64,000 nt of DNA from an uncultured Bacillales bacterium (GCA_946624985.1 CAMOSQ010000001.1:76733-140732), one strand, 5' to 3'; numbered from the stretch's first letter, positions 1 to 64,000 are shown. Numbers and translations: made by a program. The notes: generated by a model not told the origin, from the letters alone.

Positions 1-1172
1 GTTAATGGTAAAAGAAAACAAATAACTAAATCAGGTTTTAGAACCAAAAATGAAGCATATATAGCAGGACAAAGAGCCTATAATGAATTTATTAATGGAG
101 GTAACACAAAAGAAAGTAATATGTTATATTCTGAATATTTAGATTACTGGATGAGAGAATACTTTGAAATAAATTATAAGTATTCTACAGCAAAAAGATA
201 CAAGGAGTCTTTTGGTAATATTAAAAAGGAGTTAGGCAATTACAAGTTATCAGCAATAACTTCATATATGTTAAATCAGGCATTATTAAGATTATATCAA
301 ACATCAAATACAAAAGAAGCATTAAGAAATTATCAAAAAGTAATTAAAAGTTCATTAAGAGATGCAACATATTATTTTGGTTTTATTAATTATAATCCAG
401 CAGCAGATTTACAAATACCTAGATTATTATCGTTTGAATTAAAAAAAACGATGTAGGACATATCTATACTAATAAAGAAATAGAAATAATTCTAAATAGA
501 TTTAAAAATAATAAAGTATTTATAACTGCATTTCTTACTGCTTGTTATACAGGTATGAGAACAGGCGAAGTATTTGCATTAACTTGGGACGATATAGATT
601 TAGATAATAGAATTATTAAAATAAATAAAACAGTATATGCAAAAGATAAAGAAGAAAAAGGAAGATGGTATTTAGGCACAACTAAAACTGTTGGAAGTCA
701 AAGAGAAGTTTATATTTGTAATGCTTTATATAAAGTATTACAGGATTATAAAGAATTACAAAATAATTATAAAAAAAAGTTTGGAAAAAATTATAAACAC
801 TATATTTTAGAAGAAGTAAAAAATAAATATGGTAAATTAGTTGAGTATAAAATTATAGAATGTAATTCTAAATATAATAGAATAGAAATGGTATTTACTC
901 GAAAAGATGGAACATATTCTGGAACTGATATTGTCAAATATCCTTTTAAAATAATTCATCACGAACTAGGAATAAAATGCAGATTCTATGATTTAAGAGG
1001 TAGTTTTGCAACTATTAGTTTAAGAAATGGTTGTGAAATAAAAGATATTGCTGAAGTATTAGGACATAAGAGAATAGAAACAACGCAAAGATATTATATT
1101 ATAAGTAATGAAGTTAATAAAAATAAAGTAATTAAATCATTTGAAGAAAGTTTAAAATATTATACAAATTAA
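1..1172 (+). pseudogene. Tyrosine recombinase/integrase (Tn916- or phage-type); 5' end lies outside the window and the reading frame is broken once
   Basis: The frame is open from base 1 (VNGKRKQITKSGFRTKNEAY..., typical of an arm-binding N-domain). The catalytic part at 555-1172 carries MRTGEVFALTWDDIDL, YDLRGSFAT (box II, with Y where H is usual) and LGHKRIETTQRYY. The two frames meet in an A8 run at 441-448. The downstream frame is open from 438 and reads KKNDVGHIYTNKEIEIILNRF... straight into the catalytic domain. Confidence 0.8.
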
Positions 1173-1277
1173 ACAAAATATTATTAAAATAGAATTTATA
1201 AATAAATAGTCGTAAAACTCTTTGATAGATGTTAAAAAAAGCAAAGGTTATGATATAATAGTTTAAGGAGGTTTATT

Positions 1278-1967
1278 ATGAGTGAGTACAACAAAAAAAC
1301 AATAGATATGTATAGTTTAGGTGGTGCTTTAGAGTATATTGGGCATAATGATATAGATCCTGAAACAGAAAAATGGGAAAAATTATTTAATTATGTAAAA
1401 AACGCATTACCAAAAGATAAAAAAGTAAAGATTATAGAATTTGGAAGTGGATGCGGGCAACTTTCCGCTATGCTTCAAGAGTCAGGTTATGATGTTACTT
1501 CAACTGATGTAGTTGATACCTTTTTAGAAGAACAGAGAAGAAGAGGAATTACTCAAATAAAAAAGTATAATTTTTTATTAGATGATTTTGATAATGTTTT
1601 TGGGTCTAAAGCAGATCTTATTATTTCATGGAGAAACCCTCATTTAGATATGGATGATATGAGAAAACTATTTGATGTTGTATATGATGGATTAAATGAT
1701 GATGGTTTATTTATAATTAATTTTCAAAATTCTGATGTACATCCAGAAGCAGATATGCTTCCAAACGGAACAAAGTATAATTATAAGATATTAGAAGATA
1801 AACAAACTAAAGAAAAAAGATTTTATGCATACTTTAGTAAAGATGATATAGAGGAGTTAAGGAAAAATTTGTTTGATATAGTAGAATATCATAATGAAGG
1901 TGGAAAAGAGCAAAAAAATTGGCATGTTTTAACACTAAGAAAAGCAAGCGACATTGCTAAAAGTTAA
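1278..1967 (+). CDS. Class I SAM-dependent methyltransferase
   Basis: Motif I-like KIIEFGSGCGQLS is followed by an acidic residue at the end of beta-2 (VTSTDV). There is a strong RBS AAGGAGG 7 nt upstream and TGATATAAT upstream of that. Confidence 0.65.
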   Translation: MSEYNKKTIDMYSLGGALEYIGHNDIDPETEKWEKLFNYVKNALPKDKKVKIIEFGSGCGQLSAMLQESGYDVTSTDVVDTFLEEQRRRGITQIKKYNFLLDDFDNVFGSKADLIISWRNPHLDMDDMRKLFDVVYDGLNDDGLFIINFQNSDVHPEADMLPNGTKYNYKILEDKQTKEKRFYAYFSKDDIEELRKNLFDIVEYHNEGGKEQKNWHVLTLRKASDIAKS

Positions 1968-2100
1968 TATTTCTTTTGATTGTTATATTAAGATATTATG
2001 AACAATATAGATTATTAAATTCACACATTTTATAAAATTAAAATATATGTTATACTTATATCAGTGAACGAATGTGGTCAATGTCCACAAATAGTCCACA

Positions 2101-2220
2101 GTAGATAAATACTATAAGTACAGATAATACTATAAATACAATAAATACAGATGATACCTGATACCGGAATACAATAAATACAAATAGTACTATAAATACA
2201 ATAAATAACATAAATATAGG
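2101..2220. repeat. Degenerate ~60-bp tandem duplication
   Basis: 2101-2160 aligns column-wise with 2161-2220. An exact 20-nt core TACTATAAATACAATAAATA occurs at 2128-2147 and 2188-2207. Confidence 0.7.
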
Positions 2221-2275
2221 AAGGTTCAGTTCTTGCGGGTCAGGGAAGAAATATAAACAATGTCATGGTAAATAA
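2219..2275 (+). pseudogene. 3'-terminal remnant of a SEC-C-motif (SecA C-terminal-like metal-binding) gene
   Basis: Translates to GRFSSCGSGKKYKQCHGK-stop, the CxxSGKKYKxCHG signature. The frame is open only back to a TGA at 2159 and has no start codon. It is followed by an intact terminator. Confidence 0.4.
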
Positions 2276-2316
2276 TCTCGTTTTCCCTTATAAATAAAGG
2301 GATTGCGAGATTTTTC
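2274..2316 (+). terminator. Rho-independent terminator (compound hairpin plus T-run)
   Basis: AATCTCG (2274-2280) pairs with CGAGATT (2306-2312). The inner stem is TCCCTT/AAGGGA, followed by TTTTT. Confidence 0.55.
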
Positions 2317-2357
2317 TTTACTCAACATTATGTAGAATTTTTGCAGTGACCACTGTC

Positions 2358-2379
2358 TTAGATACGTTTTAGATACGTT
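2358..2379 (+). repeat. Direct doublet of the AGATACGTT(TT) motif
   Basis: TTAGATACGTTTTAGATACGTT. The same doublet recurs at 5177-5203. Confidence 0.8.
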
Positions 2380-2442
2380 ATAAAAGCCTTGCAAAACCTT
2401 ATAAAATAAGGGTAAAACGTGTATTTGAACTTTAATTTTAAA

Positions 2443-2463
2443 TTAGATACAAAACGTATCTAA
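2443..2463. repeat. Imperfect palindrome built from the same motif
   Basis: TTAGATAC-AAAAC-GTATCTAA. The right half is the reverse complement of AGATACGTTTT. Confidence 0.75.
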
Positions 2464-2566
2464 AAAAATAAAAATTGTAAGTTTTTCAACTTTATTAATA
2501 AAATATTACCACGGCAGAAAAATAAAGTGATTATTCATGATATAATATTACTTAGGAGTTGAGAAC

Positions 2567-3418
2567 ATGATTAGCAGAAGAACAACTTTATTAATAGCAG
2601 ATATAATCTGTAATAGTTTTACTCATCAAGTGCGCGATACAGATGGATATGGTCGTACTAGAGGATACACAAACAGAGTAAAAGAAGAAGAACTAAGAAA
2701 TTTTCTCTTTGAATTTAATATAGATGGTTATACAATCAATCACTTATGTAAAAGTTATTATAGCGAAGAAACACTTAAAAAAAATATTCTAAATATGCAC
2801 ACAGGTTATTTTTATAATAAAGTTAACTATAATAAGTTTGTCTCACTGGGGCAAAAAGATATAAAAGGAATGGCCATAGGAATCCTTTATAGAAGATTAC
2901 AACCTGAAAGTTTGGATATGTTAGAAAATCTTTTGAGAATTGATGGATATATATATGAAAAAGAAAAATTATATGAAATAAATACAGATGTAGATGATAA
3001 GGCTAATTTAATAAAGAGTAAATTTAAAAAATATGGTTTTAATAATGAAACAGAATTTGATGTGTTTTATGCAAATATGAATGAACACTTTGAAAATTCA
3101 AAGTGGGAAGATTCAATTCATAATAGCAGAAAGTTATATGAAATTGTGCTGAAGGAATGTGCTATTTATTATTCAAAAAATATTGCTAAAGATAATGAAA
3201 AATTATCAAATGCGAAACCAATTGATGTAAGATTATATCTAGAAAAAAACAATTATTTTTCAGAAGATGAGTCAAATATAATTCAGTACTATTATAAATA
3301 TCTTAGTAATATAGGTTCTCATCCCAAACTCGCTTTAGAGGAACAAGCTGATTTTTCAAGGGTAATGTCCATCAATACAATTTTATATGCAATAAATAGA
3401 TTGGAAAAATATATATAA
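2567..3418 (+). CDS. Hypothetical protein (283 aa)
   Basis: Long ORF with RBS AGGAG and TGATATAAT upstream. The C-terminal helical part (NSRKLYEIVLKE...YLSNIGSHPK...) loosely recalls DUF4145/HEPN-like layouts but lacks the canonical Arg. Confidence 0.55.
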   Translation: MISRRTTLLIADIICNSFTHQVRDTDGYGRTRGYTNRVKEEELRNFLFEFNIDGYTINHLCKSYYSEETLKKNILNMHTGYFYNKVNYNKFVSLGQKDIKGMAIGILYRRLQPESLDMLENLLRIDGYIYEKEKLYEINTDVDDKANLIKSKFKKYGFNNETEFDVFYANMNEHFENSKWEDSIHNSRKLYEIVLKECAIYYSKNIAKDNEKLSNAKPIDVRLYLEKNNYFSEDESNIIQYYYKYLSNIGSHPKLALEEQADFSRVMSINTILYAINRLEKYI

Positions 3419-3457
3419 TAAAAAGGCTAGTTTTTAAGTGAAAAAAGGAGTATTTTT

Positions 3458-5138
3458 ATGGAAAGTCAAAACTGGAATAAGATGTATAAATTAGCTAAAA
3501 AATATTATGAAGAAAATGGAAATTTAGTAATTTCTGATTCATCAATAATTGATAATAAACGTGAATTAAGAAAATGGCTAATTACACAAAGAAGAAGTTA
3601 TAAATTGAGACATTTATCAAAAGAAAAAATAAGTCTCCTTAACGAAATTGGAATGGTATGGTCACAATATGATTTTCAGTGGAATGAATATTATAATTTA
3701 TTAAAAGATTACTATAATGCAAATGGTAATTCTTTGGTTCCACTTAGATATGTTACTGTTGATAATAAACAACTAGGTAATTGGGTTTCCAAACAAAGGA
3801 CTAATTATAAAACAAATAAAATATCGCAAGAAAAAATAGATTTGCTTGAAGAGATAGACATGGTATGGAATCCGGCAAATCAAATTTGGAATGAAACCTA
3901 TAAAATCGCCAAACAATACTATGAGGAAAATAATAATCTTAATATTCCAAACGAGTTTTTTTATAAAAATGTTAGCTTAGGAAGTTGGGTATTAACTCAA
4001 AGAAATAATTACCATCAAAATCTTTTAACTGACAAACAAATAAAAATGTTAGACGAGATTGGAATGGAATGGGATTCAATAAGAAATAAAGAATATATAT
4101 GGGATAAGAATTACAATACAGTATTAGAATTCTATAGTAAATATAGACATTTATATATTCCAACTAATTATTATTCTAAAGATGGTGTTAATATTGGTAG
4201 ATGGCTTTATGATCAAAAATTAAAATATAAAAAAAATGAACTTGATGAATATAGAAGAAATAAACTGGATTTGTTAGATAAATCTTGGAAAGAACCTTCT
4301 AATACTAAATCTTCATTTCCAGAACAAGCAGTTTTATATTATATTAAAAAGTTTTTTTCATCTGCAACAAAATTAAGAACTGAGAAAATAAGTGAAATAG
4401 ATATTTATATTCCTGAATTAAAAATAGGTATTGAATATGATGGCCCTACGCATATTAGAAGTATAAAAAAAGATATAGAGAAGAGTAACGCTTGTAAAAA
4501 AAAGTGGTATAAAATTAATAAGGATGAGAGATGTTAAATGTCCACCTATAAATGATGAATCATATAAAATAATATTAAAAAACGATTCGTTTGAATCATT
4601 AGATAATGGAATAAAGGAATTGTTAAATTATTTAAATGTTTTTAATGTTAGTGTAAATATTAGTAGAGATTATATGGAAATATCCGATAATTACATAAAA
4701 TCAATAGATTTAGATTGGTACAATATGTATGAAAAATTAAAAGAGTACTATAATGAATTTGGAAACATTAATGTACCGATTAATTATAAAACATCCGATG
4801 GCTTTCTATTAGGTCATTGGCTAAGTAATATAAGAAATAGTATAAAAAATCCAAGTATGAAAGGTATGAGGCTAAATACAAACAAAATAGAATTATTAAA
4901 TAAATTAGGTATGGATTGGTCACCAATTGAATCACAATGGAAGAGAAAATATAAGTTAGCAAAAGAATACTATAATGAAAATGGGAATTTGTTGATTCCT
5001 GATAAATACGTAACAAGTGATGGTACTAAATTAGGAAGATGGATTTCTACACAAAGAAGCTATTATAAGAAAGGTAGATTACCTGAAGATAAAAAAGATT
5101 TATTAGAAAAAATTAATATGGTTTGGAGTCTAAGATAG
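3458..5138 (+). pseudogene. Helicase-associated (HA) domain repeat protein with an internal PD-(D/E)XK / Vsr-DUF559-like module; frameshifted
   Basis: There are six repeats of W..Y..LK.YY.E.GN..IP..Y....G..LG.W...QR..YK.....L....I.LL..IGM.W, four before and two after the module ...DIYIPELKIGIEYDGPTHI.... ORFs 3458-4537 and 4524-5138 join across an A8 run at 4496-4503. The second frame reads KKSGIKLIRMRDVKCPP, the expected continuation of the endonuclease-like module. Confidence 0.7.
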
Positions 5139-5176
5139 AATTGTTTAAAATTTGTAAAAAATTCAACAATGGCAAA

Positions 5177-5203
5177 TTTTAGATACGTTTTTAGATACGT
5201 TTT
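5177..5203 (+). repeat. Second direct doublet of the AGATACGTTTT motif
   Basis: TTTTAGATACGTTTTTAGATACGTTTT, lying in the intergenic region downstream of the HA-domain gene. Confidence 0.8.
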
Positions 5204-5210
5204 GCTAGGT

Positions 5211-5290
5211 TTGCCGAGTGCTACGGAGAGCTCCCAAGTGCAGCCAAGTGACGAATTAACGAGCCAAGTGCTCCCAAATGCCCCCAAAAG
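5211..5290. repeat. GC-rich patch with 10-bp phased CCAAGTG-like heptamers
   Basis: Read as consecutive 10-mers, six of eight end in CCGAGTG, CCAAGTG (x3), CCAAATG or CCAAAAG, at 5214-20, 5234-40, 5244-50, 5264-70, 5274-80 and 5284-90. By eye, local GC is far above the window background. Confidence 0.7.
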
Positions 5291-5479
5291 CCCTAATACA
5301 AAAAGCCATGTGGAAGTGGTAAGAAATACAAAATATGTTGTAGTTAATAGGTTTATAAAAATTTATCACATAATAGTTTATAGAAAACAATTATATAATA
5401 TTTTTTATTTGTGAAAAAGAATAGTAGTTTATTTACTATTTTTTTTTATTGTGATATATTAATTCTAGGAGGGTTTTAT

Positions 5480-6043
5480 ATGATTGGTGATAAATTTTAT
5501 TTTGTTGATGCTAAGGATATCGAACAGTCTATTTTAATTTGTAAAAATAATGGTTATGAGAAAACTTTTCAGTCTATTGGACGAAAAACTGCAAATGAAA
5601 TCTTTACTTTAAATGATATTCCTTTGGAGTATCAAAAAATTGTTTTACGTTCGAGTGTATCAAAAAGAATTAAGTCTCGTATTACGGATAAAGTTTTATC
5701 AAAACAAAATAATTATTATGCTGAAGAATATATTTCTGGTTTTTCTTTTTGTGAGGTTGTTCAATCTGGTAAGGGTGATATGGTTTCTCTTATTAATTCA
5801 CCATTTTATGATGAACAATCAAAACAGTGGCTTTTTAATTATATTTCTTGTATGTGTAATGTTAGAAGTATATCTTCATCTTCTATTATTTCGTTTTTTA
5901 CTGAATTAAAAAATAATAAATTAATTGATGCTTATTTTAAATCTTTATGTGATTTATTCGAACTTAATAAGTCTTCTGTTGATGTTTTAAATGGTAGATT
6001 AGATGATTTTAAGTATAGTGGTTATCAAAAAGTTTTAAAATAG
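5480..6043 (+). CDS. Hypothetical protein
   Basis: ATG at 5480 is preceded by AGGAGGG. The track ORF begins at 5411 but has no RBS there. Confidence 0.5.
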   Translation: MIGDKFYFVDAKDIEQSILICKNNGYEKTFQSIGRKTANEIFTLNDIPLEYQKIVLRSSVSKRIKSRITDKVLSKQNNYYAEEYISGFSFCEVVQSGKGDMVSLINSPFYDEQSKQWLFNYISCMCNVRSISSSSIISFFTELKNNKLIDAYFKSLCDLFELNKSSVDVLNGRLDDFKYSGYQKVLK

Positions 6044-6086
6044 TTTATATTTGTGTTATAATGTATATAGTGTTTAGGAGGTTATT

Positions 6087-6878
6087 ATGAACGAAAAGAA
6101 AAAAATATTAGTTTTATTGGGCGCTATTGTTGGAATTATTTTATTTATAATCATTTGTAGTGCTTTTGAGAGTAAAAAGAGTAGAGAATATTTGAAGGAT
6201 TTTTATTCTGCTTTTAATGGAACTGATGAAAAGTTGGTTATGATAGGAAGGGATAATTGTAGTTGGTGTCAGCTATTTAAACCTTCTTTGGATTCAATGC
6301 ATGATAAGTTTGAATTGGATTATTTATATGTTAATACTAATGAGCTTACATCTAGTGTTTTTAAAAAGTTGTTAAAAGATGTAGGTGTTAATGAGAAAGA
6401 GTTTGGTACTCCTTATACAATTGTTGTTAAGGATGGTAAGGTTGTTGATTCTCTTAATGGTTATGTTGATGAGGTAGAGTTATTATCTTTTTTAAAAAAG
6501 CATAGTTTTGTTGATGATAGTGCTGAATTGTCTTTAAATTATATTGATTATAATGGATTTAAGGGTGTTGCTAAGTCTAATGAAAATGGCATTCTTGTTT
6601 TAGGTCAAACTACTTGCGGTTATTGTATTAAGGCAAAACCAATTTTAACTAAAATTGCTGATGAATATGGTATAGTTATAAATTATTTGAATATTACTAA
6701 TTTAACTAGTGAGGAGAACGGTAAGTTATCTAAGTATGTTAGTTATTTAGGTGAAAATGAGTGGGGTACTCCTTTAACTCTTATTGTTAATGATGGTAAA
6801 GTTATTGATTCTGCAAATGGATTACTTGATTATGATGGTTATGTTAAATTATTTAAGGATAATGGATTTATAAAGTAG
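6087..6878 (+). CDS. Membrane-anchored protein with two thioredoxin-fold domains
   Basis: N-terminal TM helix (ILVLLGAIVGIILFIIICSAF). There are two repeats, each with a CxxC motif (CSWC, CGYC) and a downstream GTP motif (cis-Pro loop). RBS is AGGAGG. Confidence 0.7.
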   Translation: MNEKKKILVLLGAIVGIILFIIICSAFESKKSREYLKDFYSAFNGTDEKLVMIGRDNCSWCQLFKPSLDSMHDKFELDYLYVNTNELTSSVFKKLLKDVGVNEKEFGTPYTIVVKDGKVVDSLNGYVDEVELLSFLKKHSFVDDSAELSLNYIDYNGFKGVAKSNENGILVLGQTTCGYCIKAKPILTKIADEYGIVINYLNITNLTSEENGKLSKYVSYLGENEWGTPLTLIVNDGKVIDSANGLLDYDGYVKLFKDNGFIK

Positions 6879-6886
6879 GTGTTTAT

Positions 6887-7336
6887 ATGAGAGATGCAAT
6901 AAATTTTATACATAGGCAAGCAAGAAGGTTTAGATTGAGATATCCTCTTACTATAGCGTTTAGATTAAGAGCTCATAGTAGGGTTTTGGCTAAACATTTA
7001 AATCCTGGTGAAAGAATTAGTTATGTTTTTGCCGCTCAAAAAGGACCTAGTTCGCTTGATATAATTTCGACTTATGTTATTGCTATTACTGATAAAAGGA
7101 TAATGATTGGTAGGAAAAGATTATTATTTGGATATTTCTTTTTAGCTATTACTCCTGATATGCTTAATGATATTAAGGTTAAGAAGAGTTTAATATGGGC
7201 TAAGGTTGAAATTGATACTATTAAAGAATTTATTGTTTTGTCTAATTTACAAGGTGGAGCTGCTTCTGAGATTGAGACAAATATAACTAGATATGTTATG
7301 AAAAAGAAAAAAAAACCTATGGTGCATGGTCATTAA
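6887..7336 (+). CDS. Hypothetical protein, possibly a bacterial PH-like (YokE-type) domain
   Basis: LNPGERISYVFAAQKG...VIAITDKRIMIG resembles the bPH signature. This is a weak assignment. Confidence 0.35.
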   Translation: MRDAINFIHRQARRFRLRYPLTIAFRLRAHSRVLAKHLNPGERISYVFAAQKGPSSLDIISTYVIAITDKRIMIGRKRLLFGYFFLAITPDMLNDIKVKKSLIWAKVEIDTIKEFIVLSNLQGGAASEIETNITRYVMKKKKKPMVHGH

Positions 7337-7610
7337 AAAAATGATGAAAAGGCTTCTTAGAAGTTTTTTTTTATATAATAGGAAAGTGCTTTTAAATTAA
7401 AAAATAGTATATTAATTTGTACATTTTAAACTTTACATGTTGAATATAAAGCATTTAGTATGTTGTATTGCATTTTTTTTTTTAATATGTTAATATTAAA
7501 CTGTAGATAATAGAGGGAGGTGTTAGTTTATAAGTATTTTTGGAGGAATTGCTTCACTTTCTAAAAAAAGAGCTGAAGCAGCAAAACTTTCAGAAGGAGC
7601 CTTTAATGAA

Positions 7611-8915
7611 TTGACTCATGATATTAGTAATAAAGAATTTGAAATAAGAAATAACTATAATATTTCTTCTAATTCTGTTGTTTTAAATAATCCTATTAGT
7701 TATACAGATTATATATTTGAAAATCAAAATTTTAAGGAGTATGTTAAATATGCTTTTGTGATGAAGAGATATCAATCGTTAATAAATAGGGTTTATTCAT
7801 TATCTTTTATAGTTAGTATAATTATCGCTTTAATAGTTTATTTATTAACGAAAAAAATATTGATTTCAGTAATTTTATTATTTGCTTTAGGAATTCTTCT
7901 TTATATTCTTATAAAGAAGAATGATAAAGGTGAAACTTACGATAGTTTTTATAATAGAACTATTAGAATATTAGTATTTAATATTCTAAAAGATTATAGT
8001 GTTTCAATAAATGAACCATTATCATTGTCCACAGAGTATTTATCAAATGTTGTAAGAATTAAGTTTACTGAGTATAGTATTAGTAATGTAAAAAAATGTG
8101 CAAATAATATTAGTAATGGTGAAATATATAATCTGGTTTTAAAAAATAGAACGGAACATACAGATAAAGATGGAAATAAAAGAGAAAATGTATCTAATGT
8201 ATTTGATGGTTTTTCTTTAAATATTAATTATAATATAAATTTTGATTATCTTAAGGGCGCAATAATAGAAATAAGAGATGATGATAATTTATTATCGTCT
8301 ATTACTGAAGATACTGCTCAATCAATTTATCAAAGTGATAAGGAATTTATGTTTAATAGTGAATTGTTAAATAAAGCATTAGATTGTCATATTATGGGTG
8401 TTAATTCTTTTGGAGATATTGATGATTTAATGCGAAAAATTCATCTGGTTATTACTCCTGGTTTTGAAGATAGATTGATATTTTTAAAGGAAAGGTTTAA
8501 TTCGTTTAATTTAACAATTTCTGATAATAGAATTAATTTTACGGTTAATATGAATAAAAGTTTTTATCAAAAAGGTAAATCTGGAGAGTTGCTTGATTTT
8601 ACAAGTAAATATAGGGATAAAACTAAAAATGTTTCACTACCAAATCCACATATTAAAAATTATGAAGATTTTATGTATTATAATATTTTTCCTATAATTG
8701 AACAATTATATTATGTTAAGTATTTTGATTATATGATTAAATCGGTATTGAATATGTCATCAGATAGTGATGCAAATGCGTTAACTTATAATAAGAATAT
8801 AATTGAGCAATTTGAAAATGGAATATTACCTGTATCAAATATGGATTACAAAGAATTTAAAGAAAAATATAAAGAAGAAATTATGTTAGCTTATTCTGAT
8901 AGTAAAGAATTATAA
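7611..8915 (+). CDS. Membrane protein of unknown function (two TM helices plus a large soluble domain); start uncertain
   Basis: TM pair SLSFIVSIIIALIVYLLTKKILISVILLFALGILLYILI. The frame is open back to 7527 with GGAGG at 7516-7520, so the TTG at 7611 may not be the real start. It lies directly upstream of lemA. Confidence 0.45.
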   Translation: MTHDISNKEFEIRNNYNISSNSVVLNNPISYTDYIFENQNFKEYVKYAFVMKRYQSLINRVYSLSFIVSIIIALIVYLLTKKILISVILLFALGILLYILIKKNDKGETYDSFYNRTIRILVFNILKDYSVSINEPLSLSTEYLSNVVRIKFTEYSISNVKKCANNISNGEIYNLVLKNRTEHTDKDGNKRENVSNVFDGFSLNINYNINFDYLKGAIIEIRDDDNLLSSITEDTAQSIYQSDKEFMFNSELLNKALDCHIMGVNSFGDIDDLMRKIHLVITPGFEDRLIFLKERFNSFNLTISDNRINFTVNMNKSFYQKGKSGELLDFTSKYRDKTKNVSLPNPHIKNYEDFMYYNIFPIIEQLYYVKYFDYMIKSVLNMSSDSDANALTYNKNIIEQFENGILPVSNMDYKEFKEKYKEEIMLAYSDSKEL

Positions 8916-8934
8916 TTGGAAAGGATTAAGAAAT

Positions 8935-9549
8935 ATGAATCAAATTTTAGATTGGATGTTTGCACATCCATTAATAATAGTTGTGATTATTGTTTTCTTA
9001 TATGTTATGTTTACATATAATAATTTAAATGGTAAAAAGCAGAGAGTAGAAAAATCATTTAGCACTATTGATGTTTATTTACAAGCTAGATTTGATAAAT
9101 TAACTTCTCTTCTTGAACAAACTCTTGCAGCTTATGACCATGAAAGTGAAGTTTATAAAGAAGTATCTAGACTTAGAAGTGGAATTGTTAAAGCTAAGAC
9201 TGGAGATATTAATGATAAAGTTAATGCTGAAAATGAAATTAATGCTTTTATTTCAAATCCAATGATGAGAACAGAAGCATATCCAAATTTAGATAGTATT
9301 AGAACTCTTGCAATGAAAACTGCTGAGGAAACAGTTATTAGTGAAAATGATTTAATTAGTGCTAGAAAACAATATAATAGTAATGTTACTTCATATAATA
9401 CAAAAATTAAATCATTTCCTGCTATGTTAATTGCTGGAATTTTAGGATTTAATCAGCCGTTTGCTTTGTTTAAAGTTGAAGAACAAGCAAAAGTTAGACC
9501 TTCAATAAACACAATTAAAAATGCTAATCAAAATACAGATCAACAATAA
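8935..9549 (+). CDS. lemA: LemA family protein
   Basis: N-terminal TM helix, then YNNLNGKKQRVEKSFSTIDVYLQARFDKL...RTEAYPNL...ARKQYNSNVTSYNTKIKSFPAMLIAGILGF, the LemA signature. Confidence 0.85.
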   Translation: MNQILDWMFAHPLIIVVIIVFLYVMFTYNNLNGKKQRVEKSFSTIDVYLQARFDKLTSLLEQTLAAYDHESEVYKEVSRLRSGIVKAKTGDINDKVNAENEINAFISNPMMRTEAYPNLDSIRTLAMKTAEETVISENDLISARKQYNSNVTSYNTKIKSFPAMLIAGILGFNQPFALFKVEEQAKVRPSINTIKNANQNTDQQ

Positions 9550-9567
9550 TTGACAGTTATTTAATTT

Positions 9568-9590
9568 GAGCAATATTTGCTCTTTTTTTT
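9568..9590 (+). terminator. Rho-independent terminator
   Basis: GAGCA-ATATT-TGCTC followed by T8. Confidence 0.65.
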
Positions 9591-9636
9591 GTTGCCTAAA
9601 AAAATATTTTTCATAAAATACTTTGAGGAGGCTTTT

Positions 9637-11001
9637 ATGAATGATTATAAGATAGTTATTGATCCTGGTCATGGTGGTAGTGATCCTGGAGCAAGTGGAA
9701 ATGGGTTAGTTGAAAAAAATTTAACATTGAATATTTCTAGGTATATTTATAATAGATTACGTGAATTGGGTGTTCCTGTATCTATTACAAGAAATGATGA
9801 TAGCACTTTAAGTCCAACAGAAAGGGTTAATAAAATTCTAGGTTTTTATGGTTCTGATCCTAATGTTATTGTTATATCTAATCACATTAATGCAGGTGGT
9901 GGGGATGGTGCGGAAGTAATTTATGCTTTGAGAAATAGTAGTAGATTTGCTGATTTGATTGGTAATGAGTTGCAGAAAGAAGGCCAAAATTTTAGAAAAG
10001 CATATCAAAGAAGATTACCATCTAATAGTAGTAAAGATTATTATTTTATTCATAGAAATACTGGTAATACTGAACCTGTTATTATAGAATATGGATTTTT
10101 GGATAGTTCTAAAGATGATGTTAATCAATTAAAAAATAATTATGAGAATTTAGCGGAAGGTGTTGTTAGGGCTATTTTGGAATATATCGGATATGATTAT
10201 CAACCGTCTACTTCTGATCTATATGTGGTTAAAAAAGGTGATTCTTTATGGAGTATTGGTAAAAAATATGGATTAAGTGTTGATGAGATTAAAAGATTAA
10301 ATAGTTTAACTAGTAATATGCTTAGTATTGGTCAAACATTGAAATTGAGTGGTGATCCTATTACTAATAATGATATATATATTGTTAAGAATGGTGATAC
10401 TTTATATAGTATTGCTGCTAGATATGGAATTAGTGTTGATGACTTAAAAAATTATAATAATTTATCTAGTAATAGTTTAAGTGTGGGTCAGCAATTATAT
10501 ATACCTACAGGTCAGGATGCTTCTGATTTAATTGGCACTGATTATGATACATATGTTGTTCAACCTGGAGATAGTTTATTTAGTATTGCGAATACATATA
10601 ATACTAGTGTTTCTAATTTAAGAGATATTAATAATTTAACTAGTGATACTTTAGTTGTTGGACAACAGCTATTAGTTCCTATAAATGAGGATATTGTAGA
10701 TACGTCTATTACTAATTTTACTAATTATAGAGTTTTAACAGGTGATACTTTATATAGTATTGCTGCTCGTAGTGGTGTTACTGTTGATGAACTTAAAAGT
10801 ATTAATAATTTGACTAGTAATAATTTGAGTGTTGGTCAGGTACTTAAGATTCCAGTTAGAGAAACAACTGTTTATACTGTAAAAAGAGGAGATACATTGT
10901 ATAGTATAGCTAGAGAGTATAATACAAGTATTGATGAAATAATGAAGAAAAATAATTTAACAAGTAATTTATTATCTATTGGCCAACAAATTATTTTGTA
11001 G
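9637..11001 (+). CDS. N-acetylmuramoyl-L-alanine amidase (Amidase_3) with five LysM repeats
   Basis: IVIDPGHGGSDPGA...SNHINAGGG...GFLDS defines the catalytic domain. Five Y.V..GDTLYSIA..Y..S...L...N.L.S..L..GQ.L repeats follow. ATG at 9637 has GAGGAGG upstream. Confidence 0.9.
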   Translation: MNDYKIVIDPGHGGSDPGASGNGLVEKNLTLNISRYIYNRLRELGVPVSITRNDDSTLSPTERVNKILGFYGSDPNVIVISNHINAGGGDGAEVIYALRNSSRFADLIGNELQKEGQNFRKAYQRRLPSNSSKDYYFIHRNTGNTEPVIIEYGFLDSSKDDVNQLKNNYENLAEGVVRAILEYIGYDYQPSTSDLYVVKKGDSLWSIGKKYGLSVDEIKRLNSLTSNMLSIGQTLKLSGDPITNNDIYIVKNGDTLYSIAARYGISVDDLKNYNNLSSNSLSVGQQLYIPTGQDASDLIGTDYDTYVVQPGDSLFSIANTYNTSVSNLRDINNLTSDTLVVGQQLLVPINEDIVDTSITNFTNYRVLTGDTLYSIAARSGVTVDELKSINNLTSNNLSVGQVLKIPVRETTVYTVKRGDTLYSIAREYNTSIDEIMKKNNLTSNLLSIGQQIIL

Positions 11002-11020
11002 TAAAAAAAATAAGATTTAC

Positions 11021-12205
11021 TTATTTTTTTCTTTTTGGCTTTATTAAATATATAAAAATAATTGATACTATAGTTATTATTATTATGTAATGTTTTTTTA
11101 GAAGTTTAATTAGATCTAAATCAATTTTTTTATCTAATATTACATTTTGTTCATATAGAAGTTCATCTTCATAGTAGTATTTAATAGTTCCTATTTTTTC
11201 TTCTTTATAATTTCTAAAATTTAATTCTGTTAATCCTTCATATTCTATTTTTAGATTATTAATATCATAGTCACTTGGAAGATATTTTTCAATCTTTTTA
11301 TCGGAATATATTTGATATTCTTCTATTTTGCTTAGTGTTACTGGTATTGTTTTGATTAGTGTATGATTTTCTATTAAGGTTTCATTTTTGTAGTTTTGGT
11401 TCATAAAGTCTATTAATGTAATTGTATCTTCTACATTATAGTATTTTTCATTTTTGTTTTCTGCATTTAAAACAATTGTTATTATTTCGTGTCCATTTAC
11501 ATTTGATAGTGATGCTAGACAATATCCGGCATTTTCTGTGAATCCAGATTTGCTTCCAAGTATTTTTTCTAGTGCGGAATTACTTGCGTTATATTTATAT
11601 AGTGTAGATTTAACTGTTGATCCATTTGTCATTTTATATTGTTTTGTTGTGTATATTTCTTTAAATATTGGATTTTTTAGTGAATATTGTAGTAATTTTC
11701 TTACATCATCGGCTGTTGAATAGTGATTTTCAGCATCTAGTCCTGTTACGTTTATAAAATTTGTATTTGTAAGTCCTATTGTTTTTATTAATTCATTCAT
11801 TTTATTTACAAAGTTTTCTATGCTACCGCTACTTAGTATTGCGATTGAGTTTGTTGCATCTGCACCGCTTGGAAGCATTGATGCATATAGTAAATCTTTA
11901 TATGTTAATTTGTCCCCAGGCTTTAGGTTTGCTACACTTGCATCTTTGCTTACTGTATTTAATATTGCTTGTGTTATTGTTACCTGTTCGTCAATATTAT
12001 CTATATTTTCTATTGCTGTTATTGTTGTTGCTATTTTTGTTAAAGATGCAATTGATGTTTTTTCTGCTCCTCCTATTTCATATAGTATTTTATTATCATT
12101 TAAATCATATATTTCAACTGTTTTTGAATTTAATTTTGGATATTCTAATGAATGAATTGATATTGGAATTATTAGACATATTAGTATTAGTATTATTTTT
12201 CTCAT
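11021..12205 (-). CDS. Serine-type D-Ala-D-Ala carboxypeptidase (peptidase S11 / PBP5-like) with a C-terminal membrane anchor
   Basis: Signal peptide, SIASLTK (SxxK), an LPSGAD (SxN-like) motif, KSGFT (KTG-like), and a C-terminal TM helix IIIITIVSIIFIYLI. Confidence 0.8.
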   Translation of the reverse strand: MRKIILILICLIIPISIHSLEYPKLNSKTVEIYDLNDNKILYEIGGAEKTSIASLTKIATTITAIENIDNIDEQVTITQAILNTVSKDASVANLKPGDKLTYKDLLYASMLPSGADATNSIAILSSGSIENFVNKMNELIKTIGLTNTNFINVTGLDAENHYSTADDVRKLLQYSLKNPIFKEIYTTKQYKMTNGSTVKSTLYKYNASNSALEKILGSKSGFTENAGYCLASLSNVNGHEIITIVLNAENKNEKYYNVEDTITLIDFMNQNYKNETLIENHTLIKTIPVTLSKIEEYQIYSDKKIEKYLPSDYDINNLKIEYEGLTELNFRNYKEEKIGTIKYYYEDELLYEQNVILDKKIDLDLIKLLKKHYIIIITIVSIIFIYLIKPKRKK

Positions 12206-12279
12206 ATTATATCATCTCTTTATAATTATATCATATTTATTTTATTTATTATTTATGGTTTTGTTTTTTTCATAAATTG

Positions 12280-12308
12280 TTGAATTTTTTTATTTGATAT
12301 GTTATAAT
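12280..12308 (+). promoter_or_regulatory. Sigma-70-type promoter for tRNA-Trp
   Basis: TTGAAT (12280-85), a 17-nt spacer, then TG-n-TATAAT (12300-08), about 18 nt before the tRNA 5' end. Confidence 0.6.
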
Positions 12309-12326
12309 TTATTTGCTTTTTGATTT

Positions 12327-12400
12327 AGGGGCGTAGTTAAATGGTATAATAATGGTCTCCAAAACCACTGTTGGGAGTTCGATTCTCTCCGCCCCTGCCA
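12327..12400 (+). tRNA. trnW: tRNA-Trp (anticodon CCA), CCA end encoded
   Basis: Manual fold: acceptor AGGGGCG/CGCCCCT, T-arm GGGAG-TTCGATT-CTCTC, anticodon loop CU-CCA-AA, discriminator G plus CCA. Confidence 0.9.
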
Positions 12401-12414
12401 TTTTTTTGTAAATT

Positions 12415-12442
12415 AAACACTATCTTAATCGTTAGTGTTTTT
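12415..12442 (+). terminator. Terminator hairpin after tRNA-Trp
   Basis: AAACACTA ... TAGTGTTT with a 10-nt loop and a short T tail. Confidence 0.5.
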
Positions 12443-12542
12443 ATGTTTAGTTTATTAAAATTTAATATGATATTATTGTTGCAAAAGATATTTTTAACTT
12501 TTCTAGTTTTTTTTTTTATTGTATAATATTTTTGGTGGTTTT

Positions 12543-13772
12543 ATGAAAATTATTATTGTTGGTTGTGGTGCCTCTGGTATAGTTGCTTCTATCTTTTCTA
12601 AAAGTACTGATAATGAAGTTATTGTTTTAGAGAAGAATAGTAAACCTATGAAGAAGTTGCTTCTTACTGGAAATGGAAAGTGTAATTATTTTAATGATGA
12701 TTTTAGTTTTGAACATTATTATTCTGATGATATTGATTTATTGAGTAAAGTTATTACTGATAGTAATATGTCGAAGATTTTAAGCTTTTTTGAAGGTATT
12801 GGTGTTGTACCTAGAATAAAAAATGGTTATTATTATCCATATTCTAATCAGGCATATAGTGTTTATAATTGTCTTTTAAAGGAAGCTACTCTTAGAGGTG
12901 TTGATATTTTATATGATACTACTGTTTTGAACATAGTTAGGAAAAATAATTCTTTTATTGTTTCTACTAATAATGGTGATTATGTTTGTGATAAGGTTGT
13001 TATTAGTACAGGTGGTAAGTCTTATTCTAAGACTGGTAGTAGTGGTGATGGTTATTTATTTGGTAGGTCTTTTGGACATCGTGTAAGTGTTGTTTATCCT
13101 GGATTGGTTCAACTTGTTTCTAGTGATAATTTTTTTAAGGATTTAAGTGGCGTTAGATGTGATGCTCGTGTTTCTTTATATAGTGATTCTTTTATTAAAA
13201 GCGAAGTAGGAGAGGTTCAGTTTACTGATTATGGTTTAAGTGGTATATGTATTTTTAATTTAAGTAATTATGTTGGTAAATTACTTGACTGTAATAAAAA
13301 GGTAAGTGTTAGGATTAATTTTTTTGATGGCTTTAATATTGATGATGTTTCATCTATGAATTTTTTTCTTGATTCATTTAATGATAAGGTATGTAGTAGA
13401 TCTATTACTGAATTATTGGAAGGTTTTTTGAATTATAAAACTGTTAATTTGATTTTAAAGCTATGTGGTATTGATTCTAATAGTTCATGGGATTGTTTGA
13501 GTTTAAAATTAAGAAATAAGTTGTGTAATTTTTTAGTTTCTTTTAATGTTAATATTGTTGGTACTAAAGGTTTTGATAATGCTCAGGTTAGTGTTGGTGG
13601 TATTTCTTTAAGTGATATTGATATTAATAGTTTTGAGTCTAAGATTGTTCCTGGTTTGTTTTTTACTGGTGAGGTTATGGATGTTACTGGTGATTGTGGT
13701 GGATATAATTTAGGTTTTGCATTTTTATCAGGAATGCTTGTTGGATTAAGTTTAGGTGGTAATAATGATTAG
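12543..13772 (+). CDS. NAD(P)/FAD-dependent oxidoreductase, HI0933/YhiN (BaiN-like) family
   Basis: MKIIIVGCGASGIVAS dinucleotide-binding motif, VLEKN, LLTGNGKCN, and C-terminal GEVMDVTGDCGGYNL, typical of the family. Confidence 0.8.
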   Translation: MKIIIVGCGASGIVASIFSKSTDNEVIVLEKNSKPMKKLLLTGNGKCNYFNDDFSFEHYYSDDIDLLSKVITDSNMSKILSFFEGIGVVPRIKNGYYYPYSNQAYSVYNCLLKEATLRGVDILYDTTVLNIVRKNNSFIVSTNNGDYVCDKVVISTGGKSYSKTGSSGDGYLFGRSFGHRVSVVYPGLVQLVSSDNFFKDLSGVRCDARVSLYSDSFIKSEVGEVQFTDYGLSGICIFNLSNYVGKLLDCNKKVSVRINFFDGFNIDDVSSMNFFLDSFNDKVCSRSITELLEGFLNYKTVNLILKLCGIDSNSSWDCLSLKLRNKLCNFLVSFNVNIVGTKGFDNAQVSVGGISLSDIDINSFESKIVPGLFFTGEVMDVTGDCGGYNLGFAFLSGMLVGLSLGGNND

Positions 13773-15333
13773 AGTTAGACAAATTAAAGTTGATGTTAGG
13801 AAAGATAGTCATGATGAATTGATTAATTCTTTGGTTAAAAAATTAAGAATTAATCGAAGTGAGATTATTGATTATAATATTGTTAAGAAAAGTATTGATG
13901 CTCGTCGTGGTAGTGTTTGTTTTATTTATGAGCTTGATGTTAATGTTTCTAATGAGTCTTTTATTAAATTTGGTGGTGATATTTTAAAATCTACTCTTGA
14001 AAAGTATAGTTTTGACTCATGTGGTGATACTAGTTTATCTAATAGACCTATTATTGTTGGTAGTGGTCCTTGTGGGTTGTTTTGTGCATATGAACTTGCT
14101 CTTAAGGGTTTTAAACCTATTGTTTTGGAGCGTGGAGAGGATATGGATAATAGGGTTAGGACTGTTTTAGATTTTTGGGATAATGGAAAGTTTTGTCCTA
14201 GTTCTAATGTTCAGTTTGGTGAAGGTGGAGCTGGTACTTTTTCTGATGGCAAGTTAAGTACTCAAATTAAGGATAAGAATAATCGAATTAAGGAAGTTTT
14301 AGATGTTTTTGTTTCAAATGGAGCACCTAGTGAGATTTTATATGATTTTATGCCTCATATTGGTACTGACAGGTTACGTGATGTTGTTAAAGGTATTAGA
14401 AATAAGATTATTTCTTTAGGCGGTGAGTTTAGATATAATTCTTGTTTAACTGATATTAATGTTTCTGATAATAAGGTTGTTAGTATTGTTGTAAATGATA
14501 GTGAGGTTATTCCTTGTGATGTTTTAGTTTTAGCTATTGGTCATAGTGCTCGTGATACTTTTAGAATGTTACATAGTAAAGGTATTAATATGTGTAATAA
14601 GCCGTTTGCTGTTGGGCTTCGTGTTATGCATTATCAAGATATGATTAGTTATAATCAATATGGAAATTTTTATAAGTATATGAGGCCTGCTAGTTATAAG
14701 CTTACGTATAATTGTAATGGTCGCGGTGTTTATTCTTTTTGTATGTGTCCTGGAGGCTATGTTGTCAATGCTTCTAGTGAAGATGGTCGTCTTGTTGTTA
14801 ATGGTATGAGTGATTATTCACGTGATAGTGGTATTGCTAATAGCGCTATTGTTGTAACTGTTAATGAGTCTGATTATGGTGATCATTTATTTGATGGGGT
14901 TAAATTTCAGGAAAAGTTGGAGGAATGTTCATATATGTTAGGAAATGGTTGTATTCCTGTTCAAAGATTTGGTGATTATGTAAATAATGTAAAATCTAAT
15001 AATTTTGGGAAAATATTACCAAAAATTAAAGGTAAATATACATTTTCTAATTTGAATATGTTGTTTGATAATGAAATTAATAGTTCTATTAAGGATGCGT
15101 TTTATTATTTTAATGGTAAGATTCACGGCTTTAGTGATGATGATTGTATTCTTGCTGGTGTTGAATCTCGTACTTCTTCTCCTGTTAAAATAATTCGTGA
15201 TGAAAATTTTGAGTCAAATATAAATGGAATATATCCTGCAGGTGAGGGTGCAGGGTATGCTGGTGGTATTGTTTCAGCAGCTGTTGATGGTATAAAGGTT
15301 TTTGAAAGTATTGCTTCTAAATACAAAAGTTAG
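13765..15333 (+). CDS. FAD-dependent dehydrogenase (COG2509-type)
   Basis: The MIRVRQIKVDV... N-domain is typical of the family. IIVGSGPCGLFCAYELA is a Rossmann motif. The C-terminus carries GIYPAGEGAGYAGGIVSAAVDG. ATG at 13765 has AGGTGG upstream. Confidence 0.7.
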   Translation: MIRVRQIKVDVRKDSHDELINSLVKKLRINRSEIIDYNIVKKSIDARRGSVCFIYELDVNVSNESFIKFGGDILKSTLEKYSFDSCGDTSLSNRPIIVGSGPCGLFCAYELALKGFKPIVLERGEDMDNRVRTVLDFWDNGKFCPSSNVQFGEGGAGTFSDGKLSTQIKDKNNRIKEVLDVFVSNGAPSEILYDFMPHIGTDRLRDVVKGIRNKIISLGGEFRYNSCLTDINVSDNKVVSIVVNDSEVIPCDVLVLAIGHSARDTFRMLHSKGINMCNKPFAVGLRVMHYQDMISYNQYGNFYKYMRPASYKLTYNCNGRGVYSFCMCPGGYVVNASSEDGRLVVNGMSDYSRDSGIANSAIVVTVNESDYGDHLFDGVKFQEKLEECSYMLGNGCIPVQRFGDYVNNVKSNNFGKILPKIKGKYTFSNLNMLFDNEINSSIKDAFYYFNGKIHGFSDDDCILAGVESRTSSPVKIIRDENFESNINGIYPAGEGAGYAGGIVSAAVDGIKVFESIASKYKS

Positions 15334-15385
15334 ATTTTAATTTTTGTATTTTTTGTGTTATAATTATCATGTTTGGAGTGATTTT

Positions 15386-15736
15386 ATGAATAAAAAGGTT
15401 TTGTTTATATGTTTTATTTTATTGTGTTTTTGTGGATGTGGCAATACTTCTTCGGTAGTTGATAATGATGAGGTTTCAAAGCCTATTAAGGTTGTTTCTA
15501 AAACTGGTGAGACTGTAGCAAATTGTGTTACTGATGAAAGTGAATTTTCTATTGTTTTTAAGGATGGCCAGGTAGTAAGATATTATGATTCAGTTGATGG
15601 TGAACTTGTTGGTGATGCTATTAATATTATTAATACTGAATATTTAGTTGGTGTTACTGAGGATGATAGGGCTATATCTATTATGAATAGTGTTATGACG
15701 GAATTAGGCGGATATTGTGAAAAAGAAAAAAAATAA
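15386..15736 (+). CDS. Small lipoprotein
   Basis: MNKKVLFICFILLCFCGCGN carries a lipobox. RBS is GGAGTG. Confidence 0.6.
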   Translation: MNKKVLFICFILLCFCGCGNTSSVVDNDEVSKPIKVVSKTGETVANCVTDESEFSIVFKDGQVVRYYDSVDGELVGDAINIINTEYLVGVTEDDRAISIMNSVMTELGGYCEKEKK

Positions 15737-17267
15737 GAGGGAAAAAAATGTTGTTATGCTAAAAACAAAGAATAAGTCAGAAAAATCAAATACTAAAGTT
15801 GATGATTCTTTAGAGAATGATTTATCTTTTAATGATGTTAAAGATAATGTTGATGCTTCTAATGATAAATTAATGAAAAAAATTCTTGTTTTTTTATTTA
15901 TTTTTGTTTGTGTTATAGGTTTATTATATTTTTTCTTTTTTAGAAGTGTTATTTCTTTTAAATATAGTGAAACTCATTTATCTGTTGATGTTTTGAGTGA
16001 ATTTTCTGTTCCTAGTGTTACTGCGTGTTATGGCAATAGATTTAAGTGTAAAAGTATAGATGTTATTGTTGATAGTAATGTTGATACTTCTAAGATAGGT
16101 AGTTATAGAATTGTTTATAGTGCGGAAAATGGTAACAAAAGTAGGAATTTTGTTTTGAATGTAGATGTTGTTGATCAAGAGGCTCCTATAATTGATGTTC
16201 TTGGTGATAGTTTGAGTGTATGTCCTAATGCAACTGATTATAATATTGATTTTAAAGCTTTTGATAATTATGATGGTGATCTTACTTCTAGTGTTTCAAA
16301 GGAAGTTGCTTTAAATGTTTTAACTTTAAGTGTAAGCGATTCTTCTGGTAATTCTGCTACTAAGGATATTAGTATTGTTCGCGAGGATTTAGAGGCTCCT
16401 GTTATTACAATTAATGGAAATGATCATGTTTATTTATCTATTGGTTCAAGTTATTCTGATAGTGGTGCGAGCGCAACTGATGTTTGTGATGGTGATTTAA
16501 CTTCTGATATTGATGTAAGTGGTTCTGTTGATACTAGTCGTGCTGGTAATTATTCTATAAATTATAGTGTAAGCGATTCTTCTGGTAATGTTTCAAATAT
16601 TACTCGTACTGTTTCTGTTTATGCACCTAATGGAAATGGTGATAAGATTGTTTATCTTACTTTTGATGATGGACCTAGCGCTTATACTGGTGAGCTTTTG
16701 GATGTATTGGCTAAATATAATGTGAAGGCTACATTTTTTGTTACTAATAGGGCTCCTTTGTATAATCATTTTATTAAGCGTGCATATGATGAAGGTCATA
16801 CTATTGCGCTTCATACTAGTAGTCATAATTATAGTTTGGTTTATTCTAGTGTTGATGCTTATTTTAATGATTTAAATGCTATTAATGAAACTGTTTTTAA
16901 TATAACTGGTAATTATTCTTATTTGATTCGTTTTCCAGGCGGTAGTTCTAATACTGTTAGTCGTAAGTATAGTGTTGGTATTATGTCTACTTTATCTCGT
17001 ATGGTTACTGAACGTGGGTATAAGTATTTTGATTGGAATGTTTCTTCTGGCGATGCTGATGGTAGTACTTATCCTTCTTCTGTTTATTATAATAATATTG
17101 TTAATGGCATAAGTAATAAGTCTATGAGTATAGTTTTACAGCATGATACTAATGTTAATAGTATTAGAGCTGTTGGTAGTGTTATTGAATATGGTTTGTC
17201 TCATGGTTATTCTTTTAAATCTCTTGATATTAATAGTCCTACTGTTCATCATGGCATAGCTAACTAG
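15717..17267 (+). CDS. Polysaccharide deacetylase (NodB domain) with N-terminal TM helix and Ig-like repeats; start uncertain
   Basis: VYLTFDDGPS, HTSSHNY, RFPGGS and LQHD are NodB motifs. Repeats of D..APVI......V..G..Y.D.GA.A.D..DGDLTS precede them. The TM helix is ILVFLFIFVCVIGLLYFFFF. Confidence 0.8.
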   Translation: MKKKKNKREKNVVMLKTKNKSEKSNTKVDDSLENDLSFNDVKDNVDASNDKLMKKILVFLFIFVCVIGLLYFFFFRSVISFKYSETHLSVDVLSEFSVPSVTACYGNRFKCKSIDVIVDSNVDTSKIGSYRIVYSAENGNKSRNFVLNVDVVDQEAPIIDVLGDSLSVCPNATDYNIDFKAFDNYDGDLTSSVSKEVALNVLTLSVSDSSGNSATKDISIVREDLEAPVITINGNDHVYLSIGSSYSDSGASATDVCDGDLTSDIDVSGSVDTSRAGNYSINYSVSDSSGNVSNITRTVSVYAPNGNGDKIVYLTFDDGPSAYTGELLDVLAKYNVKATFFVTNRAPLYNHFIKRAYDEGHTIALHTSSHNYSLVYSSVDAYFNDLNAINETVFNITGNYSYLIRFPGGSSNTVSRKYSVGIMSTLSRMVTERGYKYFDWNVSSGDADGSTYPSSVYYNNIVNGISNKSMSIVLQHDTNVNSIRAVGSVIEYGLSHGYSFKSLDINSPTVHHGIAN

Positions 17268-17289
17268 TGTAACTAGTTGGCTTTTTTTT
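17259..17289 (+). terminator. Rho-independent terminator
   Basis: GCTAACTAG-TGTAA-CTAGTTGGC followed by T8. Confidence 0.7.
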
Positions 17290-17310
17290 CATATATTAAT
17301 GTGAGGTGAT

Positions 17311-17748
17311 ATGATGTATCAAGTGTATAAGGTTTTGGATGGTGATACTTTTGATTCTTTGGCTTTAAATTTTAATGTAAGTAGTGATGAACTTGTGCGT
17401 ATTAATGGTTTTAGTGATTTTAATGTTGGTGATTTAATTGTGGTTCCTAATAATGGAATGTATTTTTCTTATACTGTTATGCCTGGTGATACTATGTATT
17501 CTATTGCGAATAAGTTTGGTCAAGATTTGAATGATTTATATTTAATTAATGGTATTAAAGAGGGAGATTATATTTATCCTAATCAAGAAATAATGATTCC
17601 TAACAGTAGTGTTTCTTTATATTTTACGCGTGAAGGTGATACTGTTTCTAGTGTTTCTGATTCTATTGGGGTGAGTGTTTCTGATATTATTGATAATAAT
17701 GATTTGGTTTTAATGCCGGAACAAATAATTGTTTATAGAAAGGGTTAA
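17311..17748 (+). CDS. Protein of three LysM repeats
   Basis: Three LysM-like units (YKVLDGDTFDSLA..., YTVMPGDTMYSIA..., YFTREGDTVSSVS...). Confidence 0.75.
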   Translation: MMYQVYKVLDGDTFDSLALNFNVSSDELVRINGFSDFNVGDLIVVPNNGMYFSYTVMPGDTMYSIANKFGQDLNDLYLINGIKEGDYIYPNQEIMIPNSSVSLYFTREGDTVSSVSDSIGVSVSDIIDNNDLVLMPEQIIVYRKG

Positions 17749-17816
17749 TTTTTTAAAATCTCTTTTTTTTTGTGTTTTATTGTTATATAATATTTATTGT
17801 AGATAGAGGTGTAATA

Positions 17817-18230
17817 ATGAAAAAGTTTTTAGTTATATTATTTTTTTCTTTGATTTTTATTACTGGATGTGGTAATAAGAGAACTACGTATGATGAGATT
17901 AGTTATAGTGATTATAAGATGATGGTTGAAAATAAGGAGTCTTTTCCTCTTGTTATTGGTAGTTCAACTTGTAGTGCTTGTTCTATGTTTAAACCTACTA
18001 TGGAGGCTTTTATTTCTAAGTATAATATTGATGTAAAATATATTGATATTTCTAAGTTATCTGATGAGGAATATAAAGAGTTTTCTGTTTTAGTTGGTTT
18101 TAAGAGTACGCCTACTACTGTTTTTTATAAGGATGGAGAACAATCTTCTAGTTATTTTAGAATTGTTGGAAGTGCTGATTTGAGTAGTGTTGTTGATGCT
18201 TATAAGAGAATGGGTTATATAGGAGGATAA
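17817..18230 (+). CDS. Thioredoxin-fold lipoprotein
   Basis: MKKFLVILFFSLIFITGCGN carries a lipobox. A CSAC active-site motif and a TPT cis-Pro loop are present. Confidence 0.7.
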   Translation: MKKFLVILFFSLIFITGCGNKRTTYDEISYSDYKMMVENKESFPLVIGSSTCSACSMFKPTMEAFISKYNIDVKYIDISKLSDEEYKEFSVLVGFKSTPTTVFYKDGEQSSSYFRIVGSADLSSVVDAYKRMGYIGG

Positions 18231-18231
18231 A

Positions 18232-19185
18232 ATGAATGGTTATTCTATAATTGATAGTATTGGTGAAAATTTAACTGCTAAGGAGTATATTACTAATCCA
18301 GCTATTGCTCGTGATGAAGAGATTAAGAAACTTATGATTGTTTTGCTTACTCCTGATAAATCTGGATTGTTAATTGGTAAGGCTGGTATTGGTAAGACTG
18401 CTATTGTTGAGGGACTTGCTTATATGATACAACAAGGAAATGTTCCGGATGTTTTAAAGGGTTATCAAATTATTAAGGTTAATTCTGCATCTTTAATGAA
18501 TAAGGTTACTATTGATGGTAAGGAATTTTTAGTTGTTAGTTTGCTTGTTGAAGAGTTAAAGAATATGTCTAAGGTAATTTTGTTTATTGATGAAATTCAT
18601 ACTTTAGTAAGTTCTAATGCTGATAGTCCTGTTGATATTGCTAATATTTTGAAACCTGGATTAGATAGAGGTGATATTAAAGTAATAGGCGCTACTACTG
18701 ATGTTGAGTATGAAACTTATGTTGTTCGTGATAGGGCTTTTTTAAGACGTTTTGATAGAATTGATGTTTTGGAGCCTGATGAGCCTACAACTGTAGAAAT
18801 ACTTAAGAAGTCTCTTCCTAGAATTGAACATAAAACAGGTATTAAGTTTAATTATTCTTCATATGTTGTTGATTTGCTTTTGGAGTCTATTGTAAGTGCG
18901 ACTAGTGAGTTTAAGCGTGTTTATGGTTTAGCTGCAATGTATCCTGATGTTTCTTTTTCTGTGTTGTCTCAGGCATTTTCTCTTGCGTTAGTTGATAATA
19001 GGGATAGTGTATCTATTCTTGATGTTTATAATGCTATTAAGATTAGCAAACGTATTTATCCTGATAGTATTGTTAAGGAACTTGCTTTGTTTAGGGATAA
19101 GTTTGCTAAGTATTGTGTCGAATATGGTATTGAGTTACCTGTTATAACAATTGATGATATAGAAGTTGTTGATGAAATTAGGTGA
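18232..19185 (+). CDS. Stand-alone AAA+ ATPase resembling the D1 module of Clp/Hsp100
   Basis: ARDEEIKKLMIVL..., GKAGIGKTAIVEGLAYMIQQGNVP (Walker A), ILFIDEIHTLV (Walker B), LKPGLDRGDIKVIGATT..EY and RAFLRRFDRIDVLEP. There is no N-domain, middle domain or D2. Confidence 0.75.
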   Translation: MNGYSIIDSIGENLTAKEYITNPAIARDEEIKKLMIVLLTPDKSGLLIGKAGIGKTAIVEGLAYMIQQGNVPDVLKGYQIIKVNSASLMNKVTIDGKEFLVVSLLVEELKNMSKVILFIDEIHTLVSSNADSPVDIANILKPGLDRGDIKVIGATTDVEYETYVVRDRAFLRRFDRIDVLEPDEPTTVEILKKSLPRIEHKTGIKFNYSSYVVDLLLESIVSATSEFKRVYGLAAMYPDVSFSVLSQAFSLALVDNRDSVSILDVYNAIKISKRIYPDSIVKELALFRDKFAKYCVEYGIELPVITIDDIEVVDEIR

Positions 19186-19567
19186 TATAGTGAAGTATAA
19201 AAATTATATTATATTATTTGTTACTTATATTTTTACTATTGGTTTTGTTTTTTATTGCTCTACTGTTTATAAGAAATCTTTGTATAATTCTGAGATTAAT
19301 GTTAATGATGTAACTAGTTCAGATTATAATACTATTTTTAGTAATGTTTATAATTATAGTTTGGAGCATTCTAGTTTTAAAATTTATGTATCTGATAGTG
19401 TTTGTGAAGATATTGGTGATAATTTGTTTATTGATATTAATAGGATTAAAATTGGTGATTTGAATAAGTTGATATCTGAATTTGGATATAGTTATACTGT
19501 TCATAAGGATGATTCGTTTTATATTGTATTTAATGATGGAAGGATTGTTGATGTAGTTCATGATTAA
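19172..19567 (+). CDS. Hypothetical membrane-anchored protein
   Basis: One TM helix (YIILFVTYIFTIGFVFY). It overlaps the end of the AAA+ gene; the start is either ATG 19172 or GTG 19190. Confidence 0.45.
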   Translation: MKLGDIVKYKNYIILFVTYIFTIGFVFYCSTVYKKSLYNSEINVNDVTSSDYNTIFSNVYNYSLEHSSFKIYVSDSVCEDIGDNLFIDINRIKIGDLNKLISEFGYSYTVHKDDSFYIVFNDGRIVDVVHD

Positions 19568-20066
19568 TGTTGTTTTGTTTGAACCTGAGATTCCTCAAAA
19601 TACTGGTAATATTATGAGAACATGTGCTGGAACTGGTGTTATGCTTCATTTGATTGAGCCTTTAGGTTTTAAGCTTGATGATGCACATATTAAAAGAAGC
19701 GGTGTTAATTATATTGAACATTGTAATTATAAGGTTTATTCTAGTTTTGATGAGTTTATGAGTATGAATGATGGTGAGTTTTATTTTTTTACTAGATATG
19801 GTCATAAACCGCATACTTCTTTTGATTTTTCTGATGTTAATTCTAATATTTATTTAGTTTTTGGTAAGGAAAGTACTGGTATTCCTAAAGAGATTCTTAA
19901 GAATCATTTGGATCGTTGTATGAGAATCCCTATGAATGATAATATTAGAGCTCTAAATTTATCTAATAGTGTAGCTGTAGGTGTATTTGAGGTATTGCGT
20001 CAGCAAAATTATAGAGATTTATTATTTGATGAACCATTTAAAGGGAAAGACTATCTTGAAAGATAG
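19560..20066 (+). CDS. trmL: tRNA (cytidine/uridine-34 2'-O)-methyltransferase, SpoU family
   Basis: VVLFEPEIPQNTGNIMRTCAGTG..LHLIEPLGF..DD...KRSG.NY and GKESTGIP...RIPM, with the size and motifs of TrmL/YibK. Confidence 0.8.
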   Translation: MINVVLFEPEIPQNTGNIMRTCAGTGVMLHLIEPLGFKLDDAHIKRSGVNYIEHCNYKVYSSFDEFMSMNDGEFYFFTRYGHKPHTSFDFSDVNSNIYLVFGKESTGIPKEILKNHLDRCMRIPMNDNIRALNLSNSVAVGVFEVLRQQNYRDLLFDEPFKGKDYLER

Positions 20067-20103
20067 TTTATAATAGTTATTTATATTTGGATAGGTGAGA
20101 TTT

Positions 20104-21657
20104 ATGGTTATAAAAATATACGAAAAAATTAATTCAAATAGAAATTTTTTTGTATTATTTTTTATTATGTTAATGTTGTTATCTTCAATTAATATTTTTA
20201 ATAGTGGTTTAATCACTGGTGATGATATTAATTTTCATATACATCGAATAATTGGTATTGTTGATAATATAAGAATAGGCAGATATGTTCCTGTATATTT
20301 TAATTATTTAAATGGTTTTGGGTATGGTAATGGATTGTTTTATCCTGATTTATTTTTATATATTCCTGCATTATTAAATTATTTGGGAATTGATATTATT
20401 TTGTCGTTAAAGATTTTTATTTTAATTATTAATGCTTTTTCTATATATACAATGTATTTATGTGTTTATAGGATTACTAAAGAAAAAAAATGTGCATATA
20501 CTTCTATGTTTTTGTATGCCTTATGTAATTATAGACTTATTGATTTTGTTTCCAGGGGTTCACTTGGTGAAATGATTTCTTTTGTTTTTTTTCCTTTAAT
20601 TGTACTTGGATTATATGAAATTTTTTTTGGTGAATCTAGGAAAGGTTATTTTTTAACTATAGGTCTTAGTGGTCTATGTTTTTCTCATGTGATTAGTTTT
20701 TATTTAATGTGTTTTTTCACTTTTTTGTTTATTATTTTTAATATAAAGTTATTGAGAGATAAATTTAGATTGAAGTTTTTATTGTTTTATATATTTTTAG
20801 CTATGATAATAACTATACATTTTTGGTTGCCTATGCTAGAGCAATTATTTTTTGATAGTTTCAGGATAGATGCACATAGAAAGATTTTTGAGAATATTAT
20901 TCCCATCTATTTTCTTTTTTTAGATGTGCCTTATAATCTTATTACTAATTATTATATTGCTGGTGTTGGAATCATTTATTATATTAGTATTGTTAAGTAT
21001 TATAAGTTTATAAAATTAGATAGATTTCTTTTGTCTATTGTGATTTTATGTGTTATAGCTACGGCATTTGTTTCTATTAAACTTGTTTGGAAAATTGACA
21101 TATTTTATAAATTGTTTAGTGTTATTCAATTTCCTTGGAGATTTTATATTATTTCTTCGGTTTTTTTTATAATTTGTTTCTCTATTTTGCTTAAATATAT
21201 TCGTTTTAGTAAGTTTTTACACTTTTGTTTTATTTATATAGGTTTAGTTTTTGTGTTTAATTCTTTTCTATTTTCTTTTAATTTATATATGAAAGAGCCT
21301 TTTAAAGATGAAATAATGGTAGGTGAATATTTACCAAAAGGTTTTGATATGGATATTATTTATAATTATAAAAATAATGATATTTTGTATAGTAGGAATT
21401 CTGATGTATTAAATGTTGATGTTATTAATAATGTTGATTTTGTTGAACTACCTTTGATTTATTATCGAGGCTACAAAGCATGTGATAAATTTTGTTATAA
21501 AACTTTTAAAACTGATAATGGGTTATTAGGGGTTAAAATTGACGATATAGGAAGTTTTAATGTTAAGTATTCAGGTACACAAATATATAATATAACTAAA
21601 TATGTAAGTCTTTTTGGTGTTTTTCTTTTGGTTTATGTTATTAAAAGAAATATATGA
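20104..21657 (+). CDS. Polytopic membrane protein, GT-C-like (PTPS-related / COG5617-like)
   Basis: More than 10 predicted TM helices. The N-terminal loop GDDINFHIHRIIGIVDNIRIGRYVPVYFNYLNGFGYGNGLFYP resembles the HD..H..R....G..P.W...GYG.P.F.FY motif of that family. Confidence 0.5.
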   Translation: MVIKIYEKINSNRNFFVLFFIMLMLLSSINIFNSGLITGDDINFHIHRIIGIVDNIRIGRYVPVYFNYLNGFGYGNGLFYPDLFLYIPALLNYLGIDIILSLKIFILIINAFSIYTMYLCVYRITKEKKCAYTSMFLYALCNYRLIDFVSRGSLGEMISFVFFPLIVLGLYEIFFGESRKGYFLTIGLSGLCFSHVISFYLMCFFTFLFIIFNIKLLRDKFRLKFLLFYIFLAMIITIHFWLPMLEQLFFDSFRIDAHRKIFENIIPIYFLFLDVPYNLITNYYIAGVGIIYYISIVKYYKFIKLDRFLLSIVILCVIATAFVSIKLVWKIDIFYKLFSVIQFPWRFYIISSVFFIICFSILLKYIRFSKFLHFCFIYIGLVFVFNSFLFSFNLYMKEPFKDEIMVGEYLPKGFDMDIIYNYKNNDILYSRNSDVLNVDVINNVDFVELPLIYYRGYKACDKFCYKTFKTDNGLLGVKIDDIGSFNVKYSGTQIYNITKYVSLFGVFLLVYVIKRNI

Positions 21658-21698
21658 ATTTTAGTTAATGTGGTAAAATTATATATAGAATGAGGTGT

Positions 21699-24098
21699 AT
21701 GATGAGAAAGTATAAGAAATTAATTTATGGGATTTTATCTTTTTTTATTTCTTTTTTATTATTGGTTATTGTATTTTATTTAAAAGGTTTTTTTGATAAG
21801 AAAACTGTAATGTATACAGATGCTTATGCTCAATATTATCCATTATTTAATTATTTAAAAGGAATTATAAATGGAACAGCTAGTATTTTTTATTCTTTTA
21901 ATAAAAACTTTGGTGGAACAATGTTTGGTACATTTTTTTACTATTTATCTAGTCCTTTAAATATATTTGTGAAGTTTATAAGTAGAGAGTATATTATGTT
22001 ATTCTTTTTATGGCTTATAATTTTTAAAATAAGTTTTTGTAGTTTAAGTATGTATTTATATATGACTTATAAGCATAAGAAATGTGATTTGTTAATTCTT
22101 TGTTTTAGTGTTTGTTATGGATTTATGGGTTATAATATTAATTTCTTTGTTAATTTTATGTGGTTAGATGTTGTTGTTCTTGCTCCAATAGTTTTGATTG
22201 GTTTGGATAAATTAATTAATAAAGATTCACCTTTATTATATATTACTTCATTATTTATTAGTATTTTTTCTAATTATTATATATCATATATGTTGTGTAT
22301 ATTTTGTGTTTTATATTTTATATATGAGGTATTTATAAAATATACTGATAAGAAGGAAATATTGCAGTTGTCAAAGAAGTTTATTATTATTTCTTTGCTT
22401 ACAGGAATGATGTGTTCGTTTTTTTTGATACCATGTTTTTTTGAATCTAGAAATTATTTTAGAGGCTTAGATGTACATAATATCTTTGTTTTTGATTATA
22501 ATATTTTTGATATTTTTTCTAAATCTTTTATTGGATCTATTGCTTTTAAGGATTTACTTAATAATGGTAGTATGAATTTATATTGCGGTGTTTCTGTTTT
22601 TCCTCTTGTATATATGTTTTTGGTTAATAAGAATATATCTAAGAAAAAAAGAATTTTAACTTTATTTTTAATATTATTTATGATTTTACCATGCTTTATT
22701 TTTCCTCTAAATTATGTTTGGCATTTGTTTTCAAAACCTAATTATTATACTTATAGATATAGCTTTTTGTTATGTTTCTTTTTGATTAATATCGCATATG
22801 AGTCTTATGAAAATATGAATTTTAATAAGTTGCATGTTTTATTTTATTTAGCTGTTTATTGCATGATTTCCTTTTATTTTATTTTGATAGTATGTTTTGG
22901 ACAGTATTATGATTTTTTAAGTTATAAATGTATATGGATTACGCTTTTATTTTTATTTATTTATTTATTCTTATTTAAAAATAAAAATGTTTTTAGTAAA
23001 TTGTTAATTTGTTGTTGTTTATTGATTGAAAATATTTTAAATATAGGTATTGTATTTAATGATCCTGTTTTTTTTAAAAAAAAGGATAGCGTTGATGAAT
23101 ACTATTTAAATATTATAGAAAAATATGGTAATGATAGGTTGGATTTTACAGATTATAATTCGCTTAATGATTCAATTTTATATGAGTATTATGGTATAAA
23201 TAATTTTTTGTCTACAAATAACAGTAGGGTAATGCGTATTATTTCAAAGATGGCACTTAAAGGTAACTATATTAATCAAAATTTATATAGTTATCAGAAA
23301 GGACAATATATATTTGATTCTATTATAGGTCTGAAGTATGTTGTTTCTACATATAAGATTGATAATTATATATTAATCGATGAATTTAAAACTGATGATA
23401 ATAATTTTTATGTTTATGAAAATCCTAATTCTATAGGAATTGGGTACATTATAAAGAATGAGTGTAATAATATTGAATTTGATTTTAAATATGATGAGAA
23501 AGTATTTAATTGTATTAGTGGTAGTAAAGGTTCCTTTTATAGTGAATATCCTATTAAAAAAAATAATAATGAGTTTAGTTCAATAATAGGTAAGGCATCT
23601 GATTTTTATTTGTATTATCCAAACATTTCTAGAATTAATCTTAAAGTGGATGATACTGTTTTATATCGTTCAAAGAATTATGTTTTTTTTCAAAATAATA
23701 AAAAAAATTATGATTTTAAATTTAGTATTTATGATGATGTTGATATGGATAATCTTAAAATTTATAGTTTTGATTTTGATAAGTTTAAATCTAGTGTGAA
23801 GGATATGAAAAAGGAAATATTAAATTATAATATTGATGATGATGGATTTGTTGGCAGTATAGATACTGATGGTGGATTGTTGATGATTACTATTCCTTAT
23901 GAAAAGGGTTTGATTGTTAAAGTTGATGGTCAAAAGGTTGATTATAGAGAAGTTATTGATACATTTATTGGAATTGATTTAGATAAAGGTAAACATGAAA
24001 TAACTATTAATTATTCACAGCCTAATTGGGAGCTAGGGGTATGTATAAGTTTTTTATCTTTTATGTTAATTATATTTTATGTAAAAAAACTTTACTAA
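21699..24098 (+). CDS. YfhO-family-like polytopic membrane protein (putative envelope glycosyltransferase)
   Basis: About 800 aa, with many N-terminal TM helices, a large extracytoplasmic C-domain and a terminal TM helix (VCISFLSFMLIIFYV). The N-terminus DAYAQYYPLFNYL is YfhO-like. Confidence 0.55.
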   Translation: MMRKYKKLIYGILSFFISFLLLVIVFYLKGFFDKKTVMYTDAYAQYYPLFNYLKGIINGTASIFYSFNKNFGGTMFGTFFYYLSSPLNIFVKFISREYIMLFFLWLIIFKISFCSLSMYLYMTYKHKKCDLLILCFSVCYGFMGYNINFFVNFMWLDVVVLAPIVLIGLDKLINKDSPLLYITSLFISIFSNYYISYMLCIFCVLYFIYEVFIKYTDKKEILQLSKKFIIISLLTGMMCSFFLIPCFFESRNYFRGLDVHNIFVFDYNIFDIFSKSFIGSIAFKDLLNNGSMNLYCGVSVFPLVYMFLVNKNISKKKRILTLFLILFMILPCFIFPLNYVWHLFSKPNYYTYRYSFLLCFFLINIAYESYENMNFNKLHVLFYLAVYCMISFYFILIVCFGQYYDFLSYKCIWITLLFLFIYLFLFKNKNVFSKLLICCCLLIENILNIGIVFNDPVFFKKKDSVDEYYLNIIEKYGNDRLDFTDYNSLNDSILYEYYGINNFLSTNNSRVMRIISKMALKGNYINQNLYSYQKGQYIFDSIIGLKYVVSTYKIDNYILIDEFKTDDNNFYVYENPNSIGIGYIIKNECNNIEFDFKYDEKVFNCISGSKGSFYSEYPIKKNNNEFSSIIGKASDFYLYYPNISRINLKVDDTVLYRSKNYVFFQNNKKNYDFKFSIYDDVDMDNLKIYSFDFDKFKSSVKDMKKEILNYNIDDDGFVGSIDTDGGLLMITIPYEKGLIVKVDGQKVDYREVIDTFIGIDLDKGKHEITINYSQPNWELGVCISFLSFMLIIFYVKKLY

Positions 24099-24111
24099 GT
24101 AAAAAAAATAA

Positions 24112-24119
24112 TGTATAAT
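24112..24119 (+). promoter_or_regulatory. Extended -10 box (TGTATAAT) upstream of pilin-like gene A
   Basis: TGnTATAAT lies 33 nt upstream of the ATG at 24152. The same box type precedes most operons in the window. Confidence 0.45.
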
Positions 24120-24151
24120 TGAATTATGATATCATAAGGGAGGTGAAGTTG

Positions 24152-24397
24152 ATGAAAGAGGCTGCAGGAGAAGCAAATATGACTGTAATAACAATTGTTT
24201 TAATTGGTGTTGTTGCAGCAGTAGGTTTATTATTAGTTCCAAGACTTATGGGCAATGTTAAGGCAAGAGCATGTTGTACTGATGGTGGTGGATATGTGAG
24301 TGGTTCTTATTGTTTGTGGGGTAAGAATAGTTATGGAAAACTTACTGGTGATACTTTTAAAACAAATGAATATTTTAGTGCTTGTATGGCTGACTAA
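24152..24397 (+). CDS. Pilin-like small protein A (N-terminal hydrophobic helix, Cys-rich head)
   Basis: MKEAAGEANMTVITIVLIGVVAAVGLLLVPRLM is followed by a 48-aa part with five Cys. RBS is GGGAGGTG. Confidence 0.55.
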   Translation: MKEAAGEANMTVITIVLIGVVAAVGLLLVPRLMGNVKARACCTDGGGYVSGSYCLWGKNSYGKLTGDTFKTNEYFSACMAD

Positions 24398-24462
24398 AAT
24401 TTTGATTGTTTATAATTTATTTTTAAACGATTTATTATTATATAAAGAAGGGTGGTGATATT

Positions 24463-24681
24463 GTGAAAGAGGCAGCAGGAGAAGCAAATATGACTGTAAT
24501 AACAATTGTTTTAATTGGTGTTGTTGCAGCAGTAGGTTTATTATTAGTACCAAGATTGATGTCTAATATTAAAAAGAAATCATGTTGTACAGATTCAGCT
24601 GGAATTTGGTCTGGAAATAAGTGTGTTTCAGCAGCTGGTATTTTTTTCGATGAAACTGCATATAATAGTTGTGCACAATAA
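24463..24681 (+). CDS. Pilin-like small protein B (paralog of A)
   Basis: GTG start after GGGTGGTG. The first 33 aa are identical to A and the DNA is near-identical across about 95 nt. The C-terminal part is divergent with four Cys (SCCTD...C...C). Confidence 0.55.
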   Translation: MKEAAGEANMTVITIVLIGVVAAVGLLLVPRLMSNIKKKSCCTDSAGIWSGNKCVSAAGIFFDETAYNSCAQ

Positions 24682-24736
24682 TGGTTCGTTCTATTTTCTA
24701 TTATAATTTTATTTGTTTCATGAAATAAATAAAAGT

Positions 24737-24762
24737 GATAACTTTAAATGTTATCTCTTTTT
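24737..24762 (+). terminator. Terminator hairpin
   Basis: GATAAC-TTTAAAT-GTTATC followed by TCTTTTT. Confidence 0.55.
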
Positions 24763-24817
24763 AATTTGTATATTTTTTTTTTTTATGGTATAATTTCTAT
24801 AGAATAGGAAGGGTATT

Positions 24818-26407
24818 ATGATATTTAAGAAACCTTATGCATTTTTTATTAAGTTTTTTAAGTTTTTTCATTTAATTATATTTTTACTTTCTTCTATATT
24901 ATTATATAGGACTTCTTTAGTATATAATTTTATGATGGAATATTGTAAGTCTAACCCTAATGTTATAGGTAAGAACTTAACTTCGACTTTGTTTGTATGG
25001 TGGGTTTATTTATTAATATTTATAATACTTGCTGTTAATATATTGATAATTATTGTTTTAATTCGTAAGGTAAAACCTTATATGTATTATATTTTTAATA
25101 TAGGTTTATACATTTTTGTTGCGGTTGTTTTTATTGTGTCTCATCGTGTTATTGGAAATATGCAAACTATGTTAGTCGCTACTAAAACTACTTTAGCAAT
25201 TCGTGATTTTCTTAATTTAGCTCGTTTGTTTCAGACTGTAAGTGTTGTATTTTATTTAATACGTTCTACAGGTTTTGATATTAAAAAGTTTGATTTTGTT
25301 AGAGATTTGCATGGAATGGATATTTCTGAAGAAGATAGTGAAGAAATAGAAGTGTCTGTAGAATTTGAGGGTAATGTTTTTATTAGAAATATTAGAAAAG
25401 AATTAAGAAATATTAGATATTATTATAAAGAAAATAAGTTCATTATTAATATTTTTTCTATGTTATTTCTTTCTTTTATATTTTTATTTATTTATTTTAG
25501 TTTTAATAAGTATGATAAGGTTTATAATGAGAATAGTTTTTTTAGTGTTGGTGGATATAATATTGGAGTAAAATCTAGTAGTATTTTAAGTACTGATTTT
25601 ATGGGCAATAAGATTGTTTCTGATGATAGTGTGTTAGTTGTTATTAAGTTTTCTGTAAAAGGATTGGAACCATTATCTTCTTCAAAGTTTGTATTGGTTG
25701 TTAATGGTATGCAGTATTATCCTGTTAGCGGATATGATTCATATCTTACTGATTTAGGAATTGTTTATAATAATCAATTAATTAATAATGAGTTTAGTGA
25801 TTATTTGTTTGTTTATTCAATTCCTAAGGATAGTGCTGAATCTTCTATGATTTTTAGATGTATAGATAGTATTAATTTTAAGAGGGGAAATACTATAGTT
25901 AATTCTATTGATGTTAAACTTGATCCTATTAATTATGACAATGCAGATATTAAAACTTATGAATATGGTTTGAATAATGTTATTGATATTGACGATTACA
26001 AAGTTAATATTGTTGATTATGATATTAGTAAATCTTTTGTTGTTAATTATAATTCTTGTATTTTACCTAATGAGTGCTATGATTTTAAGGAAGTTTTATT
26101 ACCTAGCTTAATGAGAAATAGGGAAAAGATTTTATTAAAGTTAAATGGTAGTGTTAGTAATTCTATAGGTAATTTAAATATGTATAAGTTTATTAAAAAT
26201 TATGGAAGTATTGATTATGTATATATTGGAAATAATTATACAGAAATTTCTGATTTTAATGTTGTTGTTTCTTCTAAGTCTAGTCTTTCTAATGTTTATT
26301 ATATAGAAGTTGATAAGGAGATTATGGATGCATCTTCAATCAAATTTAATTTTAATTTTAGAGATCGAAAATATAGTTATATTTTAAGGGGTGATAGTAA
26401 TGAGTAA
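24818..26407 (+). CDS. Membrane protein of unknown function (N-terminal multi-TM block, acidic linker, TM helix, large extracytoplasmic domain)
   Basis: The long ORF is preceded by T12 plus TGGTATAAT. Hydrophobic segments occupy residues 1-160 and about 210-230. Confidence 0.55.
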   Translation: MIFKKPYAFFIKFFKFFHLIIFLLSSILLYRTSLVYNFMMEYCKSNPNVIGKNLTSTLFVWWVYLLIFIILAVNILIIIVLIRKVKPYMYYIFNIGLYIFVAVVFIVSHRVIGNMQTMLVATKTTLAIRDFLNLARLFQTVSVVFYLIRSTGFDIKKFDFVRDLHGMDISEEDSEEIEVSVEFEGNVFIRNIRKELRNIRYYYKENKFIINIFSMLFLSFIFLFIYFSFNKYDKVYNENSFFSVGGYNIGVKSSSILSTDFMGNKIVSDDSVLVVIKFSVKGLEPLSSSKFVLVVNGMQYYPVSGYDSYLTDLGIVYNNQLINNEFSDYLFVYSIPKDSAESSMIFRCIDSINFKRGNTIVNSIDVKLDPINYDNADIKTYEYGLNNVIDIDDYKVNIVDYDISKSFVVNYNSCILPNECYDFKEVLLPSLMRNREKILLKLNGSVSNSIGNLNMYKFIKNYGSIDYVYIGNNYTEISDFNVVVSSKSSLSNVYYIEVDKEIMDASSIKFNFNFRDRKYSYILRGDSNE

Positions 26408-27020
26408 ATTAAGAATTTTATTGTTTTTACTTATTGTTCCCTTATCTGTAAGTGCGGCTTGTGATTCTTCTAGTTTATCAAGATATAAGAGTTTAGCTGC
26501 GAATATAAATAATTATTATGAGTATAATGGAAGCAGTTTTGATGTTACATTTTATAATGTTTCTAATGAACTTAAAATCGTAAATAAAAGTAATGGACAG
26601 GAATTTTTTCCTAATTCTAATTTTGGAGATGTTGTAGTAAATAATTTATCTAGTGGAGATGTGGGTAATTTTGCTGTATATCCTTCTACTGGTGAATGTA
26701 GTGCTTATAGGGTTTTTACTTTTTATATTAATCTTCCATATTATAATAGTTATTCAAGTGATCCTATTTGTGTTAATAATAGTAGTACTTTATGTTCTAA
26801 ATGGTCAAATACTAGTATGTATAGCTATGAACAGTTTGTTAATGCTGTAAAAAAAGATAAGAAGGAAGAAATTGTAACTCCTCCTCCAGAGGTTGAATCA
26901 CGAAGATATGGATTTTTTGATTTTTTAGGTGATTATTATATTTATATTTTATTATTTATAATTATTAGTGGTTCTATAGGAATATATTTCTTGGATAAGA
27001 AAAGTAAATTTGATTTTTAA
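26400..27020 (+). CDS. Secreted Cys-containing protein with a C-terminal TM anchor
   Basis: Signal peptide MSKLRILLFLLIVPLSVSA and C-terminal helix YYIYILLFIIISGSIGIYFL. The ATG overlaps the upstream stop, consistent with translational coupling. Confidence 0.5.
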   Translation: MSKLRILLFLLIVPLSVSAACDSSSLSRYKSLAANINNYYEYNGSSFDVTFYNVSNELKIVNKSNGQEFFPNSNFGDVVVNNLSSGDVGNFAVYPSTGECSAYRVFTFYINLPYYNSYSSDPICVNNSSTLCSKWSNTSMYSYEQFVNAVKKDKKEEIVTPPPEVESRRYGFFDFLGDYYIYILLFIIISGSIGIYFLDKKSKFDF

Positions 27021-27048
27021 AAAAAATGAAGGGTTTCCTTCATTTTTG
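27020..27048. terminator. Bidirectional terminator between convergent genes
   Basis: AAAAAATGAAGG-GTTT-CCTTCATTTTT. Confidence 0.7.
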
Positions 27049-27942
27049 TATTTGAATTGATTTTAAATATTCTTTTGTATATCCGGTTGTTCTTGATATA
27101 ATATCAAGTGGGATATTTTCTTTTAATAATATACATGCTGTTTTTATTTTATTTTGTGTGATTCCCTGTTCAAGTCCTTGTTCAAGTCCTTGTTCATGGG
27201 CTTTTTTCTTAGCTGTTTTCAAGATTGCTCTTTGTAACTTTTCGTATGATTCTTGATCTGTCATAAAACTAAATATATTTTTTTCATTGTATTTTTTTAC
27301 CATATTTCCTATCTCCTTTACTATTTCATCATATTTTCCAAGTAGTTCTAGTTCTTCTTTATTACAATCAAATATTATTATATGGGCATGTTCTTTAATT
27401 AACTCCTTGTTACCAGTATACAATATTTTTTTATATTTTGCAACATCATATACTAAAAAATTAATATTATCTATAAATTTATTATTATAGTTTTCTCCTA
27501 GCAAACAATGATTATCATATTCGTAGTTTTCTTCAATGTTATTACAAATATTTATTTGTATACATCTTGGTTGCTCGTCATAATCTTGTCCATGTTTTAG
27601 TATGTTTGAATAAATATTTGATAGATATGCAAAATTTCTTTTTTTTACATTTATATCAAATATATTATTTACTTCTAAATCGATTATTTCGTTTTTTCTT
27701 TTAACAAGTAAATCTACAGTTTTTTTTCTAACGTGAACATTACTTGTTATTAATTCTTGCTTTAACAGTTCTATAATACTGTTTTCATTTATTTCTTTGT
27801 TATCAATTTTATTAATTATAGAATAATCATCAAATTTTTTTCTGAGAAATTTTTCCAATAACCAACTCATATATTTTTTATTTGAGAAAATTAATTTGAA
27901 CATAGAATCATTAGAAAGTTTTTTAAAATCATTTTTTGTCAT
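27040..27942 (-). CDS. PD-(D/E)XK nuclease family transposase-like protein (Rpn/YhgA-like), copy 1
   Basis: N-terminus KLSNDSMFKLIFSNKKYMSWLLEKFL, core TVDLLVKRKNEIIDLEVNN, and C-terminal EQGLEQGLEQGI repeats followed by a helix-turn-helix-like tail. TGA stop. Confidence 0.6.
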   Translation of the reverse strand: MTKNDFKKLSNDSMFKLIFSNKKYMSWLLEKFLRKKFDDYSIINKIDNKEINENSIIELLKQELITSNVHVRKKTVDLLVKRKNEIIDLEVNNIFDINVKKRNFAYLSNIYSNILKHGQDYDEQPRCIQINICNNIEENYEYDNHCLLGENYNNKFIDNINFLVYDVAKYKKILYTGNKELIKEHAHIIIFDCNKEELELLGKYDEIVKEIGNMVKKYNEKNIFSFMTDQESYEKLQRAILKTAKKKAHEQGLEQGLEQGITQNKIKTACILLKENIPLDIISRTTGYTKEYLKSIQIQK

Positions 27943-28048
27943 AAATTGCCTCCTAAAATATATGTTACTATGTAGAAATAAAAGTTCCTTAAATTTTACG
28001 TTTTTTATGTAAAGATTTATTGTTAGCCTTCATTTAATAGTGAATTTC

Positions 28049-28077
28049 TTGACTTTTTTTTTGTTTGGTGTTAGTAT
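28049..28077 (+). promoter_or_regulatory. Sigma-70-type promoter at the head of the 28-56 kb cluster
   Basis: TTGACT, a 17-nt T-rich spacer, then TG-n-TAGTAT. It is followed by the direct repeat ATAGGCAA x2 and the hairpin AATAGGCAA-GGTTT-TTGCCTATT (28085-28107). Confidence 0.5.
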
Positions 28078-28123
28078 ATAGGCAAATAGGCAAGGTTTTT
28101 GCCTATTAAAAGGGGAGATTTTA

Positions 28124-29317
28124 ATGAAAAAAGTTAAGAATTTAAGAGTTGCTGCGGCATTACAAGCAATATTGTTATCAGGGGCTACTTTGTCTGCTTT
28201 TGTTTCTTGTGCTGATGATGATATGGAAGTTGCTGATAATCCAGCTATTGTTTCTGAGATTGTAGATTTAGATAATACTTCTAAAGTAGAGAAAGTGACT
28301 ACTGTTCAGACTGATTATGTCGGTGAATTTAGTGATGAAGTTGAAGATGAATATGTTGATTCTGATGCAGTAATTGTTACTGATCTTAATGAGAATGAAA
28401 GTTCTGAGGAAAAAATTACTATGACTGTTAGTACAGCTTCTAATAGTGAGGATAAAGGTACTACTAAGAGTGAGAAAGGTACTAAAAAAACAAATAAAAG
28501 TACTTCTAAGTCTGGAGATGTGGCAGGTAAGAGTGGTGATGTAACAACTAAAGTTACTGATAAAAAACAAGGTGTAACAACTAAGACTACTGTTAAGGAA
28601 ACTAGTCCAGTTACTAAAAAGACTACTGTTAAGATAACTACAGTTACTAAACCAGTTACAACTAAGACTATTACTACTGAAGCTAAGACAGAGCCAAAGA
28701 CAGAACCTATTACTGAGCCTCCTGTTGTTACTGATGCTCCTAGATCTGATTATAGTATTAATGAAATTTGTTATGATGCAAATGCATTTAATTATTTTGC
28801 TGATAAATTATGTGTTGATTTAAAAACCACTGGTGATGGTAGTTATTATGATTTTGTCAATGGTTCTCCACTTTTTAAGGAATCTAAATATTTATTGGCT
28901 TTATTAAATGAGGGATATATTAATGAAGATGTTTTGATGACTGTTTTTGCTGATTTTTCTTCTTATGATATGGATAGATCGAATAGTTTCTTTGGTGATT
29001 ATTTGTTTCATCAAAGTACTATGTCGAATAAGGTTAAATTTGGTTTGTATTCTTGCGATGATTGCCAATATGGTCAATATATTGATCAAATCAATGATGC
29101 TTATTTGAATAATTACTTTGATCAATTTGCTACTGATCAACTTGTTGATGGTAATATTGAACAAAGATATCTTGATAGTACAGCTATAAGAGTTTATTTT
29201 GATTTATGCGATTATCATGATTTATATACTGAGGATACTGATTTCTTTTTTGAAACTTTCCCATATATGGATAAATTGGAATCGATTGTAAATGGAAGAA
29301 GCTATTCTCTTAATTAA
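28124..29317 (+). CDS. Lipoprotein with a Thr/Lys/Val-rich low-complexity linker
   Basis: Lipobox LSAFVSCADD. The linker reads TTKTTVKETSPVTKKTTVKITTVTKPVTTKTITTEAKTEPKTEPITEPP, followed by a C-terminal globular part with Cys. Confidence 0.6.
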   Translation: MKKVKNLRVAAALQAILLSGATLSAFVSCADDDMEVADNPAIVSEIVDLDNTSKVEKVTTVQTDYVGEFSDEVEDEYVDSDAVIVTDLNENESSEEKITMTVSTASNSEDKGTTKSEKGTKKTNKSTSKSGDVAGKSGDVTTKVTDKKQGVTTKTTVKETSPVTKKTTVKITTVTKPVTTKTITTEAKTEPKTEPITEPPVVTDAPRSDYSINEICYDANAFNYFADKLCVDLKTTGDGSYYDFVNGSPLFKESKYLLALLNEGYINEDVLMTVFADFSSYDMDRSNSFFGDYLFHQSTMSNKVKFGLYSCDDCQYGQYIDQINDAYLNNYFDQFATDQLVDGNIEQRYLDSTAIRVYFDLCDYHDLYTEDTDFFFETFPYMDKLESIVNGRSYSLN

Positions 29318-29321
29318 TGTT

Positions 29322-29349
29322 AAGACAACACAATTTGTGTTGTCTTTTT
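29322..29349 (+). terminator. Rho-independent terminator
   Basis: AAGACAACAC-AATTT-GTGTTGTCTT followed by TTT. Confidence 0.8.
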
Positions 29350-29425
29350 AATTATATAAAAATATTGTTTTTTTTATCTTTTTTTGTTATACTTTTATAT
29401 AGGATAAGGATATTTGGTGATTTAT

Positions 29426-31891
29426 ATGAAGAATATATATGTTAAAAGATTTTTAAATGTCTTATTATTTTTCTTTTTTTTGCTAGGATTTAGTATTGAT
29501 TATGTTTTTGCGGATCCTCAAATTATTATAGATGCTGGTGGCGGAGATTCTGCTTCCACTGCAGCTCCTCGTGCTGGAAATTGGGATACCAGTTTCCAAG
29601 GTTTTGGTGGATATAGAGTAACCTTAGTTGACAAGAATGGTAAAAGAGTATCGGGAACTAGGAGTGTTGATTTTTATAATCCTGGTAATGGTAATAATAT
29701 TTCAACTTATAGGTTAGTTTATGGTGATAAGTATTTATATAGGACTAGTGAAAGATCTAGTGTTCAAGATGCTAATTATGTATCTAAAGATGGTTTGGTT
29801 AGATATGGTTCTAGTTATATTCCTTTTGGAAAATGGCAAAGTACAGGATTATTCGCTGATGTTGAAGCGGATGAAAATTTTAGAGAACAGTATATAAAGA
29901 ATTATGAGAATAATAAAGTTTTTTGCCTTAATGGCGAAGAATGTAATGACAAGTTAGATTTTCTTTCTTTGTTTTTACATCTTTCTAATTATTTAAGTAG
30001 TAGTGATAATTTGTTTTATAATAATACTCAAAAAACAATTGAATTGTTGGATTATTCCATATTTATTGAACATTTATATAAAATAGGTGGTGTAAATGTT
30101 TATGGAACTGGTTTTGAAATGTATTACGACAGTGGTGATCCACTTACTGAAAAAATTAGAAATCAACAAGCACTTGAAAATTTTAGATTTGTATGTTCTT
30201 CTTATTCAAGAAGTGGTCCTTCTGAATTGTTTGAAAATTATCCTAGTGATTATCATGAGTGTTTAGAAAATGGAATGGCATATAATGGTAAAATTTATAT
30301 AGGTAATGCTGGAAACTGGGCAGATTTACCTGGTATTACTCTTTCTACAACTGCTCATGGTGATGTTTGGGATGTTTACAAGGGTAATGTTCAAAAATTT
30401 AAAGATGTTCAAGATAAAATTGCTGTTGGAGTTACTACTGTTATGATGAAAGATGTTGTTGAGCGTCCTCCTTTTGAATCAGAAATGAATTTGTGTAATA
30501 ACGGAATTGTCTCTTTTAAATCTAATTCTAATACTAAATCTAATGTAGAAGAAGGTGATGAGGTTTTCAAAAAAGAACTTTTTAAAACAAATAATAAAGT
30601 TGATGATTCTCAAGCATTGTATTGTTATGATATTGCCACATATAATTATTCTGATACTATTGAATCTTTGGGAGGGATAAAAGCTTTAAATACTAACATC
30701 GAACCTAAACCTATAACAGCTACAATTACTAGACGTTGTTATAATGTTAATGGTAGTGAAAAACTTGCTGATCAAATATCTAAAGATTATAATGAATCAA
30801 TATATATTCGAAATTTATATGGTAATGATTATGAATTTTCTTCTTCAAAATGTAGTGATATTAAAACTGTATCCCATAATGGTGTTTCAGTTGTATCATG
30901 CAAAATAAATTATAGTTTGTCTAATTCTATTACTCTATCTCGTTTTTCTATTAATAGAAATTTGCTTAATAAGGAAAATACGGCTTATATTGATTTTTCA
31001 AATTATAAGGAAAGATTTGGTGCTAGCAATAAATTAATTAACGAAATATTAAATAATGGTATTTCTCTTCCTTCAATTAATTTTTTTAGAGAAGATAAGT
31101 TTATAGAAATTGATGAATACAAGTATAGATTAACTAGCCCATCTTTATCAGGTGATTCTGGTAAATGCTCTTTTAATTATACTATTGAGGCTGATGAATC
31201 TATGCTGTCTTCTAATTCTAATTTTAAATTTAGAGTAATATCCCTAGATAATCCCTTTCCTGCAAGAGATGGAACTTTTAGAATGCCTGGTTTGAACTGG
31301 TTGTCATCAACTGATAATAATGTCTTTGAGTATATAACTAATAATAGAGGTATTAGGTATGTTACTAAATCAAATGATGTTAGTCCTGAGGAAATGTATA
31401 ATAAGGTTGAGCCTATGTATACGGTAACACTTACACCTTCTACTATGATTAAGATTAGAAATTATAATAAGAAGTATGCTTATGATTCTATGTATCAGTC
31501 TATGAGTGCGGATGTTACTTCTCATGGAGCTTATAAGCTTGAGTGTAATTATCACGATTTGGGAAATGGTGATATTGGAAATGGCAGAGAATGTTATAGT
31601 ACATTCTTAAGAAAATATATTAATGATAGTATGGGTGGAGTGTGTTATTTGTCTCCTAGTGAATTAAATAAGGATGTTACAGGTTATAAAAAAGATCTTT
31701 CACCTTTATTATATATTTTGAATAGTTCAAGTACTTCATATAGTATAGATTATGATTTGAATAAAAATAATAGAAATGATGCACTTGATTGGTATATTCT
31801 TCAACCAGAAAATCGAGGAAAAAATATTCAATATTATACTTGTGCAAATAAGACTTTCTTAAGTGGTGGTCCTATTGAGGGAGGTAGGTAG
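29426..31891 (+). CDS. Large secreted protein (822 aa) of unknown function, first gene of the Tad-like operon
   Basis: Signal peptide MKNIYVKRFLNVLLFFFFLLGFSIDYVFA. There are no further TM helices but many Cys. Its stop lies 2 nt before the first minor-pilin-like gene. Confidence 0.55.
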   Translation: MKNIYVKRFLNVLLFFFFLLGFSIDYVFADPQIIIDAGGGDSASTAAPRAGNWDTSFQGFGGYRVTLVDKNGKRVSGTRSVDFYNPGNGNNISTYRLVYGDKYLYRTSERSSVQDANYVSKDGLVRYGSSYIPFGKWQSTGLFADVEADENFREQYIKNYENNKVFCLNGEECNDKLDFLSLFLHLSNYLSSSDNLFYNNTQKTIELLDYSIFIEHLYKIGGVNVYGTGFEMYYDSGDPLTEKIRNQQALENFRFVCSSYSRSGPSELFENYPSDYHECLENGMAYNGKIYIGNAGNWADLPGITLSTTAHGDVWDVYKGNVQKFKDVQDKIAVGVTTVMMKDVVERPPFESEMNLCNNGIVSFKSNSNTKSNVEEGDEVFKKELFKTNNKVDDSQALYCYDIATYNYSDTIESLGGIKALNTNIEPKPITATITRRCYNVNGSEKLADQISKDYNESIYIRNLYGNDYEFSSSKCSDIKTVSHNGVSVVSCKINYSLSNSITLSRFSINRNLLNKENTAYIDFSNYKERFGASNKLINEILNNGISLPSINFFREDKFIEIDEYKYRLTSPSLSGDSGKCSFNYTIEADESMLSSNSNFKFRVISLDNPFPARDGTFRMPGLNWLSSTDNNVFEYITNNRGIRYVTKSNDVSPEEMYNKVEPMYTVTLTPSTMIKIRNYNKKYAYDSMYQSMSADVTSHGAYKLECNYHDLGNGDIGNGRECYSTFLRKYINDSMGGVCYLSPSELNKDVTGYKKDLSPLLYILNSSSTSYSIDYDLNKNNRNDALDWYILQPENRGKNIQYYTCANKTFLSGGPIEGGR

Positions 31892-31893
31892 AT

Positions 31894-32310
31894 ATGCATG
31901 AGTCGTTTTGGGGAACTTTTATAATTGGAGCAGGTGTAGTTATTATTGGTCTTATATTTTTTATGCAAAATGTTACTAATAATGAACAGGAATTGTATTC
32001 GATTTTAAAAGATACGACCGAGGCTGCAATGCTTGATGCTTTTGATTATGATTCTTATTATACTGATACACATGGTAATGGTAAGGTTATTAGAATAGAT
32101 AGAGAGGCTTTTGTTGAAAGTTTTGTTAGAAGATTTTCTCAAAATGCTTCTCTTACAAATACATATGTTATTGAATTTTATGATATTAATGAATATCCAC
32201 CTAAGGTGAGTATTAGAGTTAAATCAAAAACTGGTGGTGTTGTGATGAATCAAGAATTTGATTTTTCTAATTCTAGTCAAATTGATGCAATTCTTGAATC
32301 TGTTGAATAG
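31894..32310 (+). CDS. Minor pilin / TadE-like protein 1
   Basis: A short polar N-terminus is followed by a single hydrophobic helix (MHESFWGTFIIGAGVVIIGLIFF). Supported by position in the Tad-like operon. Confidence 0.4.
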   Translation: MHESFWGTFIIGAGVVIIGLIFFMQNVTNNEQELYSILKDTTEAAMLDAFDYDSYYTDTHGNGKVIRIDREAFVESFVRRFSQNASLTNTYVIEFYDINEYPPKVSIRVKSKTGGVVMNQEFDFSNSSQIDAILESVE

Positions 32311-32322
32311 CGAGGTGAAATA

Positions 32323-33132
32323 GTGAAAGAAAGTATTAGTTATTCATTTTTACTTAATATTATTATTTTATTTATCTTTGTTTGTGCTGCAATTGTAACT
32401 GGTATTTTTAGTTATTATCGGGCTTTTAAGGCTAATAATATTATTACTAGTGAAATTGAAAAGTATGAAGGTTATAATTGCGAATCAAAGAAAGCTATTG
32501 AAAGAAAATTGGGTGGAGTATCGTATAATGTTCCATTTAATGTAAAGTGTAAAAAAAGTGATGAGAATTGTATTACTGATGATGAAGAAAATGGTAATTA
32601 TGCAGTAGTTGCTTATAACCTTGATTATAAAAGTGGTACATATGCTTTTGATGATAACATGAATTCTAGTGTTTCTTCAGATGGATATACTAAGAGTTAT
32701 CAATATGGTGTTTATACTTATATGTATGTAGATCTACCTGTTGTTTCGAGTATTATTAGAATTCCTGTTTTTTCAAAAACAAAGGAATTGCATGAATTTA
32801 GAGATCTTGTCAGTGTGAAAAGTGTTTCTAATGCAGATTTTGTTATAGATGCTGGTATACTTCCATATTCTATTTCTTCTATGCTTGATTATGAAACTTA
32901 TGAAAAGGTTAAAGGTACTTTTTCTTTTCAACTTCAACAAAATCTTGCTGATAAAGTTGCTGGTAATCCATATAAATATGGAGCTAATCCTGATGAATAT
33001 GGAAATGGTAGGAAAGTATCTGATATTTTGGATCTAAGAGAAGCTTATAAATATTATGATGCATCTGGTCAAAATATTTTAACTGAAGGAAGACATGCAT
33101 GTGGAACAACCGTTGATTGGTCTGTTTTTTAG
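32323..33132 (+). CDS. Minor pilin / TadE-like protein 2
   Basis: VKESISYSFLLNIIILFIFVCAAIVTGIF, the same N-terminal architecture. Confidence 0.4.
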   Translation: MKESISYSFLLNIIILFIFVCAAIVTGIFSYYRAFKANNIITSEIEKYEGYNCESKKAIERKLGGVSYNVPFNVKCKKSDENCITDDEENGNYAVVAYNLDYKSGTYAFDDNMNSSVSSDGYTKSYQYGVYTYMYVDLPVVSSIIRIPVFSKTKELHEFRDLVSVKSVSNADFVIDAGILPYSISSMLDYETYEKVKGTFSFQLQQNLADKVAGNPYKYGANPDEYGNGRKVSDILDLREAYKYYDASGQNILTEGRHACGTTVDWSVF

Positions 33133-33141
33133 GAGGGGTAT

Positions 33142-33750
33142 ATGAAAGGTGCTATTGGTAATGCGTTTATTTTGAATATGGTTATTACTTTTATTATAAT
33201 TTTTTATATGCTTTTAATAGGTGCTGTTGCGTATAGTAAAGCTTATAAGGTCAATTCTTATTTAGTTAATTCGTTGGTTTCTTTTGATGAGAGATATGGT
33301 AGATATGACAATGGGGCTTACATATTAGATTCTGATGATGTATATTCTATATATGATAGTACTGTCTTTGATGTTGAAAACGATAAAAAAACTGGTGTTA
33401 AAAACACATATGTTGATAAGGTTAAGACTTGGGATCAGGCAGTTAATGATTATTTAGCTAGATCAGGTTATATTATAAATGGAACTGGTGCTGGTACCTG
33501 TGCAAAGGTTATTGATGATAAGTATCAGTTAATTAGAGATAATAAGAATGGATATGATTATTGCTTGTATATAAATGTTTTATATGATTCTAAAGCTGCT
33601 AGTATTGCTGGAAAAGCGGATGATCCTTATATAGATCAAAAGTATATGTATAAGGTTGTTTCATATATGAAGTTTGATTTTCCTATTGTTGGTAGTTTTA
33701 TGAAACTTCCAATTAAGAGTGAAACAAAAGTTATTACTAGATTTAAATAA
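33142..33750 (+). CDS. Minor pilin / TadE-like protein 3
   Basis: MKGAIGNAFILNMVITFIIIFYMLLIGAV, the same N-terminal architecture. Confidence 0.4.
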   Translation: MKGAIGNAFILNMVITFIIIFYMLLIGAVAYSKAYKVNSYLVNSLVSFDERYGRYDNGAYILDSDDVYSIYDSTVFDVENDKKTGVKNTYVDKVKTWDQAVNDYLARSGYIINGTGAGTCAKVIDDKYQLIRDNKNGYDYCLYINVLYDSKAASIAGKADDPYIDQKYMYKVVSYMKFDFPIVGSFMKLPIKSETKVITRFK

Positions 33751-33755
33751 TTGTC

Positions 33756-33784
33756 TTGCAAATTATTTATTTATAGTTTATAAT
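33756..33784 (+). promoter_or_regulatory. Internal sigma-70-type promoter upstream of the cpaB-like gene
   Basis: TTGCAA, a 17-nt spacer, then TATAAT. Confidence 0.55.
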
Positions 33785-33829
33785 GAGTATGATACGGTAG
33801 TGTATTTATAGAGTAGAAAGGGTGATTTT

Positions 33830-34633
33830 ATGAATTCAATTACTAGATTTTTTAAGAACAAAAATACTGTTACTGTTCTTGGTATAGTTGCGATTGTTGC
33901 TATGCTTTGGGGTGTTTATACCTATCAGATTAATAAACAGGTAAAGCCTAAAAGTGTACCTGTTGCTGCTGTAACTATTCAACCGAAGACTCAGATTACT
34001 GCAGATATGATTACTTATGTTGATGTTCCATCTGCATATATTTCTGATAATGCAATCACTGATAAGTCAAAAATTTTATCAATGTATTCAAATTTTAATA
34101 CTGTTATTCCTGCGGGAAGTATGTTTTATACTGATGCATTGACTACTGAAAAAGCTTTACCTAATTATTTGTTAAAACAATTAAAAGAAGGTGAATTTTT
34201 ACTTGCATATGATCTTTCTTCTGCAGAGGTTTCTTCTACTTGGGGAATAATGCCTGGAGATAAAATTGATTTATTTATGAGAGTTAATTCTGATGAAGGT
34301 TCTGTAATGCTTGGTAAATTTTTAGAGAATGTTGAAGTTTTGGATATTGTTGATGAAAATGGTAATAGTACTTATGATGTAAATGATGGATCTAGAGCTG
34401 CAAAATATTTGATATTTGCTGCACAAGAGGATATTTTCTTAATGTTAAAAAGAGCAAGTTATCTTGATGTTGAATTGATGCCTGTACAACATGGTGCATG
34501 GATTAATGATGATGATTTATCAATTACAATGACTACACAAGAATTAATTAATTATATTAGATCGCGTGTTGTGTCATTATCTACGGATCCAGTTGCTGGT
34601 CAAAATAGAAATACAATTCAACAAGTTCAATAG
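33830..34633 (+). CDS. cpaB: Flp pilus assembly protein CpaB/RcpC-like (SAF domain)
   Basis: N-terminal TM helix (VTVLGIVAIVAMLWGVY), then VPVAAVTIQPKTQITADMITYVDVP, typical of the CpaB SAF domain. Located immediately upstream of the ATPase. Confidence 0.6.
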   Translation: MNSITRFFKNKNTVTVLGIVAIVAMLWGVYTYQINKQVKPKSVPVAAVTIQPKTQITADMITYVDVPSAYISDNAITDKSKILSMYSNFNTVIPAGSMFYTDALTTEKALPNYLLKQLKEGEFLLAYDLSSAEVSSTWGIMPGDKIDLFMRVNSDEGSVMLGKFLENVEVLDIVDENGNSTYDVNDGSRAAKYLIFAAQEDIFLMLKRASYLDVELMPVQHGAWINDDDLSITMTTQELINYIRSRVVSLSTDPVAGQNRNTIQQVQ

Positions 34634-34641
34634 GTGATAAT

Positions 34642-35748
34642 ATGCATGAAAATATGTTTTCCCAAATAGATTTTGGTCCACTTTTAAAGTATTTACAAGA
34701 GGATGATATAACTGATATATCTTATAGTAATGGTGGTCAGATTTGGCTAAAAACATTGTCAAGGGGTATATTTCGTATTGAGGATCCTGAGATAAATAAT
34801 GATTTTATGGAAAAGTTAGCATTTCAGTGTTCAAATGTTATGGGTAAGTCTTTTAACTCTGCTCATCCATTATTGGACGCTGAAAGTGCTGAATTACGTT
34901 TTAATTTCGTTCACGATTCAGTAGCACGTAATGGTATTGCTGCTGTTTTGCGTAAAACTCCTGCAAAGATTAGATTGGAAAAAGAGAAGTTATTAAATGA
35001 AAAGTATGTTACATTAGAAGTCCATGATTTTTTACTTAAGTGTGTTGAAGCTCATTGTAATATAATTGTTTGTGGTGAAACTGGTAGTGGTAAGACTGAG
35101 TTTGTTAAGTATTTAGGAGCTCATATTAAGGAAAATGAAAAAATAATTACTATTGAGGATACTTTGGAACTTCACCTTGATAGAATTTTTCCTCATCGTG
35201 ATATTGTTGCTATGAAGACTAATAATATTGTTTCATATTCAGATGTTTTAGTTGCTTGTATGAGACAGAATCCTAAGTGGATATTGTTATCTGAGGTTCG
35301 TAGTGCTGAAGCTGTTATGGCTGTACGTAATTCAATTTCGTCTGGACACTATATTTTGTCTACTATACATGCTGATAAGGCTGAGTCTATTCCAAACCGT
35401 ATGTATAGTTTGCTTGAAACTAATCAGGCAATTGATCAATTTTTGAAGTCTATTTACAGATATGTACAGATTGGTGTTTACATTCGTGGTTATCAAAGTA
35501 AAGAAACAAAGAAATTTGTTCGTGAGATTGCTGGTGTTACTGAATTTTATGTTGATAAGGATAATAATGCGATTTTCAATAATATTTATTTAAAAGGTAT
35601 TGAAGGAAAAACTGTTAAGAATAATCCTTCTCAATATTTGCTTGATTATATGGCTGCTCAGGGGGTTATTTTACCACCTGATTGTATTGTTCCTGAAAGT
35701 GCAACAATTAAGGAACAGCAAAATGATGAGATTATTTTTGATGAATAA
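34642..35748 (+). CDS. tadA: CpaF/TadA-type (VirB11-superfamily) secretion ATPase
   Basis: Walker A GETGSGKTE, Asp box TIEDTLEL, Walker B RQNPKWILLSEVRSAEA, His box SGHYILSTIHA. Confidence 0.85.
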   Translation: MHENMFSQIDFGPLLKYLQEDDITDISYSNGGQIWLKTLSRGIFRIEDPEINNDFMEKLAFQCSNVMGKSFNSAHPLLDAESAELRFNFVHDSVARNGIAAVLRKTPAKIRLEKEKLLNEKYVTLEVHDFLLKCVEAHCNIIVCGETGSGKTEFVKYLGAHIKENEKIITIEDTLELHLDRIFPHRDIVAMKTNNIVSYSDVLVACMRQNPKWILLSEVRSAEAVMAVRNSISSGHYILSTIHADKAESIPNRMYSLLETNQAIDQFLKSIYRYVQIGVYIRGYQSKETKKFVREIAGVTEFYVDKDNNAIFNNIYLKGIEGKTVKNNPSQYLLDYMAAQGVILPPDCIVPESATIKEQQNDEIIFDE

Positions 35749-35757
35749 GGAGGTAAT

Positions 35758-36660
35758 ATGGAAACTTTAATGTTTGTATTTATAGCTTTTATAATTGTTT
35801 ATATTGTTCTTTATAGAAGACATACTGGCGAAAAGTTTTCTGCTTATGTTGTTGATCAGATTGGAACTTTATATGAGAAATATGCTCCTTATTCTTTTAA
35901 GGAAGTAAGAGGTAAGGTTAAAGAACTTGGTCAGGAATATACTACAAAGCAATATGCCTTACAGGTTGCTGTTTTAGGTTTTGGATTTGCTATTTTAGGA
36001 TATCTTTATTTTTACAATGTTATTGTTGCACTTGTTTATGGATTGATTGCTATTGGTTTTGTTCCATATCTTGCTTATTTACGTTGTAAGAGAATTTATA
36101 GTGAGTTTATATTTGAACAAATTCAAGTTTACACTACTAACGTTATAATGGAATTTGCTACTACTCAGGCTTTTGTTAAGTCTCTTGAAGGTGTTTATGC
36201 ATCTGGAGTTTTAGAGGATCCTGTAAAGAGTGATGTAAAAGTTATGATTGATATGTCATATGCTAATGGTACTATTGATGCTTCTATTGATTATATGAAT
36301 AGTAAGTATGATTATTTTATTGTTAGAAATATGCATCAAATATTTTTACAAATTACTAATGAAGGTTCAAGAGATGCTGGAGAGTCTTTGGAAAATATGA
36401 GCCAAGATATAGATATGCTTGTTGAGTCTGTTTATCGTGACAGAATTGATAGAGCTGCTTTTTATAAGAAATTTTTGCAGTTTGGTATTGTTTTATATCT
36501 TATGGTTATGCTTGTTCAATTTATATTGGGTGTTCCTACTTATATTGAAAACTTGAAGGAAATATATATGCAATTTTTACTTCATGGTGTTGTTGCCATT
36601 AATACTTTCTTTATAATTAGTGGTACTAAATTTTATAATGAGAATGTAGGTGCTGAATAA
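35758..36660 (+). CDS. TadB-like inner-membrane platform protein (T2SS-F-type)
   Basis: One N-terminal TM helix, a central TM pair and C-terminal TM helices. Sits directly after the ATPase. The assignment rests on topology and context. Confidence 0.5.
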   Translation: METLMFVFIAFIIVYIVLYRRHTGEKFSAYVVDQIGTLYEKYAPYSFKEVRGKVKELGQEYTTKQYALQVAVLGFGFAILGYLYFYNVIVALVYGLIAIGFVPYLAYLRCKRIYSEFIFEQIQVYTTNVIMEFATTQAFVKSLEGVYASGVLEDPVKSDVKVMIDMSYANGTIDASIDYMNSKYDYFIVRNMHQIFLQITNEGSRDAGESLENMSQDIDMLVESVYRDRIDRAAFYKKFLQFGIVLYLMVMLVQFILGVPTYIENLKEIYMQFLLHGVVAINTFFIISGTKFYNENVGAE

Positions 36661-37463
36661 TGGATATAACTTTAATTGTTTTTGCAGCAATTGCTGTAAT
36701 CATATTTTTTGTTACTATTGTTAATCACAAACTTGATCATAAAAAATTTATTAAGGAAATTACACCTTATTTTGGATTTTTAAAAGAGAAAGATTATGAT
36801 TATCTTCTTAAACTAAAGTATGGTGATGAGATTGATAGTACAAAAATGTTTAATAAGCGTATTAAGAATTCTGGATTAGCATTTTTAGTTGCATTTGTTG
36901 TTATTTTTTTAGCTAATTTTGGATATATATATTTAATTCTTTCTTTTATTATATTTTTTGTAGTATTTAAGTTAGATTATATGCAACTTAATAGTTTTAG
37001 GAAAGCTCATATGCATCAAATTGATTTATTGCTTCCTTATTATTTAAAAAGTTTGGAAATACTTGCACAGCATTATACTATTCCTGTTGCACTTAGAAAA
37101 TCTATAGAATCTGCTCCTTCTGTTTTTAAGAAAGGTCTTGAACATTTATGTGATCAAATTGAAGCGGGTGATTCTAGTGTTGAACCATATATGAATTTTG
37201 CTCGTGAATATCCTGTTCGTGATTCGATGAGAATGATGCGTTTATTATATCGTTTAAGTATTGGTTCTCAGGAAAGTAAACAAGAGCAATTATTGATGTT
37301 TTCTAGAACTATTTCTAATTTACAAGCAAAAGCTCGTGAACAAAAGTATAAAGAGCGTCTTGAAAATATGGAAAAGAGAACTCTTATAATGCTTGTATGT
37401 ACCGGTGGTGGTGTTATGGGTATTATGATGATTGCTATGATGGGTATGATGACTGCATATTAG
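36660..37463 (+). CDS. TadC-like inner-membrane platform protein
   Basis: Same topology class. The start overlaps the upstream stop (TAATG). The C-terminal TM helix is LIMLVCTGGGVMGIMMIAMMGMM. Confidence 0.5.
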   Translation: MDITLIVFAAIAVIIFFVTIVNHKLDHKKFIKEITPYFGFLKEKDYDYLLKLKYGDEIDSTKMFNKRIKNSGLAFLVAFVVIFLANFGYIYLILSFIIFFVVFKLDYMQLNSFRKAHMHQIDLLLPYYLKSLEILAQHYTIPVALRKSIESAPSVFKKGLEHLCDQIEAGDSSVEPYMNFAREYPVRDSMRMMRLLYRLSIGSQESKQEQLLMFSRTISNLQAKAREQKYKERLENMEKRTLIMLVCTGGGVMGIMMIAMMGMMTAY

Positions 37464-37493
37464 GATGACACTTTTGTGTTATCTTTTTTTTTT
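37464..37493 (+). terminator. Rho-independent terminator
   Basis: GATGACAC-TTTT-GTGTTATC followed by T10. Confidence 0.8.
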
Positions 37494-37545
37494 ATTTACT
37501 ATTTTTTTTAAATGTGTTAAAATTATATTAATGGGAGGCTAGTTT

Positions 37546-38595
37546 ATGAATGTTATTATATCAAATAAAAACAAAGAAATGCTTGATAGGCTTAATATTG
37601 AGGTTATTAAAAGATTAGATGGTGAATACTCTGTTGATGAGATTGTTAATACTTTTCAAAATTTCTTTTTTAATAAAATGATTTTGGATATTACTTCTAT
37701 TAGAGATTATACAAATTTGTCTGTTATTCAAAAGTTTGCTTCTTCTTTTGATCTTAATAAGGTAATATTTCTTTTAGATGCTTCTGTTTCTTCTCCTGAT
37801 TATGTTTCTAAGATTATTTCAATGGGAATTTATAATTTTACTTCTAATTTAGAAGGAATAATGTATTTATTTTATAATCCTAATACTTATAGTGATGTTT
37901 CACAGTATCATCAAATTGATAATATGATTGTTGAGGAAAGTAATGAACCTGCACCTAATGTTTTTGAATTTAGTGGTAATGAGAGTTCTAGTTCTAATAG
38001 TGATGTTGATTCAAGTAATGTTGTTCAAACTAATAGGGAAATAGGTGTTGATAATTCACTTAATGTACAGGATGTTTCTAAGGGTAAAGGTACTAGAATT
38101 ATTGGTATTAAGAGTGTTACACCGGGTGCTGGTTCTACAACTCTTACTTATTTAATGAAAAAACAATTGGAGAAGAAGTATAAAGTTTTGGCTATTGAAG
38201 TTGAGAAACGTGATTTTATCTATTTTAATGATAAGGATTTGGTTTCTAGCGCTAATGGCGTTATAGGTGATTTGCTTACTACAAATAAAGACAAAGATGT
38301 GCTTCTTGTTGATTTAAATGGTAGTCAGGCTGCTGAAAATTTTTGTGATGAGGTTCTTTATTTGATTGAACCATCTATTATCAAGATAAATAGATTATTG
38401 TCTATTAAACCTAAGATATTGAATGAGCTAAAAGGAAAAAAAGTTGTTTTATGTCCTAGTTTATTATCTAATAAGGATGTTAAAGATTTTGAATATGAAT
38501 CTGGTTTAAGTATCTTTTATAATATGGTTCCTGTTGATGATCATTCAAATAGTAATGTAATTAAGGATTTTCTTACAAAGCTTCAGTTCAAATAA
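37546..38595 (+). CDS. TadZ/CpaE-like protein (receiver-like N-domain plus degenerate ParA/MinD-type ATPase domain)
   Basis: IIGIKSVTPGAGSTTLTYLMKKQL is a degenerate deviant Walker A. VLLVDLNGS is Walker-B-like. A low-complexity Ser/Asn linker joins the domains. Confidence 0.45.
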   Translation: MNVIISNKNKEMLDRLNIEVIKRLDGEYSVDEIVNTFQNFFFNKMILDITSIRDYTNLSVIQKFASSFDLNKVIFLLDASVSSPDYVSKIISMGIYNFTSNLEGIMYLFYNPNTYSDVSQYHQIDNMIVEESNEPAPNVFEFSGNESSSSNSDVDSSNVVQTNREIGVDNSLNVQDVSKGKGTRIIGIKSVTPGAGSTTLTYLMKKQLEKKYKVLAIEVEKRDFIYFNDKDLVSSANGVIGDLLTTNKDKDVLLVDLNGSQAAENFCDEVLYLIEPSIIKINRLLSIKPKILNELKGKKVVLCPSLLSNKDVKDFEYESGLSIFYNMVPVDDHSNSNVIKDFLTKLQFK

Positions 38596-38598
38596 TTA

Positions 38599-38627
38599 TT
38601 GACAAATTATCATTTTTATTGTATTAT
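38599..38627 (+). promoter_or_regulatory. Canonical sigma-70 promoter
   Basis: TTGACA, a 17-nt spacer, then TG-TATTAT. Confidence 0.65.
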
Positions 38628-38651
38628 ATTTTTAGTTGAGGAGGATTTTAA

Positions 38652-39023
38652 ATGGGATTAATTCAAATTTTAGATGGATATACAGGTTGTCCAGGTGTTG
38701 CCGAAATACCATATAAACTTATTAATACAGTTTCTACTATTATTAAGGTTATTAAATTTGGTGTGCCAATTCTTTTAATTATTTTTGGTATGTTAGACTT
38801 AGGTAAGGCTGTTGTTGCTAGTAAAGAAGATGAAATTAAAAAAGGGCAACAAATGTTTATTAAAAGAGTTATTTCTGCAGTTTTAGTATTCTTCGTTGTA
38901 GTAGTTGTTCAATTGGTTGTTAATTTAGCATCAACTGATGATACTACTGAGACAGGTAATATCTGGAATTGTGTTAATACATTTGTTAAAGGATGTCCTA
39001 ATAATAAATGTCCTAAAAATTAG
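38652..39023 (+). CDS. 2-TM pilin-like (VirB2/TrbC/Maff2-type topology) protein, paralog 1
   Basis: VPILLIIFGMLDLGKAVVASKEDEIKKGQQMFIKRVISAVLVFFVVVVVQLVVNL, then a Cys-rich tail IWNCVNTFVKGCPNNKCPKN. Confidence 0.5.
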   Translation: MGLIQILDGYTGCPGVAEIPYKLINTVSTIIKVIKFGVPILLIIFGMLDLGKAVVASKEDEIKKGQQMFIKRVISAVLVFFVVVVVQLVVNLASTDDTTETGNIWNCVNTFVKGCPNNKCPKN

Positions 39024-39044
39024 ACTTTTTAAGTCTTTTTTTTT
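39022..39044 (+). terminator. Terminator hairpin
   Basis: AGACTT-TTT-AAGTCT followed by T8. Confidence 0.6.
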
Positions 39045-39130
39045 GTGTAAACATGTTCTTTTATTATATTATTTTCGTTGATTATTTTATTGTTTTATGG
39101 TATTCTAATATTAGAAATGGATGTGAATTT

Positions 39131-39751
39131 ATGAATGCTTCTCAAATTTGTAATATGTTAGATGCAGATTTAATACGTTTTATTCATAATATTATAGTTA
39201 TTATAAAAATTGCAGTACCTGTTATTTTAGTTATTTTAGGTATGTTAGATTTTGCGAAGGGTGTTACTTCTGGTAAAGAGGATGAAATAAAGAAGGGACA
39301 AGGAATATTTATTAAAAGGTTAATTGCTGGTGCTTGTGTTTTCTTTGTTGTTACAATTGTACAGTTAGTAATGTCGTTTGTTTCTAGCGATGATAATAGT
39401 TTTTGGAATTGCGCTAATCAAATATTAAATGGTACTGGTGGTACTACATATGTACCTAGTGGTGTTACTGGAAATAATAGTAATTATACCAATAAACAAA
39501 ATAATCAGGTAAATACTCAAAATAATGCACAGAATAATAGTCAAAATAATGAAAATAAGCAGCCATTTGTTGATGAAAATGCGGGCGAATCTCATACAAG
39601 TAATAGTGGAAATACTCATGGGGGTGGAGGTTCTAGCTGGGAAGGTAATTCTCCTTCTGGAGGTGCTTCGGAATCACATACTAGTGATAGTGGTTATAGC
39701 CATGGCGGCAATGGAACTAATTATGATACTCAGACTAATGGACATTGGTAA
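39131..39751 (+). CDS. 2-TM pilin-like protein, paralog 2, with an Asn/Gln/Gly/Ser/His-rich tail
   Basis: VPVILVILGMLDFAKGVTSGKEDEIKKGQGIFIKRLIAGACVFFVVTIVQLVMSF, then FWNC. The tail contains the repeat ESHTS[ND]SG..HGG. Confidence 0.5.
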   Translation: MNASQICNMLDADLIRFIHNIIVIIKIAVPVILVILGMLDFAKGVTSGKEDEIKKGQGIFIKRLIAGACVFFVVTIVQLVMSFVSSDDNSFWNCANQILNGTGGTTYVPSGVTGNNSNYTNKQNNQVNTQNNAQNNSQNNENKQPFVDENAGESHTSNSGNTHGGGGSSWEGNSPSGGASESHTSDSGYSHGGNGTNYDTQTNGHW

Positions 39752-39791
39752 TATAATTAATAGTTTAGTTTATATATAAGGAGATATATGT

Positions 39792-41120
39792 ATGGAAAAT
39801 ATTAGTGAAATATTAGAAAAATTAAAGAAAATGTATGAAGAAAGTGTAGATCCTTCTGAATTTAATGGTCTTGTTTCAGAAATGGTTAGTTCTTTAGAAA
39901 TTCTAAAAGAGGAATACGCTAAACGTGCGAATTCTAAAGAAGATATGTTAAAATCTTTTGTGAAATTTTTAGAGGAAGATGAATTATCGCTTGATTATAA
40001 TGAAGAAAAAGAAAAAGTTTTAAAGAATTTTTCTTTGTCTGAATCTGATTTCGACAAGGTTATTGAGCTTAATTCAGGTATCAGTTATATGGCTAAGGTT
40101 AGTGTGGTAGCTGCCGCTTTATTTGCTTCTGAATCTGATTATTATAGGTGTCTTTTAATGTATCATCTTATCGAATGTAAGCATATGAATGACACTATGG
40201 GTGTTATGAAGAAGATGATGTTTATTAATGGTGTTGTTGATAGGTGTAGAAAATGTGGCATTTCTGAGAAAGAAATAAATGAGATGTATGATAGTTGTTT
40301 ATTTAGCAATAAATTCTTTGATGAGTATGAAACTTTTAAAAAGGATTTTTTGACATCTGATTCAAAGAAAGATGAAGGAAAAGATGATTTAGTGGTTAGT
40401 GGTGCGGATAAATCGGATGCACTTGCTTCTGAGCCTAAAGAAAATCCAACACCTGCTGATGCTAAGTTTATTCTTCCTAGTTTGAATGATAATCGTTTGA
40501 GTGATAATCTTGATTCTATTTTTAAAGTTTTAGATTCTGGTGAGCTAGTTAAGACTTCTGAATCTTTAGAAAACGATGTTCCCAAGAATTCTACTACTTC
40601 TGCTTCATTAGATTTTGCAAAGTCAGGTGGATCTGAAAAAGTTGAAATGCCTCAATTTTCTGTTCCTGATGTGCAGGTGTCTTCAGATTTTGAAGAATCT
40701 GTTAATTCTGCTTTTGATTCAGCTTTAACTGAATTATTAACTGATCGCCCTGATATTGCCGCTAGGGCTAATGGAATTGATACTGATAGGGTTGATACAC
40801 CTGATAGTTCTGAGAAACATGATGTTGATAGAAATAAGAATGATTCTTCAGATTCTCACAGTACTGAGTCGGAATTTAATAATCCTTTTGTAAGAACTAA
40901 GGATTCTATTGTTTGGACAGGCTCTGTTTGGGGTGACTCTGATGATCTTAAATTAGTTTCTCCAAGGAAGAAACCAGCACCTAAAAAGATTGAAAAAAAG
41001 GTAAAGAGAAAGACTTCTAATGAGGAGCATGTTTCTTTACGTAAGAAGATTGTTGATAAGTGTATTAAGTTATTAGGTTTACAAGATGATTATAAGATGA
41101 GTGGAGGAAAGAGTAAATAG
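39792..41120 (+). CDS. Hypothetical acidic protein with a disordered Ser/Asp-rich region and a basic C-terminal tail
   Basis: Long ORF with RBS AAGGAG. The C-terminus reads RKKPAPKKIEKKVKRKTS...RKKIVDK. Confidence 0.5.
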   Translation: MENISEILEKLKKMYEESVDPSEFNGLVSEMVSSLEILKEEYAKRANSKEDMLKSFVKFLEEDELSLDYNEEKEKVLKNFSLSESDFDKVIELNSGISYMAKVSVVAAALFASESDYYRCLLMYHLIECKHMNDTMGVMKKMMFINGVVDRCRKCGISEKEINEMYDSCLFSNKFFDEYETFKKDFLTSDSKKDEGKDDLVVSGADKSDALASEPKENPTPADAKFILPSLNDNRLSDNLDSIFKVLDSGELVKTSESLENDVPKNSTTSASLDFAKSGGSEKVEMPQFSVPDVQVSSDFEESVNSAFDSALTELLTDRPDIAARANGIDTDRVDTPDSSEKHDVDRNKNDSSDSHSTESEFNNPFVRTKDSIVWTGSVWGDSDDLKLVSPRKKPAPKKIEKKVKRKTSNEEHVSLRKKIVDKCIKLLGLQDDYKMSGGKSK

Positions 41121-41121
41121 T

Positions 41122-41340
41122 ATGGTTGATGAAAGAATATATGTAACTTCTGATGGATCTGAATATTTTTTAGGTGAAAGACAGGTTTTTGGTGGCATGC
41201 CTTATCTACTTTTATATAAAAAAGATGACGATGATGTATATATAGCATATGAATCTGATGGTAATTTAGTTTTTATTGATGATAGTTATCCACAGTATTC
41301 TACTATTTTTCAAATGTTGTTTGAAAAGTTTAAAGGTTAA
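41122..41340 (+). CDS. Small hypothetical protein (possibly DUF1292-like)
   Basis: MVDERIYVTSDGSEYFLGERQVFGGMPYLLLYKKDDDDVYIAYESDGNLVFIDD shows a weak resemblance to the DUF1292 pattern. Confidence 0.35.
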   Translation: MVDERIYVTSDGSEYFLGERQVFGGMPYLLLYKKDDDDVYIAYESDGNLVFIDDSYPQYSTIFQMLFEKFKG

Positions 41341-41346
41341 TATTTG

Positions 41347-41374
41347 TTGACAAAAATAAATATTTATGTATAAT
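41347..41374 (+). promoter_or_regulatory. Canonical sigma-70 promoter
   Basis: TTGACA, a 16-nt spacer, then TG-TATAAT. Confidence 0.65.
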
Positions 41375-41397
41375 ATTTGTTCAAAGAGGAGGATGTT

Positions 41398-42387
41398 ATG
41401 AAAGATAGCAAAAAAAAGCATGAAACTATTGAAATAAAGACTGGTGTTGTAGCACAGGTTTGTGACGGTTTTTTAAGAAGAGTTCCTGCTGGATATAGAT
41501 TTACTATGAAAACTTATTCTGGTAGAATTAAGGTATATTCTTCGCCATTTGTTTTTAGGTTGCCTGCAACAGAAGCAAAGTTTATTTGTATTTATACTCT
41601 TGAACGCACTGTTACTTATTCTGATGCTGTTAAGACAGCGGATAATATTACTGTTACTTGTGGGTCTCCCATAAAGTATCATTTTCATATTAATGATGAT
41701 GCTGCAAGTATAAGGAAGGCTTTTAATGAGATTGAGGCTGATCAACGTATTAATGATCTTATTAAAGAAATAATTGATTTAATAGTTAAAAATAGTGAAG
41801 CAAAATCTATAAAGCACGGTTTTAGTGTTTCTCCTACTAGAATACCAAGATGGCTTAGCCCTAATGTTCAGGCTCAAATTGTAAATAATTTTAATATTAT
41901 TAGAAATAAATATGGTGCGGTTATTGAAAATGTTTTAAATGTCGATTTTAATGAACCAAAGGAAATACTAGATGCTGAAACAAAGTCTAAGGCTGCTGGT
42001 ATTGAAAGACAAACAGCGATTGATAATGCTGCAAATGAGGCTAGAATTGAAATTATGAAATCTAGAATAGAATATATAAAGCGTTGTTACAATTATGAAG
42101 CTTTATATCAAGCTTATAAAAAGTTTAATTTATCATCTCATGAAATTTGTGATTTATTAAAAAGAGAGTTTACTAAAGCAAATGTTACAATTATAGAAAC
42201 ACCAGGTGGTTTGGATGCTTTAACTGCTGCAGTTTTGAGTGGATTTAAGGATTATCTAGGCCCTAAAACATTTGGACAGCAAGCTAATGATAATTCTTCA
42301 TCTACAACAAAGGATGATGATGTGAAACAATCATCTTCTAACTATATAGATATTGATTATTCAGATACAAACGGAAGATCTAAATAA
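41398..42387 (+). CDS. Hypothetical protein (329 aa), possibly SPFH-like
   Basis: RBS AGAGGAGGA. It has no TM helix; there is a coiled region around residues 200-230 and a Ser-rich tail. Confidence 0.45.
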   Translation: MKDSKKKHETIEIKTGVVAQVCDGFLRRVPAGYRFTMKTYSGRIKVYSSPFVFRLPATEAKFICIYTLERTVTYSDAVKTADNITVTCGSPIKYHFHINDDAASIRKAFNEIEADQRINDLIKEIIDLIVKNSEAKSIKHGFSVSPTRIPRWLSPNVQAQIVNNFNIIRNKYGAVIENVLNVDFNEPKEILDAETKSKAAGIERQTAIDNAANEARIEIMKSRIEYIKRCYNYEALYQAYKKFNLSSHEICDLLKREFTKANVTIIETPGGLDALTAAVLSGFKDYLGPKTFGQQANDNSSSTTKDDDVKQSSSNYIDIDYSDTNGRSK

Positions 42388-42415
42388 ACTAGCAAATTTG
42401 TTAGTTTATTTTTCT
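42386..42415 (+). terminator. Terminator hairpin
   Basis: AACTAGCA-AATT-TGTTAGTT followed by a T-rich tail. Confidence 0.55.
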
Positions 42416-42492
42416 TTTCTATAAAAAAAAACAATATACAAAACCATAAATATATGATACAATAATAGTAGTATGGGTTTGAAGGTGATTAT

Positions 42493-43980
42493 GTGTTTAA
42501 GTCTTTAAATAAGAGTTTTTATAAATTATTATTTTGTTTTGTTTTATTCTTTTCATGTGTAGAATGTGTTTTTGCTAATTTCTTCGATGATGATTCTGTT
42601 AGTAGTGTATTAGGTAATTGTAATTCTGATAATAAGTGTATTCCTTTATGTGTTTATAAAAATTCATCAAATTTAGATGTTGGAATGATAGGTTATTATT
42701 ATAATAACGGTGAATGGATTATAAGATTTCTTGGAAAACCTAATGGATCTGGTATTTATGGTACATATTATGATAGTTATTATCAGACAGGTGGAAGTTT
42801 AGTTCATGGCGATGTGATTTATGATCCTATTAATGGAAAAAGAGAAGATTGGTATGGTAAAACATTATATAATAATTTATCAAATAATTTTTCTTGTCCT
42901 GCTCGTATGTATATCGATGAAGCTTGGGCTCCTGCTAATTATAATGAGTTGTGTTTTGAAGATAATGCTAAAGATTGTCCGAAATTAAATAATGGTGGTA
43001 CAAAATTTAATAATGCATCTACTCTATCATATTCGTTTGCTACGGAGTATAATTTAGTAATGAAGAAAGCTTATGAATCTTTAAGAGATAAATTTAGTGA
43101 TCACGATGAAACAACAAATAAAAGTAAAGTTGAATTCTTATCTGTTCTAGATTCAGGCTATAAATATGATTCTAGTTTATCAGCTGATGCAAATGCTAAA
43201 AATAACTGTTCTTATTTGAAAGAAAAGGCTGATGGAAAGTATCAAGAATATATGAAAACTTTTGCATCGGAAGATTATTTTAACAAATATTTGAATAATT
43301 TTTTAAATCCGGAGATACAACAAACAGCAAAGACGAATAATTCTAAATTTTCATATGTATATGATTATAAAACTTTGTATAATTTAAAGGTTACTAAGAA
43401 ACTTGGAGTGTATGAAGGTGGTAATTCTGAGGATAGAACTGGCCCTGTAATTGATATGTTTGATGCTGCTTATAATAAAAATGTTAAAGAGGCTATTAAT
43501 TTTGTTAGTAATTATTGCAATGATTCTACAAATACTAAAATAGATATGAGGGTCGATACTGATGGCGATGGTGAACGTGATTCTGATAATATGAATGCTA
43601 TAATTGATTCGGAAAGAGAATCATTTGAAATCAGAAAGTTTGCTGATCCTGAAATTATTGGACTAGATGATCCTGATTCTGTAACTTATGATTGTGGTTT
43701 CTTATCAGATGTTGCTGGCATAATTAGTGATGCATATTTTATAATTGAAATGGCTGGATTAGTTTTACTTATTGTTTTATCAGTTTTTGATTATGTTAAA
43801 ATTTTTTTAAATGATAATTCTGATGAGATGAAGAAAGCTAATACTAATTTGTTTAAAAGATTAATTATTGCTGTTTTATTATTTTTATTACCAGCACTTG
43901 TTAATTTTTCACTTAGAATATTTAAGATTGAGGGTATTAATTCTGAACATCCTTTATGTGTTCAAATTTCAAATAAATAG
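42493..43980 (+). CDS. Secreted Cys-rich protein ending in the 2-TM pilin-like module (paralog 3, C-terminal fusion)
   Basis: Signal peptide LLFCFVLFFSCVECVFA. The C-terminus is GLVLLIVLSVFDYVKIFLNDNSDEMKKANTNLFKRLIIAVLLFLLPALVNFSL, which aligns with paralogs 1 and 2. Confidence 0.5.
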   Translation: MFKSLNKSFYKLLFCFVLFFSCVECVFANFFDDDSVSSVLGNCNSDNKCIPLCVYKNSSNLDVGMIGYYYNNGEWIIRFLGKPNGSGIYGTYYDSYYQTGGSLVHGDVIYDPINGKREDWYGKTLYNNLSNNFSCPARMYIDEAWAPANYNELCFEDNAKDCPKLNNGGTKFNNASTLSYSFATEYNLVMKKAYESLRDKFSDHDETTNKSKVEFLSVLDSGYKYDSSLSADANAKNNCSYLKEKADGKYQEYMKTFASEDYFNKYLNNFLNPEIQQTAKTNNSKFSYVYDYKTLYNLKVTKKLGVYEGGNSEDRTGPVIDMFDAAYNKNVKEAINFVSNYCNDSTNTKIDMRVDTDGDGERDSDNMNAIIDSERESFEIRKFADPEIIGLDDPDSVTYDCGFLSDVAGIISDAYFIIEMAGLVLLIVLSVFDYVKIFLNDNSDEMKKANTNLFKRLIIAVLLFLLPALVNFSLRIFKIEGINSEHPLCVQISNK

Positions 43981-43992
43981 AAAGGAGATATT

Positions 43993-45966
43993 ATGGGAAA
44001 ATTACTTGGATCTATACTTAGGTTTTTATTTTCTTGGATAGACTCAATAGTTATTAAGCTTATTACTATTTTATATAGATTGCTTACTGATTTATCTGAA
44101 TTAGTTTTATATAGCGATAATATTATTAAGTTGATAGGTAGAAGAATTGCTTTGATCTTAGGCATATTTATGTTATTTAAACTTGCTATTTCTTTAATTA
44201 GTTATATGATATCTCCTGATAAACTTAGTGATAGTAAGCAGGGTGGAGGAAAGCTAATTGTAAATGTTTTTATTTCTCTTGGATTACTTATTTCTGTTAA
44301 TTTGATTTTTAAAGAAGCTTATAAAGTTCAAGGGATAATTGTTAATAGTCAAATTATTGAAAAGATATTTTTTGGTAATACGGGGATGGTTAGAAGTAAT
44401 AACGATTATTCTGAAGATTCTGATAATCCTACTGTTAAGATGGATATAGGGTATTATTTATATTCAGGTTTCTTTGTTCCTAATAGTGATGAAGATGTCT
44501 TTGGTGATGTTTGTAACGACATGTGGGATGTATCTGTAGATTGGAAGGATAAAAAAGAGGGACAAGATAAGTCTTGTTATGATACTTTAGATAGTAAATT
44601 AGATAGTGAAATGATGAAGAGTCTTGGTAATGCTAGAAATTCACTTGATATGTCTTATGTATTTTCAGATCATGATTTGATTTTAGCTTCTCCTGCTACA
44701 AAGAAATTCTATTTTGAGTATACTCCTATTGTTTCAACTGCAGCTGGTATTGTAGTTCTTCTTGTTTTACTAAGTTTTGCTATGGATTTGGCTACTCGCG
44801 CTGTTAAATTATTGTTTTTACAAATAATTGCTCCTATTCCTATTATTTCAAATATGGATATGGGAAAAGGACAAGATATATTTAAAAAATGGGGTAAGGA
44901 GTGTATTAATACTTATTTAACAGTATTTATTAGGCTTATAACTATTAATTTTGCTGTATTTATGATTGTTCTTTTAAAGGGAAATTATAAAGATTTATTT
45001 GTTAATAATATATGGCTTAATGTATTTCTTATAATTGGATGTTTAATGTTTGCTAAGCAGGTTCCTAAGTTATTAGAAGATTTTTTTGGAATAAAGATGG
45101 ATGGTATGGCGCTTAATCCACTTAAGAAATTCCAAGAACAGGCTTTATTTGGAAAACAAATTAGTGGAGTTGCAAGTGGTTTAGCTGTAGGTGGACTTGC
45201 AACAGGTGCTGGTTTATTAACTGGTCAAGGTATTCATCGTAAAATTTTCTCTTCTGCTGTTAAGAGTGGCTTTACTGGAGAAAAATTTAGCAAGAATTTT
45301 TCGAATTCTTATGGTGCTATTAGGGCTAGGCATAAGGAACTTGGTTTGATGCATCTTGATGGTGTTGATAGATTTGATGTCGCAAAGGATAAGGCTTTTA
45401 ATCTTACGCATGTTCAAACAAGGATTGAACGTATTAATAGTGTTACAGATGGTTTGAAAGCTATTCAAAGTGATTATGATTCATATGTTGGTATATCTAC
45501 TGGTGTTGATGCTATAGCAAAAGACTTGGATAAGAGAAAGAAGGCTGCAGAAGCTGCTGGTGATTATGCTGAGGCTAATAAATGGAGTGCTGCTTTGGAT
45601 GCAAGGGTAAAAGAAATTGCACAAAACAATGGTAGATTAATGACTAACGCTACACGTATGCAGGTAAATGCTAATGGTACATATACAATTGTTGGTGCTA
45701 CTGCTGCAGATTATCAGGATAATGATGCATTAAAGAATATTGCAGATCATATGACCGCATTGGCTGATTCTATGAATAAAAAAGGTGCTGATTATGGAAT
45801 TGAAGGTTATAAAACAGTTAATTATAGTTTAAATCCTAATGGTGGAATAGATGATATTAAAGGTATTAGAAATCTTGCACAAGGATCTCAACAATCTATT
45901 GAAACTAATTCTAAAAATAGAGAACTTCAAGATATTGCTAAATATTCAGGAAAAGACAAAAAATAA
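43993..45966 (+). CDS. VirB6/TrbL-like polytopic membrane protein with a long hydrophilic C-terminal domain
   Basis: At least six TM helices in the first ~400 aa, including the FLQIIAPIPIISNMDMGKGQDIFKKWGKECINTY loop. It sits immediately upstream of the VirB3- and VirB4-like genes. Confidence 0.45.
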   Translation: MGKLLGSILRFLFSWIDSIVIKLITILYRLLTDLSELVLYSDNIIKLIGRRIALILGIFMLFKLAISLISYMISPDKLSDSKQGGGKLIVNVFISLGLLISVNLIFKEAYKVQGIIVNSQIIEKIFFGNTGMVRSNNDYSEDSDNPTVKMDIGYYLYSGFFVPNSDEDVFGDVCNDMWDVSVDWKDKKEGQDKSCYDTLDSKLDSEMMKSLGNARNSLDMSYVFSDHDLILASPATKKFYFEYTPIVSTAAGIVVLLVLLSFAMDLATRAVKLLFLQIIAPIPIISNMDMGKGQDIFKKWGKECINTYLTVFIRLITINFAVFMIVLLKGNYKDLFVNNIWLNVFLIIGCLMFAKQVPKLLEDFFGIKMDGMALNPLKKFQEQALFGKQISGVASGLAVGGLATGAGLLTGQGIHRKIFSSAVKSGFTGEKFSKNFSNSYGAIRARHKELGLMHLDGVDRFDVAKDKAFNLTHVQTRIERINSVTDGLKAIQSDYDSYVGISTGVDAIAKDLDKRKKAAEAAGDYAEANKWSAALDARVKEIAQNNGRLMTNATRMQVNANGTYTIVGATAADYQDNDALKNIADHMTALADSMNKKGADYGIEGYKTVNYSLNPNGGIDDIKGIRNLAQGSQQSIETNSKNRELQDIAKYSGKDKK

Positions 45967-45983
45967 AAAGGGTGTGATATATA

Positions 45984-46298
45984 GTGAATTATTTAATTCC
46001 TGCTAATACTAAAAAGAGTTTGCTTGCATTTGGATTATTTAATAAGTTTGATTTGATATTATTTGGAAGTGGGATTGCTGCATCTTTGTTATTACTTCTT
46101 TTGTTACCTGTTGAACAGCTTATGTTTGCTATTATTGCTATCCTTCCTGGATTGATAACTGGATTTTTAGTTTTTCCAATTCCTTATTATCATAATGTTT
46201 TAACTGTTATTATTAATTTCTTTACTTTTTTTACTACTAGACAACAGTTTATTTGGAAAGGTTGGTGTGTAAAAGATGGCGAAAGCGACGACAAGTAA
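45984..46298 (+). CDS. PrgI/TcpE/VirB3-like small membrane protein
   Basis: 104 aa. IPANTKKSLLAFGLFNKFDLILFGSGIAAS... plus two TM helices match the PrgI-family layout. It overlaps the next gene. Confidence 0.55.
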   Translation: MNYLIPANTKKSLLAFGLFNKFDLILFGSGIAASLLLLLLLPVEQLMFAIIAILPGLITGFLVFPIPYYHNVLTVIINFFTFFTTRQQFIWKGWCVKDGESDDK

Positions 46299-46821
46299 GT
46301 ATACTGTTGATGATATTCCTGTTAAGGATATTGTTAATGGTACTATTGTTCTTAAGAATAATCAAAAGGTCACTGGTGTTAAAATTGAACCTAGAAATAT
46401 TTTTATTCTTGAACCTAATATGCAAGATATGATTATTACTAATTTAAAAAATGTTTATAATCTTATTGATTATGAGTTTTGGATTATAGCTGCTGATAGA
46501 CCTGTTGATATTAATGTTTATTTATCTCAGTTACAGCTTTTGTATAATGCTACACAAGATGTTGCTAGAAAGAAATTAATTATTCAGGATATGAATAAGG
46601 CTAATATGTTTGTTAATAACAATGTTGTTGATACTGAGTATTATTTATTATTTAAGGAAAAGGATAATGATTTAATTACTAAGAGAATTAAGAATTTGAT
46701 TAATAGTTTTGCTTCTGCTGGTTTATCTACTAAGCAGGTTACTAATGATGATTTAAGAATTATTCTTGATAATTTCTTGAATGGTGGACAAACTACTGGA
46801 TTTGGGACGGTGATTAGTTAA
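46276..46821 (+). CDS. N-terminal fragment/domain of VirB4-type ATPase (separate ORF)
   Basis: DDIPVKDIVNGTIVLKNNQKVTGVKIEPRNIFILEPNMQDMII... is the pattern usually found at the N-terminus of Gram-positive VirB4 (PrgJ/Orf16-type). The stop overlaps the next ATG (TAATG). Confidence 0.6.
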   Translation: MAKATTSKYTVDDIPVKDIVNGTIVLKNNQKVTGVKIEPRNIFILEPNMQDMIITNLKNVYNLIDYEFWIIAADRPVDINVYLSQLQLLYNATQDVARKKLIIQDMNKANMFVNNNVVDTEYYLLFKEKDNDLITKRIKNLINSFASAGLSTKQVTNDDLRIILDNFLNGGQTTGFGTVIS

Positions 46822-48605
46822 TGGATATAAGATCACAGATTGCTCCTAAGGGGCTTGAGTTTAAACCTGCACATTTTATTATTAGTGATAAGTATGCTAC
46901 TATTCTTACTGTTGTTTCTTTTCCTAAGGTTATTTCTCCTGGATATCTTTCTAATTTAACTAGTTTGAGTGGAGTTAAGATTGTTATTAAGCATATTCCT
47001 CTTCCTTTTAGTGTTATTACTAAGATGATTAATAAGGAAATTGCTGATTTAAAGGTTAGATATCAACAAGAGAATGATAAGACTTTACAAGAAAGAATTC
47101 GTTTGGATTATGAGTCTTTGGAACAATTTATTAGTATGCTTGCATCTACTCAATCAAAGATTTATGATTTTCAAATGCATATTATGATTACTGCTGATAA
47201 TGAGGATGAATTAAGTGCGAAGAAGTTACAGGTTAAGAATTATTTAGAGGCAATGGAGATGCATGCTATTCCTTTAAGATTTGAACAAAAGAAGGTTTTG
47301 CATTCTATTATTCCAATTTATCCTAAGCAAGATATAGAGGATAGAATAGGTACTCCTATTCCTGCTCCTACAATAGCTGCTATGTATCCTTTCATTTTTG
47401 ATAGTATTAAGGATCCTGGATTATCCACTTTGCTTGGTGTTGATTTTTCTGGTGGTGTTATTTTATTTAATCAATTTTTATATCAAATTAAGAAAGAAAA
47501 TAATAGAAATAATGCTAATATGATTGTTCTTGGTACTGCTGGTTCTGGTAAGAGTACTGCTGCTAAGATTCTTTTGAGAAGTCATATTAGGAATAATCAT
47601 CAGATTGTAGCAATTGATCCTGAAGGTGAATTAGAGGAAATGTGTCTTCGTTATGGTGGAGATTTTATAGACCTTGGTAAGGGTGGAGAATTTGGTATGA
47701 TTAATCCTTTAGAGGTTGTTGTTGATGCTGATGATGAGGAGATTGCTCAAGGATTAGGTTATACTGTTCTTACTCGTACTATACAAACTGTTAAGGCTTT
47801 TATGAAGTATTATGATCCTTCTATTGAAGAGGATGTTCTTAATATGTTTAGTGAGGTTTTACAAGATACTTATAGGAGATTTGGTATTGATTTTAATATT
47901 GATTTTACAAAATTAAGTTCTACTGATTATCCTACTTTTAAGGATGTTTATGCTACTATTAAAGGAAGAATTGTTTCTATTCCTAATGAAACTCGTGAGA
48001 AGGATATTTTAGAAAGATTAGAGTTAAAATTAAGACCTATTGTTAAAGAATTAAGATTTTATTTTGATGGACATACTACTATTGCTCCTAAAAGTGATTT
48101 TATTGTATTTAATATAAAGGAACTTATGAATGTTGATACAAATATAAGAAATGCTTTATTTTTCAATGTATTAAAGCATGCATGGAGTTTAACTCTTGAT
48201 AAAACAATTAATACCGTATTAGAGGTTGATGAAGCTCATATTTTACTTGCTGGGAATAATGTTTTAGGAGCTGATTTCTTAGCTCAAGTACAAAGACGTG
48301 CTCGTAAGTATAATACAGGTACTATAATTATTACTCAACAGCCTAGTGATTTTTCTGATCCTAGTGTTCTTATTCAAGGTAAGGCAATATTTGATAATGC
48401 TTCTTATTATCTTGTTATGGGGCTTAAAAAACAGGCTGCTGAAGATTTATCTAGATTAATCGATTTGAATGAAAGTGAAATAGAAAGTATTAAAAAGTAT
48501 TCTCAAGGTGAAGCATTGTTTGTATGTGGAAATAAGCGTATGAGAATAAATGTTATTGCTACTGAAGAAGAATTAGATTCTTTTGGAAGTGGCGGCGGAT
48601 TATAA
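46821..48605 (+). CDS. virB4: VirB4-type conjugation/secretion ATPase (TraE/PrgJ/TcpF-like), main part
   Basis: Walker A GTAGSGKST and Walker B LEVDEAHILL, then ARKYNTGTIIITQQPSDF. Length plus the upstream ORF comes to about 775 aa. Confidence 0.85.
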   Translation: MDIRSQIAPKGLEFKPAHFIISDKYATILTVVSFPKVISPGYLSNLTSLSGVKIVIKHIPLPFSVITKMINKEIADLKVRYQQENDKTLQERIRLDYESLEQFISMLASTQSKIYDFQMHIMITADNEDELSAKKLQVKNYLEAMEMHAIPLRFEQKKVLHSIIPIYPKQDIEDRIGTPIPAPTIAAMYPFIFDSIKDPGLSTLLGVDFSGGVILFNQFLYQIKKENNRNNANMIVLGTAGSGKSTAAKILLRSHIRNNHQIVAIDPEGELEEMCLRYGGDFIDLGKGGEFGMINPLEVVVDADDEEIAQGLGYTVLTRTIQTVKAFMKYYDPSIEEDVLNMFSEVLQDTYRRFGIDFNIDFTKLSSTDYPTFKDVYATIKGRIVSIPNETREKDILERLELKLRPIVKELRFYFDGHTTIAPKSDFIVFNIKELMNVDTNIRNALFFNVLKHAWSLTLDKTINTVLEVDEAHILLAGNNVLGADFLAQVQRRARKYNTGTIIITQQPSDFSDPSVLIQGKAIFDNASYYLVMGLKKQAAEDLSRLIDLNESEIESIKKYSQGEALFVCGNKRMRINVIATEEELDSFGSGGGL

Positions 48606-48622
48606 TAGTTGGTGGTGATTAA

Positions 48623-50599
48623 ATGAAGGCTTTTTTAATGAAATTACTTAAAAATAAGGCAAAAAGTGCTTTGAGTAATTCTGAATCAAAGCCTTCTTTT
48701 TCACCATATTTAAAATATGCCATATTTGGTGGTAGTGGATTTGTTTTTTTTCTATTAGGAATAATTGTTATATGTGTTATTATTTTCGCACCTGTCTTTC
48801 TAGCAGAAGAGTATTTTGGTAGTGGTAAAGATGTTGCTGCATATGATTATTGTGGAGATTCTTGTGGAGAAAATGAATCTAAGTTTTATACTAAATTAAA
48901 TGAAGTTAAGGAATCATATAAATCACGTGGTATTACTATTGATACTAATTTAATTAGTGGGACTGTTTTTTATGGTAGTACTTTAAGTAGCGAGAGTTTT
49001 AATTCTGATGATCCTGATAGCGATGATTTGATTGATGATTCTAAAATACATGTTTCTGATGTTAAACCTTTAGCGTCTAATATGGTTAGTGGTAGTTCTC
49101 TTGATTATGGTAAGTATCGTAATTATTTAATTAATATATATATTCCTAAGAGATTTAAAGATTTATATACTGATGATAAAGGTATTGAGAGAATTGCAGA
49201 TGATATAATGAGTTATGCTAGTTTAAAGGGTGATGCAATTGCTTCTAGTGGTTCTCTTGGGGTAAGTTGTACTTCTATTACTTTAAAAGAAGATGATGGT
49301 ACTATAAAACCACATGTTCTTGAGGAATATGTGGCTGGAGTAGTTGAGGCTGAAAATGGTGGAGCAGGTCCAGAGGCTAGAAAAGTTCAGGCTCTTGCCG
49401 CTAGAACTAATGCGGTTACTCATTGTAATAGTGTTATTGATAATTCTACTAATTTTCAAAAGTATAAGACTCCTTCTTTTTCTGCTATTGAGGCAGCAGA
49501 GGCAACAAAAGGGTTAGTATTAACTTATGATGGTGAAATGCTAAAAGAAATGCCTTTTGCTTCATATCCAATGTCTAATTATAGAGGTGGATTTCCTGGA
49601 TATGAGGCTTTGGGACATGTATGTAGTGATGTAAAGTGTACTACAGGTAGTGATGGTAGACAGTGGTGTGATACAACTTTGTATAGAGTCCCTAATATGG
49701 ATAGTTTTCAGTTAAGTATGCCTGATACTAATTTAAATGGTTCTCTGTGGAATGGATTACATTTGGATAATCAAAAAGGTCACTGTTATGGAGTTAGTCA
49801 GGTTGCATCAATTTATTATGAGAATGAACTTAATTATGATTATAAAAAAATGATAGAAGTATTTTTTTCTGATGGTGTTGAAATTACTTCTATACCAACT
49901 GGATATAATGGTGAAGTTGCAAGTACTGATGGAACGAATTTTTTACCATATGAATTGGATAGATTTTTAAATGAAAAAGGTTCAAGTGTTCAGGCTTTTA
50001 ATTTATCTATCAAACAGGCAGTTATGGCTTCGGGGCCTGGGACTAGAGCAGGTGTTGTTGCTGCTGCTAATGCACTTATAAATGGTTTATCTCAATATGG
50101 TGTTAAACTTCCATATATATCTTCAACTGGTGCTAGTGGTACAGCGTCTGGTAAGTATAAGGAATATGGTGTTGCTTCTGATTGGGGAAAGACAGGTTCT
50201 TGGTATAGTGCAGTTTATAACAATACTTATACACAAACAGGATTGGATTGTAGTGGCTTTGTTTCTTGGGCAATATATAATGCAGGTTATGTATATGGTT
50301 ATAATGGTCAAGAATGCAATTCTGTTTGTTATTTAAGAAATATTGGTGTTTCTCATGATTTTGCTTCATTTAGGGGGCAACCTGGTGATTTAGTTGTTGA
50401 AAATGGTCATATTGGTATGATTATTGGGGTTAGTGATTCAGAATATTCTGTTGCAGAGGAACATGGTGGTGATAATGGGCTTGAGGTTACTCATTATAGT
50501 TTTAATAATCCACGTGGACAATTTACACATATTCTTGATATGACTGAATACTATTCTAATAGTTCTAATATGAATCTTTCATATTATCAAGGAGGTTAA
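48623..50599 (+). CDS. Bifunctional cell-wall hydrolase: SpoIID/LytB-like plus NlpC/P60 domains, membrane-anchored
   Basis: TM helix FVFFLLGIIVICVIIFAPVFL. The SpoIID-like motif is EEYVAGVVEAENGGAGPEARKVQALAARTNAV. NlpC/P60 is shown by GLDCSGFVSWAIYNAGY ... GHIGMIIG. Confidence 0.75.
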   Translation: MKAFLMKLLKNKAKSALSNSESKPSFSPYLKYAIFGGSGFVFFLLGIIVICVIIFAPVFLAEEYFGSGKDVAAYDYCGDSCGENESKFYTKLNEVKESYKSRGITIDTNLISGTVFYGSTLSSESFNSDDPDSDDLIDDSKIHVSDVKPLASNMVSGSSLDYGKYRNYLINIYIPKRFKDLYTDDKGIERIADDIMSYASLKGDAIASSGSLGVSCTSITLKEDDGTIKPHVLEEYVAGVVEAENGGAGPEARKVQALAARTNAVTHCNSVIDNSTNFQKYKTPSFSAIEAAEATKGLVLTYDGEMLKEMPFASYPMSNYRGGFPGYEALGHVCSDVKCTTGSDGRQWCDTTLYRVPNMDSFQLSMPDTNLNGSLWNGLHLDNQKGHCYGVSQVASIYYENELNYDYKKMIEVFFSDGVEITSIPTGYNGEVASTDGTNFLPYELDRFLNEKGSSVQAFNLSIKQAVMASGPGTRAGVVAAANALINGLSQYGVKLPYISSTGASGTASGKYKEYGVASDWGKTGSWYSAVYNNTYTQTGLDCSGFVSWAIYNAGYVYGYNGQECNSVCYLRNIGVSHDFASFRGQPGDLVVENGHIGMIIGVSDSEYSVAEEHGGDNGLEVTHYSFNNPRGQFTHILDMTEYYSNSSNMNLSYYQGG

Positions 50600-50600
50600 T

Positions 50601-51272
50601 ATGAAAAAATGCATGATACTTATTTGTTTGATTTTTATTACTGGTTGTAGCGCTAGGTATACTATTGAATTTAACGATAAAAGTATAAAAGATAAATTGT
50701 CTGTTTATGGTATTGATTTACATTCTTATAATGATATTAAAGAAGGAGTTTATTCTCCAATTCCTGCATTTAAGGATGCAATTATAAATTTGGAGGAACC
50801 TATTAAAAATGAGGGTGTTGAATATTATAATATAAGTGGTGACGATAGTAATGCCTATTTAGATTATAAATTTGAATTATCTGATTTTGAAGATTCTTAT
50901 TTTGCTAATACTTGTTATGACTATTTTAAGGTTTTTCAAGAAAAAGATGAGATTATTATTTCTACTGGTAAAAACTTTAAGTGTTTTTTTCCTGGTCGTA
51001 ATTTAGATTCAGTTGATATTGTTATTAAATCTAATCATAAGATTATATATAATAATGCTGATGAAGTTAAGAATAATGAATATATATGGCATATTAACAA
51101 AAGTAATAAGGATGATGCAAATATACAGATTTCTTTTTCAAAAGATTATAATGAAAAAAAGAAGAGTATTAATATTGCTCAGGTTTCTTTATATATAGGT
51201 ATATTCGGGGTAGTTGCTTTAGTTATTGCTTTGTTTGTTTTAATTAAAAATAAGCGTGTTAATAAAATTTAG
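50601..51272 (+). CDS. Lipoprotein with a C-terminal TM anchor
   Basis: Lipobox LIFITGCSA and C-terminal helix LYIGIFGVVALVIALFVLI. Confidence 0.55.
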   Translation: MKKCMILICLIFITGCSARYTIEFNDKSIKDKLSVYGIDLHSYNDIKEGVYSPIPAFKDAIINLEEPIKNEGVEYYNISGDDSNAYLDYKFELSDFEDSYFANTCYDYFKVFQEKDEIIISTGKNFKCFFPGRNLDSVDIVIKSNHKIIYNNADEVKNNEYIWHINKSNKDDANIQISFSKDYNEKKKSINIAQVSLYIGIFGVVALVIALFVLIKNKRVNKI

Positions 51273-51293
51273 AACTTTTTAGTTCTTTTTTTT
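51271..51293 (+). terminator. Rho-independent terminator
   Basis: AGAACT-TTTT-AGTTCT followed by T8. Confidence 0.7.
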
Positions 51294-51348
51294 ATTTTTT
51301 TAAGGATTTTTATTTTTTGTGTTGTAACATATAATTAGGAGGGATTTT

Positions 51349-52302
51349 ATGAAAAAATATTTTAAAAAACTTTCTAATGATTCTATGTTTAAATTGGTTT
51401 TTTCGAATAAGAAATATATGAGTTTGTTATTGGAAAAAATTCTTGGAAGAAAAATTGATGATTATTCTATAATTAATAAAATTGATAATAAAGAAATAGA
51501 TGAGAATAATATCATAGAACTATTAAAACAAGAATTAGTTACAAGGAATATTAATGTTAAGAAGAAGACGGTTGATTTACTTGTTAAAAGAAAAAATGAA
51601 ATCATTGATATTGAGGTAAATAATATATTTGATGAAGATATAAGAAAAAGAAATTTTGCTTATCTATCAAATATTTATTCAAATATATTAGAACATGGAC
51701 AAGATTATGGTGAACAGCCAGGATGTATACAAATTAATATTTGTAATAACATTGAGGAAAACTACGAATATGATAATCATTGTTTGCTGGGGGAAAACTA
51801 TAAAAATAAATTTATAGATAATATTAATTTTTTGGTATATGATGTTGCCAAATATAAAAAAATGTTGTATACTGGTAACAAGAAGTTAATTCAAAAATAT
51901 TCTCATATAATTATGTTTGATTGTGATGAAGAAGAACTAGAATTACTTGGAAAATATGATTTTATGGTAAAGGAGATTGGTGATATGGTTAAAAAGTATA
52001 ATGAGGATAACATATTTAGTTTTATGACTGATGAAGAATCATATGAGAGATTATTTAGGTCCCAAATGAAAACAGCTACAAAGAAAGGTTATAACCAAGG
52101 TTTAGAAAAAGGATTTAATCAAGGGATTGATAAAGGATTTAATCAGGGGATTAGTCAAGGGATTGAGCAAGGGATTGAGCAAGGTATTGCACAGAATAAG
52201 CTAGATATTGTTTTTAAAATGTTAAAGAGAAAGTATCCTATATCTGATATTTCAGAAATAACAGGATATTCACAAGATTATTTAAAGTCAATAAAAATAT
52301 GA
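51349..52302 (+). CDS. PD-(D/E)XK nuclease family transposase-like protein (Rpn/YhgA-like), copy 2
   Basis: About 80% aa identity to the 27040-27942 product over ~240 aa (KLSNDSMFKL.FSNKKYMS.LLEK..., TVDLLVKRKNEIID.EVNN, CIQINICNNIEENYEYDNHCLLGENY). The C-terminal Q/E-G-[IFL] repeat tract is longer. Confidence 0.6.
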   Translation: MKKYFKKLSNDSMFKLVFSNKKYMSLLLEKILGRKIDDYSIINKIDNKEIDENNIIELLKQELVTRNINVKKKTVDLLVKRKNEIIDIEVNNIFDEDIRKRNFAYLSNIYSNILEHGQDYGEQPGCIQINICNNIEENYEYDNHCLLGENYKNKFIDNINFLVYDVAKYKKMLYTGNKKLIQKYSHIIMFDCDEEELELLGKYDFMVKEIGDMVKKYNEDNIFSFMTDEESYERLFRSQMKTATKKGYNQGLEKGFNQGIDKGFNQGISQGIEQGIEQGIAQNKLDIVFKMLKRKYPISDISEITGYSQDYLKSIKI

Positions 52303-52322
52303 TACTTATATGTATCTTTTTT
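52301..52322 (+). terminator. Terminator hairpin
   Basis: GATAC-TTATAT-GTATC followed by T6. Confidence 0.55.
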
Positions 52323-52377
52323 CTTGTATTGATTTACTTTATTTAATGTGTTAAACTATTTATAGTTGAGGTGCTTT

Positions 52378-53520
52378 ATGAAGAAGAAATTTTATAAAAT
52401 TTTATTTTTTCTTTTATTGTTTATGCCAGTGTGTGTTAATGCTGCAGATTATTTGTTGTGTGGAAATGATAAGAAACTTCCTTTAGTATTTGGACAAATT
52501 TTATCAATTATTTTTGTTCTTATTAAAATAATGGTCCCAGTTTTGCTTGTAATTATGTCTATGGTTTCTTTTATAAAAGCAGTTGTTTCGGGTAAGGTTG
52601 ATGATGAGTTAGCACGTGTTAAGCAGGTTTCTATTCAAAGAATTATTTCTGCTGTTATTATATTTTTTATTTTTTCAATTGTTAATTTTGTAATTAATTT
52701 ATCTGTTTCTACTAATAATAGTTTTAGTAGTTGTCTTTATTGTTTGTTTAATTCTGATCATTGTGAGCAGGCAGATGATGAGCTTGCAAAGTTGTGTCCT
52801 GGCTTAATGAGTCAGCAGAAGGATTATGATGTTAATTGTAAGTATATAGGTGGAATTGGTGATCGTATTAATTATGCTGATACTGGTGATACTGGAGTTC
52901 CTGATTATGCTAATTATGGTAGTAATTCTTCTGGAACCATTACAGAAAGTCCTACTGGTGAATATACTACTTGGAGGCAAGGATCGCCTGAATGGGGTAG
53001 TCGTTGGTATGGTGGATATGATTCAAAAGGTAATAAGGTTGATATTGCACATTATGGTTGTAATTTTACTTCTATAGCTATTCAAATTAAGAGATCTGGA
53101 TTACCTACAACTATTAATCCATTTAATCCTGGTACTATGTTTGATTATATGAAGCCAAAAGGGTATCTTAGTTCGGGTGGATCAACTATAAATTATGGTG
53201 TTTTTAAAGAGGTTGCTCCTGGTTTTGAATTTGATGGCCAAAAAAACTTATCTTTAAATGATACTGAAACATATAATATATTGTCTGGTTTATTAAAGGA
53301 TGATAAATATCCTATTGTTCACGTTAAATCAAATAATGGTAAGCCTTTTGGTACGAGTGGTCATTATGTTGCGGCGATTGGTTATACTGATAAAGATATT
53401 ATAATTGTTGATCCTGCTAATACAAATTGTACAAGGTTGTTTACTTGTAAACCTGAGCTTGATAGAAGTAATGGATATCTTATAGCTGGTAAAACTTCTT
53501 ATTGGAGGGTTGATAGATGA
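52378..53520 (+). CDS. 2-TM pilin-like module (paralog 4, N-terminal) fused to a papain-like cysteine peptidase domain (C39-like)
   Basis: Signal peptide FFLLLFMPVCVNA. The module is VPVLLVIMSMVSFIKAVVSGKVDDELARVKQVSIQRIISAVIIFFIFSIVNFVINL. The C-terminal domain has WRQGSPEWGSRWYGG...HYGCNFTSIAIQI (Cys) and SGHYVAAIGYTDKDIIIVDP (His). Confidence 0.5.
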   Translation: MKKKFYKILFFLLLFMPVCVNAADYLLCGNDKKLPLVFGQILSIIFVLIKIMVPVLLVIMSMVSFIKAVVSGKVDDELARVKQVSIQRIISAVIIFFIFSIVNFVINLSVSTNNSFSSCLYCLFNSDHCEQADDELAKLCPGLMSQQKDYDVNCKYIGGIGDRINYADTGDTGVPDYANYGSNSSGTITESPTGEYTTWRQGSPEWGSRWYGGYDSKGNKVDIAHYGCNFTSIAIQIKRSGLPTTINPFNPGTMFDYMKPKGYLSSGGSTINYGVFKEVAPGFEFDGQKNLSLNDTETYNILSGLLKDDKYPIVHVKSNNGKPFGTSGHYVAAIGYTDKDIIIVDPANTNCTRLFTCKPELDRSNGYLIAGKTSYWRVDR

Positions 53521-54260
53521 AAAAAAGGTTAATAATTATGTTTGTTTTTGCTTTCATTTTTATATTATTTCAAATATTTTTAATGATTAGTAATAATAAA
53601 TCATATGTTGTTTTTTCTGATAAATCTATTATTAAAGTTTCTGGTAAAAAATATAAGTTTGTTGATTTTAAGGATAGTTATTTAGTTAATAAAAAATTTG
53701 ATGTTTATGATTATAATAAGTATATTGGTAAATATAATGTAAAATTTTTTGAAGATAGATATAAGGTTTATAATAAAAAAGATGTTGCTTCGTTTAAAAA
53801 TTCTTTTGTTGGTATTTATTCAAATGATAATCAAGTTAAATTAAATACTGCTAGTGTTGATGAATTGAACTTATTGGATATTAATTTTTTATATAAAATT
53901 TTGTCTGATAATAATATTAGTTTTAATGGTCAGTTGACTATAAATGAAAAACGAGCAATAAATTCTAATAATGGTTATTATTTATATAATGTTTCTTATA
54001 ATGATATGTATAGTGATAATGAAAAGTTATTTTCTATTGTTTATATTTCTAATTTGAAAAATTATTCTATAATTAAATCAAGTTTTGTTAATAATTCTGA
54101 ATTTAATAAGTTAGTTTCATATAACATTGATAGTGTTATTGATTTAGATGGTGATTCAATTGATGAAGTTATTATTTCTGATTTGATGTTTAGTCAAAGT
54201 GGTACTGGTAGCAAAGAAATTTATTCATTTATTGATGGTAAGTATGTGTTGTCTTATTGA
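53517..54260 (+). CDS. Membrane-anchored hypothetical protein (size and topology compatible with a VirB8/TcpC-like component)
   Basis: N-terminal TM helix LIIMFVFAFIFILFQIFLMI. ATGA overlap with the upstream gene. No motif recognised. Confidence 0.4.
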   Translation: MKKRLIIMFVFAFIFILFQIFLMISNNKSYVVFSDKSIIKVSGKKYKFVDFKDSYLVNKKFDVYDYNKYIGKYNVKFFEDRYKVYNKKDVASFKNSFVGIYSNDNQVKLNTASVDELNLLDINFLYKILSDNNISFNGQLTINEKRAINSNNGYYLYNVSYNDMYSDNEKLFSIVYISNLKNYSIIKSSFVNNSEFNKLVSYNIDSVIDLDGDSIDEVIISDLMFSQSGTGSKEIYSFIDGKYVLSY

Positions 54261-54289
54261 AAAAATTGTTTCTTTTGAAACAGTTTTTT
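54261..54289 (+). terminator. Rho-independent terminator
   Basis: AAAAATTGTTTC-TTTT-GAAACAGTTTTT. Confidence 0.75.
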
Positions 54290-54376
54290 GTTATAGGTAA
54301 TGTTTTCTCTTGAATATAAATTGTAGTAAGTGTATAATATATTTAGTTGTTTACATTAATTTTTATAGGAGGGTAT

Positions 54377-56557
54377 ATGAAATTAAAATTTAGGGCTGAA
54401 CCAAAAGATATCGCTATATTTCTTGTGTTTAGTTTGTTTTTACTATATTTGGTTTGTTTAATAATTTTAAATTTGTCTTCATTAGCCCAAACAGGTACTT
54501 TTTCTGGCTTTAACCCATTTCCTGCTTTTGAGGCTAAGTATGTTGTAGCAACTTTGGTTTTATATGTTGTTATTTTAGTTGTTATTATTTCAAGTGTTAG
54601 CTCTCATTTTTTTGAGCGAGAAAAAGGTATTGGTTTTTCTACGGGTCCTAAAAAAGAAAAGAATTATTCTAGATGGTTAACTACTAAAGAAATGAAAAAA
54701 GTTCTTAAATGTGTTCATCCTGGTGATGTTACATCTCAGTATGCAGGTATTCCTTTAATTAATAATGGTAAAGAAATATGGGTTGATAATGGTGAATATC
54801 ACAATTTAATTATTGGTTCTACTGGTAGTGGTAAGACTGAAATGCTTGTTCAACCTATGGTTAAGTGTTTAGCTAAGAAGGGTGAGTCGATGATTATTAC
54901 TGACCCTAAAGGTGAAATATATGAGAATAATGCTAATGAATTAAGGGAAAAGGGTTATAATATTGTACTTTTAAATTTTCGTGAACCCCAGAAGGGTAAT
55001 TCATGGAATCCTTTAGGTCTTCCATATTCATTGTATAAGGAAGGTAATCAGGATAAGGCTAATGAGCTTTTGGATGACCTTGCTATGAATATTCTTTATG
55101 ATGAAAAAAGTCAAAATGCTGATCCATTTTGGGAAAAGACTAGTGCTGATTATTTTTGTGGTTTATCTCTTGCTTTGTTTGAAGATGCAAGTGAGGAACA
55201 AATTAATTTAAATTCTATTAATTTGATGACTACTGTTGGTGAGGAAAAGTTTGCTGGTAGTACTTATGTTAAAGAGTATTTTAGTACTAAGGATCCTGCA
55301 AGTCCAGCATATGTTAATGCATCTAGTACATTGATGGCTCCTACTGATACTAAGGGTAGTATATTATCTGTTTTTAAACAAAAAATTAAATTATTTACGT
55401 CTAGAGAAAATTTGAGTGAGATGCTTTCTGTAAGTGATTTTGATATGAAGGAGATTGGACGTAAGAAAACTGCTGTTTTTTTAGTCATTCAAGATGAAAA
55501 GAAAACATATCATTCTTTGGTTACTATTTTTATTAAACAGTGTTATGAAACTTTGATTGATGTTGCTCAAGAAGTTGGTGGTAAACTTCCTTATAGAACT
55601 AATTTTATTCTTGATGAGTTTGCTAATATGCCACCTCTTAAGGATGTAACAACTATGGTTACAGCTGCTCGTAGTAGAAATATTAGGTTTAATTTTATAA
55701 TACAAAACTTTGCTCAATTATCTCAGGTTTATGGTAAGGAAAATGGAGATACTATTAAAGGTAACTGTGGTAATATTATATATCTTATTAGTAGTGAGTT
55801 AGCTGCACTTGAAGAAATTAGTAAGATGTGTGGTGAGGTTAAATCTAAGGAAAAAGAAAAAACTTCATCTATGCCTCTTGTAACTGTTAGTGATTTGCAA
55901 CGTTTACCTCAGTGGACTATGATTATTTTGCGTCTTAGAATGATGCCTTTTAAGACTAAGATGAAACCTAATTGGCAGATGGAAAAGGAAAATTTATGGG
56001 GTGCTAAGTATTCTAAGGCATCATATCCTACAAGAGAAAAACGTAAGATTGAACTTTTTGATATAAAAGGGTTTGTTCAGAAGGCAAAAGAGGAAAGTAT
56101 TAATAAAATGATGGGTGGTTCTACTCCTTTTATGCCAGGTAATTCTCCTTTTGGTGGTATGGCTTCAAGCAGTTCTCCTTTTGGTAATAACTCTCTTTTT
56201 GGAGGTATGTCATCTAATAGTTTTCCTTTTGAATCAAAAACTAATAATTCTTTTAATGTTGATGATCTTGTTAAAAGAATTGATGCTAAAATTGCTGAGT
56301 TAGAAGCTGAAGAAGAAAATGAGAAAAAAGAAAAAGCGCAGAATACATCGGAAGTTGATTCATTTACTGTTGTTGATAAGTCTCATGATATCGATGATGT
56401 ATTTGATGTTCCCGATGAAGATAATGATGTTGTTGATATTGATAAAGAAATAGAAAATGTAAAAAGTGATGTTAAAGATAATTTTGATTCTAATTATAAA
56501 GATGATAAAGGTATAACTGATGATCAGTTCTTTGATGATTTCTTTTCTGATGAATAA
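54377..56557 (+). CDS. virD4: VirD4/TraG-type type IV coupling protein
   Basis: Two N-terminal TM helices, Walker A GSTGSGKTE, ITDPKGE, and Walker B FILDEFANMP. The C-terminal extension has FG-type repeats and an acidic/aromatic tail. Confidence 0.85.
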   Translation: MKLKFRAEPKDIAIFLVFSLFLLYLVCLIILNLSSLAQTGTFSGFNPFPAFEAKYVVATLVLYVVILVVIISSVSSHFFEREKGIGFSTGPKKEKNYSRWLTTKEMKKVLKCVHPGDVTSQYAGIPLINNGKEIWVDNGEYHNLIIGSTGSGKTEMLVQPMVKCLAKKGESMIITDPKGEIYENNANELREKGYNIVLLNFREPQKGNSWNPLGLPYSLYKEGNQDKANELLDDLAMNILYDEKSQNADPFWEKTSADYFCGLSLALFEDASEEQINLNSINLMTTVGEEKFAGSTYVKEYFSTKDPASPAYVNASSTLMAPTDTKGSILSVFKQKIKLFTSRENLSEMLSVSDFDMKEIGRKKTAVFLVIQDEKKTYHSLVTIFIKQCYETLIDVAQEVGGKLPYRTNFILDEFANMPPLKDVTTMVTAARSRNIRFNFIIQNFAQLSQVYGKENGDTIKGNCGNIIYLISSELAALEEISKMCGEVKSKEKEKTSSMPLVTVSDLQRLPQWTMIILRLRMMPFKTKMKPNWQMEKENLWGAKYSKASYPTREKRKIELFDIKGFVQKAKEESINKMMGGSTPFMPGNSPFGGMASSSSPFGNNSLFGGMSSNSFPFESKTNNSFNVDDLVKRIDAKIAELEAEEENEKKEKAQNTSEVDSFTVVDKSHDIDDVFDVPDEDNDVVDIDKEIENVKSDVKDNFDSNYKDDKGITDDQFFDDFFSDE

Positions 56558-56570
56558 TTAAACTTATTCA

Positions 56571-56607
56571 CTTAATATATTATATTTTAGACATATAATA
56601 TATTAGG
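56571..56607. repeat. 15-bp inverted repeat overlapping the -10 region and RBS of the rhodanese gene
   Basis: CTTAATATATTATAT-TTTAGAC-ATATAATATATTAGG. The right arm contains TATAAT and the AGG of the RBS AGGTGA. Confidence 0.7.
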
Positions 56608-56616
56608 TGATTTTTT

Positions 56617-56907
56617 ATGGTAAATAGTATTAAAATGGATGATTTTTTAAATTTATCTAATGTAAATATAGTTGATTTAAGAAGTGTTGAGAAATTTAAT
56701 TGTAATCATATTCCTAATTCAATAAATGTTTCTTCTGATAGATTACTTTTAGATCCTAATAATTATCTTGATAAGGGAGAAAGGTATTATCTTTATTGCC
56801 AACATGGTTTAACTAGTTATAATGTTTGTAATATTCTTTCTAAATTAGGATTTAATGTAGTTAATATTTCTGGTGGTTATGAAGAGTGGTTGTTTAAGAA
56901 AAAATAG
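56617..56907 (+). CDS. Single-domain rhodanese-like sulfurtransferase
   Basis: 96 aa with VDLRS..EF...HIP.SINV and the active-site loop YLYCQHGLTS. Confidence 0.7.
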   Translation: MVNSIKMDDFLNLSNVNIVDLRSVEKFNCNHIPNSINVSSDRLLLDPNNYLDKGERYYLYCQHGLTSYNVCNILSKLGFNVVNISGGYEEWLFKKK

Positions 56908-56982
56908 GAAATACTTTTGTATTTCCTTGTTTTAATTGTAAATTATTTTTTTATTTGTTATAATATTTTTGAGGGTGATATT

Positions 56983-58137
56983 ATGTTTGGAATGAAGAAA
57001 AATAATGATAAGGAAATTGATCATCGTAAGTTAAATGATTTAATATCTTTGACTCGTAATGTTGTTAAAATATTATATTTTCTTCTTATTGTTTTGGGAA
57101 TTTATGCTATTATAAGGCTTGCTAAGGAAACTAGAATTTTTTCGTTTTTGTTGGTTGTTTTAAAGATTATTTCTCCATTGTTTATTGGTTTTGCGATTGC
57201 CTGGCTTTTTGATCCTCTTGTTAAGTGGTTACAGAAAAAAGGTATTAGAAGAAGTTTGGGTACTACTATTACATATTTGATAATTTTGGGTTTTATTGCG
57301 ATTGTTATGGGTGGACTTATTCCTTTATTATCTGAGCAGTTAAATGAATTTATTCGTGTTATTCCTGATATAATTGATGGTTCAAAGTCTATTATTGATC
57401 AAATGGCTAATAAGTTATCTATTGTTGATGGATTGGATGTTGCTGCATTTAAAAAGGAATTATTTGATAAGATTGTTACTTTTAGTACTAATTTAACTTC
57501 TGAGCTTCCTTCGATGTTGGTAATTCTTGTTAAGAATTTTTTCTCTGGTATGGGTTCTATAATTGTTGGTCTTGTTATTGGTTTTTATTTACTTTTAAGT
57601 TTTAATAATGTTAATGATACATTTATTACTTTGTTACCTAAAAAGTTTCAGAGAAATACAAGGGAAATAGTATATGAGGTTAATTCATCATTGAGGAGAT
57701 TTGTTGTTGGTGCGTTACTTGATGCTTTGCTTATATTTGTTGTTAGTTCTATAGGTTTTGGAATTGTAGGACTAAAGGCTCCATTTTTGTTTGCTTTATT
57801 TTGTGCACTTACTAATATTATTCCATATGCGGGACCTTATATTGGTGGTATACCTGCTGTTATTGTTGGTTTTTCTCAAGGCCCAACTGTTGGAATTTTA
57901 ACTTTGGTTATAATTGTTGTTGTACAATTTTTGGAAGGTAATTTTATTCAGCCTTTAGTTATGAGTAAGACAACTAAGTTACATCCTGTAACAATTATGT
58001 TAGGTTTACTTGTTTTTGGTCATTTTTGGGGTATATTAGGTATGTTTGTATCTACTCCAATTATTGCTTCATGTAAAGCTATATTTACCTATTTTGATGA
58101 TAAATATAATATAATTAAATTTAATAATGAGGATTAA
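56983..58137 (+). CDS. AI-2E family transporter (PerM/YdiK-like)
   Basis: ALTNIIPYAGPYIGGIPAVIVGF...QFLEGNFIQPLVMSKTTKLHPVTIMLGLLVFGHFWGILGMFVSTPI, the family signature. Confidence 0.85.
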   Translation: MFGMKKNNDKEIDHRKLNDLISLTRNVVKILYFLLIVLGIYAIIRLAKETRIFSFLLVVLKIISPLFIGFAIAWLFDPLVKWLQKKGIRRSLGTTITYLIILGFIAIVMGGLIPLLSEQLNEFIRVIPDIIDGSKSIIDQMANKLSIVDGLDVAAFKKELFDKIVTFSTNLTSELPSMLVILVKNFFSGMGSIIVGLVIGFYLLLSFNNVNDTFITLLPKKFQRNTREIVYEVNSSLRRFVVGALLDALLIFVVSSIGFGIVGLKAPFLFALFCALTNIIPYAGPYIGGIPAVIVGFSQGPTVGILTLVIIVVVQFLEGNFIQPLVMSKTTKLHPVTIMLGLLVFGHFWGILGMFVSTPIIASCKAIFTYFDDKYNIIKFNNED

Positions 58138-58138
58138 T

Positions 58139-58684
58139 ATGGAGTTTATTAAAAAGGATCCTAAAATAATTATTTTGTCCGGTAAAGCACAAAGTGGTAA
58201 AAATGAATGTGCTGATGTTATTAGAACTTATTATAATAGATTAGGTTTAAAAAGTATTGTTTTAAGTTATGCTTTTTATTTAAAGGTATATGCTAAGAAT
58301 GTATTAGGATGGGATGGTAGCGAAGATACTAAACCAAGAGATTTCTTACAACAGGTTGGTGTTGAACTTATAAAGAATAAGATTAATCCTAATATGTTAG
58401 TTGATAGAGTTATTGATGATATTAAAGTTTATTCATATTTTTATGATGTTATTGTCATAAGTGATGCACGATTTGTTGATGAAATTTCTGTTGTTAAAGA
58501 TAATTTTTCTAATGTTTCTGTTATACATATTTTAGGTAAAGAGAATAGATTAACTTTTGACCAGCAAAATCATTCTACTGAGACAGGATTAGATGGTTAT
58601 GATGATTATGATTTTGTAATAAATAATGATGGATCTATAGAAGATTTAAGAAATAAGTTATTTTATTTATTGGAAGAGGTGTAG
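58139..58684 (+). CDS. P-loop kinase, deoxynucleoside-monophosphate-kinase-like
   Basis: IIILSGKAQSGKNECA P-loop. About 180 aa, with VISDARF, typical of dNMP kinase-like proteins. Confidence 0.5.
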   Translation: MEFIKKDPKIIILSGKAQSGKNECADVIRTYYNRLGLKSIVLSYAFYLKVYAKNVLGWDGSEDTKPRDFLQQVGVELIKNKINPNMLVDRVIDDIKVYSYFYDVIVISDARFVDEISVVKDNFSNVSVIHILGKENRLTFDQQNHSTETGLDGYDDYDFVINNDGSIEDLRNKLFYLLEEV

Positions 58685-58685
58685 T

Positions 58686-59333
58686 ATGAGAGTTGTTGCG
58701 ATAGATGGTCCAGCAGGAAGTGGAAAAGGTACAGTTTGTAAGATGCTTGCTGAAAAAGAAAATTTAGTTTATATTGATACAGGTGCAATGTATAGATGCG
58801 TTGCGTATTTAACATTACAAAATAATATTGATATTACTGATGAAGATAAAATTGTTGAACTTGCTAAGAATGCTGATATTGAGTTTGTTGGTGATAAGGT
58901 TGTTCTAAATGGTATGGATGTTACTAAGGAGATTAGAACTATGGAGGTTACAAAAATTGTTTCTCCTGTTTCTAGTATTATTCCGCTTAGAGAAGTATTG
59001 GTCGATATGCAAAGAAAGATGGCTGAAAGTTTAGATGTAATTATGGAAGGAAGAGATATTACTACTGTTGTTCTTCCTAATGCTAATTACAAGTTTTATT
59101 TGGATGCAAGTGTTGAGGAAAGAGCTAATAGACGTTATAAAGAGAATACTTCTAAAGGAATGTCTGTAAGTTATGAAGAAATACTTGAAAATATTAAAGC
59201 AAGGGATTATAATGATATGAATAAGCCTGTGGGTGCTTTAATGCGTACAGATGAACAGGTATATATTGATTCTACTAATATGACAATTAATGAAGTAGTT
59301 TCAAAAATTCGAGAAATTATAGGACGTGATTAA
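58686..59333 (+). CDS. cmk: Cytidylate kinase
   Basis: VAIDGPAGSGKGTVCK..A......YIDTGAMYR and GRDITTVVLPNA...FYLDASVEERA.RR. Confidence 0.9.
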   Translation: MRVVAIDGPAGSGKGTVCKMLAEKENLVYIDTGAMYRCVAYLTLQNNIDITDEDKIVELAKNADIEFVGDKVVLNGMDVTKEIRTMEVTKIVSPVSSIIPLREVLVDMQRKMAESLDVIMEGRDITTVVLPNANYKFYLDASVEERANRRYKENTSKGMSVSYEEILENIKARDYNDMNKPVGALMRTDEQVYIDSTNMTINEVVSKIREIIGRD

Positions 59334-61068
59334 TGTGAATTTGAAAGATTTATTTATAAATTATTTTGTTGAGAATGGTCATAAGCAAATACCTAGTGCT
59401 CCTGTTGTTCCAGAAAATGATCCATCTGTTTTATTTAATACTGCTGGTATGCAACCATTAATTCCTTATTTGATGGGTGAGGAGCATCCATATGGAACTA
59501 GATTATGTGATTATCAAAAGTGTATTAGAACTAATGATTTAGATGAAGTAGGTGATAAGACTCATCATACTTTTTTTGAGATGCTAGGTAATTGGAGTTT
59601 AGGTGATTATTTTAAGAAGGAAAGTATTACTTATAGTTTTAATTTTTTAACTAAAGTTTTGAACATACCTACTGAAAGACTTGCTGTAACTGTTTATGGT
59701 GGTGGTATTGTTCCATATGATCAAGAGGCTCATGATTTGTGGCTTAGTTTAGGTATTAGTGAAGGCCATATTGCTTCAACGGTTGAGGATAATTTTTGGG
59801 CAGCAGGAGATGTTGGTCCATGTGGCACTGATACTGAAATATTTTATTTTAGAAGTGATGATGATATTCCTGAAGTATTTGATACTGAAGATGATAGATG
59901 GGTTGAAATTTGGAATAATGTTTTTATGCAGTTTAATAGGAATGTCGATGGTAGTATTGTAGATCTTCCTAAGAAAAATGTTGATACTGGTATGGGATAT
60001 GAGAGAGTATTGGCGGTTTTAGAGGGTGTTGATGATAATTATAAGACTAGTTTATGGAAACCTATTATTTCTACTATAGAGGAAGTATCTGGTAAGAGTT
60101 ATTTAGGTAATGAAGAAAGTATTAGAATAATTGCTGATCATATTAGAACTGCTGTATTTATAAGTGCTGATTATGCTGGTATTAAACCTAGTAATACTGA
60201 TCAGGGATATATTTTAAGAAGATTAATTCGTAGAGCTATTAGGCATGCTAAGAAGTTAGATATTGATATAAATAGCAATTGGGATTCTAGAATTGCTTTA
60301 TCTATTATTGATGAATATAAGAAATATTATAAAGAGTTAAATGACAATAAGGATATTGTAATTGAAGTTTTAAAGAATGAAAAAGAGAAGTTTAATAGAA
60401 CTCTTGAGAAAGGGTTAAGGGAGTTTGAAAAGAGAGCGGGCTCTGATATCGATGCATTAACTGCATTCCATTTATACGATACTTATGGTTTTCCAATTGA
60501 ACTTACAGTTGAACTTGCTAATGAAAAGGGTATTAATGTTGATATTGAAGGATTTAAGGTTAAATTTAAGGAACATCAGGAGTTATCTCGTACAGCATCT
60601 GCTGGAAAGTTTAAGGGTGGACTTGCTGGTGATAGTATTATAGAAACTAAATATCATACAGCTACTCATTTGTTAAATGCAGCATTAAAGGTTGTTGTTA
60701 ATAAGGATTGTCATCAAAAAGGGTCTAATATTACTACTGAGAGAATGAGATTTGATTTTTCTTGTGATCATAAGTTAACTGATGATGAGAAGATTAAGGT
60801 TGAGAATTTAGTTAATGAATGGATTAAAGATGATTTAGTTGTTACAAAAAAAGAGATGTCTAAAGAAGATGCTATTAAGTCTGGTGCTGAATGTATGTTT
60901 ATTGAAAAGTATCCTGATATTGTAACTGTTTATTCTATTGGTGATGTTTCTCATGAATTATGTGGTGGTCCTCATGTGGAAAGTACTGGATGTTTAGGTA
61001 CATTTAAAATTAAGAAAGAGGAAGCTTCTTCTGCTGGTGTAAGAAGAATAAAGGCTGTTTTAGAGTAA
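59326..61068 (+). CDS. alaS: Alanine--tRNA ligase, short form (catalytic plus editing domains, no C-Ala domain); the start may be GTG 59335
   Basis: FNTAGMQP, QKCIRTNDLDEVGDKTHHTFFEMLGNWSLGDYFK, GPCGTDTEIFY, EIWNNVFMQFNR and VDTGMGYERV define the catalytic domain. HTATHLL and CGGPHV are editing-domain motifs. The ORF ends ~25 aa after CGGPHV. Confidence 0.85.
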   Translation: MINVNLKDLFINYFVENGHKQIPSAPVVPENDPSVLFNTAGMQPLIPYLMGEEHPYGTRLCDYQKCIRTNDLDEVGDKTHHTFFEMLGNWSLGDYFKKESITYSFNFLTKVLNIPTERLAVTVYGGGIVPYDQEAHDLWLSLGISEGHIASTVEDNFWAAGDVGPCGTDTEIFYFRSDDDIPEVFDTEDDRWVEIWNNVFMQFNRNVDGSIVDLPKKNVDTGMGYERVLAVLEGVDDNYKTSLWKPIISTIEEVSGKSYLGNEESIRIIADHIRTAVFISADYAGIKPSNTDQGYILRRLIRRAIRHAKKLDIDINSNWDSRIALSIIDEYKKYYKELNDNKDIVIEVLKNEKEKFNRTLEKGLREFEKRAGSDIDALTAFHLYDTYGFPIELTVELANEKGINVDIEGFKVKFKEHQELSRTASAGKFKGGLAGDSIIETKYHTATHLLNAALKVVVNKDCHQKGSNITTERMRFDFSCDHKLTDDEKIKVENLVNEWIKDDLVVTKKEMSKEDAIKSGAECMFIEKYPDIVTVYSIGDVSHELCGGPHVESTGCLGTFKIKKEEASSAGVRRIKAVLE

Positions 61069-61092
61069 AAAAATGCACAAATGTGCATTTTT
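61067..61092. terminator. Bidirectional terminator between alaS and the PBP gene
   Basis: AAAAAAATGCAC-AAAT-GTGCATTTTT. Confidence 0.75.
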
Positions 61093-63046
61093 AATTTTCT
61101 TCTTTTATTGTTGGTATTAGTATATCTAGATTTATATCTTCGTATGTAGGTTCAGTTCCTTTTATGTAGTAAAATAATTTTTTTTGTTTTGTTTTATCGT
61201 CTGCTAATTCTCCTGTTATTGGATTTACAAGTACGCCTACAACATTGTTTGGTATTTCGTACCAATTATCTTCTTTATCTTTTAGGCATTCTTCAATTGT
61301 TTCGTACCATATATTCTTTGGTATTTGACTATCTTCTGATGGTGTTTCTCTGTTGTCATCATATCCTGCCCATACTCCTATTAGTAAATCATTGTTATAA
61401 CCAAATATTAGCCTATCAGTGTTTGTTGTTCCTGTTTTTATAGCATATTTTTTTGATAGTTTTCCTGCAAGGCTTATTAGTGTTGGATAGTTGTAGTCTA
61501 TGAATTCTGTTTGATATGTGCTTGTTAATAACTCATTTAATATGAATACCTGACTTTCATTTAATACTAGTTCTTCGTTTTTTTTATGTTCATAAAGTAT
61601 ATTTCCAAATTGATCTTCTACTTTTTCAATTAGATATGGTTCGTTTTTATGTCCTTTATTTGCGAGTGTTTGATATGCTTGTATCATTTCTATTAAACTT
61701 ATTTCTTCTGTTCCTAGGGCGAGTGATGGTATTGCTTCAAGATTTGTTTTTATTCCTATTCTGTGTGCAATATTAACGAGTGTTTCTTCTCCTAGGAAAA
61801 GGTGTGTTTTTACTGCATATATGTTATCTGAATATGATATAGCTGCAGCCATGCTTATTGGTTTGTTTGGGTACTCGTTATTATAGTTTTTAGGGCTATA
61901 TGTTTTATCATCTGAAAATGTAAATGTTGTTTTTTCGCTTGTAAATGTTGATGATGGTGTGAATCCGTTTTCTAGTGCGGCATAGTATAGAAATGGTTTA
62001 ATTGTTGATCCTACCTGCCTTTTTGATGTTATTGCTCTGTTGTACTGGCTTGTTTTATAGTCTCTTCCTCCTATTAGGGCTAGTATTTTTCCTGTTGTTG
62101 GTTCTAATATTATTGATGATACTTGTATTTCTTTGTTTTCTTGTAAATTGTTTTTAATTTTTTCTTCTAGTGTTTTTTGATAGTCTTGATTTAGTGTTGT
62201 ATATATTTTTAATCCATTTGTTTCAATAAATGATTTTGGTATTGTTTTTATTTCTTTTAGTTCTTCAATCACTGCATCTTGATAATACATTAATGATGAT
62301 ATTTTGTTATTATTTTCTCCTATGTATGACAGTTGTTCTTTTTCTGCTTTTTCTTTTTCTTCTTGTGTTATGTATTTATTTTTAATCATACTATTTAATA
62401 TTATTTTTTGTCTTTTTTTTGCGTTTTGTTCATTTTCTATTGGTGAATAGTTTGATGGTGATTTTGGTATTCCAGCTAGTATTGTTGCTTCTGATAGTGT
62501 TAAGTCTTTTGCATGTTTATCAAAATAATACAGTGAAGCGTTTTCTATTCCGAATACTCCTCCGTAATTTATTGTGTTTAGATATCCTTCTAGTATTTCA
62601 TCTTTTTTGTATTGACTTTCTAATTTAATTGTTATCCATGCTTCTTGTATTTTTCTTGACCAGGTTTTTCCAAAATCTAAAAATAGATTTTTTGCGTATT
62701 GTTGTGTTATTGTTGAGGCACCTTCTACTGTTTTTTTGTTTTTTATATTGTTTACTAGTGCTTTTACAATTCTTAGATAGTCAAATCCTAAATGATTATA
62801 AAAGTGTTTATCTTCTGCAGCTAGTGTTGCTTTTATTAGGTTATCTGATATTTGATCTAGTTTTACCCAATTGTCATTATTTCCATTATATATGTTATTA
62901 TTTATGTCATAGAAATAGTATTTGTTTGCGAGTGTTACTGGTAGTTTTTTTGTAAAGTGTCCATAAATATATAGTGAGAAATATGTAAGTATTAGTATTG
63001 ATAATATTATTGTATTTGTTTTTATTAGTTTTTTTATTATTTTCAT
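61091..63046 (-). CDS. Class A penicillin-binding protein (glycosyltransferase GT51 plus transpeptidase)
   Basis: N-terminal TM helix. EDKHFYNHLGFD and GASTITQQYAKN are GT51 motifs. STIKP (SxxK), SDN and KTGTT are transpeptidase motifs. Confidence 0.9.
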   Translation of the reverse strand: MKIIKKLIKTNTIILSILILTYFSLYIYGHFTKKLPVTLANKYYFYDINNNIYNGNNDNWVKLDQISDNLIKATLAAEDKHFYNHLGFDYLRIVKALVNNIKNKKTVEGASTITQQYAKNLFLDFGKTWSRKIQEAWITIKLESQYKKDEILEGYLNTINYGGVFGIENASLYYFDKHAKDLTLSEATILAGIPKSPSNYSPIENEQNAKKRQKIILNSMIKNKYITQEEKEKAEKEQLSYIGENNNKISSLMYYQDAVIEELKEIKTIPKSFIETNGLKIYTTLNQDYQKTLEEKIKNNLQENKEIQVSSIILEPTTGKILALIGGRDYKTSQYNRAITSKRQVGSTIKPFLYYAALENGFTPSSTFTSEKTTFTFSDDKTYSPKNYNNEYPNKPISMAAAISYSDNIYAVKTHLFLGEETLVNIAHRIGIKTNLEAIPSLALGTEEISLIEMIQAYQTLANKGHKNEPYLIEKVEDQFGNILYEHKKNEELVLNESQVFILNELLTSTYQTEFIDYNYPTLISLAGKLSKKYAIKTGTTNTDRLIFGYNNDLLIGVWAGYDDNRETPSEDSQIPKNIWYETIEECLKDKEDNWYEIPNNVVGVLVNPITGELADDKTKQKKLFYYIKGTEPTYEDINLDILIPTIKEEN

Positions 63047-63158
63047 ATTATCACCTTTTTTTATTATTTGATGAAAGTCTTTAAATTAAACATTTCTTTA
63101 AAAAAAATTTACATTTATAATTTTGCGTGTTATAATTACTGACAAGAGGATTGATATT

Positions 63159-63491
63159 TTGTCAAAGGTTTGTATATGTGTAAAATTGATTGAAAATAGT
63201 AATATTATTTTTGATAAGAATTTAGATGGATTTTTTTCTGATAATGTTTTAAATTATAATGATGGTGTTATTAATAATTTATATTTGAATAAATTAATAT
63301 TGGAAAGAATTAGTGATGATTATGAAATGATTTTTGATTTTAATGAAATGTGTTGTAGATGTAATTATGGTGGTAATTCTTTTGTTTTAAATTTAGTATT
63401 GCTGGATAGTAATGTATCTAATAATAGTATTTTTTTTAAGTATAAAATAGTTGATACAGGTAATATTTATGAATATAGCGTATTATGGTAA
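63159..63491 (+). CDS. Small hypothetical protein
   Basis: The track ORF starts at 63123, inside the TGTTATAAT promoter box. TTG 63159, 8 nt after AAGAGGA, is the more plausible start. Confidence 0.4.
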   Translation: MSKVCICVKLIENSNIIFDKNLDGFFSDNVLNYNDGVINNLYLNKLILERISDDYEMIFDFNEMCCRCNYGGNSFVLNLVLLDSNVSNNSIFFKYKIVDTGNIYEYSVLW

Positions 63492-63514
63492 TTATATAAA
63501 TTTTGTTAAAAGTA

Positions 63515-63542
63515 TTGACAGTAGGTAAAAACATGATAAAAT
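63515..63542 (+). promoter_or_regulatory. Sigma-70-type promoter for rpoE
   Basis: TTGACA, a 16-nt spacer, then TG-a-TAAAAT. Confidence 0.6.
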
Positions 63543-63569
63543 TAAATAGTCATTATTTAGGAGGATTTT

Positions 63570-64000
63570 ATGGAACTAAAAAATATGTCAAGAGAAGAAA
63601 TTGAAATGATGAGTTATACTGACTTAACTTATATTATTTTAAAAGATAATAAAAAGCCAATGAATACAGCTGATTTATTTAAAAAAATTTGTGAGTTGTT
63701 AGATTTTGGGGAAGATGAATTTAATGCTAAGATTGGTGATTATTATACATCACTTACTATAGATAAAAGATTTTATATGTTGGATGGTGCTTTATGGGAT
63801 TTATCTGAGAAGCACAAGGTTGAATTACAGATTGATGATGAAGAAGAAATTAGTGAGGATGAAATTGATTCCGAAGAAGAAGTAGAAGATGAAATGGACG
63901 AAGCAGAGGATTCTTTAGATTCTATTGATTCAATTGATGATGATATTGATGAGGCAGATGATGATACTCTTGATTTATCAATTGTTAGTGAAGATGAATT
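63570..64000 (+). CDS. rpoE: DNA-directed RNA polymerase delta subunit, 3' end outside the window
   Basis: MSYTDLTYIILKDNKKPMNTADLFKKICELL...YYTSLTIDKRFYMLDGALWDL is a HARE-HTH domain, followed by the typical long Asp/Glu tail. RBS is AGGAGG. Confidence 0.85.
   Translation, partial: MELKNMSREEIEMMSYTDLTYIILKDNKKPMNTADLFKKICELLDFGEDEFNAKIGDYYTSLTIDKRFYMLDGALWDLSEKHKVELQIDDEEEISEDEIDSEEEVEDEMDEAEDSLDSIDSIDDDIDEADDDTLDLSIVSEDE

Follow-up and report, generated by a model that had tools for sequence, protein, structure and literature searches.

The window, which is the whole analysed stretch of 64,000 nucleotides, contained a gene cluster with a Tad-like block and T4SS-like genes, among which four genes (A, B, C, and D) encoded a small hairpin module with two transmembrane (TM) helices (Table 1). 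The cluster was compared with related loci of uncultured gut Bacilli/Mycoplasmatota, taken from about 80 species-level MAGs. In the Tad-like block, the "TadB/C-like" label of the two polytopic proteins came from position only; the ORF at 35758 had no family match, and the ORF at 36660, in a Pfam scan only, gave one noise-level match (Selenoprotein_S, E 0.008). No match to a prepilin peptidase or Flp family was found in the cluster. The VirB4 protein was split over two ORFs with a TAATG overlap, a split kept in 65 loci, and was closest to the VirB4 of mycoplasma ICEs (Mbov_0397 family).

Table 1. Features of the cluster and their positions in the window.
Feature	Position	Strand	Remarks
Exported protein at cluster head	29414..31891	+	825 aa; homologues in 10 loci
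DUF5411 protein and two proteins whose N-terminal hydrophobic helix is pseudopilin-like	31894..33750	+	DUF5411 4e-44; TadE/F-like by eye; 50-71 loci
CpaB-like protein, CpaF/T2SSE ATPase, two polytopic proteins	33830..37463	+	T2SSE 2e-28; RcpC 0.008 (weak); 57-62 loci
349-aa protein with degenerate ParA/MinD-type P-loop	37546..38595	+	TadZ/CpaE-like by eye; no family match
Promoter-like site TTGACA-17-TATTAT	38599..38627	+	Consensus match only; such sites in the region not above shuffles in total
Copy A, free-standing hairpin protein	38652..39023	+	123 aa; ORF present at these coordinates
Copy B, hairpin and low-complexity tail	39131..39751	+	206 aa; hairpin residues ~13-97
Copy C, ectodomain and C-terminal hairpin	42493..43980	+	495 aa; hairpin residues 406-492 = nt 43708-43968
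VirB6/TrbL-like polytopic membrane protein	43993..45966	+	PF19597 TrbL_4 5e-11; Mbov_0396, MMCAP2_0566 families
VirB3/PrgI-like small 2-TM protein	45984..46298	+	Label by position and topology only; no family match; 66 loci
VirB4 N-terminal part, separate ORF	46276..46821	+	Positions 99-276 of Mbov_0397 VirB4 model; PF26593 TraC-like
VirB4 ATPase body	46821..48605	+	NF045975 341 bits; conju_CD1110 162 bits
Membrane-anchored SpoIID and NlpC/P60 cell-wall hydrolase	48623..50599	+	VirB1 analogue
Putative lipoprotein with C-terminal TM segment	50601..51272	+	Adjoins VirB4/VirD4 in 34 loci
Copy D, hairpin and Peptidase_C39_2-like domain	52378..53520	+	380 aa; hairpin nt ~52489-52743
VirD4 coupling protein	54347..56557	+	NF045973 conju_CD1115 294.5 bits vs cut-off 250

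The four proteins had in common one homologous hairpin of ~85 residues. BLASTP connected A with B (3e-28, 53% identity), D (1e-15, 38%), and C (1e-7, 30%), and a family profile built from 93 diverse members and run on the window ORFs matched exactly A, B, C, and D (E 1e-26 to 1e-42), with the next-best ORF at E=0.025, which links the four segments above chance. Since the profile matched none of the cluster's remaining membrane proteins, the likeness reflects homology rather than transmembrane composition. These sequence comparisons show the four segments to be homologous to one another and thus true paralogs of one 2-TM hairpin. The preliminary description, which had placed the hairpin at these four positions, free-standing or fused to exported domains, was thus borne out, with fusions at either end. 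Its regular expression matched literally in none of the four copies and serves as a loose consensus, and the [FW]-[NS]-C motif that it assigned to three copies was literal in A (IWNC) and B (FWNC), while D reads FSSC and C reads HPLC. The ORF of B could begin further upstream, at 39053, but the public gene call also starts it at 39131.

Copy A has no signal peptide and carries Cys13 before TM1 and Cys107, Cys115, and Cys120 after TM2. Its AF2 model was a helical hairpin of residues 21-55 and 59-95. The median identity of its core (residues 30-92) was 71% over 60 loci, compared with 80% for VirB4, 74% for CpaF, and 32% for VirB6; the core is conserved to the same degree as the ATPases, and A is the conserved "core" paralog. 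A ribosome-binding site predicted to be strong (GGAGGA) lies 7 nt upstream of its ATG, and a weak hairpin plus T-run follows its stop at 39024-39046. Copy B, also without signal peptide, ends in a Cys-free tail of 105 aa rich in N, G, S, T, Q, and H, in which ESHTS-x-SG-x-x-HGG is repeated in two copies. The tail had been called N/Q/G/H-rich; this was right for N (20%) and G (17%), but S (14%) and T (11%) exceed Q (7%) and H (5%).

Copies C and D both begin with a clear signal peptide, and both kinds of protein, with and without signal peptide, were present in related loci. In C, the signal peptide is followed by an ectodomain of ~370 aa with 8 Cys, composed of a beta domain (32-181) and a helical domain (182-382), and then by the hairpin, in agreement with its earlier description as a Cys-rich exported protein with a C-terminal hairpin. 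No structure in PDB or BFVD matched the AF2 model of C (pLDDT 78) in fold. In D, the hairpin comes after the signal peptide and is followed by a Cys-rich linker and a cysteine peptidase-like domain (nt ~53038-53418). When scanned alone, this domain scored 25.3 bits with Peptidase_C39_2 against the Pfam cut-off of 24, which upholds the cysteine-peptidase fusion proposed before, and YGCNF and SGHYVAA are candidate motifs for the catalytic Cys and His.

The loop between the two TM helices is ~20 residues long and lysine-rich, with the nearly invariant K/E-rich consensus [SQ]KEDEIKKGQ..FIKR. Its positive charge (K+R) averaged 6.0, compared with 1.7 and 1.45 in the flanks, so the TM, charged loop, TM topology stated earlier, as in VirB2-type pilins, stood. 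A pair of cysteines, one upstream of TM1 and one downstream of TM2, was present in all four copies; at least one Cys on each outer flank was found in at least 90% of the 93 diverse members (99% in one count), and cysteines outside both flanks were almost lacking in family members. From hydropathy, the positive-inside charge, the Cys distribution, the signal peptides of C and D, and the AF2 hairpin of A, we infer that the module is N-out/C-out with a cytoplasmic loop. The signal peptides of C and D place their extra domains outside. Among the marks of the VirB2-like class are two TM helices with extracytoplasmic termini and a short cytoplasmic loop, as predicted here though with a longer loop (~20 aa), and a location of the gene with virB3, virB4, and virB6, as found in 69 of 70 loci.

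Across the MAGs, each locus contained 1-8 module genes between the Tad-like block and the VirB6-VirB3-split VirB4...VirD4 genes. When clustered at 50% identity, the family comprised at least 9,703 clusters; of 150 cluster representatives, 93 were extended at the N- or C-terminus, and hardly any of these extensions contained a Pfam domain. It is a large, uncharacterised family in which multiplication and fusion, regarded as unusual in the preliminary description, are the norm. In those 69 of 70 loci, VirB6 was directly preceded by a module gene (ending <200 bp upstream), and the order module-VirB6-VirB3-VirB4 was kept in ~65 loci. C-type proteins always stood directly before VirB6, as in the window where the 3' end of C is 13 nt upstream of the VirB6-like gene, and their ectodomains were hypervariable.

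The gathering cut-off of PF18895 (T4SS_pilin), 26.6 bits, was not reached by A (22.0 bits), B (13.6), or D (15.5), and C gave no match. Among the 93 diverse members, PF18895 was the top Pfam family for 33 (E<0.01, best 1.3e-6). An HMM built from only the four window modules scored 62-80 bits on 17 PF18895-annotated proteins, single-sequence phmmer against such proteins gave 60.5, 68, 50, and 40 bits for A, B, C, and D, and all ten annotated relatives rescanned passed the Pfam cut-off with full model coverage (26.6-35.3 bits, best 1.2e-8). The window copies, although sub-threshold themselves, are thus linked to PF18895 via intermediates that exceed its cut-off and with which they score 40-80 bits. 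The reversed sequences of the 93 members never matched PF18895. However, these decoys matched the unrelated DUF973 in 37 of 93 cases (best 2e-5), and one PF18895-positive relative also passed the DUF1980 cut-off, so 26-30 bits on a hydrophobic hairpin are weak evidence when taken alone.

Mycoplasma ICE transfer proteins made up three of the top four NCBIfam families for the 93 modules, including the "Mbov_0395 family pilin-like conjugal transfer protein"; the matches, from 7, 8, and 24 of 93 modules, were weak but concordant and all far below the curated cut-offs. NF045849 (Mbov_0395, pilin-like) matched 7 of 93 members (best 8.2e-5, far under its cut-off) and none of the window copies at E<0.1. 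The profile link to these pilin-like and to VirB6-like families was weak, with scores below cut-offs. A sequence relation to TrbC/VirB2 or Maff2 was not detectable. Neither PF04956 (TrbC/VirB2) nor PF12750 (Maff2) matched any of the four copies or appeared in the list of 25 families for the 93 members, and hhalign of the 93-member alignment with seven annotated VirB2/TrbC proteins gave a probability of 0.1%, no better than the reversed control. The module HMM scored 1.5 bits on PrgF of pCF10, which itself matched Maff2 at only E=0.004 and is a positional and topological analogue only. Searches for experimentally proven pilins found nothing by PDB sequence search and nothing by Foldseek. Flp/Tad pilin identity was rejected, as the modules have two TM helices and no class III leader. 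With moderate confidence, we regard the hairpin as a divergent branch of the T4SS_pilin family (PF18895), this reading as a whole including the role of a VirB2-like subunit of a monoderm T4SS. The family was found in uncultured gut Bacilli, a group previously held to lack pilins of this kind.

On balance, A, B, C, and D appear to be VirB2-like small subunits of a monoderm-type T4SS, a conserved core subunit together with variants displaying extracellular domains, in a conserved chromosomal locus. The hairpin would insert with both ends outside, and its invariant K/E-rich loop would face the cytoplasm and contact a common partner, which may be VirB4, VirB6, or VirB3. A disulfide between the pre-TM1 and post-TM2 flanks would staple the outer ends, possibly as a functional analogue of the head-to-tail cyclisation of TrbC/VirB2. 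Copy A, with its high conservation, a promoter-like site of its own, and a putatively strong ribosome-binding site, would be the major subunit. Copies B, C, and D would be minor or variant subunits with the extra domain on the N- or C-terminus; since both ends point outward in pili of the VirB2 type, the low-complexity tail of B, the Cys-rich ectodomain of C, and the cysteine peptidase of D would be exposed at the T4SS, either on the cell surface or on the filament. The C-type proteins may serve as an adhesin or as a tip-like subunit. Against the VirB2-like reading stand the sub-cut-off PF18895 scores, the decoy matches, the lack of likeness to proven pilins, the ~20-residue loop, and the equally tight synteny with the TadZ-like gene, together with a locus without T4SS.

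The functional idea of the preliminary description, a set of alternative subunits or cargo domains held on a common filament or channel, is the best hypothesis, and filament formation is putative. To our knowledge, a filament made of PF18895 proteins has never been demonstrated.

The hairpins could instead be non-polymerising channel or platform subunits of the T4SS, akin to the role assumed for PrgF/Maff2-type or TcpD/E-type small Gram-positive proteins, serving in fusions as a system-specific membrane anchor that holds enzymes and binding domains near the channel, with no pilus; we consider this possible but rather unlikely. PrgF shares the gene position and the TM-charged loop-TM topology, pili are generally considered absent from Gram-positive T4SS (PMC12857230), and a long invariant cytoplasmic loop is more in keeping with a stable docking interface than with the lumen of a pilus; the proven pilins, too, have no similarity to the module. 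PrgF and Maff2 have none either, however, and arrays of up to 8 divergent paralogs with variable outer flanks typify pilins, as in Patescibacteria and Bartonella Trw, and not channel subunits (PMC12102498, PMC12857230). The expression signals of A also look like those of an abundant protein.

An improbable alternative is that the hairpins work in the Tad-like machine, where the CpaF-like ATPase would handle them as an atypical pilin or part of the platform, the T4SS being merely co-encoded. Pseudopilin-like proteins, a CpaF-type ATPase, and polytopic platform candidates are encoded in the cluster, but no Flp-type major pilin or prepilin peptidase; A, or the module array, lies directly after the TadZ-like gene in 74 of 82 loci; and one locus (L038) has the Tad-like block and one module followed by chromosomal genes, with the T4SS absent from that site. 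Yet all T4P/Tad pilins known so far carry just one helix, at the N-terminus, with a class III signal peptide, unlike the leaderless two-TM modules, three loci (L012, L014, and L027) keep the module and the T4SS without CpaF/TadB/C in range, and the family-level matches are to T4SS pilin and ICE proteins, not Flp or TadE. That the hairpins are holins, immunity proteins, or entry-exclusion proteins outside the secretion apparatus is highly improbable: small 2-TM proteins with charged loops are known in all these classes, but the core is conserved like the ATPases over 60 loci, the module genes keep a fixed place, after the TadZ-like gene and before VirB6, fusions to extracellular domains occur at both ends, and no toxin or lysis partner was seen.

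Among known systems, Bartonella Trw carries multiple copies of trwL/VirB2 and trwJ/VirB5, read as variable surface structures (PMC12857230), and shares with the present loci the tandem amplification and diversification of pilin genes in one T4SS locus; it differs in its diderm host, its classical VirB2 family, and the lack of domain fusions. PrgF of pCF10, 75 aa long and with the TM-charged loop-TM layout, has its gene upstream of those for PrgH (VirB6-like), PrgI (VirB3-like), and PrgJ (VirB4), in the order prgF-prgG-prgH/VirB6-prgI/VirB3-prgJ/VirB4; unlike the modules, it is single-copy, unfused, and without conserved cysteines. Classical TrbC/VirB2/TraA proteins (PF04956; Agrobacterium VirB2, RP4 TrbC, F TraA) share the two-helix hairpin with termini out and loop in, and their gene adjoins virB3/virB4. 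In the F-pilus structure the termini lie on the outside, where domains fused to them would be exposed. The long N-terminal signal peptide of TrbC/VirB2 pilins is removed before assembly; C and D have a clear signal peptide, A and B none; the loop is ~20 residues here and 3-5 in classical VirB2, and the present host has no outer membrane.

The mycoplasma ICE proteins (NF045849; N-terminal part of NF045889/NF045848, Mbov_0396/MMCAP2_0566) share the order pilin-like, VirB6-like, VirB4. We know of no arrays or ectodomain fusions in mycoplasma ICEs, which also, unlike the window locus, lack cell-wall hydrolases and Tad-like genes. Consecutive locus tags suggest that Mbov_0395/Mbov_0396 correspond to ICEA CDS15/CDS16, and transfer requires CDS15-17 (PMC6030558).

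The only comparable arrays in the literature are those of Patescibacteria, in which 2-11 VirB2-like genes lie beside an MPF_FATA-like VirB4 (PMC12102498); the array of Ca. Southlakia epibionticum ML1 is essential (PMC12102498, PMC12857230). Such arrays (Ca. S. epibionticum ML1; the TM7x "Sec-secreted array") share with ours the small 2-TM hairpin, the tandem divergent paralogs, a monoderm host, and MPF_FATA-type VirB4, VirB3, and VirB6 nearby, and these systems are likewise chromosomal and mostly without relaxase (PMC12102498). Here, in contrast, the hosts are gut Bacilli/Mycoplasmatota MAGs and the window copies fall under the PF18895 cut-off, and paired Cys, frequent ectodomain fusions, and a fixed Tad-like coupling are present that are not described for the Patescibacteria arrays (PMC12102498, PMC12857230). 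A bolder reading, which we think unlikely to hold in full, is that the locus is a vertically inherited, relaxase-less hybrid of Tad-like and MPF_FATA type rather than a conjugative element, in which the hairpins build a disulfide-stapled VirB2-type filament in a walled monoderm and minor subunits graft adhesins, enzymes, or low-complexity tails via either outward terminus. Such a hybrid apparatus may be the counterpart, in reduced-genome gut Bacilli/Mycoplasmatota, of the essential T4SS of epibiotic Patescibacteria; if so, VirB2-like pilins would be ancestral to monoderm MPF_FATA systems and not co-opted by Patescibacteria.

Four open reading frames of the window, A to D, were present where the preliminary description had placed them and shared a two-helix membrane hairpin module of about 85 residues. 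A is the free-standing hairpin, B carries a low-complexity tail after it, C an ectodomain before it, and D a Peptidase_C39_2-like domain. In BLASTP comparisons, A matched B at 3e-28 (53% identity), D at 1e-15 and C at 1e-7, and the ~60-90 matching residues were common to all pairs. A family profile built from 93 diverse relatives (pairwise identity at most about 62%) and run against all ORFs of the window matched exactly A to D, with E values of 1e-26 to 1e-42, so that a single profile did link the four segments; the next-best ORF reached only 0.025, and no further membrane protein of the cluster was matched. Since these matches were exclusive to A-D, sequence comparison identifies the repeat as real homology and not as a product of hydrophobic composition. 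The regular expression first written for the segment literally matched none of the four copies, and alignments and HMMs were used instead. A "[FW]-[NS]-C" motif reported after the second helix was found literally in A and B and was absent in that form from C and D; the feature conserved in all four copies was one Cys preceding TM1 and another after TM2.

Features of the hairpin cluster and its surroundings, in order along the window
Feature	Coordinates	Strand	Length (aa)	Remark
tRNA-Trp (CCA)	12327-12400			single gene
PD-(D/E)XK protein, first copy	27040-27942	-
Lipoprotein-like ORF	28124-29317		397	just upstream of cluster
Whole cluster	about 29.4 to 56.6 kb
Tad/T4P-like block	29414-38595
Exported protein			825	cluster gene 1
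DUF5411 protein and two proteins with pseudopilin-like N-termini				cluster genes 2-4
CpaB/RcpC-like protein				weak match
CpaF/T2SSE ATPase				2e-28
Two polytopic proteins
ParA-like (TadZ-like) protein			349
Region of A with expression signals	38599-39046
A	38652-39023	+	123
B	39131-39751	+	206
B tail	39434-39748
Three genes between B and C	39792-42387		442; 79; 336	acidic low-complexity (442); SPFH/Band-7-like (336)
C	42493-43980	+	495
C ectodomain	42493-43674		~370
VirB6/TrbL_4 protein
VirB3-like protein
VirB4N	46276-46821		181	TraC-like N-terminal part
VirB4 ATPase	46821-48605		594	best model mycoplasma ICE VirB4, 341 bits
SpoIID+NlpC/P60 hydrolase
Putative lipoprotein
PD-(D/E)XK protein, second copy	51349-52302	+
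D	52378-53520	+	380
Protein after D			247
VirD4, CD1115 family				cluster end; 294 bits, above cut-off

Each copy of the module consisted of TM1, a charged loop of ~20 residues and TM2. In the 93 members, the loop contained a mean of 6.0 Lys+Arg residues, the N-flank 1.7 and the C-flank 1.45, and both flanks were net acidic. At least one Cys was present in the N-flank of 99% and in the C-flank of 99% of the members, and the helices and the loop were almost Cys-free. In C and D, cleavable-looking signal peptides placed the large domains outside. Combined, the charge of the loop, the Cys residues of the flanks and these signal peptides speak for an N-out/C-out topology in which the loop is cytoplasmic; the outer ends of the hairpin would be tied by one or more extracellular disulfides. 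The loop motif [SQ]KEDEIKKGQ..FIKR was invariant in 24 A-type orthologues and still recognisable in every paralog. The AlphaFold2 model of A, based on an alignment of 24 members (pLDDT 67), was a helical hairpin (H21-55 and H59-95) followed by a short C-terminal helix. Foldseek found no match for it in the PDB below E=1, a two-helix hairpin being too simple for a fold search, and the family profile found no relative among PDB sequences, only GPCR TM5-loop-TM6 noise.

The affinity of the module to T4SS pilins was analyzed with PF18895 (Pfam "T4SS_pilin", cut-off 26.6 bits), the commonest Pfam match of the 93 members (33/93, best 1.3e-6), with the unrelated TM families DUF621 (19/93) and 7tm_1 (13/93) close behind. 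The direct evidence from the window modules was weak: A (22.0 bits), D (15.5 bits) and B (13.6 bits) scored below the cut-off, and C had no PF18895 match. When the 93 sequences were reversed and scanned identically, PF18895 was never matched and the unrelated DUF973 was matched in 37 of them, at up to 2e-5, which means that HMM scores of such size on a hydrophobic hairpin alone are no proof. Among the relatives of the module of P0308, a C-type fusion protein of the family, 18 of 33 were annotated PF18895, and all ten annotated relatives that were rescanned passed the cut-off, with 26.6-35.3 bits over the whole model; by these scores, a sister branch of the hairpin family is formally within PF18895. 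An HMM made from the four window modules only gave 62-80 bits on 17 PF18895-annotated relatives, and single-sequence phmmer searches with the window modules gave 40-68 bits on such relatives. Three of the four most frequent NCBIfam families of the modules were mycoplasma ICE transfer proteins, including the "Mbov_0395 family pilin-like conjugal transfer protein" and the N-terminal part of the VirB6-like Mbov_0396/MMCAP2_0566, in line with the VirB4, whose best model is also that of a mycoplasma ICE. The module genes also occupied the position of virB2. Membership in TrbC/VirB2 itself was not borne out, as hhalign against seven annotated plasmid VirB2/TrbC proteins gave a probability of 0.1%, no better than the reversed control, and the proposed kinship with Maff2 found no match either. 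The pilin-like character of the hairpins was retained through PF18895, and the modules are probably, on the strength of these profile comparisons, divergent members of that superfamily, for which as a whole the name "pilin" is held at the level of annotation.

Relatives of A numbered more than 1,100 at 90% clustering, none with a Pfam annotation or an informative name. An exhaustive profile search found at least 9,703 clusters at 50% identity with E<=1e-3, of which 5,101 had E<=1e-10. A relative was encoded in 219 genome stretches of a collection with one genome per species, and the hosts were, by record title, almost all uncultured gut "Bacilli", "Tenericutes", "Mollicutes", "Mycoplasmatota" or "Erysipelotrichaceae" MAGs. 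Two source names of family members, "amino acid transporter" and "DltB", were clearly wrong. Comparison of 82 loci, each with ±10 kb, showed a constant order of DUF5411, CpaB, CpaF, two polytopic proteins, two pseudopilin-like proteins and the ParA-like protein in the left part, and of one to eight module genes, VirB6, VirB3, VirB4N, VirB4, a hydrolase or peptidase, a lipoprotein and VirD4 in the right part. These loci contained 257 modules: 150 free-standing, 49 C-terminal in exported proteins of 230-680 aa, 15 N-terminal with a tail, and the remaining 43 in short proteins extended at the N-terminus, probably by a signal peptide. Among the best 150 cluster representatives, 57 were free, and the module was C-terminal in 54 and N-terminal in 39. 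Such arrays and fusions across the loci imply that multiplication and fusion, which had been considered unusual, are the norm in this family and no peculiarity of the window. In 69 of 70 loci, the distance from the end of a module gene to VirB6 was below 200 bp; this gene was a free module in 43 loci and a C-type fusion in 25. The median identities over 60 loci were 80% for VirB4, 74% for CpaF, 71% for the A core, 61% for the VirB3-like protein, 45% for the ParA-like protein and 32% for VirB6; the A-type core was conserved to the same degree as the ATPases.

The window belongs to a 213.7-kb metagenomic scaffold, and the hairpin genes lie in a stretch of 28% GC with nearly all genes on the + strand; TGA serves as a stop codon. 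The Tad/T4P-like block lay directly upstream of the hairpin genes and was conserved with them in most loci, and neither a Flp-type pilin gene nor a prepilin peptidase was visible in it. Nine unannotated cluster proteins and the lipoprotein-like ORF had no match in NCBIfam, and the labels "TadB/C/Z/F-like" hence rest solely on position and visual features. Together, the Tad-like block and the T4SS look like a fixed hybrid locus. The two VirB4 ORFs were in different frames with a TAATG overlap, and about 65 related loci kept their split into 177-181 aa and 594 aa, which is therefore a conserved organisation and neither a frameshift error nor a pseudogene. The three genes between B and C were missing from almost all related loci and appear to have entered the array as an insertion specific to this lineage. 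The PD-(D/E)XK paralogs (PDDEXK_2, Rpn-like), one just upstream of the cluster and the other inserted between the lipoprotein gene and D, were 73% identical as proteins, and such a pair could promote rearrangement of the intervening region.

None of the cluster proteins scanned (27-57 kb) matched a relaxase or integrase family, and housekeeping genes (rhodanese, AI-2E transporter, Cmk, AlaRS and class A PBP) directly followed VirD4, the same rhodanese gene also following the locus in three other genomes (L023, L027, L038). These features suggest that the apparatus is chromosomal and inherited vertically, and is not an ICE. Queried by megablast, the cluster matched no known plasmid or phage, and neither did A in tblastn. 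The ORFs scanned at about 12.5-24 kb were chromosomal-type genes, and the idea of a phage-like left half of the window was rejected on this ground. The tRNA-Trp gene, followed by oxidoreductase-like ORFs, was unrelated to the cluster.

Synteny of the array was equal on its two sides, with the ParA-like gene on the left in 74 of 82 loci and VirB6 on the right in 69 of 70. The two-helix architecture and the family matches favour service of the hairpins in the T4SS; they may have a role in the Tad-like part, to whose ParA-like gene they are tied as firmly as to VirB6. Three loci (L012, L014, L027) kept the module and the T4SS with no CpaF or platform genes in range, and another (L038) had the Tad-like block and one module, then the rhodanese gene, and no T4SS. 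In the T4SS, the hairpins would be inserted with both ends outside and stapled by a disulfide, and the invariant cytoplasmic loop would dock on a common partner, VirB4N/VirB4, VirB3 or VirB6. They may also form only a membrane collar or anchor instead of a filament. As subunits, B, C and D would be variants and A the major one, because A is the most conserved paralog and has a promoter-like site (TTGACA-17-TATTAT, an 11/12 match and one of the region's two best sigma-70-like matches), a preceding GGAGGA ribosome-binding site, and a weak AGACTT-TTT-AAGTCT hairpin with a T-run 3' of the stop. A promoter-like site, a strong ribosome-binding site and a post-stop hairpin are a layout often seen for abundant major subunits. 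The domains appended to B, C and D are on termini that face outward in VirB2-type pili and would be displayed on the surface. C-type proteins, always adjoining VirB6 and with hypervariable ectodomains, are candidate adhesins or tip-like subunits, and D would deliver a papain-like peptidase to the same surface place, possibly as a second wall hydrolase or a processing enzyme.

The model of C contained a beta domain, a helical domain and the hairpin (pLDDT 78, with many ectodomain blocks at or above 90). Foldseek against PDB and BFVD found nothing below E=0.1 for it, and the Cys-containing ectodomain was without a Pfam domain; to judge from the model, it may be a new fold family of surface proteins. 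This ectodomain was recognisable in only one other locus, and the C family with conserved cysteines comprised about 30 full-length members. Homologues of the D peptidase in eight other loci were 600-680-aa proteins without the module, and the D fusion is therefore lineage-specific. The B tail was N/G/S/T-rich, low in complexity and Cys-free, and contained the motif ESHTS-[ND]-SG-x-[TS]-HGG twice; N/Q/G-rich tails resembling it recurred in the family members P0134 and P0160. Extensions in the family were often Cys-containing or N/Q/G/S-rich, and a Pfam scan of 93 extended members found no known domain in them at E<=1e-4. The Cys pattern C..Y..C......C.TIFQ..C was common to many C-terminal extensions (P0134, P0135, P0158, P0161, P0166, P0175, P0195, P0196, P0233, P0237), which points to a recurrent small disulfide-rich domain, outside Pfam and absent from the window.

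According to current reviews, Gram-positive T4SS lack VirB2-type pilins, Patescibacteria being the sole exception (PMC12857230). The PF18895-related hairpins directly upstream of mycoplasma-ICE-like VirB6-VirB3-VirB4, in about 80 loci examined, argue against this absence. The authors of the Patescibacteria survey were undecided on the co-option of pilins from diderm systems "given their absence in MPF_FATA" (PMC12102498), and this question is made testable by the hairpin family of uncultured gut Bacilli/Mycoplasmatota. Fusions at either end of the hairpin, frequently to uncharacterised extracellular domains, suggest a general way to equip a T4SS surface structure with adhesins or enzymes, and they mark thousands of "dark" domains on the surface of abundant gut bacteria for study. 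The initial observation, confirmed and generalised here and its interpretation upheld in part, is of real interest for monoderm T4SS biology. In the literature searched, PF18895/T4SS_pilin occurred only in Patescibacteria work and one structure-clustering preprint, and there was no description of the hairpin family, the Cys pair, the domain fusions or a Tad-like/T4SS hybrid locus in Bacilli/Mycoplasmatota. A single earlier mention of DUF5411 places it in a predicted Tad/T4P-like system of gut Clostridia (PMC9523054).

Among known systems, PrgF of pCF10 is an analogue of the hairpins in position and topology, without sequence similarity to the module, whose HMM matched none of PrgD-PrgM. Patescibacteria have arrays of 2-11 VirB2-like genes with PF04956/PF18895 matches and about 25% mutual identity, which adjoin an MPF_FATA-related VirB4; Ca. 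S. epibionticum depends on one of these arrays as essential (PMC12102498; PMC12857230). With neither relaxase nor integrase detected among the proteins scanned, the window locus is reminiscent of the relaxase-less T4SS of these bacteria.
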